NCBI GenBank assembly: GCA_965178125.1
Contig: OZ237750.1
Span: forward strand, 1 to 64,000
Direction of reading: 5' to 3'
DNA length: 64,000 nucleotides
DNA from: Bilabrum cf. latius
Taxonomy: Eukaryota
The translations under genes and the position numbers were made by a program. This document shows, in pieces, positions 1 through 64,000 of the stretch. Below the pieces are notes generated by a model. It did not search any database. It saw only the letters and a program-made list of their open reading frames with translations, and was not told where the DNA came from. Every line of letters begins with the position of its first letter. Position 1 is the first letter of the stretch.

Positions 1-369
1 TGTGAAATTCTTCATACACCCATATCGGCGCCGCGCGGCCAGAACGGAACCTGGGGAACATTTGGCCCATGTTGTGCCCCCAGGCCGTCCCGATGCAGTT
101 TGAACGGTCTTCATATCACCTGTAGTTGCCGAGATCGTAGCACGTCGTTTTTCGGTGTGAAATTCTTCATACACCCATATCGGCGCCGCGCGGCCAGAAC
201 GGAACCTGGGGAACATTTGGCCCATGTTGTGCCCCCAGGCCGTCCCGATGCAGTTTGAACGGTCTTCATATCACCTGTAGTTGCCGAGATCGTAGCACGT
301 CGTTTTTCGACAAATATTGAAGATGAAAATATTTTTTCCCCGACCCTGTCCCTGACTTTATATTAGATA
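1..369. repeat. Partial satellite cassette (last two 155-bp monomers + 60-bp spacer)
   Basis: Monomers start at 1 and 156; spacer ACAAATATTG...ATTAGATA at 310-369. Confidence 0.95.
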
Positions 370-1083
370 CCCTAACCCTAACCCTAACCCTAACCCTAAC
401 CCTAACCCTAACCCTAACCCTAACCCTAACCCTAACCCTAACCCTAACCCTAACCCTAACCCTAACCCTAACCCTAACCCTAACCCTAACCCTAACCCTA
501 ACCCTAACCCTAACCCTAACCCTAACCCTAACCCTAACCCTAACCCTAACCCTAACCCTAACCCTAACCCTAACCCTAACCCTAACCCTAACCCTAACCC
601 TAACCCTAACCCTAACCCTAACCCTAACCCTAACCCTAACCCTAACCCTAACCCTAACCCTAACCCTAACCCTAACCCTAACCCTAACCCTAACCCTAAC
701 CCTAACCCTAACCCTAACCCTAACCCTAACCCTAACCCTAACCCTAACCCTAACCCTAACCCTAACCCTAACCCTAACCCTAACCCTAACCCTAACCCTA
801 ACCCTAACCCTAACCCTAACCCTAACCCTAACCCTAACCCTAACCCTAACCCTAACCCTAACCCTAACCCTAACCCTAACCCTAACCCTAACCCTAACCC
901 TAACCCTAACCCTAACCCTAACCCTAACCCTAACCCTAACCCTAACCCTAACCCTAACCCTAACCCTAACCCTAACCCTAACCCTAACCCTAACCCTAAC
1001 CCTAACCCTAACCCTAACCCTAACCCTAACCCTAACCCTAACCCTAACCCTAACCCTAACCCTAACCCTAACCCTAACCCTAA
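370..1083 (+). repeat. (CCCTAA)119 telomeric tract
   Basis: Hexamer tract of 714 bp, ending in the variant junction CCCTAAACCC. Confidence 0.97.
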
Positions 1084-1087
1084 ACCC

Positions 1088-1766
1088 TGTGAAATTCTTC
1101 ATACACCCATATCGGCGCCGCGCGGCCAGAACGGAACCTGGGGAATATTTGGCCCATGTTTTGCCCCCAGGCCGTCCCGATGCAGTTTGAACGGTCTTCA
1201 TATCACCTGTAGTTGCCGAGATCGTAGCACGTCGTTTTTCGGTGTGAAATTCTTCATACACCCATATCGGCGCCGCGCGGCCAGAACGGAACCTGGGGAA
1301 CATTTGGCCCATGTTGTGCCCCCAGGCCGTCCCGATGCAGTTTGAACGGTCTTCATATCACCTGTAGTTGCCGAGATCGTAGCACGTCGTTTTTCGGTGT
1401 GAAATTCTTCATACACCCATATCGGCGCCGCGCGGCCAGAACGGAACCTGGGGAACATTTGGCCCATGTTGTGCCCCCAGGCCGTCCCGATGCAGTTTGA
1501 ACGGTCTTCATATCACCTGTAGTTGCCGAGATCGTAGCACGTCGTTTTTCGGTGTGAAATTCTTCATACACCCATATCGGCGCCGCGCGGCCAGAACGGA
1601 ACCTGGGGAACATTTGGCCCATGTTGTGCCCCCAGGCCGTCCCGATGCAGTTTGAACGGTCTTCATATCACCTGTAGTTGCCGAGATCGTAGCACGTCGT
1701 TTTTCGACAAATATTGAAGATGAAAATATTTTTTCCCCGACCCTGTCCCTGACTTTATATTAGATA
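1088..1766. repeat. Satellite cassette: 4x155 bp + 60-bp spacer
   Basis: Monomers at 1088, 1243, 1398 and 1553; spacer 1707-1766. The first monomer carries two diagnostic substitutions. Confidence 0.95.
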
Positions 1767-2504
1767 CCCTAACCCTAACCCTAACCCTAACCCTAACCCT
1801 AACCCTAACCCTAACCCTAACCCTAACCCTAACCCTAACCCTAACCCTAACCCTAACCCTAACCCTAACCCTAACCCTAACCCTAACCCTAACCCTAACC
1901 CTAACCCTAACCCTAACCCTAACCCTAACCCTAACCCTAACCCTAACCCTAACCCTAACCCTAACCCTAACCCTAACCCTAACCCTAACCCTAACCCTAA
2001 CCCTAACCCTAACCCTAACCCTAACCCTAACCCTAACCCTAACCCTAACCCTAACCCTAACCCTAACCCTAACCCTAACCCTAACCCTAACCCTAACCCT
2101 AACCCTAACCCTAACCCTAACCCTAACCCTAACCCTAACCCTAACCCTAACCCTAACCCTAACCCTAACCCTAACCCTAACCCTAACCCTAACCCTAACC
2201 CTAACCCTAACCCTAACCCTAACCCTAACCCTAACCCTAACCCTAACCCTAACCCTAACCCTAACCCTAACCCTAACCCTAACCCTAACCCTAACCCTAA
2301 CCCTAACCCTAACCCTAACCCTAACCCTAACCCTAACCCTAACCCTAACCCTAACCCTAACCCTAACCCTAACCCTAACCCTAACCCTAACCCTAACCCT
2401 AACCCTAACCCTAACCCTAACCCTAACCCTAACCCTAACCCTAACCCTAACCCTAACCCTAACCCTAACCCTAACCCTAACCCTAACCCTAACCCTAACC
2501 CTAA
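1767..2504 (+). repeat. (CCCTAA)123 telomeric tract
   Basis: 738-bp hexamer tract. Confidence 0.97.
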
Positions 2505-2508
2505 ACCC

Positions 2509-3187
2509 TGTGAAATTCTTCATACACCCATATCGGCGCCGCGCGGCCAGAACGGAACCTGGGGAATATTTGGCCCATGTTTTGCCCCCAGGCCGTCCCG
2601 ATGCAGTTTGAACGGTCTTCATATCACCTGTAGTTGCCGAGATCGTAGCACGTCGTTTTTCGGTGTGAAATTCTTCATACACCCATATCGGCGCCGCGCG
2701 GCCAGAACGGAACCTGGGGAACATTTGGCCCATGTTGTGCCCCCAGGCCGTCCCGATGCAGTTTGAACGGTCTTCATATCACCTGTAGTTGCCGAGATCG
2801 TAGCACGTCGTTTTTCGGTGTGAAATTCTTCATACACCCATATCGGCGCCGCGCGGCCAGAACGGAACCTGGGGAACATTTGGCCCATGTTGTGCCCCCA
2901 GGCCGTCCCGATGCAGTTTGAACGGTCTTCATATCACCTGTAGTTGCCGAGATCGTAGCACGTCGTTTTTCGGTGTGAAATTCTTCATACACCCATATCG
3001 GCGCCGCGCGGCCAGAACGGAACCTGGGGAACATTTGGCCCATGTTGTGCCCCCAGGCCGTCCCGATGCAGTTTGAACGGTCTTCATATCACCTGTAGTT
3101 GCCGAGATCGTAGCACGTCGTTTTTCGACAAATATTGAAGATGAAAATATTTTTTCCCCGACCCTGTCCCTGACTTTATATTAGATA
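2509..3187. repeat. Satellite cassette: 4x155 bp + 60-bp spacer
   Basis: Matches the cassette at 1088-1766 by eye. Confidence 0.95.
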
Positions 3188-3877
3188 CCCTAACCCTAAC
3201 CCTAACCCTAACCCTAACCCTAACCCTAACCCTAACCCTAACCCTAACCCTAACCCTAACCCTAACCCTAACCCTAACCCTAACCCTAACCCTAACCCTA
3301 ACCCTAACCCTAACCCTAACCCTAACCCTAACCCTAACCCTAACCCTAACCCTAACCCTAACCCTAACCCTAACCCTAACCCTAACCCTAACCCTAACCC
3401 TAACCCTAACCCTAACCCTAACCCTAACCCTAACCCTAACCCTAACCCTAACCCTAACCCTAACCCTAACCCTAACCCTAACCCTAACCCTAACCCTAAC
3501 CCTAACCCTAACCCTAACCCTAACCCTAACCCTAACCCTAACCCTAACCCTAACCCTAACCCTAACCCTAACCCTAACCCTAACCCTAACCCTAACCCTA
3601 ACCCTAACCCTAACCCTAACCCTAACCCTAACCCTAACCCTAACCCTAACCCTAACCCTAACCCTAACCCTAACCCTAACCCTAACCCTAACCCTAACCC
3701 TAACCCTAACCCTAACCCTAACCCTAACCCTAACCCTAACCCTAACCCTAACCCTAACCCTAACCCTAACCCTAACCCTAACCCTAACCCTAACCCTAAC
3801 CCTAACCCTAACCCTAACCCTAACCCTAACCCTAACCCTAACCCTAACCCTAACCCTAACCCTAACCCTAACCCTAA
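3188..3877 (+). repeat. (CCCTAA)115 telomeric tract
   Basis: 690-bp hexamer tract. Confidence 0.97.
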
Positions 3878-3881
3878 ACCC

Positions 3882-4560
3882 TGTGAAATTCTTCATACAC
3901 CCATATCGGCGCCGCGCGGCCAGAACGGAACCTGGGGAATATTTGGCCCATGTTTTGCCCCCAGGCCGTCCCGATGCAGTTTGAACGGTCTTCATATCAC
4001 CTGTAGTTGCCGAGATCGTAGCACGTCGTTTTTCGGTGTGAAATTCTTCATACACCCATATCGGCGCCGCGCGGCCAGAACGGAACCTGGGGAACATTTG
4101 GCCCATGTTGTGCCCCCAGGCCGTCCCGATGCAGTTTGAACGGTCTTCATATCACCTGTAGTTGCCGAGATCGTAGCACGTCGTTTTTCGGTGTGAAATT
4201 CTTCATACACCCATATCGGCGCCGCGCGGCCAGAACGGAACCTGGGGAACATTTGGCCCATGTTGTGCCCCCAGGCCGTCCCGATGCAGTTTGAACGGTC
4301 TTCATATCACCTGTAGTTGCCGAGATCGTAGCACGTCGTTTTTCGGTGTGAAATTCTTCATACACCCATATCGGCGCCGCGCGGCCAGAACGGAACCTGG
4401 GGAACATTTGGCCCATGTTGTGCCCCCAGGCCGTCCCGATGCAGTTTGAACGGTCTTCATATCACCTGTAGTTGCCGAGATCGTAGCACGTCGTTTTTCG
4501 ACAAATATTGAAGATGAAAATATTTTTTCCCCGACCCTGTCCCTGACTTTATATTAGATA
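3882..4560. repeat. Satellite cassette: 4x155 bp + 60-bp spacer
   Basis: Matches the other cassettes by eye. Confidence 0.95.
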
Positions 4561-5268
4561 CCCTAACCCTAACCCTAACCCTAACCCTAACCCTAACCCT
4601 AACCCTAACCCTAACCCTAACCCTAACCCTAACCCTAACCCTAACCCTAACCCTAACCCTAACCCTAACCCTAACCCTAACCCTAACCCTAACCCTAACC
4701 CTAACCCTAACCCTAACCCTAACCCTAACCCTAACCCTAACCCTAACCCTAACCCTAACCCTAACCCTAACCCTAACCCTAACCCTAACCCTAACCCTAA
4801 CCCTAACCCTAACCCTAACCCTAACCCTAACCCTAACCCTAACCCTAACCCTAACCCTAACCCTAACCCTAACCCTAACCCTAACCCTAACCCTAACCCT
4901 AACCCTAACCCTAACCCTAACCCTAACCCTAACCCTAACCCTAACCCTAACCCTAACCCTAACCCTAACCCTAACCCTAACCCTAACCCTAACCCTAACC
5001 CTAACCCTAACCCTAACCCTAACCCTAACCCTAACCCTAACCCTAACCCTAACCCTAACCCTAACCCTAACCCTAACCCTAACCCTAACCCTAACCCTAA
5101 CCCTAACCCTAACCCTAACCCTAACCCTAACCCTAACCCTAACCCTAACCCTAACCCTAACCCTAACCCTAACCCTAACCCTAACCCTAACCCTAACCCT
5201 AACCCTAACCCTAACCCTAACCCTAACCCTAACCCTAACCCTAACCCTAACCCTAACCCTAACCCTAA
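4561..5268 (+). repeat. (CCCTAA)118 telomeric tract
   Basis: 708-bp hexamer tract. Confidence 0.97.
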
Positions 5269-5272
5269 ACCC

Positions 5273-5951
5273 TGTGAAATTCTTCATACACCCATATCGG
5301 CGCCGCGCGGCCAGAACGGAACCTGGGGAATATTTGGCCCATGTTTTGCCCCCAGGCCGTCCCGATGCAGTTTGAACGGTCTTCATATCACCTGTAGTTG
5401 CCGAGATCGTAGCACGTCGTTTTTCGGTGTGAAATTCTTCATACACCCATATCGGCGCCGCGCGGCCAGAACGGAACCTGGGGAACATTTGGCCCATGTT
5501 GTGCCCCCAGGCCGTCCCGATGCAGTTTGAACGGTCTTCATATCACCTGTAGTTGCCGAGATCGTAGCACGTCGTTTTTCGGTGTGAAATTCTTCATACA
5601 CCCATATCGGCGCCGCGCGGCCAGAACGGAACCTGGGGAACATTTGGCCCATGTTGTGCCCCCAGGCCGTCCCGATGCAGTTTGAACGGTCTTCATATCA
5701 CCTGTAGTTGCCGAGATCGTAGCACGTCGTTTTTCGGTGTGAAATTCTTCATACACCCATATCGGCGCCGCGCGGCCAGAACGGAACCTGGGGAACATTT
5801 GGCCCATGTTGTGCCCCCAGGCCGTCCCGATGCAGTTTGAACGGTCTTCATATCACCTGTAGTTGCCGAGATCGTAGCACGTCGTTTTTCGACAAATATT
5901 GAAGATGAAAATATTTTTTCCCCGACCCTGTCCCTGACTTTATATTAGATA
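5273..5951. repeat. Satellite cassette: 4x155 bp + 60-bp spacer
   Basis: Matches the other cassettes by eye. Confidence 0.95.
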
Positions 5952-6647
5952 CCCTAACCCTAACCCTAACCCTAACCCTAACCCTAACCCTAACCCTAAC
6001 CCTAACCCTAACCCTAACCCTAACCCTAACCCTAACCCTAACCCTAACCCTAACCCTAACCCTAACCCTAACCCTAACCCTAACCCTAACCCTAACCCTA
6101 ACCCTAACCCTAACCCTAACCCTAACCCTAACCCTAACCCTAACCCTAACCCTAACCCTAACCCTAACCCTAACCCTAACCCTAACCCTAACCCTAACCC
6201 TAACCCTAACCCTAACCCTAACCCTAACCCTAACCCTAACCCTAACCCTAACCCTAACCCTAACCCTAACCCTAACCCTAACCCTAACCCTAACCCTAAC
6301 CCTAACCCTAACCCTAACCCTAACCCTAACCCTAACCCTAACCCTAACCCTAACCCTAACCCTAACCCTAACCCTAACCCTAACCCTAACCCTAACCCTA
6401 ACCCTAACCCTAACCCTAACCCTAACCCTAACCCTAACCCTAACCCTAACCCTAACCCTAACCCTAACCCTAACCCTAACCCTAACCCTAACCCTAACCC
6501 TAACCCTAACCCTAACCCTAACCCTAACCCTAACCCTAACCCTAACCCTAACCCTAACCCTAACCCTAACCCTAACCCTAACCCTAACCCTAACCCTAAC
6601 CCTAACCCTAACCCTAACCCTAACCCTAACCCTAACCCTAACCCTAA
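5952..6647 (+). repeat. (CCCTAA)116 telomeric tract
   Basis: 696-bp hexamer tract. Confidence 0.97.
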
Positions 6648-6651
6648 ACCC

Positions 6652-7250
6652 TGTGAAATTCTTCATACACCCATATCGGCGCCGCGCGGCCAGAACGGAA
6701 CCTGGGGAATATTTGGCCCATGTTTTGCCCCCAGGCCGTCCCGATGCAGTTTGAACGGTCTTCATATCACCTGTAGTTGCCGAGATCGTAGCACGTCGTT
6801 TTTCGGTGTGAAATTCTTCATACACCCATATCGGCGCCGCGCGGCCAGAACGGAACCTGGGGAACATTTGGCCCATGTTGTGCCCCCAGGCCGTCCCGAT
6901 GCAGTTTGAACGGTCTTCATATCACCTGTAGTTGCCGAGATCGTAGCACGTCGTTTTTCGGTGTGAAATTCTTCATACACCCATATCGGCGCCGCGCGGC
7001 CAGAACGGAACCTGGGGAACATTTGGCCCATGTTGTGCCCCCAGGCCGTCCCGATGCAGTTTGAACGGTCTTCATATCACCTGTAGTTGCCGAGATCGTA
7101 GCACGTCGTTTTTCGGTGTGAAATTCTTCATACACCCATATCGGCGCCGCGCGGCCAGAACGGAACCTGGGGAACATTTGGCCCATGTTGTGCCCCCAGG
7201 CCGTCCCGATGCAGTTTGAACGGTCTTCATATCACCTGTAGTTGCCGAGA
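6652..7250. repeat. Truncated innermost satellite cassette (3 monomers + 134 bp, no spacer)
   Basis: The fourth monomer (from 7117) breaks at ...GTTGCCGAGA and joins directly to AACCCTAA. Confidence 0.95.
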
Positions 7251-8125
7251 AACCCTAACCCTAACCCTAACCCTAACCCTAACCCTAACCCTAACCCTAA
7301 CCCTAACCCTAACCCTAACCCTAACCCTAACCCTAACCCTAACCCTAACCCTAACCCTAACCCTAACCCTAACCCTAACCCTAACCCTAACCCTAACCCT
7401 AACCCTAACCCTAACCCTAACCCTAACCCTAACCCTAACCCTAACCCTAACCCTAACCCTAACCCTAACCCTAACCCTAACCCTAACCCTAACCCTAACC
7501 CTAACCCTAACCCTAACCCTAACCCTAACCCTAACCCTAACCCTAACCCTAACCCTAACCCTAACCCTAACCCTAACCCTAACCCTAACCCTAACCCTAA
7601 CCCTAACCCTAACCCTAACCCTAACCCTAACCCTAACCCTAACCCTAACCCTAACCCTAACCCTAACCCTAACCCTAACCCTAACCCTAACCCTAACCCT
7701 AACCCTAACCCTAACCCTAACCCTAACCCTAACCCTAACCCTAACCCTAACCCTAACCCTAACCCTAACCCTAACCCTAACCCTAACCCTAACCCTAACC
7801 CTAACCCTAACCCTAACCCTAACCCTAACCCTAACCCTAACCCTAACCCTAACCCTAACCCTAACCCTAACCCTAACCCTAACCCTAACCCTAACCCTAA
7901 CCCTAACCCTAACCCTAACCCTAACCCTAACCCTAACCCTAACCCTAACCCTAACCCTAACCCTAACCCTAACCCTAACCCTAACCCTAACCCTAACCCT
8001 AACCCTAACCCTAACCCTAACCCTAACCCTAACCCTAACCCTAACCCTAACCCTAACCCTAACCCTAACCCTAACCCTAACCCTAACCCTAACCCTAACC
8101 CTAACCCTAACTCTAACCCTAACCC
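7251..8125 (+). repeat. Innermost telomeric tract, about 145 x CCCTAA
   Basis: Longest tract; a single CTCTAA variant lies at 8111-8116 near the proximal edge. Confidence 0.97.
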
Positions 8126-8280
8126 ATGAGCAGGTGGCTGGGCGGTGCCGCGGATGGATCGCAAAGCAGTGGGTGTGCTCATGAGCAGGTGGCTGGGCGG
8201 TGCCGCGGATGGATCGCAAAGCAGTGGGTGTGCTCATGAGCAGGTGGCTGGGCGGTGCCGCGGATGGATCGCAAAGCAGT
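8126..8280. repeat. 55-bp subtelomeric tandem repeat (2.8 copies)
   Basis: ATGAGCAGGTGGCTGGGCGG...GTGTGCTC starts at 8126, 8181 and 8236, directly abutting the telomeric tract. Confidence 0.93.
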
Positions 8281-8506
8281 CTGTTTGGCTAGGTAAAGCC
8301 TTAATTCGATCGGATGGATTTGATGGTAAATGCTACTCGTGGTACCACACGATAAGTGAGGGTGGGATCAGCTCCAGGATCTGTTCGGGATTGGGCAAGC
8401 AAATGCGCCAGATCTACATGGGAAGCAGTACCAAGGCGAGAAACCTCCTATGACAAGGGGGTGAAATTGTTTGAATCTCACGCACAAATTCGATTTGTCT
8501 ATAGAG

Positions 8507-11500
8507 TCAACTGGCTTGTTCTTCCGGGTGCCATTGTAGCAACTGCGAGCCGCCCACAATCTACTCCGTTCCACCCGTCGCGGAAGAAAGGCTAAGGTAC
8601 CCTTCGCTGACCGCAGTGTCTTTGCACCGTGCCTATCTCTCCGGTCCTGGAAGCACACCAAACCCCGACTAAAAAGCTGCCGAAATCTGCGAAGCAACTA
8701 CCAATTCTCTAGGTAGCTGATGTGTTGCATCTGCCGCGCTCCATGCGAAGCTTGGACTTGAGCCAAAGGGGTGTTCCCGCTGCGACACTTCAATTCTGCC
8801 TTGTGACGACACTACACTGCTCTTTCCAGTGCCACGCGAGGCAACACACACAGCGTGTCTTCCCACGACAGAACTGGCGTCGCCTGTACCACGTCTACCA
8901 TCCTACGTGTGCGTAACATTCCACTGCATTGCATAGCTGATGCCGCAGCTCTGCACCTGGCTTCCCTTCGAACGATCTCCACTAGTTTGTTTGCTAGTTG
9001 CAACAGTCTGCCATTGCACCAGTCGTAAGCCAGCCGCTGTGGCTCCGAACAGAGCAGACTACCACGGCTCGATGCGATTCTGTCGGGAAGGGTTCCCAGT
9101 CGATGACAGACTGGCAGCTGCAGCGCCCTCTTCAACCGCGCTGGCCTTCGCTCGCCGAATGGACTGCAAGCTTCTTGGGGCAACAGATGCATTCTGGTCC
9201 GCCTCAGACTCAGCCGCAAGCCTTTTGAACGATATCGCGGAAAACAAGGAAACAGCTGCAGCTCGCATGGCAGCATGGTGCCACGCAGCAGCATCGGCCA
9301 CCTCGCCAAGCGGTGACGGCGAAGATCGGTTCAGGAGCTCGATCCATTCAGCACCTGGTGGCACCAACACGCCACTGCTGGTAGAGGCTGTAGATTCATC
9401 CATGGGCCGCCAGCCGAGTTCCTCAAGAGACCTTGAGTCCGTGGACACGTAGGCAGACTGCGATACCAAGACGGGTGCGTCTGCATCGTCGCACCCATTG
9501 GCAATAGTCACAGCTGCCCCGGCTCCCAATCCTGACTGATGCCAGCACGTTTGCACAGATGGTTTACAAGTAAGGGGCAAGCATGCGCGCCCGAGTGATC
9601 GTTTTGTTGTGTCACCCTCGGCGCTTGTAGCACCAACACTTAGGATGATAGACACCAGGTGCTGGTCAGGTCGCTGTGGTGTGCCACCCCTCTCCACCAT
9701 TGGATCTGGCAGTAGGCATGCTATCAAGGTGCACTCGTATCCTGCACCAACTTCCAAGGAATCGCAATCTAGCGCGAACGATGTAAGGCTCGGACCCACC
9801 TACCTGGCTTTAGAGCCCTATGCTGCAGCCGGGCATAGGGACAGAATCCATCCGGGCGTTGCAGCAGCTGCCGACACCAACAATTGACTGGCGCTGACTA
9901 AACCTACATTACGCACTACAACACGCAACCCAAAGAATTGACCAGACAAAACCTCGGTCAACCGCGCTGTTCCAGCTCCACCGCTTGCAGCACATAGCTC
10001 CAAGTCCGGCATGGCGTGGCCCGTGGCCTCAACTGACAACTGCGGCCTTGGTGCCTGGACTGCAAAGGCTGCGAGTCGTTCTAATTGCGCTTTGGCGTGA
10101 AGCGCCACGCCAGAAGCTGACGAAATCTGGGCAGATATGCCGGCTATATCAAGGCGCGTGCACTACTGAAGTGGAATGAACGGGACTCGTACAAGCTATT
10201 GGGCTAAGGGAGGTAGCTGCAAGGAGACCGGAGGACACATGACCCCGTTTTGAACCCACTCAAGCGCTGATGCACGATCGATTCCGCTCGATCCGTCCAA
10301 GGGAGCCCTGAGTATGTCCAGAGTTGCATCTGACAGGTCGAAGCCATCGCTGTCAGAGCTATGCAGAACTTGAACATCAGATAATACAATCGGGAAAACG
10401 TATGGGTTCTACACTGTGAGCTCCAGAACAAGCCGGTCACCAGCTGATACACTCTATGTTACGACAGGGAAGCTTAAAAGCAGCGACTGCATCAGGTCCG
10501 AGCTGAACGCATCACAACACATTCCTGGCTGCTACAGCTGGGCTGCCCAATCCTTGAGCTTTCCAACTTGCTTGTCAAAGTCCAGCTTCATGAAACGGGC
10601 ATCCAAAGCTGCAGTCTATTCCAAACGCACGAAGTCTTCCATCCGTAACCGGGCAGTTCTCAGTGAGCCGCTAGAACTGAGCTGACCCATATCGGACATC
10701 TTGGCACCAGTCAAACTCACAGCGGTGTCTCCAAGTTGTGACCGCAGCACGACCATATGGTCCGTGGGCCTGTCTGGACTTGGTGAGCCCTCACCAATGA
10801 TAACTGCCATATTGACTAACGCTTCGCGAATCCTATCGCTTGCCAACTACTAAGGCCCAGAGTGGAGGACATCCAAGTCCTTTGCGAGGATTCCATGGCC
10901 AACTACTGCGACCCTTTCACCAGCAGGAAAAAGCTGATCAATGTCAATTGGAGCTGAGCCACTCGCGGCGCGACCATCAGGCTTGTTCAGGAGGTGTTGG
11001 CAAATTGTGCCATACCACGCCAAAGGCACAGCGCTGCAGCTCGATACCCGCGCCTAGGCATTGGCAACGAGGGGGAAAACTTGCCTCGTGAGATCGACAC
11101 GCACGGCATGATCCACACCAGGCTCTACTGACCCCAGCAGATCTTCGCATGTCAAGCCATTCGGCATCATACATGATCTTGCAAGCTCCCACAATTGATG
11201 CCACAGTTGCTCGCCAACTGGGCCAGGATCTCGGCCGGAGCCCGCGACAACACGCAGAACGGCTGCTGCAAGAATCAGCTGGAAGTCTCGAGACTCACAT
11301 CTTCCGTGCAGCAACTACAAATGCGTGGCAGGGCAGGGGTGAAGAACAGTACATATATCAGCACCAGCTCCATAGCGAGGCAGTATAGACTGGCAGCACC
11401 ATAGAGCTGCGTCTCGCATGCCTACTGCTACAAACAACTTGACAGCGAGTTGCAGGTGGTGTCCACTGCGCGACAGGATTGATGTTGTTGCTGCCTTATT

Positions 11501-13219
11501 ATCTGAGGCGCGGTGAGCAGGAGAAGAATCAATACGAGACGACGCCGACAGAAGCATGTGGGTCTTCTCGTGCAACACTGCCGCAACCGCGCTGTCTACT
11601 GCGTTCCACATGGTCACTCTTCTTATTGATGCGGCCGCTCCAGCCAGCAGTCGTGCCACTCGAGCAAGCACTTCATCACCAGCCCCACTTCTAGCGCACT
11701 CTGCTGCAAGTTCAAGTAGAGCATTTGACCATTTCAACACAATCGTCGCAGCTTGGGCAGATACAAGCAGCGCACCTGCGGAGGCCGCATGGGCATCCAA
11801 GTCATCTGGGCTTTTGGCAGCCGCAGCTGCCGCCGACGATTTTGCGCTTGCTATGACTCCATCGTATAGCTTTGCAGCTGCAGGTCTCATAAGAAGCCCA
11901 GGAGAGAATGGGGGACAGCAAGAGCACGGCAAGTCGATCTGCAACTGGGTTTCACTGCGTCGTCGTGTGAGCGCGAACGACGCGCTTTCTAGCCCCCCGA
12001 TTGATTCTCGCAGCAGCGGTTCCACGACTTCTAGGCACCTTCCACATATTGATAGCAAATCTCCGTCCGAGGCGATGCCGTGGTACACGCTTTCTATTTC
12101 GACTAACACGACTTGCCCAATCGCAGAGGCCGCATGGAGCGGTGAGCCATCAGCTTGAAACTCTTTCGAGACAGATGCAAGCAAAGACCGTCGTTCCTCG
12201 TGCTCTGAAGTAATCTAACACAAATGCGCCAGCCACATCGCCTCCATCTGCCTGGAGTCATGGCTGTACAGAGCTGGCTCCGGTATGATTTCGGCCCCGG
12301 GTTGACCGTTGCTGAGTCCCAGCAGCGAACTGGGAAGACCTACAACTCTGCTTGCACGCTTTGAAGGCGATACAGGCCCACTGCTAGCAGAAAAAAACGA
12401 CTTGAAGGTGTTGCTGAGCCCTTTCCTCTCCTTGTCGACACGCGCGCGAGCCTGCGCCACCCTGGCAATCAGGGCGTCAGCGAACGGCCCCTTCACTATG
12501 CCAGCGGCAGCCGCCCGGAGACCTGCGATGTCGTCAGCATGGAACAGAGATCCCCGTGTAACCATACTGGGGGTAGAGCCTCGATGAAGCATTTGTCGAT
12601 AGTAGCGATTCCCGAACTCGCTGCGTCGGAACGGCTGAGTGGGCTTGCGTGGATCGCCCTCGACGTCAATTAACAGGGGGGCCTGCAAGTGAGGCGTCCA
12701 CGCATCAACCGGGGGCTCTTCGCTTTCACCACGAGCAGTAGCTGCTTCTCCGCCGCGGGCTTCGGATTCATGCCCGTCTCCATCCCTCGCCTTGCCCAAC
12801 TCGACATAGAAACACCGACCAGGCCCGAATGTGTCCCGCACGCCTTTCATGATGCGCTCAGGGTCAATTCGCTCCGAAGAACCACCAGAGCATTGCACAG
12901 CCTCGTGTACCAACAAAAACGCCCACGGAAACCTAGTTGGGGTTGACCCAGACCGAAACTCCGATGGAAGCGAGGCTGCATCGCTCAGGGCAGATAGGGA
13001 CACTGCGGGGTTTGCTGCTCGAGTCGAGACGATCGCAATTCCAAGAATGGGCCATGATTGCACGTTACTTCTCAATCGGCGAAACGCACGATCCAAAGTG
13101 CGTTGGATTGAGGTTGCGTGGGGACTGCTTGCTCCAGCGACACTTGCACCGGGTTCAGCAGCTGTCGTCCTAGCGTGCTGCAAAAGAAATAGCCAAAATT
13201 CCAAGCAGATGCTCTCCAT
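8507..13219 (-). CDS. TRAPPC8: TRAPP III subunit Trs85/TRAPPC8-like, about 1570 aa with TAG=Gln; 5' end uncertain
   Basis: One frame from 13219 to TGA 8507-8509, interrupted only by TAG. Motifs RKGLSNTFKSFF, LYSHDSRQMEAMWLAHLC, SKEFQAD...LHAASA and LELTV(Q)NPYVFPIVLSDV resemble Trs85. An in-frame TAA lies just upstream of 13219, so any extra N-terminus would need upstream exons. Confidence 0.75.
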
Positions 13220-14030
13220 ATTTCCATTGAGTTATTCGCTTTGCATGGAGGTGCGAGCACGTCCTTACCTACAAAACATCATGCGGATGGGGTTGTCCGT
13301 AGTCGTACGCTGGTATCAGCATAGGCGATAGTCTAGGCATCCGAGCTTCGCCCTCTCGAGTCGCAACATTCTTCCGAGTATTAACTTGTTGCATGAACGG
13401 CCTGCACAGAACACTGGTAACGACAAACTGCCAAGTGACGTGCCACATTTGCGTGAGAGAGAAGGAAGTCAGAATGGCTCTGCAACTTACTGAAGTGCCT
13501 CCGCCGCATGAAGACCATACTTGCGAAATAGTTCCTATGCATCATCACTTGCTTGCACTAAGGCACAAAGGGAGTCCATGGTGTACCTTGGTGATACAGA
13601 GTTTACTGGGATCTGTAAATATCAGATTGTTCCAGTATCTTGACGCTACAAACATGCAAGCAAACCGAATAAAGGGGACTCGGCGGTGTAGGCTGAGATT
13701 GGGGGGCCTTTGGCCTGAAAGGGTCGGGGGTCTTGTAGTCCTTGTTTGAGGACTCCTCTGGATTCAGGTGATCACTCGAACTCCTTCGGGGGCAACGGTG
13801 CATCTGGGTGCTTGTGGAATCTTTACCCAACAATGTATTTCTGTATTTCTGTATTTAACCGACACATTCCTGGTATCTGGTCAGCCAAGGAGACGCAGGC
13901 TCATATTGTGTCTGGGAATTCCTTAGCATATATCCATTGGCGACGTACGGCATTTTCGTCCTTAATTCGTACTTATCAAAGACTATTATTGGATTCAGAG
14001 CAACTTGCAGTACTTTTTCCTCGACTAGGT

Positions 14031-17000
14031 ATGCAAGGCGAAGATGGCGCTTCGATGAGCGGTTCGGAAGGCTATCCGCAAACCTTGGCGGAGCAACTGA
14101 GACGGGCAGTCGATGATTCGGTGGGAGTTGCTGCCGTTGGTCGGAGCTCACCGCTGTCACCGCCTCAAGGGGCAACTGCTGGTGAGGCAGCGCTTGCAGA
14201 CCTAATTGAAGAAATGATGGACAAATCACTGGCCTAGGATGCATCACTGGACCGTCTGGCTTCAATTCCACGGGTGTTTCTGTATTACTCGTCGAGATTA
14301 ACGAATGCACACGGGGCTTCTACGCGATTGTCGCTGCAGGGCTGGAAGATGCTTCTGTCAGATTGTGGACATTTGCGATCTTAGTCGGAGCAGCAAGTTG
14401 CAGACATGACACATGTCCGTGCTGTCGCGGCTTAGGCGAGGGAAGGCTTGCACGGAGCTGCAAGTGGACAGTTGGGTCAATCAGGTTTCGTGTTGGCGCT
14501 GGCCATGATCACTGTCAGCCGGTTGCCTCCTGTTCTGCGCAAACAACTAACGAGTGCCGCATCATCGTCTTCAGCATCGAGCGATTCTGGCGGCGGACCT
14601 GCTAGGGGCACACTTCTGGAGGCGGCGGCGAGGCTGAATGCGATGCTTGCAGACGCCAAGGAGCAGCAGGATGCTGTTGATGCCTCTCCTCTCCTGGATC
14701 CAGCTGCAGTCCGCGTGATAGGCGCGCACGAAAAAGACTTAGCCCGTCTGTTCTACCACCGAGCCATTCTCATGGGCTCCATCGGCTTAACCCTTGACGG
14801 GGCTGTGGCAGTGGCGAAGGACTGCGAGCTGTTTCCCCGCCTGTTATCCAAGGAGTCCGTGCAGAGGGAATTTGAAGCAGTGGCTAGCGGCGGCAAGTCC
14901 TTGGGATACTCCGATTTCGTGGAGCTGTTCGGGCGGCTGGCGTTGGTGGCCTATTCTGGTTCTGAATTTGCGGACGCCCTGCCGGACGCAGCCAGCAAAG
15001 TGAACGCGGCCCTCACTGCATTCGAAGGGAGCGAGGCGCTGGACTCGTTCCACAGGGAGGAGCGGGAGAGGGGGGTTGACGTTCTTGCGGCTGTCCGTGC
15101 TGCAGATTCTCGGGCTAGCTCACCGAGTGCCAGGTCTCGCGGCAGTCCTCAGGATGCAGCCGCCCTATCCCTCAGGTCGTCGAGGGCGAGCAGTCCAGGG
15201 GATCGAGCCGGGGATCGCTATTCGGGAGAAGGCCCACCAAGAGCTGGATCAGCAGCGGAATCGAAGCAGAAGCGGAGTCGCCGTGCGGCTCGACGACGCG
15301 CTAGCGTGACCATGCATGCATTGGAGGTGCAGGCTCGTCATGATGCTGCCACTGGCTATGCTGGCGAGTCAGACGGGAATCTACATGTGGACCACGGCCA
15401 CAGCGGTGGTGCAGCCGATTTGAGCTTGTCTGCTGGCATGCTTCCAAAGTCCTAGCCAGGCTCTGAGACGAGCTCGGTGCTATCCCGTGCATCTCGCCCT
15501 GTGTCAGGACCAGGCGATCTGCAGCCTACCGCACCTCAGTACGAGTTTGCCCGTGTCGGAGAGGACAAGCACCGTGCTGGGCAAGCAAGTGATGCGCAAG
15601 ACAGCTCACTGACCTCGAGTACGTCTGCCAGTCCACTCAGAGCCTCGCTGGAGGCAGAACGCATGCAGCTTGCCAGGGATCTCGATGCCAGGGCGAATCC
15701 TCCAGGTCCTGGACCGCAGCTGGAGCAGCCGTTCGACTATCCTCCAAGCAGCCACGAGCATGCCGGTGTTGCTCCGGTGGACCGATCAGTTGGGGCTAGC
15801 GTTGGCATGTTAAAGAGGAGTGGGGTTGCAGAGTCTCTATCTCTCGCAGCGCCAGGGTCATCGGTCTCCGTGGATGGGTCGCAGGCGCGCGGCCCATTAG
15901 GCTCGATGCGCAGCCCGCCCCGGTCTCCGCGCCATTCCAAAGGAGAATCCGGCAGGAGCAGCCGGCCTCAGCACTCAAGCCGCGTCGATGACTAGCTTGT
16001 CGCAGGAGTCACTTAGTAGCTGCAAGCTGTAGCACACAGGGCCCACGATGCCTTCTTCTTCTACTGTCGCATCGATGATCCAGCCAATCGAGGCGAAATG
16101 AGCCCGCGGAACTTTGTGCGGCTGTTGCGCGACGCCGGTTTTTTCGATTCATCCACGGGACTGACTGTGCACGAGGTGCAACTGCAGCTGGTAATTATGG
16201 CACGCAACAGATCACACCATAAGGATGAGCGGGAGTGGGCCCGGGATGACAAGTTGGATGCATCTGATGCAGCCGATACAAGAACAGCGCGATCTAGCCG
16301 CGTGGGAGCCGGGCAGGGCCAGCCCTCCAAGCAATACAGCTCTCGCGGCTCTATTCGGTCCGGAACGGTCGGATCAAGGCGGGGGTCCGTTTCCAGGGCA
16401 TCGTCCGTTGGGAGCGGAAAGCGCGGCCGACGTGGCAGCATTATTGGTGGCGCCGCATCGCAGCTCGCCAGCGAAGCAGTGCTTGACTGCGACGGATTCG
16501 TCGAGGCCGTAGTTCGTTGCTGCGAGCTGCGCCGCTAGCATACAGCGAAGCGAAACAGGCGGCAGCAGGTGTCAAGCAGCTTGTCCCAGCCACAAGCTGC
16601 CTTTGATTTTTCTCGCCAGCTCTTGCTTGAAGACATAGCACCGCTCGGAGAGGTTGCCTCAGGCTATGAGCAGATGCTATAGCGAGTAGAAAGTGCGGCA
16701 GTCGTTCAGAACATGCGTCGAAGCCGGAAGCTGCTTTCCAGGCTTTTTACATATTTTTGCGACGCGCGCAAAGGTGACGACACGAGCCAGGTGCTTCGGC
16801 TGCCTTAGCTGGTGAAGCTGTGCATAGATTGCGAGATATCCCCGCGCCTTATTAGCCGTTCTGAGATCGAAGCAGTGTTCTACCACGTTGCGAGGAGGCA
16901 CGGTACAGACGCAACCACTGGAGGGGGTCCGCTGCGTGGCGTGACCGGAACTTCCGTGGGGGGCTATCGACGCGCCTCGATCACACAAGCAGAGCGGCAA

Positions 17001-19583
17001 CAGGAGACAGGTGAGGAAGGCACTGGAGAGCGAGGCATGGATGCAAGCTATGTCACGTTTCCTGCCTTTGTGGAGTGCCTCGGTGTGTTCGCACTGCAAG
17101 GATTGGCGCAACCTTTCATGCATCGCATGTACCCTAGACCAGAGAACAAGGTGGAGGGGATGATCCTGTGGATTCGAAGCAGCGATGTGCTGCGCAAGAT
17201 CTAGTCCGAAGACCATTAGAGGGGCTACGGCCGAAAGTCAGGGCGAAAACTGTCCAAGCGAGCTGCTGCTGGCGAGATAGTTCCAGCAGACATCGACACT
17301 TACTCGAAATTAGTCGCTCAGATACGACCGGAATTGCGACCAAGTGCGGGTGGATCGAATGGCGGTCGCGTGCGTCGAAGCTCAGTGTTTGCAGGGCTTA
17401 TGGCATCCAAGGAGGAGCAAGGCCTGCTCCTCGAGCGAGCCAAGGACGAGTACGCCGAGCGAGGTGGAATTGGCCTGGATCGGGTAGCCGATGGCTCTGC
17501 AGAGGATATTGGTCATGTCGACTAGTCGACGGCCAGATCTTTCCGGTTTGGTGAGGGACAAAACTCTGTCGATGAGGGGCCGCAAGACGTCCATAGCAAT
17601 GCGATCTCGGGTGTTCCAGATGGCAGAGGCACAACTGGGAGTAGCAGCAGACCGCCACCACCGCCGCCCCCACGTCGGGATGGAGGCGCCGAGCAGCCTG
17701 CCTCTGAAGGATGCAGCGCTGCTGCTACCAGCGAGGATGTCCAGCTGGACCACCAGGCTGCCGCAGCACCGTTGGACCGAGATACTGCCCCAGCTGTTGC
17801 AGTAGCGCTCCGTATTCTTGCTGCAGCGCTTAACGCGTCATCAAACAGCTAGATTGTGGCATCAGATGACAATGAAGTGCGAAATGTGATCCAGCCGGCT
17901 CGCAAAGATATCGAGTCGGCAATTAGAGCGGTGTCTGCGGCGAGCACGGATCCGGATCATGGGCTTCCGCAAGATGTAGCAGAAATTGCAGCTTCAGCCG
18001 CGAGTGCGGTTGCACAGGATAGGGGTGTATCTGGTGGTGCTATCAGTGACCCCTCCAGTCGAGATGGGGAAGGGTCTGTTTCTGCTGAGAAGTTGCTGCG
18101 CATCGCAAAGGCACTCGAGACTGTGGCCTAGGGCCCAACCCCGCACGTATCGCCTAGCCGCAATCACTAGGCGAATCAGGGTGATGATTTAGTAGAGGCG
18201 ATCGGCCAGTTTGAGGAAAGCAAGCGAAGCACTGGATATACTTCGGCACACCGGGGTCTCGCTCCCGCCCCGCAGCACATTAGCGCACGGGCTGTACACC
18301 AGCAAGGCGGGTCTATGTTAGTGTCGCCATCCAGAACTCCAGGCCAGATATCTGGCTTCTAGCGTTCCTATGCGTCTCCATAGAGGCAGCATCCAGGCAA
18401 TCAGGGCAGTTCGCGGTCAGATACCGGTGAGCGAAACATGCAGAGTGGACTGCGTTCAAGCAGATCTAGCAAGAGGGGTCCTTCCATGCAGTCAAAAGGG
18501 TAGGCGTCTGTCCCGGTGGAAGCCCCCAGCGGGCACAATGGATTGCTCGAATGGTTGCAATCCGCCCCGCTGGCTCGTGACGAAGACGAGAAGTCAAGAA
18601 GGCTGCAGCTGATTCGGAGTGTGAGAGAGAATGCCATGCGGGCCTCACAGGAAGTCGCCTTCAAGGAGAACCTTGGGCATACGGGGGCAGCCTGGGCGGG
18701 CGGGCTTCGTCGAGGTTTGCCGACAACCCCATCCAGCCGGCGCAAGCATACCGCAGGGACACCCGCGAGCGCCCACGTGGTTGCTCACCCGTACGAGCCT
18801 GTCGGGAGCCGGAGCCATGTCGTGGGCGCGTCGACTGCAAGCGGCGGGGCCGGAGGAGCCGTACTGGATTTCAGGGGCGTTGTGGAGCATGTGCACAGGG
18901 CGGAGCGAGGCCGCGCCTGGAAACAAACGCAGGACTGGATCCGCACTCAACGCGTGGACTTGTCTGGTGCATCTGGCTTCAGCGGGCGCAGGACCACACC
19001 TCGAGGGCCGCGCCTCGTGACAGACTCTCTGGCCCTCTCCCGGTCCGGCAAGAAAGAGCTGAAGGCGTCCAAGGCTTGGGGGCGCAAGGACGATGACAAC
19101 GGCGATGACGATTGGATTGCAGCGCAGTCCCGCCTCGAGATTGCCAGGGAGGCCGAGCTGGCGGCGTCTAAGCGATCCACTGGGATGACGCCCGTGCCTC
19201 CTCCGCTCTGGGCGTCCGCTCACGGATCTGGCGCGCACGTGCCGCCTGTTCGGCTGGAAGACACTTTGCGATCGTAGACATCGCGCAGCCTCGGGAAGCC
19301 CGCACTGGGAGGCACCACGAGGAGTACCACCAAGCCGAGGTCCTTCGCCCTTCGTGCGCTGGCCCGTGCGAAGGAGCGGGATGGCATCCTTTTCTCGTCC
19401 GTTGCCAGTCAGCAAGAGTAGCATCAGGACGCTCCCACCGCGAGCGGGAGGACTCCGAGCGCTGGCGGCCGTCCTGGTGCTGGTGTGGCCGAGGCTGCTC
19501 AGGGAGAGGTGAAAGTGGGCCTACCGGAGCAGACCCCCGAGGCAGATAATCTAGGCATGTCGTCGGCTTTTGAGTTGGAATAA
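14031..19583 (+). CDS. Large (about 1850 aa) protein with repeated EF-hand/p25-alpha-like modules and low-complexity linkers
   Basis: Track ORFs at 14448, 15477, 16098, 16812, 17334, 17856 and 18516 share one frame joined by TAG only, ending TAA 19581-19583. A recurrent module reads F.YY/F...L.DC.(L/I).P.L.S...F...F.E.L..LAL. Product assignment is weak. Confidence 0.7.
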
Positions 19584-19884
19584 TTGTGAGCGTCTATTTT
19601 TCCATGCGTTTTCCTTATCTCTGCCCAAACCAGCTAAGCACTGGCCGTTGTGGATGTACGCTAACTTGTGGCAGTCGTGTGGTATTGCATCATGATCAGA
19701 CACCCACCAGGTTGGCACACATGTGCAACCTAAACCTGATAGACAAAATTCATCTACACATCAAAACAAACAAACAAATAACCTGGCAAACAAAATGAAA
19801 CAAAACCAAACTGGGACTCGGAGTGCGTCGGTCGCCGACGGCGTCTGTGGACCACACTGGCAGCCACAGTGTTCATCGGTGATA

Positions 19885-21998
19885 ATGGCTCCGGCGACGA
19901 AACGTTCTGCTGTATCGTTTTCAGATATGCTGGGCTCGACATGGCCTCCGTGGCTGCTCGCAGAATACTGTGCATACCTCGGGCTATTTGGATACTTGAT
20001 ATACACTGTACGTACGAGTCGGCGACTATCTGTCACGCAGCAATCGCAATTCACCGCAGGATTGTTATCAGTGTTTATCTTGTATCGCAGGAGCTGCTTC
20101 CTTGGCTAACGGAGACCGCCCCCAATGCTTGCCGTGGGAGCGAGAGATGTGCACGCGATATGAACTCTGATATTGCTTGGTTCCCAGGAGGATCAGTAGA
20201 TGTGTCAGACGATCAAATGCGACGGTTTAGACAGGGTTTCTTGTTGTTGGGAACCTTTGCGGTGGTGCATGCTGCAGTCTCACAGGGCCTCAGGGTGTGC
20301 ACGTTCTCTTTCGGTTTCCCCAGACTGCAGCTCCTCGGACACGCCGCAATCGGGTTAGTTTTCATATTTTATCTCCACGGCTGGCAGGCTGTCATTCCTG
20401 TCAGCGCGGCTTTCTTCTGCTGGTGCTTATCCGTTGTTGCATTTCTGTCGCCACCATCAGTACGATCTATTGGACTGCCAGCCGCCGTTTGGCTCGGAAC
20501 CATAGGGCTTCGTATTGTTGCTGAAGTGATCAGAGATAGGATTTCACTCGAATGGGTTTCATCGGGAGTGTGTGCCAATCTACTGGGCGCTCCGTGCCTC
20601 GAAGCAGTCCATTCGCTGACTTAGTACTCGGGCATGGTTGGCTGGCACACCACGTTCCCGTTGCTGATGCTCAGATGCATTTCATTCGTCTGCGATGCGG
20701 CATGGGCGCAGGGCGAAGAGCGCGGCGCTTCATCGTCTGGCAAGCGCAGTGCTGAGTAGGTCGGCCCTGCAAGTCTTCAGGTATCCGGTGGATCTAGCAG
20801 CGGAATGAGCAGTGCTGCGAGGAGCAGAAACACTGCCAGTGCTAGTTTATCAGAGTCGTAGCCAACTTTGGTGAAGCCGAGGTCCCGTCCGAGGTCAGCA
20901 TCAGTTGTACTTGCGTCCACACCGCTTCCAGAGGCGGCCTACATGCAGCCGGAGGCGGTGCTCGCCTACCTGTTTTTCCCGCCGCTGTACCTTTCGGGGC
21001 CCACGATAACATTCAATTCGTTCATGTCTCAGATGAGGACTAGCCAGCCGATGAAGGGCACATCTTATGTTGTGCTGTACGCCATCCGCTTCCTGTTCTG
21101 TGGCTTGTTGCTTGAGCTGATCCTCGAGTTTGTGCCGGTGTTCGGGCTCATTAACCACAAGCCGTTTCAGTCACTGGATGCCACTGCATTTGCAGGGATC
21201 GGGCTTGTATCGCTCTTTGTCCTGTGGCTCAAGTTTCTTGTGATTTGGAGATTCGCGCGCCTATGGTCGCTGTTTGCTGGGCTGAACCCGCCCGAGAATA
21301 TGAAGCGCTGCGTGTACAACAATTACAGCGTCCAGGGCTTCTGGAGAGGGTGGCACTGTTCCTACAACAGGTGGGTGCTGAGGTACGTATACTTTCCCTT
21401 GGGAGGCGGGCGGCAAGGGCTTCTCCGCAGGCTGGTCAACATCGCGATCGTGTTTACGTTTGTGGCGCTCTGGCACGATATGAACCCAAAGTTATTGACA
21501 TGGGGATGGCTGATAGCCGTGGCCTTCGCTCCTGAGCTCGTATGTGCGTGGTACACCGCCCGGCCCGAGTCGAGCTGGTTGACGCGATCTCGTTGGTTCC
21601 GATGGGTAGGCGGGGCCGCTGCTACGCTGCAAGTGCTAGGGCTGATCATCGCAAACGTCATTGGGTTTGCTGTCGGACCGAAGGGTACCATGGCTCTGAT
21701 CCATGGCATGACTGGGCATGGAGGCCATCAGTCTCGCAGGCATGGGTCGGGAGGCAGGCCCCCAGCCGACCCACTTTGGGTGATTGTGGGTGCATTTGCT
21801 GTCTTATTTGCTGGGGTACAGTGGATGTTCTTGGTTCGCGCCCTGGAAGAAGGCTGGAGGCCATGGGGGAGTTCTAGTGGCGTGAGACCGAAGCAAGACA
21901 CTCGTGAGGTCGCCAACTAGGCCGTATCCGCAGCACGCCGCGAGGGCGGCCCGAGGGAACGGAGGGAGGGAGCGCAGCAGCGGCATGGCGCCGATTGA
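19885..21998 (+). CDS. GUP1: MBOAT O-acyltransferase, GUP1/HHAT family
   Basis: Predicted intron 20008-20090 (GTACGT..CAG). Motifs PPENMKRC, FWRGWHCSYNRWVLRYVYFPLGG and FVALWHD. Four in-frame TAG; ends TGA. Confidence 0.88.
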
Positions 21999-22187
21999 TT
22001 GATCCTTTATTGCGGCGACGCCACTGAGCGGTACACATTACAAGGGTAGCTGTTTGTTCGATTCTGCCTCATCCTATCATTAACTGCAATTGCACCCGGC
22101 CCCAGCACAAGACCCTTGGCGCGCAGTGCAGCATCGCCCACGAACAACTAGCCCCACACAGGTGAGTGAAACCCCACGCACCGCCCT

Positions 22188-23003
22188 TCAAATCTCGTCG
22201 TCCGGGTTTTTGTATGCTACTGCAGCATCCACCTTGTGGACGGTCGTAGTGAATGACCGCAGCATGACTTCGCTTGCTTTCTGTATGTACTTGGGGTCAG
22301 AGTCCTCCCACGTGGTCGGAACGCTTGCATCCTTATCCGTGTAGACAAGCAAGTCGAAGGCGCATGGCTCCTCGAGCATCGGCAAGAAGGTAACACTTGC
22401 GGTGATCTGCCGAATGATGGCCTGAATCTCCTTCTAGATTTCCTTAGGGTCCTTGCCCTTGGAGGACGCCCCCGTGGGACCTTTTGACACAACCGCTGCA
22501 TCAGTCTGCACATTGAATACCCATCGCTCCAATGTCTCCCCGGATTCCACACCAGACACCGCCACCACAAACTTTTGCACTTGCCCGTGCGTGAGCCATG
22601 CTGCAGGAATTGAGTCAGTGAGCGTTCTGCTACCACAGTATGCGGTCATGGTAGTCGTTCTATGCGATCTCATAGCTATTCACGAATGCTTACCGCTAAT
22701 TTGCTTCAGAACCTGGGACAGGTACGCCTTCAACCCGTCGTCTGTGGAGACTTGCATTGGCAAGCCATACTTCATGGCAGTCGAAAACGAGTCCGGCGGG
22801 TATATTCCACGCTAATATAGAATAGAATTTATGGCGAAGCCAAAAAACTCCGTCACGGTTTCAACGCTGCCTTTCAAAGTCACTTCATTGCTTGTTGCTG
22901 TCTCAACAGATGCCTGTGGAGTGGGAGAGGTACGGAGAGCACCAAATCATGGATTCACGACTATCAAAAATAGATAAATTGTTTCAACAGAGAATCTAAC
23001 CAT
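22188..23003 (-). CDS. MAD2: Spindle checkpoint HORMA protein MAD2
   Basis: VTLKGS..VTEFFGFAINSILY(TAG)RGIYP, LERWVFNV, KEI(TAG)KEIQAIIRQITASVTFLP, LRSFTTTVHKVD. Introns 22601-22693 and probably 22914-23000 (ATG-only first exon, inferred). Ends TGA. Confidence 0.95.
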
Positions 23004-23165
23004 CTGGTGGGCAATTAGGTTGCTTTGAGGGACGAACGGATGCGAAGGAGACGAGAAACCGGAACACCATGACCGTCTGGGTGCACCGCTTCGGAATCCG
23101 TTAAGCCAAGCAAAGCTGCCCTGTACAGGGCGCCCCCAAAGGCTAGCTCTAGTCAAACCTCAGAG

Positions 23166-23564
23166 ATGGTAGAGTTCCGAAAAGTGGAGGAGTCAGCGTT
23201 GGTTAAGGCATGTGACATGACCTCGGAGACGCAACTGGAGGTGATTGATATTGTTACCGCAGCGGTTGAAAAATAGCTCACAACAGAGAACTTCGAAGTA
23301 AGCATTGCGTATCCAGATCCTAGCTTATTTGCATATTATTTAGTTCCAATTCGTGGCGCAAGACACTATTGATTGCTCATGATTATTGCTTTTTTCCTGC
23401 AGAAAGCGTCCCAGTCTATCAAGGAGACAATGGACAAGAAGTTTGGCGGGACGTGGCATTGTTGCATTGGGGAAGGCTTTGGTTTTGAGGTGGAGCACGA
23501 AACAAGATCGTTGCTCTATCTGCAGTACCAGAAAAAGCTTGGGATACTTGTCTACAAAAACTGA
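23166..23564 (+). CDS. DNAL4: Dynein light chain 4, axonemal (LC8 family), 97 aa
   Basis: Exons 23166-23297 and 23403-23564 (intron GTAAGC..TGCAG). Motif IKETMDKKFGGTWHCCIGEGFGFEV. In-frame TAG at 23274; ends TGA. Confidence 0.9.
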
Positions 23565-23615
23565 TTGAAGCCGAGCATTCCCAGGCATGAGACTTTATTG
23601 AACCCATGTAACAAA

Positions 23616-24692
23616 TCACCCCACCCTTCGCCGCTTGTTTCGGTTCGAGCCCTTGCCTCGAATGGGCGGCCCAATCCCATCGCCGGACTTATTAGCAGCT
23701 GGTGCCGACGCGGCTCGGTCCTGTTTGGCATGCATGCTCTTGAGCACGCCGAGCGCGCGGTCCTTGTCACTCGTGGTGCTTTCGTTCGGCAGCCTACCAG
23801 TAGTCGCCTGCGACCTGCGCGGCTTTGCCTTCGGTGCCCCCTTGATGGCCCGGTCGAACCGTCCCATGGAAGCCGTCGACGCAGCCGCGGCCCGCAGGCG
23901 GTCTCGCTTCACCTGCACGCCCTCCCCGGCGGGCCGAGCTCGGGGGCCTCTCCCCTGCCCAGTGAGTCCAGCCACGTGGCCCTCAGCCACTGATAGCTGC
24001 GCAGGAATCCCAACGGGGAGCGCAGCAGTCCCGGCCATGGGCTTGCTGGAGGACGCGGACTGCACCACGGCCCTGATGCCCTTCGTCTCCTGAGCCCGAG
24101 CTTGCTTGCGGGCATTTCCGAGGCGCCTTTCTTCATTCTGCAGCACCTTAAGCTTCCGATCCCTAGTGCGGTCATCGAATGGGTCGGATCCTGGTGCTTG
24201 GTCTGCAGAGTCTTCAATGAGCCAATCTTTGGCAAGCTTGTTGGCCTTGGAGCCATAGCCGTGCCTCGGTACCCACGCCTGCGACGACTCGTCCCATACC
24301 ATTCGGGAGCGTTTTCTCTTAACAATTCCCTTTTCACGCGCATATTTTTCCCATCGCGTCTCTTCTTTCTTGGCAGGACAACGCCGATATCTTGGCAGAG
24401 ACATATTCGGTGCTGGCAAGCTGGCTACAACACCGGCCTCAGTGCTCTCTGTTTGCAGCTGGAAAAGCTAGGAAACCAGGCCTTGTGCAGCCAGCTGCGT
24501 ACTTTTCATGATATGCTCTTCTCGCCTTGCCAAGAACTCGAGTTCTTCTTTCGGTATTTCCTTGCTTTGTGACGAGACCAACTGCAACCCGATTGGCTTC
24601 ACAAAGACAGATGCATCAATCAAGGATGGCCTTTCTGCCACAAGCAGGCCCACATCATAGTCTAAATCACCACTTTCGGCAGCAGACGACAT
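23616..24692 (-). CDS. RRS1: Ribosome biogenesis regulator RRS1
   Basis: YDVGLL, AQGLVS(TAG)LFQL, LPAP..SLPR, TRWEKYAREKGI.KRKRSRMVWDE...WVPRHGY, STASMGRFD. Ends TGA. Confidence 0.93.
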
Positions 24693-24851
24693 GGGTTTCA
24701 GGCGACTTGCGGAGTATTCTCCGTGTTATCGACCATTTGTGCCTCGACGTTGCAAGTGCACTGCCCTGCAGTGCTTGCACTCCACTGGTGCCACTTATTT
24801 GGTTCATCTTCTGGCTGAGCAGCCAACACTGCACTTGCTTTAAGGGGCTTC

Positions 24852-26030
24852 ATGTCTGCATTTAGCGAACGTTTTGGTATACGATCAAGTTCAGCTGGAC
24901 CGGCGCGAAAGTCCAGAAAGAGAAGGCGGTCTGTGCTGGATGCTTTTGTCGGGTATATTGAGGACACAATCCCTCAACTAGGAATGCTGTTGCCGAAGTC
25001 AAGCTCCAAAGTACAGGATGATGATAACTTCGACAGTGATCAATCGCCGGAGGCAAGTCAGTCTGGAGTAGCGCAGCAGCCAAGGTCGGCCATGAAGCGA
25101 CGAAGACGAGAGCACCGACCAATCTCAGAAGCACGTCTGGACACGGCATCCAAATCTGCGGTCAAATTCTAGCGCGGCAAAAATCTGCAACAGGTCCGCA
25201 ACTTTGAGAAGTCCGGCCCAGCCTCTGCAGTTAGAAGCCGGCCGCAGATTCAAGCGGTTGGGGCAAATGAGGAGGGAGACCAGGCAAACTTCCGTCGTGC
25301 ATTGCGGTTTGATGATGTAGTATCGAGTTCCAAGCCGAATGCTGCGGATACCTCCCCTGATCGGTCCGACGTGGCGGACGTATCTGGTGCCGACCGCGGC
25401 ACCGTCGCTTCTCAAGGCACGGAATTGCGTTTGCACCCTGTGACCATCAGGGTCGCACCCGGAGCCATGATGTGCAAGCTACTGCCTCGACTTCGGCGAA
25501 AACGCTCTTGGATTGCCTCGGCTTCATCAGGTACGTCCAGGCTCGAGCTTGTGTAGCACGGCAAGCCATTGCTAAGTCGACACAACGATCCACAGCCCTT
25601 GGAAACCGTGTTTGACACGTTTATTGTGTCGAAGTACGAGAATTCAGCGTTTGGAATGGTGGGAAGGAGGAAGCCGCAACGCATGGGGACTGTCGGTCTG
25701 TCAAAGCTCACTGAAGAATCTGTTCGATCGACAGAAGCACGAGAACATGAATAGAAGACACGTGGTGATGTCAGTATCGCGTCGGGTGACGATCTTGTGT
25801 CTCAAATAATCCGCACTGTAGTAAGTGTTGACCAAGCTCCAGCGTCCAAGTCCACAGAGATTGGCTCTGAATCAGACGAAATTATTGGAGATGTCATGTT
25901 GCGCCCAAGCCGTAAGAAGAGGCAGCATCAATCAATCGTACCCTCTCCTAGATTCGAATTTGCCGAGGCGTAGAGGTTGGTGTCTCCAGGTAAAGTGAAA
26001 GGTAGCGCACGAAAGGCATACATATTCTGA
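24852..26030 (+). CDS. Hypothetical basic/Ser-rich protein (possible NLS motifs); 3' end uncertain
   Basis: ORFs at 24852, 25302 and 25569 are in one frame linked by TAG. First TGA is at 26028-26030, but a possible splice donor (CAG/GTAAAG) lies near 25990. Confidence 0.55.
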
Positions 26031-26144
26031 CTGTTAGTTTGTCTTGGAGTGTCCGAAATGCATTGTCAAATAGTATATACATTTTGTCTAGGCAATGATA
26101 CAACCAGAAGCCGTTGCAAGCCTCCCCATAATCGACCGTGTTCG

Positions 26145-26162
26145 ACACACACACACACACAC
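26145..26162. repeat. Short (AC)n microsatellite
   Basis: About 9 AC units. Confidence 0.8.
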
Positions 26163-26398
26163 CCACCCATTCCACAACATCACTAATAGCACCGACTGTC
26201 TTCGCAGGTTATTGGAAATTATAAAATAATTCTACCATTTCGGAAATTTTCTGAATGTACGTAAATTTAGATCATGACAGAGAAACAGAGACTATCATGT
26301 TGTTTGGAGTTTAATATTTCTTTACCACTTCTGGTGATGACATCGAATGGCGGTGTAAGACTTTGACTAGCCATAAGTTAGGGTTTAGGATACTTTCA

Positions 26399-28469
26399 TC
26401 ATGTTATGGTTGTTATTTCATTCACAGTTTCAGCAGCTTTCCAGACATGAGAACAACTCGTGCTAGAACCGAACTTGATTTTCAAATCACAGTCCCCGTA
26501 ATATCCTGAGCATTCAATGCCAGCTAAAACAGGTCCTAGCGCCAAATGGTCCAACACATTTTTGTTTGCCTATGTGCGTCCTGAAATCGATTTTACCGAA
26601 GGTAATCCATCCAAAGTGCAGTGTACAACAAATTGGCTTTTTTAAATGCCTATTCCGAACGGCATTCACATTCATCCAACAGAGAGTAGAAGATACAATG
26701 TTTTTGGAGTTGCCAACATTATGCGAAAATCAATTCTATCTGGAGCATGCAAAGTGTTTGCTTCCCCTACACAGACACAGTACCATCACGCAGGTTCTGG
26801 AATTTCACGGACAGTCGGTGCTATTCGTCATCTGTTGTAGAATTAATGAGAGTGTATCGAATACGAACGATAATTGGAGAGGTTCACGGCAAAACGAATA
26901 CACTATTTGACAAGGTATCGATTAAACTAGCCAGTTCAATGCATTTACTTCACATAGCGCGCCTGAGCAAATAAGCTATTGAGTTGCTGGTACAACGCTT
27001 GAATTCTGTCGAAGTTCATAGACGTTTCCAGGGAAAGAAGCATTGGACTCCACCACGCCAATGGATACTAACACATCCTTACACTCACGAAACCAAGATT
27101 CACCTGCAATCAGCCTCGAACAGAATCGAGCCGCATGTTTCTGGTAGAAATGTACTGCATCTTTCATGAGGACCTAGATTTGTTGTCCTTCATCACCGCC
27201 AATCATGACTTGTACCAGTCCCACTTCGTCTGGAATCTCAACAAGAGCGAGATTGTCGGCTGGATCGGCCGAATCTGCCGAACCTGGAGGTGCCTTGCCT
27301 TTCTTGCCAGTCTTCCCCTTTGCTGGTTTCTTTTTCTTCGCTGGTATGGCGTCTTTTTCACAAGGGGAGATTCTTGGTAATTCAATAAATGGCTCGAATC
27401 CGGCCGTTCTCAAGGCCGATGAGACTACCATTAGAGCAAGCTGCTACATGTCCGCCTCTGGCTCCCAAGACCTGTACTTTTCTGCGGCTGTTGCCTGGAT
27501 ACACACCAATGCATTTTCTGCGTCCTAGGCATTACCAACTGATGCAAAGAGGCAACCAGCTTCTTGTAGTGCGGACTGCGGCGATAAGCTTAGAGAAATA
27601 GAGTACAATTGGCTGTGCTCCAGAGAGTGACTAGCAAGTTACTCAGCTGTGACAGTAGGACTCACGAAAGCCCTGCTTTTGACAGAATCGACAAACTTCT
27701 ATTGTCCGCCGAAGTCGCAAACTATCTCTCTGGAGATCGGTGCACACACACCCACTCTGCTGGCGAGAGCCGAATGCCAACCAGAAGATGCCAAAGAAAT
27801 GTCTGCAGTGGATCCACCTGCCAAAGTGATATAAAGCTCTGATTCGCTTGATCTTGCAACATCTCCAGATGGCTTTTCTGCTGAGATTGCAGGTGCCCCA
27901 GCGAGAGCTTGCCACGCCTACAGCCTCAGGAATAATGGCTTCACAGGAACTAGTGCACCAGACACTGCACACTCTTGCTGAAACCCCTGCACAGCAGCAA
28001 CGGTATGGCATAGGGCGTCTATCACTGCGACCATGGCGTCACTACTAATCAATGGTGCTGCCCTCTCAAGGCATGTGCGGATCGATTTCAGATCATCTGG
28101 AGCTACCCCGATCAGACTACTCAAAGCTGCAGTGTACGCGTGCGAGTCTACTTCGGACACACACCCTTGGATTTCTGTAGCATGAGTCCCTAAGCAAGTC
28201 AAAATTTCGACCCGCACTACGGAATTGGGAGGCCCAGAAACGGTACTTGCTGGTGCACCAGCACCAGCACCCGACGCCGCCCCACCGATTGTCGGGGTAG
28301 GCAGGCCATCGGTGACAAACTATACTCGTTCAATACCACGCTACTGCAAAACCAGCAACTGCAACTGGGTGGCCAAATAGCGCTCTGGGTGGGCTGGTTT
28401 GACGCGAACTAGCTAGTCTGCCAGCATTTGCAATAGCGTTGGCACCTCTTTCTGCTTGAGATAATCCAT
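26399..28469 (-). CDS. Protein with N-terminal RIIa/Dpy-30-like docking motif; possibly a divergent enolase-4-like protein; 3' exons uncertain
   Basis: Begins MDYLKQKEVPTLLQMLAD(Q)LVRVKPAHPERYLA. The frame continues through TAGs; intron 27576-27665 (GTGAGT..CGCAG) removes an in-frame TAA. Contains a KKKKPAKGKTGKKGK insert and a putative last exon DHLALG...IKFGS. Confidence 0.5.
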
Positions 28470-29030
28470 GTCGAAACAACTGACAATTATGAAGTTAGCT
28501 AACTTCTTCAGCAGTGTACAGTCTACTGTTATCCAAGAATGCATCATTGAAACATCAAACGGCCAGGACTCCACCGGCGGGCCGGCGGATGACGAGTGAC
28601 TACACTGTTGGCAATGTATTCGCAAATTGACACAAATCAAACTGTTGCATCGCCTCCTCGCCGCCGCGAACAAATAATGTTGTAGATTTAATGCTATTGT
28701 TCTGGATCAGGTCCGACCCACTCTGATGCGCGCGAATCTACGAGCTGCCTGGTGTCTCAGGCATGCTTTGGTTCCGGCCTCTTGCGAGTAAGCGTGCCGT
28801 GGCGTACTGTTAGATTTCTTAGCTGCACACTCATCTCGGAGTCTGTTCACCATGCCAAAGGCCTCGGCGTTCAAAACCGTTTTGCTCCGACTAGTGGCAT
28901 TGCAGAAGAGTCGCCTTTGCAGTGGCAGCATGCTTCCAATTCAACGAGTGTCTCATCGCTCCCAGTTTTGCTATGACCACACGAGCCCGCGTTTTATTAT
29001 GATGGCGACGAAAGGTGATATTCATTGCAG

Positions 29031-29920
29031 AGGTGTGGGTACGCGTGCAAGCTCAGCAGAGGCTTCGGTTTCTATACCAGCATCCAGCGCTGCGCTGCGC
29101 CCCCTAGGCCGACTTGTTCACCTACAAACCCCAAAAAGCTGATGTGGTGCTGTCCCTTGCATTTTACCTGAGTCGTTTGGACCCTGCTGCAGTGGAAGGC
29201 ACCGTTTGGGAGCAGACCAGTCAGGTCGTGTTCGCGAGCATCGACGATGCAGTGGCGGAAGTCGAGAAAAGAGGGTCTGCCAGTGATGATGCCGATGGCA
29301 TCGTAGCGAAGTCCTCATTCAAAGGCAGCGTCGGTCGCTTGACGCTACGCAGTGCCCATGAAGCCATGGCAATACCTTAGATTGGAACACTGGCAGAGGC
29401 ATCGCGCAACATTATCATACGCAGGTTTTTGGATACCGGCGTGCTCGCGAGAGGTCTGGCTTCAATCAACGGTACTGACTCTTGGGGTTCCATCAAGCTG
29501 TCCGACTGGGTCGATGAGTACAACGAGAAGGACCCGAGCTTCCGAATCGTGATGCGCGCACTTCTCAGACTATTGCAAAAGCGTAATGCCAAGTGGCTAG
29601 AGCAGTACCGGCGAGATCCCATCAAACTGATACCGCCGTCTGCATCCGTGGGTGCCTTGCTTGCAGAGGTCAAGGCCGCAGAAGAAGATGGCGCATCAGC
29701 AGAATTATCCGCGGATGATCTCAAGCCGAAACTCGCTCAGTGGCGGGACGAATAGCTGGTTGGATGCGGGTATGATGTCGAGATGCCATACTCTTCTGTA
29801 GGCAAGCAGGCTCGGGATGCTGAAGTGCAGTTCTTGTCCCCACTCTTTGCCTACATGGCCGAGCAGGAAGAGGCCCGGAGGTTCGCATTCGTGACGAGAA
29901 GGGAAGACGATTCGATATGA
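29031..29920 (+). CDS. Hypothetical protein (last exon; 5' exon(s) probably within 28760-28950)
   Basis: Follows acceptor TTGCAG at 29025-29030. ORFs at 29114 and 29429 are joined by TAG; ends TGA 29918-29920. Confidence 0.55.
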
Positions 29921-30343
29921 CTGGGTAGATCAATAGAGGCGCAGGTGGGGTCCCGCAAGTTCCACTATTCTTCCATCTAGTCGCTGTCGGTCCTAAATTC
30001 TCAATGTTGTGGGTCGCTGGGAGGTTTGGGCCGACCAGCCCGTCGATTCATCTCTTGCTTGCTTGAGTGTTTGCCTCCCACTGCCAAGAGCGTACTGAGC
30101 CATAATTTCCAGAGCCAATGCATTAACATGAGCCTACAAATGGGCTGTTGAACTGCTTTGAAAGCAGTGCTTTCTGCACAGGAAATTTGTTGCGTGGGGT
30201 TTGGGATATATGTGTTTGGGGGCGTTCGTTGCTCACTTCGATAGACCGAGGCATAAGCCGAATCTGCTTGCCAAACACCTAGGCAATAAACGATCGATAT
30301 ACGTTGTGCTGTTTAGGAGTTCAAGAAGGTGCAGTGGCTGGTA

Positions 30344-33300
30344 ATGGCAGCTGCTGACGAGATTCGAGTGCCGATAGCACGGCCTAAACTGGCCACAGCT
30401 GCGAGCAACACGTATGTAGCATTGGAATCACTACAAGCGACGCGTTACCGACATTATCATCTTGTGTGCGTTTTTATTGCAACTTCGGCCTTTTTTGCAG
30501 AGAATGCGACCTTCGCGCTACATGCTGCACGCGGCGCGCGCATGCTGCACCCGCACAAAATAGAATCGTAACTTCAAAGTACACTGTGGTTTCATTCCTA
30601 CCGAAGAGTCTTTGGGAGTAGTTTCGCCGGGCGGCCAATGTTTACTTTCTACTCATCTCCGTTCTGCAACTTACGACGGGGCTGTCGCCGACCAACGAGT
30701 ACTCTACCGTGGTTCCGCTTATCGGGGTAGTTCTTCTGTCCATGATAAAGGAAGGCTACGAAGATTGGCAACGTCATGCAGACGACTCACGCCAGAACAA
30801 TAGGAAATGCCAGGTCCTCCGCCAGTCTGTGGTTCGCGGGCATCCGGCCCGGGGCAGCAGGCCAGCCGGAGAAGCCAATCACTGCGATAGTGAACAGCGT
30901 CGTATGGCCTGGGACCAAACAAGCTGGGAGAACGTGTGCCCAGGGGACATGCTACTCCTACGCAGCGGGGATGAGATACCGTGTGACTGCGTTCTGCTGT
31001 CGACCTCGCAACCGAAAACCGGGGTGGTATACGTGTCCACTTCACAGCTAGATGGTGAAAGCGCCTTGAAACCAAGAGAAGTTCCTGATACCGGTTTTGA
31101 GTTCGGCAAGAGCGTTTCGAGGCTCGGCAGGCTGCGAGGCCATGCGGCATGCGACCATCCCAGCGCGGCCCTGGACGACTTTTCGGGCTCCTTGCACTTG
31201 GTATAGCTGACGCAGAAATCCAAGAACGCTGGAAGTGAGAACGCTGTAACAGACATTGGCATGTAGTAGACTCGTCGCACAAGTGATTAGCAAGATCAGC
31301 CGGAGGTGCTCCCCTCTGGTGTCTCTCGATCGTCTCGGCCGAGCGCTGCACCGGGGACAGCGGTCGACGAAGTCGGCGCTGATGGCATCATCGGGGAGGC
31401 TTAGACGCCAGATCCAGAAAGGGGGCAGTTCCGAGGAAGGGTGTCACTGGCATGGGGAGATAAGGGACAGACCGCAGGCGACGAAGCCGAGGCATCGGCA
31501 GGACAAGACTAGACACCAAGCGGGGCGAGCTCCGTAGTGGCGAGCTTTCGAGCCAACCACACCCTGCTTCGCGGCTCAGCGGTGCGCAATACCAGATGGT
31601 GCGTCGCACTTGCAATCCATACGGGATCCAGAACGAAACTTGCTCTCAACTCGTCCAGCGCGCCCTCGAAGCGGTCCAAGCTAGACGCCGTGGTGGACTC
31701 GGCTGTTACCATCGTGTTCGTGTGCCTGCTCGGGCTTGTGCTGCTCTGCGGGTCCACAAGTAGGACCTGGAGTGTCGCCAACAGAGGTTCTGGCGACTCT
31801 TACTTGCCATTTTTGTCTGAGAGTAGCGCCCTTTCGACGCGCGTGGGCCAGCTGGTGACCTTCCTCATCCTGCTTAACAACTTGGTGCCCATCTCGCTGT
31901 CGGTCACCCTCGAGCTTGTCAAGTGGTGCCAGGCCAGGAGGATTGAGCAGGCGTCCTTAAATGGACCGTTCGGTGATTAGGCGGGGCACACCGGCCAGGG
32001 CAAAGGCGGAGACACCCACGGCGACCCGGTCAAGCCTGGCATCGTGGCTCGCACGTCCAACTTGTCAGAGGACCTGGGGTGCGTCACACACGTGCTGTGC
32101 GACAAAACGGGCACGCTGACTGAGAACCGAATGTAGATGGTGGCATGCTGCATTGCTGGCTCTGTGTTTGGCCGATGGGGCAAGGGTAATCCTGCTGGGC
32201 TCGCCGATGGGGCGGTTGCAGGCGACGAGCCAGATGGAGGCGAGCAGGCCTGCCCTCACGAGGCCGTCGCATTCCGTTCCCGAGAACTCGTGCAGCGTCT
32301 GCATTAGTTACAGCAGACTCGCTCAGGCAGTAGTTCTCCAGAAGTAGCGCCATGCGCGGCAGATGCTCAGGCGCAGGCAATGGCATCGGCATCGGTATCT
32401 CCACCCTTGGGGTCTCTGAACCGCAGCTTCGTGGCATCTGCGGAGCTGGACTTTATGCGAGCCTTATCTCTGTGCAGCACGGTTCTGCCTTCTTCGGCTC
32501 ACTCGGCTGCGTACCACAGCCGGCATGCGCAGGCGGCCAAGATAGTCGGCATCGCAGCGAGTGGAAAGGCTGGTGCGGAGACAAGCCAGGACTCGCAAAG
32601 TGCGCCTCTACGATCATCGACAGTCAGCCAGGAAGGTAACAGAGCCGGTGACACCACCTAGAATAATGAAGGGGTGACCGGTGACGATCCATCGCAATGG
32701 TACCAGGGGACGAGCCCGGACGAGGTCGCTCTGGCAATTGGAGCTCGCGTCATGGGCATGGGGCTCCTAGAGCGAAAGGGAAAGGTTGTCGTCGTGGCAG
32801 CCCGGGAAGGGCGGTCAAAGGAACAGTGGGAGGTGCTGGCTATTAACGCATTCTCGTCGTAGCGGGCTCGAATGAGCGTCTTGGTCTGGAACAAGCAGGA
32901 AGATCGATACGTGTTACTATGCAAGGGCAGCGACCAGGCCATGTTCAAGCGATGCAGCAAGGAGCGCGGGGATACTGGCGCGGTCGAAACTACCAAGTTG
33001 ACCAGGGAGTAGGTCAACAGGTTTGCGAACACCGGTCTTCGCACTTTGGTTTTGGCTCGGAAGGAGCTGAGCGAGTCTCGTGCCCTCTCCTGGCTGGAGA
33101 GGTTTCGGCAGGCCAGCGCGATGCATGGAGCTGCGAGGGAGTATCAGCTGAACCGTGCCGCAGAGTACATTGAGTCAGGACTGGAGCTTCTAGGAGCCGC
33201 AGCAATCGAGGACAGGTTGCAACGAGGTGTGCCGCGGGTATTGGAGCGGCTGCGCAGAGCTGGCTGTCGAGTGTGGATGCTAACTGGTGACAAGCAGCAG

Positions 33301-36300
33301 ACGGCGGTAAGCGTGAGTCTGTCTTCAAAACTGCTCTCCAGCCAGATGCGTAGATTCGTCATCGATGGGGACTCCTTCGAGGAGTGCTGGGAGCAGCTGG
33401 CCCAGGCCCGTGCCGAATTGCGCTCCCTACAGATGTGGTCCCCTGGCTCGCTCACAAAGGGGCTTGCAGTGGTCGTGGAAGGCAAGGCGCTGGAGCATCT
33501 GCTTGATACTGGGGGGAATGGAGCCGATAGCGGAGACGCCCTCGCAGCGTATATTGAGAAAGATAGGCAAGCTCACGGCCAGAAGACCAGGTCGCACAAG
33601 GGGGTGGGTCGGCAGAAGCGCGCACTGGTAAAGTCGATTCTTCCATCCTCTGCCAACAGCTTTTAGTCCGGCGCGGGTAGTACCACAAGTCTGCAGAAGC
33701 CGCCGAGGGGAGGCGGCCCGATTCGGTCCTAGATGGATAATCGTGGCAGCATGAGCAGTGCCCCGATGGAGGTCGAGTCTGTGGCTAGCGATGAGATGGA
33801 TGGCCTTGTTACTAGCCTACGCCCCTCCCGCAGCTCGGTACCGGATAGCACGCCAGCGGCACCACCCCCAGAGTGGCATTCTACCTACATAACTACCGCC
33901 TCGAGTGTAAGCTCAGAAACGTCGGGGTCCGTGTACTCGGCTGTCACATACGACGAGGACCGATCGTGGGGCCGCGGCAAAGATGAGTGGCACGAGGGCA
34001 TGTGCCAGTGCGGCCCGCCCGATGACCCAGCGACTTGGTGTCTGCACCTGTTTGCCTGCACTACTTTGGATTCTGGTCTAGGCGGCACTCACGCACGCCG
34101 CGCAAGATACCGGTGCCGATGCATGGGGATCGAATGTGCAGTGTGCCCCACTGTTCTGACCACCTCTGGATTTGGGCGGCTATCAGCCGTGCACGGGGCC
34201 CCATAGGCATCAATTGGCAGAATCTTGGAGCAACTCTTCTGTCCACCTGTGCTGCATGATGCAGACACGGTCGGGATAGGGGCTGCCCAGCAGGAGAGCC
34301 TGCTACAGAGTGATCCTTGGGATCAGAGCTCAAGCCCGAGCTCGAATGGAAGCAGAAGGACCGGAGTTGCCAATCAGATCATGGAGTTGCTGGAGCAGTG
34401 CGAGGCTGTCGTTGCGTGCCGATTGACTCCATCGCAGAAAGCTTGGCTGGCTTCTAAGGTGAGAGCTCGGGATCCTAGCGCAACCTGCCTAGCTGTTGGG
34501 GATGGCGGGAATGATGTCGGCATGATTCAATCGGCCCACCTGGGGGTCGGTATTTCAGGCAATGAGGGCAGGCAGGCGGTGAACGCGGCTGACTTTGCCA
34601 TTGCAGAGTTCAGCTTCCTTGAGCAACTCATCCTGGTGCATGGTAGGCAGAACTATAGGAGGGTATCTCTCGTGGTCCTGTATTCCTTCTACAAGAATTT
34701 CGTGCTCGTGTTCACGCTGCTGTTCTTCTCCTTTGAGAACGGCTCCTCGGGAACCACGCTGTTTGAGTCATTCCTTGGCACGGGTTGGAACGTCGCATTC
34801 ACGGCGTTCCCCGTCATTGTGGCAGGGGTGCTAGACGAAGACGTCATGTGCAGCTTGGCGCCTAGAATTCCAGAGATATACCGCCCAAGGTCATCTGGTG
34901 AGGTCTTTGCATCGGGAAGGCTACTGCTTTGGGCAGGCAACGGGGTGTGGCATGCCTTCGTTGCATACGTTGTGGCCCGAATGATGATTATGGCCCAGCC
35001 TTCAGATCCCCACGGTCTAGACGGGGGGCTGCTATTCGACGGCACTGCGATAAACATGGCTATTGTGGCCATAGTCAGCGGGAAACTGCTCCTCGAGGTG
35101 CATTCGATCTCTATGCTGCTGCTACTCAGCATCGGCGTGTCCGCATTCCTTTGGCTTCTCTTCGTTTCAGTGTACTAGCACATGTATGCCTGGACTGAGG
35201 TAGATGCATTCCGAGACTTTGAGGGCATTGGGTCTAGAGTGCTTGCTACGCCTTCCGTGTGGCTTAATAGTGGTGCATCTGTTGCTGCCGCGTGGATCGT
35301 GGACTTCGCTCTGGCGGCATGGCAGCGGCAGTCGTACCCCACGCTGGCGCAGGTCTCAGAGGAATGCCTGCAGCTAGGACAGGCCAAGGGAATCGATGAC
35401 GTAACCCAGGGTATGGAAGAGTCTCAGGGCAGATCTAGCCAATTCGCAGACCTCGCCATGGCCATGCAGGTGCCGAAGCGCGCCGTACGCTCCGAAAAAG
35501 AGCCTTCGGTTGCGAGTGCCGGCAGCGGTGGGGGCAGCATCACGTCATTTCAGTCAAAGGATGACATTGAACCGAGTGTGTCAGGTTTGTAGCATCTCCT
35601 CAGTAATTCTGATGACGCGCAGATTCCACTCACTTTCAATGAACACAGAGGTGGAATGGCCGACGGCACCACAGATGAAGTGCGGAGCCTAGACGATGCA
35701 GACGCTGAGGTCGAACATTAGCACAGAGAATAGATGAATCTGCTACGAGCCGTTACTGGATCCGCCCGCCGGGATTTGAAGCTGGTTCTGTGGCTCGAGC
35801 AGCAGGTGGGCCAAGAGGAGCCGCTGTCAGATGCGGTGCTGGCCAGGACGCGAGCGTTAACCAACATAGACAGGGCTTCTCTGGCAGTAAGAACTCGCAA
35901 TGGTGCATTAAAGCACCGCACTGGTGGATCCAGTGCATCTCGCAGTAGTACTGACCAACAACTGGCAAGCCTCAGTGATGCGACGCAAGAAAGCTAGACT
36001 GGAGCAGGCAGCAATATTGCTGCTGAGACCAGCAACGCCGTATCTCCGTCGGAAAAGCGGCGACCTTTGCAGCGTAAAGGCAGCGTAATAGACCTTTCTA
36101 CCCTTGTGGCGCATGATAATGGCGCGGGTGGGCACTCTGGTGCTCCAGCTAGCTCATCGTGGTCCATGGCATGGGCACACGACACGGAGCTGGAGGAGGT
36201 ATTTCGCACTGAGTACTGGATCCCTAAGGCGGTTGTCATTAGTCGCATCGCTCTGATTGCTATGTGCCTCCTAGCGAGCATGTACATTGCATTGGAGCTG

Positions 36301-39279
36301 CTCGGGGGCACCGCGAGTAGGACATCGGTGACGGTGCGGTCCGCACTGCTCCTGCTGGGAATCCTGCTTGCAGCTGCGTCGTTTCTCCCATAGTTCCGAC
36401 TATACTACACCGCTATCGTCATGCTAGCTACAATTGCAGGAACAATAGGTACGTCCTTAGTGATCGATGATAGCGGTGTGTTCGGACAGACGCTGTATCA
36501 GCTGGGCGTGTTTCTTGTGGTACGGCTACCCTTCGTGTGGCAAGTCGTTGCCTCCGCCGTTGGATTGATCGTGTGGGTCATAAGCGCCAGCAATCAGACG
36601 GTTTCTACAGCATATGTAGCAGAGGGTGGCACAACAGGGGCTGTCTTTGAGATCGTGCTGTACCTTGCCTTTGTGATCGGCTTCAGTGCATTGGGTGCTC
36701 GGAATCTGCACGCAGCTATGCGAGGCGATTTCCTTGAGCAGCGCAGGCTCAGCCGAGAGAGGGAGGCATTCCAAACTGTGCTAGGCTCAATGTTACCATC
36801 CCATGTGATCGCAAAGCTAGAGTAGCAGAGCCTCGGTCTCAAGGTGTGGGGTGGCATGTACTGGGAGCATGAGCCTGACGTGACGGTCGTGTTTTGCGAT
36901 GTTGCCGACTTCGATACCGCCATGGAGCAGCGTACTCCGCACCACCTGGTGCAGCTGCTGGATCGGTTATACACTTTGCTGGATGCACTGTGCGAGAAAC
37001 ACGGTGTGACAAAGATGGAGACGGTAGGAAAAACCTGGATGGGTGCAGCGGGCCTGCACGGCCAGCGCGGCAATCACGCAGCTAGGGCAATCTTCTTCGG
37101 GTTGGATGTGATCAACACCGTTTCGCAGCTGCGAGACGATGATGGCACGCAGCTGATCAAGTTCCGGGTTGGTGTCAACACTGGAGAAGCTGTTGCCGGA
37201 GTGGTTGGCCTGAAAAAACCACAATTCTGCCTGTTCGGAGACACTGTAAACACGGCGTCTCGCATGCAAAGCTCGGGCCAAGCCGGAAGGGTCCACATTT
37301 CGAGCTCTTCCCATACCGCAGTTGCCGATCTCTTTGAGTTTGAACACAGAGAGATAGAAGTAAAGAGCAAGGGCCTCATGAGCACATACTTCGTGGGAAG
37401 ACCGGTTGAGAGCGGAGACGTGCAGTTTATGCGATTCGCCTAGTCTGCGGCTGGCAGCGATGGCACCCTAGGAGAGACGCAGTACGGTGCATCCACCGCG
37501 GCATCAATCGGCTGCTGGTGTATATCATCAGCCGCACGGGCCAGCAAGAAGGGTGCTACCACCCCCACCACAGCCTCGAAACAAAAGGCCGCGAAAGAGT
37601 CACTTACGGATTCACTGTGGGAAGTCGTGGCCGGGTTTGCCGATGCTAGGCTTGAGAAGCGCTTTCAGAATGAACAGGTGGGAGCCAATCGGGCAGCATC
37701 TGCTCGGTCGTTCATATTTGTGTGCCTGTTCCACGTATTCCGGCTCATGGACGCCCTGTTCATCCAGGCCAACGAGAGGTAGTCGTCCCGGTTCGTGGCC
37801 TGGAGGGCCGTGGGGCTGGTCGTCAGTGCTGCCATGCTGCTCGTGCTGCGTGTCAGAGCGAGGTCTAACGACTCGTCGGGTTGGAGCTCAACAAGGTCAG
37901 TCAAGATGGCAGTGTCGGTGTGCCTTGGCGCGCTGGCTGTCGTCACTAGCGCAGCCGAGTCGCTTGCGTGGCGGGTCAGCCTGGACCTGATCTTCTTGTT
38001 TGCAGTCGCATCCCATGGCGGCCTGCTCGACGTGGTGGAGTCTGGCATCACGTCCCTCATATGTGCTGTCGTGTTCTTCATTGTTTCTGGTGCCATCGCA
38101 CGCGGGCAGTACTCGGCCCCCGAGGGCTCACCGCTCGACGTCACGGTCGCTTTCTTTTGTCTGGCAGGGCTAGCAGTGATCATGGTGGCTGCATTAAGCG
38201 AGGAAGTGTACGTACGGCGACGCTTCTGTCGTAAGATGGAGGCCCGCGCGGAGACCCGGCGCATCCACTCAATCCTGTTTAAGATGCTGCCTCGGCAGAT
38301 CGTGGAGCAGCTCAAGGAGGGCAGGAAGACCCACGGCCAGGTGTACCCGAACGTGACTCTGCTCTTCATGGACATCGCAGGTTTCACCAAGATGAGCCAG
38401 GCCATCAGTCCCTCGCAGGTGGTGCAGCTCCTCAACTCTTTGTTCTCGGACTACGACAGGCTCACCGCCAAGCACGGAGCATTCAAGGTGCAGACGATCG
38501 GGGATGCGTACGTGGCGTGCGCGGGCCTGCCGTACGCAGACGCGGATGTGGACTTCAGCTTCCAGGACGATAATGAGTGGTGCAGCAGCAGCGAAGACGA
38601 GGAAGGGAGAGGGGGAGGGGGGGGTGGTAATCAGGAGGGTGGCACCGCTGCAGGAGGGAAGGATCGGAGGGGCAGGTCGATGTACTCGACTGCGGCCAAG
38701 CATGCAGCAGCAACGCTTGGGGTGTTCGGTCTCCAGGGGCCGCAGTACGCCGAAGAGGAAGTAGAGCGCGCGTCGAGCTCCCTGCTGGGGAGGGCAGCGA
38801 CCATGCGGGGCCGGTTCGCCTCCACTCGGTCGATACGCCGGCGGGCGGTCGCAGAGGCTGTGGGCAGGCCAACCACCCGGGACAACGCGCTGTCCATGCT
38901 CGCGCTGGCGCAGGAGATGCACAAGGTCTCCAAGAGGATCAAGAATCCTGCCACTGGAAAGAGCATCCAGGTGCGCATCGGGCTGCACACAGGCACGATT
39001 GTGGGCGGTGTGATCGGCACAAAGACCCTGCGATTCGATATCTGGGGGCCGCACGTCATGGCTGGCAATGCGATGGAGTCGAATGGGATCCCTGGGCAGA
39101 CTGTCGCGTCTAGCCTTACCAAGCATGTCATTTGCAGCGGGTCCAACCACAGGCTTCGCTTCGACCGTCATAAGGACGTTGACATTTAGGGCATCGGGAC
39201 TCTGGGCACCTACGTCGTGAGGCGGGCGGTGGGGCGCACATAGCAGGAATCTGGAAGCAAGGGCGCAGCTTAGACATGA
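30344..39279 (+). CDS. Bifunctional P4-ATPase (flippase) - guanylyl cyclase fusion, about 2950 aa
   Basis: Predicted intron 30412-30500, then one frame to TGA 39277-39279 with TAG only. P4-ATPase motifs: TSKY..FLPK.LWE(TAG)FRRAANVYFL, DGES (31051), PISL (31888), DKTGTLT (32101), WMLTGDK, GDGGNDVGMIQ (34498), FYKN. These are followed by two TM bundles and two class III cyclase domains. Confidence 0.93.
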
Positions 39280-39449
39280 ACCTGCAGCATACCTAGCACA
39301 GGATGCAGTCTATTTCCACAGTGAAATGTCCAGTTGGGTTCGTTCCCGTCGGTCGGGCGGCTGGTTCCGGTTTGCTTGAAATGGACAATCAGCGAAATAC
39401 TCACCTCTATCGAAAAATCCGCCTTTGTTGAGGTATTCCGACCTGTGGT

Positions 39450-41075
39450 ATGCTCATTGCGCTGTGTGGAATCCCCGCCTCTGGCAAGTCATCGCTAGCC
39501 AAGAGATTAGCAACTGTACTCGAGTTTCTCAGGCGCCCTGATGAACAGGAAGTCGTCATGGTATCTAATGACGAAATTGAAAAAAGGCTGCACAAATTCA
39601 GCACAACACGAGCACGAGCTGCTTGGCACGCAGCGAGGTTCATCGTGCGCGAGCATTTACGCCTGCATTTGGAACGCGGACGATATGTGATTCTTGACGA
39701 TACATCGCACCTTAGAAGCATGCGGCGACAAGTCCGAGGCATGTGTTCTGCAACAGGATCCTCATTTATAACACTACATTTGAGTGTAGGCGTAGAAGAG
39801 GCCTTGCTCAGGAACAAGCGGCGACCGATTCAATCTAGAGTGTCTGAAGAAACCATCCGAAAAATACATGGTGACATGGAAATTCCGAACAAAGGGGCGC
39901 AGTGGACACGGTGGGAGCGATAGTCGTTCATTCGTATTGACGGTTCGAAGTCGTAGTTAAGCTGCTTGGCTCAGGCCCTCCGGGCTTTGCGCTCATCAAA
40001 GCCAGTCCCACCGACGCCCTCACCCCCGGCCTCCAGTTGCCAAAGGGTACAGTCAATGACGTAGTCCAAATCTGAAGCTCCCTAGAGTGACGACTCTCGC
40101 ACTATCCTGCTCGAAGGCCTGGACGCTGTCCTCCGTCAGGCGGTAAAGGCAGTGGTGGGAGCAGCCAGGTCCGCTGTGCCGGTGGGAGAGGGTGAGGTAC
40201 CGCACAGTGCGTCGGTGCGTGCCATCGCTGCCTGCGGCAAACAGGCTGGCAAGCGCCTGTCCAAGGCTCGTGCATGGGCTCAGAAGCGAGGCAGACAGCT
40301 GCTCTCCGGTGAGGCTAGGACTGCTCCAGGTGCAGGTGCAGGTGCAGGTGCAGGTGCAGGTGCAGGTGCAGGTGCAGGTGCAGGTGCAGGTGCAGGTGCA
40401 GGTGCAGGTGCAGGTGCAGGTGCAGGTGCAGGTGCAGGTGCAGGTGCAGGTGCAGGTGCAGGTGCAGGTGCAGGTGCAGGTGCAGGTGCAGGTGCAGGTG
40501 CAGGTGCAGGTGCAGGTGCAGGTGCAGGTGCAGGTGCAGGTGCAGGTGCAGGTGCAGGTGCAGGTGCAGGTGCAGGTGCAGGTGCAGGTGCAGGTGCAGG
40601 TGCAGGTGCAGGTGCAGGTGCAGGTGCAGGTGCAGGTGCAGGTGCAGGTGCAGGTACAGGTGCAGGTGCAGGTGCAGGTGCAGGTGCAGGTGCAGGTGCA
40701 GGTGCAGGTGCAGGTGCAGGTGCAGGTGCAGGTGCAGGTGCAGGTGCAGGTGCAGGTGCAGGTGCAGGTGCAGGTGCAGGTGCAGGTGCAGGTGCAGGTG
40801 CAGGTGCAGGTGCAGGTGCAAGTGCCGGTACAAAAACAGTTGCAACACGGGATAATCACGCCAGGACTGCCTTACTGCTGTAGTGCTTGCGAGACGTGGT
40901 GTCCTCGAGTTCATCGACTGCAGAGGTATCCACGCGATCAGCGGACGGCGCAGAGCCACCGGCAGAGGGCTTGACCCTAGCTCGACTGGTAGCAATTTTG
41001 GTCATGGAGGCCCAAACAGGCCTGAGTGAGTCTCCGGTGGACCGATCCGATGCGGCAGAAGGTAATATTATCTGA
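39450..41075 (+). CDS. PSTK: L-seryl-tRNA(Sec) kinase (PSTK/KTI12-like P-loop kinase) with internal (Gly-Ala)82 tract
   Basis: LCGIPASGKS, ILDDTSHLRSMR, EEALLRNKRR, MEIPN...WE, LDAVLRQAV. Frame is continuous via TAG to TGA 41073-41075. Confidence 0.8.
40327..40818 (+). repeat. (CAGGTG)82 hexanucleotide repeat inside PSTK
   Basis: 492 bp with one CAGGTA variant at 40651-40656; reads GGT-GCA in the PSTK frame. Confidence 0.97.
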
Positions 41076-41271
41076 CGATGACTGAAGAACTTGAACAGAT
41101 GGATATCATAGGATCAAATCTAAGAACGAAGGACTCCAAGCCCAGATCCATCACGCTGCACACTAGCCCCACGTAGCCCTACTGGATGTGCCCGTTTGAT
41201 GCACATCATCTTCCAATCACTCAACTCGGGGAGCTGTTTGCTAGCGTCTAGTACTACTCCATGTACGCGGT

Positions 41272-43982
41272 TCACTTGCCCCCCTTCTTGCCGCCCTCAC
41301 CCGCACCCGATGACGCACCCACCGGGCGGGCGAACCTCCCGTAGCTCCTGTCCAGGCCCTCCACCGCGAGGGGCTCCTTGGGCTGCGCTGACCCGCGCAC
41401 CTGCTCCAGCATGAGTCGAGATGGCTCAAGGGGCTCCAGCGGTGTGGAAGTCGACAGCTGTGGCGCGGCATGCCCGGGATCGGCGGCACCCGCACCGCTC
41501 GCGGCACCGGTTCCTGCCGAGGCAGCCTCGACAGCAGCGCCCTTGGCGGCCCCCTTGGTGGACTCGGCCACCTTGTCCTCTCCAGTGGTCACCACGGGGT
41601 ACGTGGACACCACGCCGGACCACTGGATGCGGCCGGCGCACAGGTCTGCCACCAGCACTGACACATGGGAGATGGGCACCCGCACCTGGGCAGCCGAGTC
41701 GCGCTCCCTGAGGGTCACGCAGTCGTCCTTGGAGCTGTCGAAATCGATGGTGATGGCGAATGCGGCGCCTACCTCGTCAAACCGGGCGTACCGCTTGCCG
41801 ATCGACACGCTGGACTCGTCCGTGGCAGTGGCCAAGTCCCTGTCCATGAGCTCGCCGCGCACACGCCGCACCAGGGCAGCGTCCACCCGCTTGTCTAGGG
41901 GCAGCACCACGGCCTTGATGGGCGCGACCAGGGCGGGGATGGACAGCACGTACCTCTTCTCCTTGGCGCTCGAGGCGCGCATCACGAAGGCATGCTCTAG
42001 CACGCCGTTGATGATGCGGCCCACACCGAAGGAGGGCTCGATCACAGAGGGGAGGAATGCCTCCACGGTCACCTTCTTGGTCTTGCTCTTGAAGGAGAAG
42101 CCAGCGGCCGGCAGCAGCACCGCGTCCCCGTCGCAGTCGAGCGGGACCTCCCCGCCCTCGGGCGCCGCCTCCACCAGGGCCTGCAGCTCGGCCAGCTTGC
42201 CCTGGTCCGCGGCCAGCGCCTTGAAGGCCGCAAATACCTTGGCCTTGTTGTCTCCCAGCAGGGGGTTAAGGACCTTGCTGTTGGGCTTGAGCTGCAGCGT
42301 AGTCACGTCAACCGGCTTGTCCAACCGCTTGTTGGCCGTCATGGCAGTGCCAGTCTTGTCCATGTGCACCTTGAGGTCGTAGCAAGCGCGGTCCGCGTGC
42401 CCCACGCACTCCACCCAGCCAACTGACATGAGAATCTCAGCATCCCAGCAGTCGCACGCGTAATGTGCCATCTCTGTCTTGAGGTGCTGCCTGAACCGGA
42501 GCCCCTCAGGCCGGATGCCGATGCGCTGGAGGAAGAGGTCCGTCCTGGCCATGAAATAGGCCAGCGTCTCGTTGGCGATGATGCCTGCCTCCACGGCGGC
42601 ACCCGCGCTCATGCGGACGGTCTTACCGTCACCCAGCTGGTTCTCCTGGGGGAACAGCGTGAGAACGTTACCTGCGACCTCAGCGAACCTGGGGTGCTTC
42701 TTGTCCTCCGGGTCCACAAAGTGCTCGATCTCCGCCATGGTGAACTCCCTCACGCGCAAAAGGCCGTTGCGGGGGGCGATCTCGTTGCGGAAGGCGAGGC
42801 CCACCTGCGCCGCGGCGAAGGGCATCCTGTCGTTGTTGTAGTTGAGCAGGCGAGGAAAGTTCATGAAGATCGACTGCGCCGTCTCGGGCCGCAAGTAGCC
42901 CACCTCCTGTCCCGAGGGGCCGATCTTGGTCTGGAACATGAGGTTGAAGGCAAAGGGGAAGGAGAAGGCATCCCCCGCGGGGGTCTTGATGCCCAGCACG
43001 CCGAACAGGTCGTGCAGCTGCTTCTCATTGTAGGCGTCCGCCTGCCTGTGCACCCGCTGCAGCTCCTCCCTGAGTTCCTTGTCGGCTGGGGGGGCCGGGC
43101 CATCGGGAATGGCGGGGGCGGCGGCGGCTGCGGCTGCGTTGGCCTCTGCGGGGGCCACCACCAGGAGTGCCGCCTTGTGCGGGGCCGGCGCGGTGCCCTC
43201 CAGCACCTTCTCGATGTGCTCCTCGAGCAGCTTGTCGGCGCGGAAGCACTCGCCCGTCTTCTCGTCCCGGACCATAAAGTCGGCGAACTTGTCCACGTGG
43301 CCGCTAGTCTTGAGGACCTGGTGAGGGGTCAGCGTGGTGCACTCCACCTGAAGCATGTTCTCCTCCAGCACGAAGTGCCTGCGCCACGCCTGGATGATGT
43401 TGTCCTTCAGAGCGCAGCCCGGCGGGCCAAGGTCGTACAGACCAGCCACGCCCCCGTACACCTCAAACGAGGGTACTACGATCATTCTTCGAACAAGCGT
43501 GTCCTCGAATAAGTCCTTTTTGATGTCCCACGCGTCGGCACCGCCCTCCGCCTTCAGTCGCGCAGCCAAGATCTCCTTCATCTGCTTCAAGACCGAAACC
43601 TCGGCAATAATCGCTTCCTGCGAGCTCATACGATTAATGCAAAATTTGCTGTTCAAAATGCTTTCGTAAATTTGACATTGTCGTTCAGACGAATACCAAG
43701 TCTACACGTGGGAACATTGTCTGCTAACTGATAGCAATGGGATATGTCTCGTCCAAACTGGCGCAGATTCCGTCAAAGTAAACCCAGAGAGAGCATATCC
43801 CCTCGTATGGCGACTGCGGATAAAAACCTGGCACTTACCTTGGCAACGCCGGCCTGTTTCTTTAAGGCACGAATTTTCGCACCCTGCGCAGAAACTGCTG
43901 CCTGGAGATACGACAGCTCCATTTCGCTGCACTGCTCAACGGTAGGTGTAGCTACATCGCTTGACGAGCTGGCAGCCGACAT
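41272..43982 (-). CDS. GARS1: Glycyl-tRNA synthetase (eukaryotic homodimeric type) with N-terminal WHEP domain
   Basis: Exons 43982-43839 and 43617-41272 (intron GTAAGT..CAG) rebuild a WHEP helix pair. Motifs YGGVAGLYDLGP, YLRPETAQ, FRNEIAPRNGLLRVREF, EPSFGVGR and SIGKRYAR. Ends TGA. Confidence 0.97.
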
Positions 43983-44479
43983 TTGATCGACCAGACAAGG
44001 ATATGTCGCGCCAGAGAGCTCTGTCGATCCGCCATTTGCTAAACCGGAACCAACTTTGATGAACCCCCAAAGAGTGGGAGCGTGTGCGCGCCTCTCAAGG
44101 GATCAGTATGGAAGAGAAACCTATCGGAGCCACCTACCAGGTGTAAGATTACCGGGATTATTGCTATATGGCCTCTCACACGGCACCTGTCTGTACACGT
44201 GACGGCGGCCGCTCGCCGGTACTCCAAGTGTGGTCGAATCTGGCCAGTGACTCATCGAATGCAGAAGTTAAGCGGTAGCCTGGGTGCTAGTATCATTACA
44301 CGCACTTAAGAGCACACGCGGGAGAAGATCCAGGAATTGGATGTATGCACACGTCGCGACCAAAGTGCTGTGTCGCTTGCCGACTCATATTGAAGATGAG
44401 TACGACTAAATTGCGACCACGAACGGCAAACTTGTGCTGTCGCACTTGTTGGCACCTGCTACTGTATTCAGCCTCTTCA

Positions 44480-47400
44480 ATGCCAGGCCATGTGCCTGTG
44501 TGTTTCATAGTACGTAATGGCTCTGAGATTCACTACGAGGGAGCTATAATCGAAGTACCTGCGGCAGCGCCGGATCCGTTTCAGCAAGTGGCTGCCAGAA
44601 GACTGTTGCGAAGCAGTGTAGCAGCTGCAGCGGTGCAAAGGCAGGTTCCAGGACTTAGTGATGCCACAATTGCCGCCCTTCTGAATCCGACTTGGTTCAG
44701 TGTTGCGTCAGGCCGCCAGATTGAACCGGCCGCGGTGCTCCAAGCAGCTCGCCACCCGAAGGGGTACGCAGTTGGATGGTTCGATCAAGATGCAAAGCAG
44801 GCACTTGACCAGCAAATGTAGGCCGATGCCAAGCTTGTTTGTAGGACCGCGAAAGCTGAGCATCGTAAGAAACAAGGCAGGTTAAGGCAGCACTCTTCCA
44901 GTAGTGAGGCCAGCCCAGCAGTTGGGAGCGGAAGCTCAAGACTGGAGGTAGCCGTAGAAAAGGCTGTCGCAAAAGCATTCGAAGCATGGTTACCACGCCT
45001 ACTTTCTCGTATTTCTAGCTCGACGCCGGCTAGCGCGCCGTATCGAGAGCGAGTTCGGCTGGGCCCATCGGCGGAAAGCAGCCGTACCGGCAACAGCAAT
45101 CCCAGCTAGCAGCGGAGACCATCGCTTGGATTACCCCCGAGAAGCCATCGAAGCGGGCCTCAAACAGAACGTGTAGGCGTGGGGTCGCGGGCGTCTGGCT
45201 TCCCCCCTGCTGGTCCAATGTCGACTAGAGCCAGGATGGAGTTCGACGGAGATCAGGCGGGAGGCGGAAGGCGCTTCAGCTTCGATGCGGCTGCTCTCGG
45301 GGCCCCCGGCGGCAGTCGAATGCCAGTGAGTGCGCTTGCATTGGGTAGTGCAATGTCGCGACCCGCTAGCACGGGCGGGCGCGGCGCCGCTGCTCGTTCC
45401 CGTCCGAGGGGTGCGGAGCTCGATGCGCTGTCTTCAATCGAGCGTGAGGCGCTGGCAGAAGCAGAGGCTGACGCAGACTTGGAAGGGGGCGAGGACGAGT
45501 CTCCTTAGAGGACGGACGGGAGGCGGCTTGGAGCCGCGGGGGGCCAGCGGAACAGAGGTCGGTTCACCGTGCGAGGGGACGCCGGCCCGAGAGATACTTC
45601 CGGCTCCGGATCGCTCGTCTACGCGAGCGGAAAGGCGGTAGGCGGGGACGACCTGAATGGAGACGGTCGCAGCGACGGGGCCAGCACTCCGGCCCAGAGG
45701 AGCCTCTTCGCGGGGAGGAGGGCCCCGCCACCGCCGAGGCGAGACAGTCAGGCAAGCGGCAGCAGCAGCACAAGCAGGGGCAGGGTGGCTGAGCTGCGGC
45801 CCAGGCGAGCCAGTACCCAGGGGCGTCCTCCTGCCCGGCTCGGACGCGTGTCTATGGGAGATGCGAGCACGTTGTCGGGTGCAGCGGGGGCCCCAAGGGC
45901 AGTGAGGCGACCGGCTTCTGCCCACCTGCACCGTGGCCAGTCGTCCGCGATTGCCGTGGATCTAGGCCTGGCAGGCGACGATTCAGCGGAGCCTGCTGCG
46001 GGCCGCAGGGGACATGTCCGCCGTCACTCTGAGGCAATCCCCCGGCAGCTGCACGTGGACGACCTGTCCTCCTCGGTGACAGGGTCCATGCACAGCTCGG
46101 TGGGTCCAAGGAGGGGCCTGCAGAGGCCGCCCTCCCAGGAGCAGCACCACCCGCAGCAACAGCAGCAGCACGGTATGGATACCCCGCCCTTTGGATCAGG
46201 CAACAGCAGAGACCTGTCGGGCAGCGGTGATATAGGCAATCTACAAAGGTCCCCTTCCGCCACGGCCGCAATGCTACCCTTTCAAGCAGGCATGGCGCCC
46301 CGCAGGGCCAGCACCAAGACTCGCACGCGACGCGCTTCCATCGGAAATCTCGACCGCAGTGCACTGAGCAAAATGCGTAGGCTGTCGGAAGGAGGCAAGG
46401 TGATCTCCATCGAGCAGCTGAGGAGGGTCTCCAAGGAGGCGCAGGCAAAGGCGGATGCTGCTGCCAGCAGGTCGCGCCCATCCACCGGTGGATTTCCGCG
46501 CGGGTCCTCGCTCGAGCGCAATTTGAGCCCCGAGCCGGCCCTGGAAAGAGGCTCGGAGGAGGGGGCTGAGAGCGGAAGGGGCGCGGGCGGGGGCGAGAGG
46601 CAGGGCAGCAGGCGAGGGTTTATGGGCTTGATTCGGACCATGTCCAAGCACATGTTCGGGGGCAAGGAAGCTGATGGTTCGGATGGAGATGACGGGGGGG
46701 ATCAGCAGTAGTAGCAGCAGCCCGAGGGCATGGCAGATGCTACCAGGGGCAGCAGCCTTGGCAGCGACTTGGGCATGCACGGGGCCTCGGGGTCGAGCAG
46801 CGACCGCTAGCAATCCAACCAGGCGCACATGATATCGGACGACAGGGTGGCGAGCAGTGACGAGTGGCGGGTGAGCAGCGGCGCCACTGGAGCCACTACC
46901 TAGGACGCCTCAGCCGACGGTCGGGGCCACGGTCGCGCTGGAAGCGGCAGCGGGCACTAGAGCCTAGGCGAGGATGCGGACGTCGTGGAGCAGCTCTTCG
47001 TCGCGAGCGAGAAATTGGATCAGCTGGAGGATAGCGGCGACCTCACGGAGCGGCCGTCTTCAGGAGACGTTGATCGGCAGGAGGACTTGCACCACGGGGG
47101 CATGGACGAGGCCGAATCCACTATGTCCCGCAACCACGATGCAGCGACGGTGGGCGAGACACATGGGGAGGAGGAAGTGCCAATGGATGGGCACGGGTCT
47201 GCCACTGGATTGCGCTCCGAGTCCAAGTCGATGAGCTCCGGGGAGAGCAGCGGAGATGGTACAGCAGACGGCGGTGCTGATGGCGGGGATGAGGGCGAGG
47301 AGGACCACGAGGCGCAGGACAACGGAGGCGACTCCATGGAGGACCTCCTGGAGGTGAACACCTTTGATAGGCCCAGACAAGGCATCAACATGTCCAGGCT

Positions 47401-50400
47401 GAGGCCCTCTGGGCTGAGCGTGGTGACAGAGCGGACAGAAGTGGACGAGACATCCTCCAAGCTGGAGGGGAACTCGGATCACCTGCGCTCCAGCTCCGTG
47501 GCGGGAAGCAAGAGCCGCCACGGCGGGTCGGGCCTCGAGTCAGGCAGTACCGGCCCGGCATCGACGCGCAAGAGCGGGATCGGCTCTAGCGGTGGGGTCA
47601 CTGCGCAGGACAGCGGCAAGCACTCGGACCCGGCGGGCTTCTCACCGGTCAACGCGAGCGCTGCGACCGGTAGACGAGACTCGGGAGGGGTGGCATCGGA
47701 GCGTGGCAGCGACGGCGACCGCAACCTACGCCGCACCTCGTAGCGCCGATCTCGGCAGTCGCGCTCCTCGGACGCCCGCATGACCGTGCCGCCCATGGTG
47801 CTGGTGCGCCGGGGCAGCAGCGGAGGAGATAGCCCGTAGAGTGGCAGGGCTAGTCGGGGAACGGCTGGGCGGGGCAGTCGGCAGGGGGATGGACGAGCCA
47901 GTCGGGGGATCGGCCAGGGCAAGCCGCCCGCACCTCCCTCCAGGCGTCGCAGCTACTCGCATGCCGAACAGGGCCGATCCGCGCTTGGAGAAGAGAAGAA
48001 CGCTGGCGGGGCGGATTCATCATCGCAGCATCCAGGCGGCGGATTGCAGGGCGCAAGTGACAGCAATGGCTCGATTGGCTCGCAGGCCGGCCACCGCCGT
48101 CTGTCCATCCCGGACCTGGCCGTGCTTCGCGCCCCGGCCGCACAGGCAGCCCGGGATGCGTCGGGCTAGGTGCTGAAGGGCATTTTGCGGAGGAAGCAGT
48201 CGGATAAGGACGGAAAGGCCTTTGCCGGCAAGGACCACGAAAGCTTCGCAAGAGACGAGGAAGAGGCCGGCAAGCGGTGGACAGAGGCCTCCCAGCACCT
48301 GCACTAGGACGGCGGCAGGCCGAACCTGAGACGGTCGTTCAAGATGGACGATCGACCGACCGTGCTCGAGCTGCGCGAGTTTGAAGCCCTTGCTGCCTCC
48401 AAGGAGCTGCCGCTTGACGGTGAGGAGCTGATGGCGGACGAAGGCGCAGTCGACAGTACAGGACCTCCAAATGGAGCCGTGTCGAGGACGCCGTTCGGAG
48501 CGGGTGCCGGCGCAAGACCAGCACCGCAGAGCTTCGTGCCCATGGAGCCGTCCTCTGGATCCGGGTCCGAGCAGGAGCATACCAGCTTCGGGCAGGGCTC
48601 GGCGATGGTGTCGGAGCCCTCGCAAGAGAGCGCGGGACACCACGTTCGATCTGCCGAGAGCGGACCAGTCACGATGCAGAGCATTGAATTGGACCACAAG
48701 CTGGTGGAGAGGGCGCGAGCCGTGCATCAGTCACTCGTCACACCCCGTGGGGCAGACTCTAACTCACCGATGTCGTCCCGACGAGGCGAGCTGAACTTCT
48801 AGCGTTTGAAAAAGTCAGGCAAGGTGTCTCTGCTCAAGTCGGCCGGGACGGTGATGCAGATGGCTGGCCGCCTCAAGCGATCCAGCATGCCTTCGATGAG
48901 GTCCATGCGCACGGACCGCACCGACAAGACGGACCTCTCCGATGCCAGCTCGGGCCTTGCCTTGGACAGCTCGTCAACGGGCGGCAGGAACTCTGTCATC
49001 GTAAGGAGCGCCACAACGGGTGCTGCCGGAAGGAATGGCCCCTCCCAGCACCACCAGGCGAGTCGTCAGGCCCTGCTAGCAGCATCCCAAGACAACACGC
49101 GCACCCGCACCACGTCTTCATCAGGAACAGACCAGAGTGGGTATCCCCACGGCAAGATGAGCCCACGGGCCGGCAGCGTGACAGCGAGCGACTCGACCGC
49201 TCAGAAGAACGCGCAGTCGGTGGCTCAATTCGTGGAGGATATCGCGGCCATCTATAGGTACAGCGACATGCGAGACCGCGAGCTGGACAAACTTCCATGC
49301 GGTGTGTTTCACCCGGATTCGGATTGGAGGCTTGCGTGGGACTGTGGGGTGCTGCTGCTCGTGTGCTGGTATGCGCTGGTGGTGCCCTTCAGGATCGCCT
49401 TCGAGCCGGAGCAGCTCGAATGGGAGGCGATTATGGACTGGTGCGCGGTAGCGATCTTCTTCATCGACATGTTCTTCAACTTCTCCACCGGGTTCCGGGA
49501 CAGGCTGGGGACTCTCGTCACGGACAGGTACCAGATCGCCATGCGCTACCTGCAGGGCTGGTTCATCCTCGATTTCCTGGCCACGGTGCCGCTGGACGCC
49601 ATCCTAGCGGGCACCTCTGCCTCTGAGCAGGCGGGCCAGATCAACCGGCTGCTGCGGCTGGCCAGGATCGCAAAGCTGGCTCGCTTGCTGCGGCTGCTCC
49701 GGCTGTTCCCTCGCATCATGGGGGCCCTGGAGGGCAGCATCCGTCTCAACCCGAGCCTTATCCGGTTCATGCGATCCATCGTGCTGCTGCTGTACGTGTA
49801 GCACATTGTAGCGTGCGGGTACTACTTTGTCGCGCTGGAGATATACGGCGGTGTGCAAACGTGCATCAACAGCTCTGGTACGGGCACAAGGCTTTGCTAC
49901 CAGAAAGAGTGCCTGGCCGTCGCATGCGAGGCAGCGCCGGATTTAACGATGGCGGATGCAAACAGCACCGCAGCCACTGCTAGGGCCCTGCAGTCTCGCC
50001 AACCTGCCGATCTCCCTGTGGTACAGCTGGACGACTGGCTGCCCCACCCCGAGCTGGCAGCGAATGGACTCTCCGCGCAGTACTCGACATCGTTCTGGTG
50101 GGCCATCCAGGCGACGGTGGGCGTCGGGGCCGACATCAGGCCTCGCACACCGACGGAGGTATGGTACTCGACCGGCGTGGTGCTCGTGGGTATCGTGCTC
50201 TACTCGCTGATCATCGGTTCCGCCTCGTCGGCACTTGCCAACATCGACTCGGCTGCGACTGCCCAAAGGTAGACGCTGGAGAAGTACACGTCATACCTGC
50301 AGACACACGGCGTTTCTGCGCAGTTCCGTAGGCTGATCGCGGACTTCCTGCAACACAAGCACCAGTCGCCCAGCTCAGAGGACGAGATCCTGCAGAACCT

Positions 50401-52684
50401 GCCGCCCACGCTGCGGCTTCGCCTGGGCATCGTGCTGAACCAGCGGCTGCTGGCCTCCATCCCAACCTTCCAGCATCTTCCTGCCAAGCAGTTCATCGTG
50501 CTAATGCGCCGGATCAGCCACGCGACCTTCCTTCCTGGCGAGCACATCCTGCACCAGGGGGATAGGGGGGACGTGGTGTTTTGGGTCAAGCGTGGCCTGG
50601 TGGATCTGCTGGTCGGCACGCGGACCATTGTGACCACGCTCAGCGTCGGCGGGGCGTTCGGGCTCAATCGCATCTATTTCGAGCCGCGGAGGATGCTGAG
50701 CGCGCGCGCAGTGGATTTTGTAGACGTTCTGATGGTAGAGTATCGGCAGCTGCAGTCGCTAATGCGACAGGTGCCTGACTTCAGGAACGCGCTGAGCGAC
50801 CTCGTGCGCGACCGCAGGGAGCTCGTGGACGAGGCACACGAGTTCGAGCGGGTGCTGGCGGAGGGAATGAATGGCGACGATGGCGAGATCGGGGGCCAAG
50901 CGGGAGCCCAGGGCGGCGAGGGAGAATACAAGGGGGATCCGCGGGGAGCGGGCTCAGACGGGCCTGCCAGGCTGGGGCACAGGCGTCACGCTGGCCATCG
51001 CCTCAGCGACTATTTCTCGCAGCAGGGTTCCTACCAGGCCGGTGCCTCCAGCGAGCAGACGGGCTAGTCCCACTACGACGAGGACGCTGCTGCGAGGAGG
51101 GCAGCAATGGCGGCTGCAGCGACCGAGAACCCCGAGGAGTTTGAGCAGCAGCTCAAGACGCCCAGACAGAGCGGACTGGGTGCTGCGGTTGCTGCTGCCG
51201 GTATGGCAGGTGTCCTCAAGTCGCGGCTGCACGGCATGCGCTCTCGCTTGGCCCAGAAGGGCGCGGCCAAATCGCCAGACCAGACGAACACAACGGGCGG
51301 CAGCAGCAGCCCCCGTGTGGCCTTCGACATCAGCACCGCTTCCAAGGGGGCGGGGAGGGCAGAGGGAGACAATGGAACGGGCGGTGGTAACTACCGCAGC
51401 ACGCAAGTTGTCCCTGTGACGTCAGCCGTATCCCCGATGTCATCTGCAGCAGGATCCACAGTTCAGGGCGAGGGCCGGTGGGCAGCTGGGACTGGGTGGA
51501 GGGAAGAAAAGGGCGCGACACCAAGCAGGACAGGAGATTCCACCGGAGGTGCGAATACCCCTCCTCTACAGTCTCCAGGGCTTCCCTCCATCGGAGGCTC
51601 CGACTCCAAGGGGCATGCGAGGCAGCACAGCGTGCCGCTGCTCGGTGGCTCGGACATGGGCCAAAGCGCCTCCGACGTGCACTCGGACGGTCGGGACGGC
51701 AGCAGGCACGCGCCTCGAGGCAAAGCCACGTACAAATCCAGCCGTGGGTTGGGGCCCAGCGGGATCGCGGGCAGCAGGGCCCCGGGTGAAGGGCAGGGAG
51801 ATGGTGCGCCGACCATGGACCGACCACAGGCCCCGCCTGGCCTGCGGGGCTTTGCCTCCATGCGGCTTGACCGTCCCACGGGACTGCAGCCGGGCAGGCG
51901 GCCGGGCCAGGGCGGCAACGGGCCGATGGGTCATGCGGGCGGCGCGGGCGGACAGCTGGGTGCGGTAGGCCAATACGGTCGCATCACGCGGGAGCACCAG
52001 TCGTACAGGGACGATCTGGTGAGGAAGGCCACGTTTGTGGTGCCTGCGGTGCGCGGGTCTCTGCTAGGCGGAGGCGGCGGCGGGGCGATGGGTGGCTTGC
52101 AAGTGGGCACGGGTAGGGGCCTGGGACAGAGGGGCAGGAGTTTCGGTTCCGGCCTTCAGATCCGGCCGGTGGGGCTCGCTGAGGTGACCGCCCGCCCCCC
52201 TGCTCTTGGTCGAGCAAGGGACAGACGGGAAGAGAACGTCCTGAAGAGAGGGCGCAGGATGCTGGGGTCCGCGGGGTCTGACTCCACCGGTGGATCTGAT
52301 ATCGGTGGTGACTCCATGCGCGATCTGGAGGACTTCGGCATCACGTCGCCTCCCATGCAGCAGCCGCCTGTGCAGTGGGACGCGCAGGGGCAGTACGTGC
52401 ACCACGCTTCGGGCGGGCAGGGCATCATGCTGCAGCCTGGGTATGGATAGGGGCAGGGGTATGGAAATGGAGCAGGCCAGGGATATGATATGGAGATGGC
52501 TCGGTACCATTCCGGTGCGCCTGGGAATGCGGGCGAAGCAGGCGGGCTCGACTCTGCCGCTGCCAATGGAAAGGAGAGCCAGGTGAGGGGGGCGCAGCAG
52601 CCCCACGGCGGCCCCGCTGGTGGCGATGTTGCTGGCGGAACCGCTGCACATGGCCCAATGGAGACAATCGATGAGGAGCAATAA
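44480..52684 (+). CDS. Cyclic-nucleotide-binding-domain voltage-gated cation channel (CNG/EAG/HCN superfamily) with very long disordered termini, about 2730 aa
   Basis: Ten track ORFs in one frame joined by TAG, ending TAA 52682-52684. FHPDS.WR..WD, YLQGWFILDFLATVP, S4 RLLRLARIAKLARLLRLLRL, pore helix, C-linker and CNBD (FLPGEHILHQGD...GGAFG...RRMLSARA). Start codon uncertain. Confidence 0.88.
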
Positions 52685-52913
52685 ATAATTTGGCGCTGAT
52701 AAAGCCATTCAAATCAAGCTCGCCGGAGGATCCGGCTTGCGGTTCGCTGCGCTTCGTCCAACGTTCGCTCTTGATCTGAGTGTCTTCCTACGGTCGTAGA
52801 CGACCGCTTCAAACCGCCGTGCCCAACCTCATATTCTATTTCGCATTGTTGCTTGCACCAGCTGCCTTGCGGTCGAAACTAGTCACTGTCAGTGAGGCAG
52901 GAGTCGTTGAACC

Positions 52914-53996
52914 ATGGCAACACCAGCTAGAGCGCCAGCAGGGCCAAGCGGAGATGATGCGTCGCTTGTAGACTTTACCGAAGAAATGGTAGACTCTGGG
53001 CTGTACTTGGAATACTAGGAGCTGAACGAAGCAGCGCCGATGGATATCACGGTGGTCCCGGACACGCGCTGTGTTCGATTATGGCATGGGCTGTGCTGCC
53101 CTGCACAGGGAATGTACGCTGGTGGAGCCTTTAAGTTTGTCATTGGATTTCCCCACGACTACCCACTCGGCTCATCGCTACCTGTTTTGCGCTTTGTTGG
53201 AGATGTGCCATTCCACCCGCTCATTGTGGAATCTACTGGCGAGGCTAGCACTCGATATCCGCTGGTGAACGGAATTTATGATGGTTTGAAGCGCCACACT
53301 GCATTGTCTGTCGTTGGCTGGGCGAAGAGATTGCTTGCAATGAGTGAAAAGGAGCTCGCCTTGGCTTCAGCGCCAGATTTCTGCTTGAACGAGGAGGCTG
53401 CTAGGATGTTGATTGGTGGTAAAGCGACACATGAATACGTCAAGGCGTGCTTAGAAAGTGCACATTTATCCAAGGCGTCCTTATTTGTTCGAAAACCTCC
53501 AGATGATCCGTCGGAGGCAGCGCGGATGCGGGACCGATCCCTCGCGCAGGAGGAAAAAGCTTACGCGAGGCTCTTGGGCAAAGTTGAGGGCACTGCGGAC
53601 GTAGCGCGCTCACCTGTCCTATCTGCTGCTAGATCCGACATGAGCGAGGGCGGAGAATCCGATGGTGTCCTCCTCCGCGCCCTAGCAGTTGTGCCGTCCT
53701 CGCACGCTCTAGCGACGTTCATGCCGCACGACGGTGCATCCGACTGGGCGGCATTTCTGGAGCGCGAGCGGAATCCGGGTGCGTTGGAGAGGTTCTTGCT
53801 GGGCTGGGGCGGGCGAGGGGGCGTGTCGGATGCTCCAGCTGCAGGTAGAGGTGGAGTCGGGAAGGACGGTTCGGGCGCTGAAGCGGCTGGAGACAAGGCA
53901 ACTGCACCTGCTGCCTCTGCCGGAAGCGGGGGTGTGGACGGGGTTTTGGACGGGGTTGGGGATGACAAGGTTGTAGATGAGGGGAGCAGCAGTTGA
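52914..53996 (+). CDS. AKTIP: Inactive E2 variant, AKTIP/FTS-like
   Basis: LWHG...GMYAGGAFKF.I.FPHDYP...FHPLI..STGE with no catalytic Cys. One in-frame TAG before 53040; ends TGA. Confidence 0.8.
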
Positions 53997-54144
53997 TAGT
54001 GCGCACATACGTGACCCAAAGGCTTTCATTCCGACACGATCTCGTCTACCTAAAATAAGAATTGTCTAGAATCTACCCATCTATGTGACGACATTCTCGG
54101 GTAAACCAGGATTATCGGGCGAGATAAAGAATCGCCAGCCGTGT

Positions 54145-55164
54145 TTATGATACGCCCGCCCCGACCCCTGGCCCAGACTCTATCCCTCTCTCACCTGCCG
54201 CCCCAGCGCCCCTAGTAATAGTAGCCTTGGAAGCCCCGACCGTCACCACCCCACCTCCAATCCCTGCCTTACGCTTGGACCCCCGCAAGGCAGCGACTCG
54301 GAGCCGCTCAGACTGTTCCCTCATGGCTCGCAGATAGCCACCCGCACCCCGTAGCCTCTGCCGCTGGGCGTACAGCAGCGCAGCGGCAGGAAGCACCTCC
54401 AGCGCGGCATAGCCCATCACAGTGCCCACAGCGCTCCCCCAGCCGGGCCGCTCGTCCGGGTGGCCTTGCCGAGCCACTGCCCATATGGACGCGACCAGGA
54501 TCGCGCACGCCCTAACAAAGAGGCATGTGGCTACAAGGGCCGTCATTGCGACGATTTCCGTCGCCTTGCCCAATCGTAGCAGCAGAGCCACCGGCGTCTC
54601 CACGAGCAAGAGGCGTAAGCGCATGCCGTATACAACGAACGCCACGCTTGCTGCCAGAAATGTGAGGGCGTGCAAGAGTGCAGTTATAAGAGACCATATT
54701 AATGTCCCTTTCAGTGTCTCTCCGTACAAGATCCATGCAAGCAGCTGCAGCAATCCAATAGCTGCCATGAACCACAATGCAGCAGGTTTTACACTTCCAT
54801 CGAAGAACCCCTTTTCATCCAGAAAATTATGCGCTATCTCAGCCCATTGGAGGACGATATAAGCGAATGCAGCAACGAGTACCAAGCCAGGTAGCTCGTC
54901 CAGAACGTAGAGCAGGTGGGCCTCAGGAGCGTATGCCACCATGCGAATGAACAGCACCTCGGCGTGCCCGTCACCCTCTGACGGGGCAATGAAGAAAAAC
55001 AGTGCTCGGAGAGTCGAAACGACAAGAACTAATCCATGAAGCAGCTTCTGTGTCGTGATGGACGATGAATATCGCTAGAATCGCCCCAGCTAAACCCCTG
55101 CCACGAGCGCTAGGATCAAGTACAAGCACCCCGTCACATAAAATGCGACAGCTGATGACTACAT
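54145..55164 (-). CDS. TOM1/THH1 (tobamovirus multiplication 1)/GPR137-like 7TM protein; 5' end uncertain
   Basis: V(TAG)LGRF(TAG)R...TTQKLLH, LDELPGL...YIVLQWAEI, CLFVRA and LEVLP. Ends TAA. Confidence 0.85.
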
Positions 55165-55378
55165 AGTTGATTGACCTGCGGTGCTTATGCGGAATTTCCT
55201 ACCATTATACACAAATATGGATGCAATCAAGAAGTTTCGGACTTGTGCAATTGGTAAAGATGAAGACAACATGTGACAACGGCAAAATTCTAGTTTTCAG
55301 TCTCGTATTTGCTGAAGTTGGAATGGATACGCCATGAGCCTTGCGGATTTTGTTCATTAAGAGAAAAGGCTCAGAACC

Positions 55379-58300
55379 ATGAACAAATACGAGCTGTTAG
55401 GTACAGTTGGGGAAGGGTGAGCAACCGCTTTGTCTGTCTACTATCTGCTCGATGCGTGCATTCTTGGCCCTAAGTCCTCTACCTCTGTATCGAAATCGAT
55501 TTTAGTGGATGATATTGCTCGCAGGACCTATGGCGTTGTCGTCAAGGCGCGCGTTCGCAGCTCGCGCCGCCTCGTTGCAGTGAAAGGCTTTCGAGAGAAG
55601 GACACAGTTGCTCATGTCCGCAAGACAGCGCTTCGCGAAGTGCGGCTCCTGAAAAATATTCGCCATGAAAACATTGTGGAGCTCATTGAGGCGGTTCGGC
55701 GAAAGAGCAAGCTCTACCTTGTTTTTGAGTATGTGCAGCGGACTCTGCTCGAGGACCTAGAGAGACGGCCAGACGGCCTCGACACAAAAACAGTGAAGCG
55801 CTACGTATTCCAGCTGCTACGAGCTGTGGCTTACTTGCACCAGGTCAATGTCATGCATCGCGATCTCAAGCCAGAAAACGTGCTCATCTCCCGGCATGGG
55901 GTCCTCAAGCTCTGCGATTTCGGGTTTGCACGGGCGTGCCCGGGGCCCTCCACGGGGGATCAGCCCCAAGCTGCCAATGGACCCGCGTCCAGGCAAGGCC
56001 TGCTGGCGCCTGCTCATGGTGGCAGCGGCTCGGCCGCCGCCGTGCTGACCGACTACGTGTCCACCCGCTGGTACAGGGCCCCCGAGCTGCTGGTGGGGGA
56101 CCCTGCCTACGGGATGCCAGTGGACGTGTGGGCCGCGGGGTGTCTCGCGGCCGAGCTGTGCAACGGGCTAGCACTGTTCCCTGGTAAAGACGACGCGGAT
56201 CAGCTGTCGAGGATATGCGCTTGCCTTGGTCCGCTTCCCGAGAGGCTGGGGCGGCTGCAGCGCGAGTCGCCGCATGTCCGCAGCGCCGTGCTTCCGTCTA
56301 CCGGTGGAGCACCGGGGAGTCAGGGCGGCAGCTAGTCTGTTCCTCAAGAGCTCCACCCGGAGACCCTGGCGGAGAAGCTCCCAGGGCTGGACCCCCAGCT
56401 GCTCGACCTGATCGGGGCCTGCGTGCGGCTGGATCCAGCAGAGCGGGCCACTGCGGGTGAGCTGCTGCAGCACCCGTTCTTCTCTGGTTTCGCCACCCGG
56501 TTCATGCCCAAGCTGAGTGCTGCCATGCGACGGGATGCAGCGCACTACCTGGGCAGGCAGCAGGCCTCGGGTGATGGATCCAGCGGGAAAGGGCAGGACT
56601 AGGGGCATGGGCAGGCGAGTGGCCTGCACGGGGACGGCTCGGGGGATGGGAAGCGCAGTGGCGTGGTCATCGGAGCGACCACCTCGGGCCAGCTGCTGCC
56701 GCGCCCGCACACCCCCCTTGCTGCCTCAGGCAAGGGGTCCACTTCGCAGCCCCTCCCGCACTCGCACACGCTCGTGTCGCCCGAGACCGGCAGGCCAGTC
56801 CCGCTACCAGGGAACAATGGGAGCGTGTGGCCCCCTGCCGGCGAGGGTAGCGACAGCAGCGGTGCATATGGAGGCGCGGCATCGCTGCACCCTTCCGCTC
56901 CTGCCGACGTGCTGCCCGCTCCTGGTGTTTTGATGACCCAGTCCGTCGTGGACGACGAGAGCGGCAGTGCCCCCTGGATGGAGGATTCCCGCTCTGGGAG
57001 GCGCAAGCGGCGGGGCAGCGGCATGCAGCACGGGCTGAGTCGCAGTATGGGCAGGGGGGATCACTTCGATGAGGGCATTGGCCTGCAGCTGCAGCCGGGC
57101 ATCGGGCCGCCAGACCGACCGCCGGGTGCAGTGTCAGAGGTAGACAGCGTGAGGAGCGATTTCAGCCGCATCTCTTACCTGACTGCGGGCACCGCGATGA
57201 CGCAGGGCTCTTTGGACTCTGTGTCCCGGTCCAGTCTGCCCGGGGGGGAGGGACCCGCGGCCAGCCAGCCGCCGCAGCTCGTTGAGCCAGCCGGCTCCGC
57301 GGCCGATTCCGTGGGCCAAGCGGGGTCCCAGCCCAGGGCTGGCGCGTCCACTGATAAGCGGGTCCATGTCGCGAGCAACTCTCGCGGGAAGGGCCGTGCC
57401 CGCACGCTGCAGCAGCAGCAACGGATCTACGGGGGCAGCAGGCAGCACGGCGCTCGTGGGGGCCGCTCCATCTCCATTGGCAGGACCCGGGCCCGTGCGC
57501 GCGGCAGGCACGGTCGCAGGCCAGCCCGGACCCGCAGCCAGAGCCGCGCTGCGGACGGCCACGCGCCGTCTTCTCGCCTGGCCTAGGGGGGGCACCAGCC
57601 GAACTCTAGCAGCCGTGGGGCTGCTCCAGCGAAGCAGGGCGGCGGGATTGCTGGGGCCACTGGCGTCGTGGGTTCCAGTCCAGACAGCAGCCGTGCAGGG
57701 CACACGCGCGGAGTCGAGGCATCCAGGGCTCATAGATCGGAGCGACCCTCCAGGAAGTCTTCGATGGCCGCCTCCCAGGGACGCGGCACCACAGCTGACG
57801 GCAACGAGTCCGAGGACAGCCTGGACCGGGAGGACGGAATGGGCCCGGGGGAGTTCCCCGGTGATGCAGCGGACGACGGGCCGGACCGCTTCGTGCTGGG
57901 GGAGGAGGATCCCAGCGGCGGCACCGGAGCGAGCAGCGGGATCTAGAAGCGGTCGCGCGGGGGCCGCCGGAGCGGCGGCGGAGGGGATGGCGGTGACGAC
58001 GGCCGCCCGTCGTGGCTGGTGGAGGAGCAGGTCGACCGGGGCGCGGACTCCACCACTCGCACGCACGCCAGCGAGAGTTTCACGGATCCAGGCGTCGCGG
58101 ACGAGGACGGTGAAGGTGATCCAGTCGGCAGGGCGGGAGGAGCTCGGGTGGGGCGGGCAGAGTCGGACGAGCTGAGCCACGGGAGGGCACCGGCGGACGG
58201 TCGCTCCGACGGGGATGCCTCCCGCAGTCTGAGAGGCTCTGTACAGGACTAGCGGTCCATCGAGTCACTCGTCACATAGGATCGGCACGTGGCGGTGTCC

Positions 58301-61177
58301 GGATTGCTGGACAGGCAGGGTAGCGGAACCAGTCTGGCGAGCGGTGCGGTAGGTGCTGGTGCTGGCAAGGAGGCGTTCGGGGGAAGGGACGGTGGCGGTG
58401 ACGCTGATGCCGGTGTGGGCGTGCTAGGCAGCACTGGGGGCCTGGATGAGATGCCGTCAATCGTCAGCGTGACATCAGTGCGGACCAGCGACAGCGGCCA
58501 GGGTCCCAACCAGGGGAGGCGCAGCCGCGGCCGCGGGGAGCGCCGCGGGGGCCAGAAGCAAGGGTAGCAGAAGGGACCAGGGCAGAGACACAGGGACCCG
58601 AATGCCGTGCAGGCATCTCCGGGTACGGAGCGGCGCCGGCTGCGCAACGCCGGGAGGGACGGCTTGCCCAGACTGCGGATTGGTGTGGGGCAAAGCACGG
58701 GGGACAGGCCACCTGATGGGAGGAGGTCGGCGGCCTCCCCCTCCCGAGACTCGAGGGACCGCAGCCGCCCAGGAGACGGCGAGGAGTTCCAGCCCCTCCT
58801 TTCGGCCCGCACTGCAGCGTCAGAAGCGGCCCAGCGGTCTGGTTCTCGCGATTTCCGCGACGATCCCAGGGTGCTGCTGCCAGTAGCGGCGGGGTCGAAC
58901 GGCAGACAGGTGCCGCGAAGCAGCCGCGGGAAGGACGTCATCATCCCAGGGGCAGGGAACAACGGGGGTGCCGACGGCGTCTCTGAGGGGCTGGGGCTGG
59001 GGCTCGGGCATAGGGGTAGACCTCCCCGGTCTGTGGCTTTCGTGTCGAGCGTTGACTCGGCCGATAGCGGCACCAGCAGCGGCGGCGCTCCGGGCGGTGC
59101 TGGCGTGAACGCCCCTAGCCATGGCAGGAGGGGTCGCCGCCGCAGCAGGGACAGCGTGGGTGCCGGTGGTTCCCGCCGGGACGTCTCCCCTCTTCGCCGG
59201 CCGGGTGGTGGGGATCCCAGTGACCGAGGCATCGCGGGGGGTCGCCACAGCCGAAACAGGGATTCTGGCTCCGGATCTGTGCACGGAGGACCTTCCGGCT
59301 CCGGATCCGATCCTCTCGCTGACACCGGTCGCACGCACGTCAGCGAGCTGGGGAACACGGCAACCCCCTCTGCGATTGGGGGCGGCGCCGGTGGCGGTGA
59401 GAACGGGCTGTCGGCCTCGCAGAGCCGCAGACAGGCATCGGGCGGGGAGGAGCCCTGGTCTCCCCTCTCTGCTGCGGGGAGCGGGGCGGGGAGCGTGGGT
59501 GCGGTCGGGTCGCCGATGGCGCGGGCTGCGCGTGGCAAGTGGCCCAACGGACCCGATGCTCTGGATCGGCAGCTCATGCAGCACCAGCAGCATCGCGGCG
59601 AAGACCTGCATGGCCAGCACCAGCAGCATCAGAAGCAGTCCTTTCCTGGCTCTGCTGCGGATCGCGAGGGCCTTGCATCGCGGGGCACTATCCTGGAGGT
59701 GGACGTCACCGACGGTGGCATGCGGTACTCGACCCCTGGTGCGGGTGGACAGTCGGGTGGTTCGGAGGCGGGGCGGCATAGGGACCGGCCCCACCGGGGC
59801 TCCTTCGGGATCGCTGCAGTGGGAATGCTGGCGGGCGGGAGCCAGGGGGCCGAGGGTGTCGGGCTGGGGCTGCAGATCCTGCATCAGGGCGGCAAGGGTC
59901 ACGCCCAGCATCACCACCACGGGTCGGTGCACCGGAGGGGCCTATCCGATGGCCTCGCCTTCGCGGGCCTGCACGATGCGATGATGCCCGCAGTTGGGGA
60001 GGAGCAGGAAGAAGACGAGCTTGAGGGCAGCATGTCGGGAAGGGGCTCAAGGGGCCGCAAGCAGAGCAGGGGTGGGGCTGGGGGCAGAGGAGAAGGGAAG
60101 GATGCTACGAGGGGCTACGGTGCAGAGCTTCCCAAATCGCTGACCCACGGGTCGCCTTCGGATGGCCCCAGGCACGGCCGGCGCCAGGGAGGGCAGTCAA
60201 AGCCCCACTGGGATGCCGCCCAGCAGCTGCAGCCACCCCGGGAAAGGGGCTACTCTGTGCCCCAGCAGGGAGAGGTCCTGGGCAGGAGCGCCTTATTGAT
60301 GTCGACAGCCCACTCCACGTCGGCTGCGCAGCTTTAGAGGTAGCACCAGCCAAGTCATGGCCATCACCAGCAGCAACAGCAGCAGCAGCAGCCGCATTCT
60401 ACCTCGAGACACCAGGGCCGGGGCCTGGGACTGCAGCTGCATGGTGAAGGGGCAGGGTCTGGGTCCAACGGTGGATCTCTGTCCAGCAGCCAAGACCTCC
60501 GGTACGGAGGCCCTGTGTCTCGCAGCAGCAACGCCAATGGCACCGCGCACCAGCCGCCGCAGCAGAGCACGAGGCCCATCCCCAAGTCGGCCCACGGTGC
60601 GCCCTCGCAGGGCGGCTACAACGACAGGGTGCTGCGGACCGGTCTGGTTGGTGCCCATGTGCGCGGCATCGACGGGCAGCCGTACCACCAGTACTAGCAG
60701 CAGAGCCACCGCCAGTCGCAGCCTCAGAGGGTGCACACCGGTCACGGTGCCGGCCATTCGCACGCGCCCAGCCCTTATGCTGCCGCATAGACGCTTGGGC
60801 CGAGGAGTCGAGGTGGAAGGGGCGTCCGTGGGGGCCGGCGCATGCCCACCCCACTGGTGGGCGGCACTGCGGGTGCGGGTGCTTCGCACAAGCGACCGGG
60901 TGGGCTCGCCGCGGCGGCGGGTTACTCTTCCGGGGCTCGTCGGTAGGGCTTGCCCCTTGGGGGGTTGGGAGCGGGCGGTGCTGGGGGGCGGCGACTGGGC
61001 GGGGCGCGCCGGCTGCCTTCTGGTGGGGGTGGGCTGGGTGCTGGGGGCATGATGCACCTGGGGCCCAGGTCCATGTCGTCCGTGCAGCAGGCTGGGGAAC
61101 ACGGCGGTAGTGGCGCTAGGGGAGGTGTCATTGGGTTTGGGCGGTTTGGTGCGCGCCAGGAGCTCGTGAGGGGCTGA
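55379..61177 (+). CDS. CDKL-family (CDKL5/LF5-like) Ser/Thr kinase with long disordered tail, about 1896 aa
   Basis: Intron 55417-55524 restores MNKYELLG.VGEGTYG. Motifs HRDLKPEN, LCDFGFAR and TDYVSTRWYRAPELL. Subdomain XI (LDPAERATAGELLQHPFF) lies after TAG 56333. Ends TGA. Confidence 0.92.
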
Positions 61178-61419
61178 GAGCAGGATCCCTCTACGTAGCC
61201 CTACCACGCAGCCGAAAGGATGAGCACTGATTTCAAGCATTTAAATTTTTTGTGTTTCTGGCCTGATTCTCCTCAAGGTATGGTACTATTCCGGCATCCC
61301 TCCATATCTTTAGATGCGGTGACCACATCCGGGATTGTGGTCCCCTCGGAGTCACGACAGAATCCAGATCTCAGATCAGATTCCAAATCCGGATCTGAGG
61401 TACAAAATATATTAATGCA

Positions 61420-64000
61420 TTATCTTCCAGTCCCCTCCTCCACCCCATCGAGCTCTGCCAGCACGTGGGCCCGCCCCGAGCTTGATCCACCCCGCGATCG
61501 CATCTCCCCTTTCCTTCGGTCGTGCCACTCCAGCAACCGCTCGTCCTGCTATGACAGCTCTCCAGGTGCTACTGCACCCGCGTGGCTACCACTGACAGTC
61601 ATTGCCACGTGCATGGAAGCGACTGCTCCTAGCCTGTCCCGAAGAGTAACATACGCGGGGCTCTACGGAAGTAGCATCAGGAGACCGTAGAGAGCGCCAA
61701 CCAGCTGCTGGTGGTCCGGCCTCCACGGCTGCAGCAACTGCATGCGGAGAGCAACAAACACTGGTGACTCGATCAGCTGCACTGCCTGATCACAGTGCAT
61801 CAGCGTGCCCACCGTGACCTCTCTCTCGCCCACGCGCTGGATTACGGCCCTAGCAAGCTCGTACCTCCCTGCCAGCAGGCACAGCATGAAAGTCGCCACC
61901 GGGCTTGCGCTCCACGACAAAAACAACTCCTGGAACAGGTCGGTACCGTCTGTGCCACCAGTGGCCGTGCCTGACGATGCTCGTCCGCCACTTTCCCTGT
62001 CATCTCCTGATTCTGCGCCACCCCTGAGCTCATCTCGCAGCCCGACCAGCTCCGGCGCCGTCAGCAGCAGCAGGGAGAGCATGTCCACCATGAGGTTTAC
62101 GAACCTTCGCTCAAACTTCGACGGAGAAGAACTTCGGCGCCCGTCTCTGGTCGTTGCATCGGTAACATCAGTTGACGTAGCCTAGGCGCTGGCTGTGACG
62201 AGCGTTGCACCCGGGCTATCCTCGCTTGCACCCGCGTCGCGACCGTCTGCGCCGCGTAGTAGCCTGGCTAGCGTGACATACGTGGCTCTCGAATCGAGCA
62301 AGTCGCACAGGTGCCTCAAAATCTTGGCTCCTCGCGTCTCTCGCAGCCTTTCCCTGGTCCTTAACTGCTCGAGCACGCTGCGAAGAAGCCTGCCACGGAA
62401 GGCGGCCGGGTCCACCTGGCACATGGCCCCGAGCACTTCGAGGTGCGAGCCCAGCTCCCCCTCAGAAATGCTCTCGTTGGACACATTGGTCAGCAGAGGC
62501 AAAGAAACGGAGTCAACCGCAGACATGACGTGCCCTGGGTACAGCTCCAGCAGCAGCAGCAACCAGGCCAGCGACCACGCCCGGCAAAGCTTGCTGTCCG
62601 AAGACACGTACTTGGTGACCATCTCAACCAGCATGCGGATATCGGTGGACTGAAGACGGCCCCCACCTGAAGGATCCGCGTCTTCGTTCTCGTCGCTATC
62701 CGCTGCTTGGTCTACGTTCCCGGCAGATGCAGCTGCCGTGGCAGCACCTGCGGACGCAGCGGCCGCACCGCTTGCAGCCGCCCCTTTCGCGGTACCTTTG
62801 CCCGAGCTACTCCCGCCTTCTATACCACCCGGCTGACCGGCACTACTCTCGCCCAAGGCACCGCCGGTACTCACCGTCATGCTAGCCCCACTAGCTCCAG
62901 CAGCAACCCCGCCGGTGGGCCGGCCGTCGCCTTCAGACATGAGTCGTGCGAGCCCCATGAGCACCCTGTTCACCCCCTGGGCCTCCTCCTGCACAGCTGC
63001 GTCCTCATCCGAGGCAGCCAGCAGCACGGCCTTCACAGTGGAGGGAAGCATGCGAGCCGCGCCCCTGCCGCACCTCTCTGTCACCAGCCTGGTCCACCGC
63101 AGTGCAACCCTCCGCGGATATGTCGGTCCGGACTCTACCTGCTGCACCAGCTTGGCCACCACTGCAGGGGCGTTGATGCCTCGGAGCAGCTCGTCGGGTG
63201 CGAGTGTCTCCACGATCGCGTAGAACCGCTCAAGCGCCTGCGCAGCAGCATCGCTGACCTCTGGCGCGCGGGTGCTTGTTGCGAGCAGTTCCAGGAGCCG
63301 ATCCACAAATTCAGATAAGAAAACCACCATGTCGATCCCGGGCACGTTATCCAGTGCCTGCAGCCACCACACCATGAGCAGGGACAGGTCCTTGGACGTG
63401 CTCTGGCACACCTACAGCAGCACGGGGAGAAACCCAGCCACGTCGAAATCCTCCCCGGCCTGGTACACCACCTCCCGCAGCAGCTCGTTCAGTCGCTGGG
63501 CCGCCCCCACGACGCGCAAGTCATCGTCCTGGTGCAATCTAGCCACCGCTACGAAGAGGATCCGTACGAGGACTGGGTCCGTGGCCATGGCGCTCCTCGA
63601 GGTCTTGCACAGCTCGAATAGAGCCTCCACCCCCTACAGCCTGAGCTCGGGCTCCCGCGCGCCTACCACCTCCATGGTCGCCCGGAGCATCTCTGCCACA
63701 TGCGGCTCCAGCTATGCCTGGGTGAGGACCCTGGCGAGCTCCTTGATGACTGCCATGGCTCCCTGCAATGAGGTGAGCAGCACGGGATAGACTCACGCTT
63801 TGTGGACCAGCAGATAGTGCAGTTAATACGATTTTGACGCAGTACAAGCTCACCATTATTGCTAGTAGGTCCTATTGTCCCATCTATAGATCCGTAAATA
63901 CTCGAATGACATCTGCAGCGCCTTGCTTGTTCTCGATAAGCAAGCCTCTAACGATGTGTCCGATTGCCGTTGCGCCTCTTGATCGCTCCGTGGCATCTCT
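61420..64000 (-). CDS. VAC14: VAC14 (PIKfyve/Fab1 complex scaffold), 5'-partial
   Basis: SWSASPVATFMLCLLAGRYELA, DQAVQLIESPVFVALRMQLLQP, LYGLLMLLP(TAG)SPAY.TL..RL. Intron 63763-63853; ends TAA 61420-61422. Confidence 0.92.

What the first reader, a model, noticed from the sequence alone, without database searches (positions are those of the whole stretch)
8507..64000. Non-standard nuclear genetic code: UAG = Gln while UAA and UGA remain stops
Seen: nearly every gene is one long frame broken only by TAG, never by TAA or TGA, and predicted genes end in TGA (most) or TAA (four). TAG sits at family-conserved Gln positions: MAD2 ILY*RG (22812) and EI*KEI (22434); RRS1 LVS*LF (24468); P4-ATPase LWE*FRR (30619); TOM1-like V*LGRF*R (55090, 55075); VAC14 LMLLP*S (61663). 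It also mixes into a polyQ run, CAG CAG TAG TAG CAG CAG (46703-46720). Established: nuclear UAA and UAG are usually reassigned together. UAG-only Gln (NCBI table 15) is rare and reported in Iotanema spirale and a few ciliates. Inference: TTAGGG telomeres, high GC and ~90-nt introns do not look like a ciliate, so this may be an independent, possibly undescribed reassignment needing a tRNA-Gln(CUA) and an eRF1 that ignores UAG but not UAA.
Basis: partly seen in the sequence, partly recalled or inferred. Interest (0 to 1): 0.96.

Follow-up and report, generated by a model that had tools for sequence, protein, structure and literature searches.

The report
UAG codes glutamine in a protist
This chromosome end comes from a GC-rich microbial eukaryote, probably a heterotrophic stramenopile, that reads the stop codon UAG as glutamine while keeping UAA and UGA as stops, a rare genetic-code change that I could not find reported for this group.

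Summary
From 8.5 kb onward the window holds 17 genes. They are open only if TAG is read as a sense codon. Sixteen stop-to-stop frames hold 135 in-frame TAG and no in-frame TAA or TGA, although TAA and TGA are common in the other two frames.

The TAGs are present in the mRNA. Spliced contigs from three RNA-type runs of two studies match the DNA with no differences, and they cover 48 of 52 in-frame TAGs.

TAG means glutamine:
- 87 of 101 P4-ATPase homologues have Q at 30619.
- MAD2 (two sites) and RRS1 align to Q.
- Standard-code ORFs of a close relative (86-94% identity) have Q at 4 of 4 bridged TAG sites.
- A Codetta-like score ranks Q first.

TAA is not a sense codon. The one apparent in-frame TAA lies inside a 90-nt intron.

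The nearest named homologues are stramenopiles, so this is not a ciliate. Ten literature searches found no nuclear code change reported for stramenopiles.

The tRNA-Gln(CUA) and the eRF1 changes are inferred. No genome was available to test them.

The parts
369..8125 (.). Chromosome-end context: six CCCTAA (TTAGGG) arrays of about 116-145 units, alternating with blocks of four 155-bp units
8507..13231 (-). Orphan ORF of 1574 aa with 18 in-frame TAG; ends in TGA. A relative's standard-code ORF (P0226, 86% identity) has Q at the TAGs at 9818-9820 and 9800-9802
13719..19583 (+). ORF of 1954 aa, low complexity, no Pfam family, 21 in-frame TAG; ends in TAA, and the next in-frame stop follows after 1 codon
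19782..21998 (+). MBOAT acyltransferase gene with intron 20008-20090 and 4 in-frame TAG; ends in TGA, and an RNA contig ends in poly(A) at 22055
22188..22914 (-). MAD2 gene, two exons with intron 22601-22693. The TAGs at 22812-22814 and 22434-22436 align to Q of human MAD2. The TGA stop at 22188-22190 sits at the homologous C-terminus
23166..23564 (+). Dynein light chain-like gene with intron 23298-23402. The TAG at 23274-23276 aligns to Tyr of LC8 chains (weak match); ends in TGA
23616..24725 (-). RRS1 gene. The TAG at 24468-24470 aligns to Q of human and yeast RRS1; ends in TGA
24819..26030 (+). ORF of 403 aa, no Pfam family, 4 in-frame TAG; covered by RNA contigs; ends in TGA
26922..28706 (-). 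Two-exon gene (spliced CDS 564 aa, 9 TAG, weak Dpy-30 motif). Intron 27576-27665 holds the only apparent in-frame TAA (27639-27641); the gene ends in TAA at 26922-26924
29003..29920 (+). ORF of 305 aa, no Pfam family, 3 in-frame TAG; ends in TGA
30344..39279 (+). P4-ATPase fused to two guanylate cyclase domains (P4GC) with intron 30412-30500 and 28 in-frame TAG. 87 of 101 homologues have Q at 30619-30621; ends in TGA. The start near 30344 is inferred
39432..41075 (+). KTI12/PSTK-like kinase ORF with a long Gly-Ala repeat and 5 in-frame TAG; ends in TGA
41272..43629 (-). Glycyl-tRNA synthetase, 785 codons with no TAG; ends in TGA. Used for placing the organism
44147..52684 (+). Ion channel with a cyclic-nucleotide-binding domain, 19 in-frame TAG, including TAG TAG at 46709-46714 inside a CAG run; ends in TAA
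52911..53996 (+). Ubiquitin-conjugating enzyme-like ORF with 1 TAG; ends in TGA
54145..55296 (-). THH1/TOM1-like membrane protein with TAGs at 55090-55092 and 55075-55077; ends in TAA. Residue-level conservation was not tested
55421..61177 (+). CDKL-like protein kinase with a long low-complexity tail and 12 in-frame TAG; ends in TGA
61420..63792 (-). VAC14 gene. A relative's ORF (P0225, 94% identity) has Q at the TAGs at 63634-63636 and 63412-63414, and it ends just before the TAG at 62182-62184. Another TAG lies at 61663-61665; the gene ends in TAA

Best explanation
The window is a nuclear chromosome end of a GC-rich, intron-poor microbial eukaryote, most likely a non-photosynthetic stramenopile. 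Its nuclear genes use a code in which UAG is a sense codon for glutamine, making up about 17% of Gln codons here. UAA and UGA still terminate translation. This is the pattern of NCBI table 15.

Shown here: UAG lies in frame in nearly every gene, it is present in the spliced mRNA, and it corresponds to Gln. UAA and UGA never occur in frame and close all 17 genes.

Inferred, not shown: UAG is read by a tRNA-Gln with anticodon CUA, derived from tRNA-Gln(CUG). That tRNA cannot pair with UAA, which is why UAA could stay a stop. The release factor eRF1 has lost affinity for UAG, and the glutaminyl-tRNA synthetase accepts the CUA anticodon. TAG codons would then arise freely from CAG by C-to-T transitions.
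For: 1. Frames. With TAG read as sense, frames of 1574-2963 aa appear; the standard-code maximum is 809 aa. Reading TAA as sense adds nothing. Ten of these frames carry Pfam families over their length.

2. Frame statistics. Counts by frame are TAG 135/157/128, TGA 0/254/313 and TAA 0/60/68. CAA:CAG is 170:510, so about 45 in-frame TAA would be expected if TAA were also Gln; none is seen.

3. RNA. Contigs of runs X5, X6 and X7 (two studies) skip six GT..AG introns, one ends in poly(A), and none differs from the window over 19700-39600. 48 of 52 in-frame TAGs lie on the listed pieces. 34 of them lie on X5 contigs that are themselves spliced.

4. Gln identity.
- 87 of 101 homologues have Q at 30619.
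- Log-odds over 5 well-aligned P4-ATPase columns give Q +2.33 and the next residue, D, -4.63. As a control, the method recovers the true residue in 85% of 5-column subsets over 57 codons.
- Mean Q frequency is 0.20 at TAG columns, 0.26 at CAA/CAG columns and 0.028 elsewhere.
- Both MAD2 TAGs align to Q of human MAD2.
- The RRS1 TAG aligns to Q in human and yeast.
- Standard-code ORFs of a close relative have Q at 4 of 4 bridged TAG sites (P0225, 94% identity; P0226, 86% identity).
- All 5 high-identity (81-94%) fragments end exactly one codon before a window TAG.
- TAG TAG sits inside a CAG run.

5. Stops. 12 genes end in TGA and 5 in TAA. The MAD2 TGA lies at the homologous C-terminus. After the TAA ends, the next in-frame stop follows within 1-48 codons. 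The one apparent in-frame TAA lies in intron 27576-27665, and the spliced CDS is open.

6. Mechanistic precedent. tRNA-Gln(CUA) reads UAG but not UAA in Tetrahymena, and eRF1 is altered in Iotanema (passages of PMC5304391).
Against: 1. Four of the five well-aligned P4-ATPase TAG columns have another majority residue: E 66/98, T 56/100, H 59/85 and one mixed column.
2. The dynein light chain TAG aligns to Tyr in 5 of 5 LC8 chains, though these are weak matches with E-values of 0.17-0.3.
3. In Aspergillus RRS1 the aligned residue is L.
4. Distant homologues of the orphan ORF show E, D, D, E, Q and S at TAG sites.
5. TAG codons are slightly more frequent in the last 60 codons of the frames: about 12 by my hand count, against about 8 expected. 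I cannot exclude that UAG still terminates some genes.
6. No tRNA gene is in the window, and neither eRF1 nor GlnRS could be examined. The mechanism is therefore inference.
7. The evidence comes from 55 kb and 17 genes, not a genome.
Confidence: 0.88

Rival explanations
1. UAG is ambiguous. It is read as Gln inside genes but still ends translation in some genes or contexts, as in the context-dependent codes of Condylostoma or karyorelict ciliates.
For: TAG codons cluster mildly near frame ends. For example, three lie in the last 30 codons of the P4GC frame, one of them a single codon before the TGA. By construction no frame here could show a TAG terminator. Only MAD2 has a stop whose position was checked by alignment to a homologue's C-terminus, and it is TGA; the dynein light chain also ends in TGA.
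Against: The TAG at 39187 lies inside the second cyclase domain, which continues beyond it. The excess near frame ends is small, about 12 against about 8 expected. In the known UAG-only cases no dual use was found (passages of PMC11687900). TAA and TGA are plainly dedicated stops here.
Confidence: 0.08
2. Both UAA and UAG code for Gln (the common table 6 type). TAA is simply rare in this GC-rich window.
For: UAA and UAG are usually reassigned together (abstract of PMC5304391). GC3 is 64%.
Against: There is no in-frame TAA in 16.8 thousand codons, against 60 and 68 in the other two frames. About 45 would be expected from the CAA:CAG ratio of 170:510. Five genes end in TAA with another stop soon after. 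The only apparent in-frame TAA is intronic. Reading TAA as sense lengthens no long frame.
Confidence: 0.02
3. UAG is a sense codon for another residue, such as Tyr, Glu or Leu.
For: The dynein light chain TAG aligns to Tyr. One P4-ATPase TAG column is mostly E. UAG = Leu and UAG = Glu codes exist (passages of PMC11687900).
Against: Q ranks first by about 7 log units. 4 of 4 sites bridged by close relatives are Q. MAD2 and RRS1 align to Q. At 30619, 87 of 101 homologues have Q.
Confidence: 0.015
4. This is an artefact or decay: systematic C-to-T sequencing error, RNA editing of UAG back to CAG, or pseudogenes.
For: None was found.
Against: A DNA-type run and three RNA-type runs from three studies agree with the window with no differences, and the transcripts are spliced. 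A relative's ORFs stop at the same sites. TAA and TGA are excluded from the frames, which decaying genes would not show.
Confidence: 0.005

Closest known systems
Iotanema spirale (Fornicata, Metamonada): UAG = Gln, UAA a stop (PMC5304391; abstract and passages seen)
   Same: The same codon table applies: UAG alone is reassigned to Gln, with UAA and UGA as stops. It is also a non-ciliate flagellate.
   Different: It belongs to an unrelated supergroup and was known from a transcriptome only. The eRF1 change reported there (T32G in the GTS motif) could not be looked for here. The present organism is GC-rich, prefers TGA as its stop, and has chromosome-scale DNA.
Ciliates with UAG = Gln only: Hartmannula sinica, Trochilia petrani, Protocruzia tuzeti (PMC11687900; passages seen)
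   Same: The same table 15 pattern applies. In-frame UAG is widespread across genes, and no dual meaning was detected.
   Different: Ciliates use UAA for 78-86% or more of their stops and have their own telomeres and genome architecture. Here TGA closes 12 of 17 genes, telomeres are TTAGGG, and the nearest homologues are stramenopiles.
UAR = Gln codes (NCBI table 6: many ciliates, Hexamita, Streblomastix, ulvophyte algae, Amoeboaphelidium; listed in PMC11687900)
   Same: A stop codon is reassigned to Gln, presumably through suppressor tRNA-Gln genes derived from normal tRNA-Gln.
   Different: UAA is also a sense codon in those codes. Here it is not.
Rhizarian exLh and TARA phyllopharyngean MAGs: UAG = Leu; Scotinosphaera: UAG = Ser (PMC5304391 and PMC11687900 passages)
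   Same: UAG is uncoupled from UAA.
   Different: The amino acid differs. Here it is Gln.
Context-dependent stop/sense codes (Condylostoma, Parduczia, karyorelicts; abstracts)
   Same: Standard stop codons appear in frame.
   Different: In those codes every stop codon doubles as a sense codon. Here TAA and TGA never occur in frame. Whether UAG keeps any stop function is open.

Membership tests
NCBI table 15-type nuclear code (UAG = Gln; UAA and UGA stops) | UAG occurs in frame in genuine, expressed protein-coding genes | tested here: met
   135 in-frame TAG in 16 frames, 10 of which carry Pfam families. Spliced RNA contigs carry the TAGs unchanged.
NCBI table 15-type nuclear code (UAG = Gln; UAA and UGA stops) | UAG corresponds to glutamine | tested here: met
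   87 of 101 homologues have Q at 30619. Log-odds give Q +2.33 against D -4.63. MAD2 (two sites) and RRS1 align to Q. 4 of 4 sites bridged in close relatives are Q. One contrary site aligns to Tyr in weak LC8 matches.
NCBI table 15-type nuclear code (UAG = Gln; UAA and UGA stops) | UAA is not a sense codon and terminates genes | tested here: met
   No in-frame TAA, against 60 and 68 off frame and about 45 expected. 5 of 17 genes end in TAA. The apparent in-frame TAA is intronic. This covers the window only.
NCBI table 15-type nuclear code (UAG = Gln; UAA and UGA stops) | UGA terminates genes | tested here: met
   No in-frame TGA, against 254 and 313 off frame. 12 of 17 genes end in TGA. The MAD2 TGA lies at the homologous C-terminus.
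NCBI table 15-type nuclear code (UAG = Gln; UAA and UGA stops) | UAG no longer serves as a terminator | tested here: inconclusive
   Only MAD2 has a stop checked against a homologue's C-terminus, and it is TGA. There is a mild excess of TAG near frame ends.
NCBI table 15-type nuclear code (UAG = Gln; UAA and UGA stops) | A tRNA-Gln with anticodon CUA is encoded | not testable with these tools
   ARAGORN finds no tRNA in the window, and no genome is held.
NCBI table 15-type nuclear code (UAG = Gln; UAA and UGA stops) | The eRF1 N-domain is altered so that UAG is not recognised | not testable with these tools
   eRF1 is not in the window. No query sequence or genome was available.
UAR = Gln code (NCBI table 6) | UAA is used in frame as Gln | tested here: not met
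RNA editing of stop codons | The mRNA differs from the DNA at the TAG sites | tested here: not met
   No differing letters in spliced contigs of three runs.
Stramenopiles (non-ochrophyte, near bicosoecids or pseudofungi) | Conserved proteins group with stramenopile homologues | tested here: inconclusive
   The best normal-length named GlyRS hits are stramenopiles at 46-52% identity. A quick ML tree of 46 rows puts the window in a clade of 9 (SH-aLRT 99) with Cafeteria roenbergensis. The nearest named P4GC hits are oomycetes. P4GC is reported only from alveolates, oomycetes and bicosoecids (PMC13466520). This rests on single genes. There is no rRNA and no phylogenomics.

The most novel reading that the evidence does not exclude
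This is the first nuclear genetic-code change in stramenopiles. It would be an independent origin of the UAG-only-to-Gln code in a GC-rich genome whose preferred stop is UGA, not UAA. In such a genome UAG should have been a common stop before the change, so the reassignment cannot be explained by AT-driven disappearance of UAG. It would favour a route driven by a suppressor tRNA through an ambiguous intermediate. A sister genotype at 86-94% protein identity shares the code. DNA and RNA data already exist, which would make the lineage a tractable model for how eRF1 can drop UAG while keeping UAA.
Probability: 0.5. Interest if true: 0.88.

Novelty: new member of a known kind. Interest (0 to 1): 0.8.

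Why it matters
Nuclear codes in which UAG and UAA have different meanings are very rare. Passages of PMC11687900 list only Iotanema, three ciliate lineages, one rhizarian, Scotinosphaera and one further ciliate.

Each independent origin tests how a single release factor can be retuned to ignore one of two near-identical stop codons. It also tests whether reassignment needs the codon to become rare first. A GC-rich, UGA-preferring, non-ciliate lineage is a new and contrasting data point.

There is a practical consequence too. Standard-code gene callers shatter this organism's genes. The public protein collections hold only fragments that end at TAG. Its proteome is therefore mis-annotated wherever table 1 was used.

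Tried and rejected
- No whole genome is held for the window.
- ARAGORN found no tRNA in the window.
- The run index listed no RNA holder. The laid contigs of X5-X7 nevertheless proved to be spliced.
- The Atlas search with GlyRS gave only generic GlyRS clusters and no useful taxonomy.
- The word-indexed search with VAC14 returned a single protein, probably because low-complexity words filled the candidate list. No deep VAC14 alignment was obtained.
- The VAC14 C-terminal part has no PDB relative at E <= 0.01. The claim that LMLLPqS is a family-conserved Q was therefore not tested. That human VAC14 has Q there is my recollection only.
- The two THH1/TOM1 TAGs were not tested at residue level.
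- TAGs in the cyclase half of P4GC, in the KTI12/PSTK-like protein and in the kinase (in an insertion) fall in unaligned or variable positions and say nothing.
- The enrichment of TAG next to CAA/CAG codons is weak: 17 of 270 neighbours (6.3%), against 3.9% for other codons and 7.5% for CAA/CAG.
- Two PDB calls failed on a frame slip. They were repeated with corrected coordinates.
- A metagenome scan for further contigs of the organism was not run. The 99%-identical GlyRS (P0105) and the other high-identity (81-94%) fragments come from Logan assemblies only.
- Ten literature searches and term look-ups in five stramenopile papers found no report of a nuclear code change in stramenopiles.
Supplementary tables of PMC11687900 and PMC5304391 might list further taxa.

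Full report
**What is in the window.**
Bases 1-8125 are a chromosome end. Six CCCTAA arrays alternate with blocks of a 155-bp unit. From about 8.5 kb the sequence is GC-rich, 49-70% in 4-kb bins, and densely genic.

Under the standard code the longest frame beyond 8.4 kb is 809 aa. With TAG read as sense, frames of 2963, 2845, 1954, 1918 and 1574 aa appear. Reading TAA as sense changes nothing.

Pfam identifies these genes:
- an MBOAT acyltransferase
- RRS1
- a P4-ATPase fused to two guanylate cyclase domains (P4GC)
- a KTI12/PSTK-like kinase
- glycyl-tRNA synthetase
- a cyclic-nucleotide-gated-type channel
- a UBC-like protein
- a THH1/TOM1-like protein
- a CDKL-like kinase
- VAC14

MAD2 and a dynein light chain-like gene emerge once their introns are removed. 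That makes 17 genes in all.

All seven cited TAG codons and the CAG CAG TAG TAG CAG CAG run are at the stated coordinates.

In 16 stop-to-stop frames (16.8 thousand codons) the counts by frame are as follows.

| Triplet | In frame | Frame +1 | Frame +2 |
|---|---|---|---|
| TAG | 135 | 157 | 128 |
| TGA | 0 | 254 | 313 |
| TAA | 0 | 60 | 68 |

TAG is as common in frame as out of frame. TGA and TAA are absent in frame. A few of the 135 TAGs lie upstream of the likely start codon; the single TAG in the GlyRS frame is one such case.

The CAA:CAG ratio is 170:510. If TAA also meant Gln, about 45 in-frame TAA would be expected.

Gene ends are TGA in 12 of 17 genes and TAA in 5. After the five TAA ends, the next in-frame TAA or TGA comes after 1, 38, 4, 10 and 48 codons.

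The only place where a frame seemed to continue through a TAA is 27639-27641 on the minus strand. It lies inside a 90-nt intron (27576-27665) that contigs of all three RNA-type runs skip. The spliced CDS of 564 codons is open, with nine TAG.

**The TAGs are in the mRNA.**
Fourteen listed runs from nine studies hold the stretch or part of it. I laid four of them on 19700-39600.

Contigs of X5, X6 and X7 (studies P2 and P3) skip six introns of 83-118 nt. All six begin with GT and end with GCAG. One contig ends in poly(A) at 22055, 57 nt after the MBOAT TGA. So these contigs derive from RNA, although the index only guessed so. No run showed any differing letter.

48 of the 52 in-frame TAGs in that stretch lie on the listed contig pieces. 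26 lie on pieces of two or more runs. 34 lie on X5 contigs that are themselves spliced. Editing, base-calling error and pseudogenes are therefore excluded.

**TAG means glutamine.**
1. I aligned the P4-ATPase half, with X at each TAG, to all 103 homologues. At 30619, 87 of 101 aligned residues are Q.
2. A Codetta-like log-odds score over the five TAG columns with at least 50 aligned homologues ranks Q first at +2.33; the next residue, D, scores -4.63. As a control, the same procedure recovers the true residue in 85% of 5-column subsets across 57 sense codons. Mean Q frequency is 0.20 at TAG columns, 0.26 at CAA/CAG columns and 0.028 elsewhere.
3. Both MAD2 TAGs align to Q of human MAD2. The RRS1 TAG aligns to Q in human and yeast RRS1.
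4. The strongest evidence comes from a close relative. Public collections hold standard-code ORF fragments at 81-94% identity to window proteins.
   - P0225 (VAC14, 94% identity) has Q at window TAGs 63634-63636 and 63412-63414.
   - P0226 (orphan ORF, 86% identity) has Q at 9818-9820 and 9800-9802.
   - That is 4 of 4 bridged sites.
   - All five fragments (P0225, P0226, P0227, P0229, P0230) end exactly one codon before a window TAG. The relative therefore carries in-frame stops at the same places and shares the code.

**Evidence against Gln.**
- Four of the five well-aligned P4-ATPase TAG columns have another majority residue (E, T, H and one mixed column). Only 11 of 34 ordinary CAA/CAG columns have Q as the plurality residue, so this is expected at 30-40% identity.
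- The dynein light chain TAG aligns to Tyr in 5 of 5 LC8 chains, in weak matches with E-values of 0.17-0.3.
- Aspergillus RRS1 shows L at the aligned position.
- Distant homologues of the orphan ORF show E, D, D, E, Q and S at TAG sites.
- The TAGs in the kinase, the KTI12/PSTK-like protein and the cyclase half of P4GC are uninformative.

**What kind of organism.**
It is not a ciliate. The window is a 64-kb multi-gene chromosome end with TTAGGG repeats, spliceosomal introns and GC3 of 64%.

GlyRS has no TAG in its 785 codons. It has a 99% identical entry from a Logan assembly. Otherwise its best normal-length named hits are stramenopiles at 46-52% identity: Cafeteria, Tribonema, diatoms, Ectocarpus and Hondaea.

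I built a quick maximum-likelihood tree from the window plus 45 of the 120 listed hits. I chose the named hits and the best-scoring unnamed ones and left out 75. It places the window in a clade of 9 rows (SH-aLRT 99) with Cafeteria roenbergensis and unnamed sequences, outside the ochrophyte clade.

The nearest named P4GC relatives are oomycetes. A 2026 survey reports this fusion only from alveolates, oomycetes and bicosoecids (PMC13466520, abstract and passages).

I conclude that it is probably a heterotrophic stramenopile. This rests on single genes and is not settled.

**How it most likely works.**
Shown: UAG is decoded as Gln, and UAA and UGA terminate.

Inferred from established knowledge (passages of PMC5304391): a tRNA-Gln with anticodon CUA, one mutation away from tRNA-Gln(CUG), reads UAG but cannot pair with UAA. 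eRF1 has lost recognition of UAG; in Iotanema a T32G change in the GTS motif was proposed. GlnRS must accept the CUA anticodon.

None of this could be tested here. There is no tRNA in the window and no genome.

TAG makes up about 17% of Gln codons here, lies mostly in poorly conserved regions and is absent from GlyRS. That fits codons arising from CAG by transition and possibly being avoided in highly expressed genes.

Whether UAG keeps any terminator function is open.

**Comparison and novelty.**
The codon table is that of NCBI table 15. It is known from Iotanema spirale and from the ciliates Protocruzia tuzeti, Hartmannula sinica and Trochilia petrani (passages of PMC11687900).

This case differs in lineage, in GC content and in stop usage. 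TGA is preferred here, whereas those ciliates prefer UAA.

Ten full-text searches found no nuclear code change reported for any stramenopile. Term look-ups in a 2024 stramenopile review, two bigyromonad papers, the Incisomonas genome paper and the 2026 P4GC survey found none either. Supplements were closed and subscription journals are not held, so an existing report cannot be excluded.

I rate it a new member of a known kind. Interest is high for genetic-code evolution, and there is an immediate consequence for annotation.

Noticed in passing
window 1-8280: The chromosome end is not a plain telomere. Six CCCTAA arrays of about 700-870 bp alternate with blocks of four copies of a 155-bp unit plus about 60 bp, with a period of about 1.42 kb. 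A 55-bp repeat (2.8 copies) follows at 8125-8280. This could be a real higher-order subtelomeric structure or a long-read assembly effect.
   Followed up: partly
window 39432-41075 (+): The KTI12-family ORF carries a very long in-frame Gly-Ala dipeptide repeat. Its best solved relatives are archaeal L-seryl-tRNA(Sec) kinases (E 2e-8), which hints at a PSTK and thus selenocysteine machinery that would also use UGA.
   Followed up: partly
window 27138-27167: In all four laid runs, DNA and RNA alike, a contig leaves the window sequence at 27167 and continues with the same unrelated letters. This suggests a second expressed copy or haplotype sharing about 30 bases here.
   Followed up: no
window 41272-43629 (-): Glycyl-tRNA synthetase has no TAG in 785 codons, where about 6 would be expected at the window's average rate. 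TAG may be avoided in highly expressed genes.
   Followed up: partly
window 30344-39279 (+): This is a full-length P4-ATPase/guanylate cyclase fusion (P4GC) with intact DKTGTLT and LDGE motifs. Its closest named relatives are oomycete fusions. It adds a deep stramenopile-like lineage to the known range of this fusion.
   Followed up: partly
proteins P0225-P0230 (relatives of window 8630-12229 and 61423-63792): Public assemblies hold a second genotype at 81-94% protein identity (99% for GlyRS, P0105) with stops at the same TAG positions. It could be a sister species, a strain or a divergent haplotype.
   Followed up: partly
window 20008-30500: All six RNA-supported introns are 83-118 nt, start with GT and end with GCAG. 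Genes have none or one intron, near the 5' end.
   Followed up: yes
window 41066-42463 (+) and many other antisense frames: Long open frames run on the strand opposite real genes, for example 465 aa opposite GlyRS. They have no Pfam match. This is the usual by-product of high GC content, not extra genes.
   Followed up: partly
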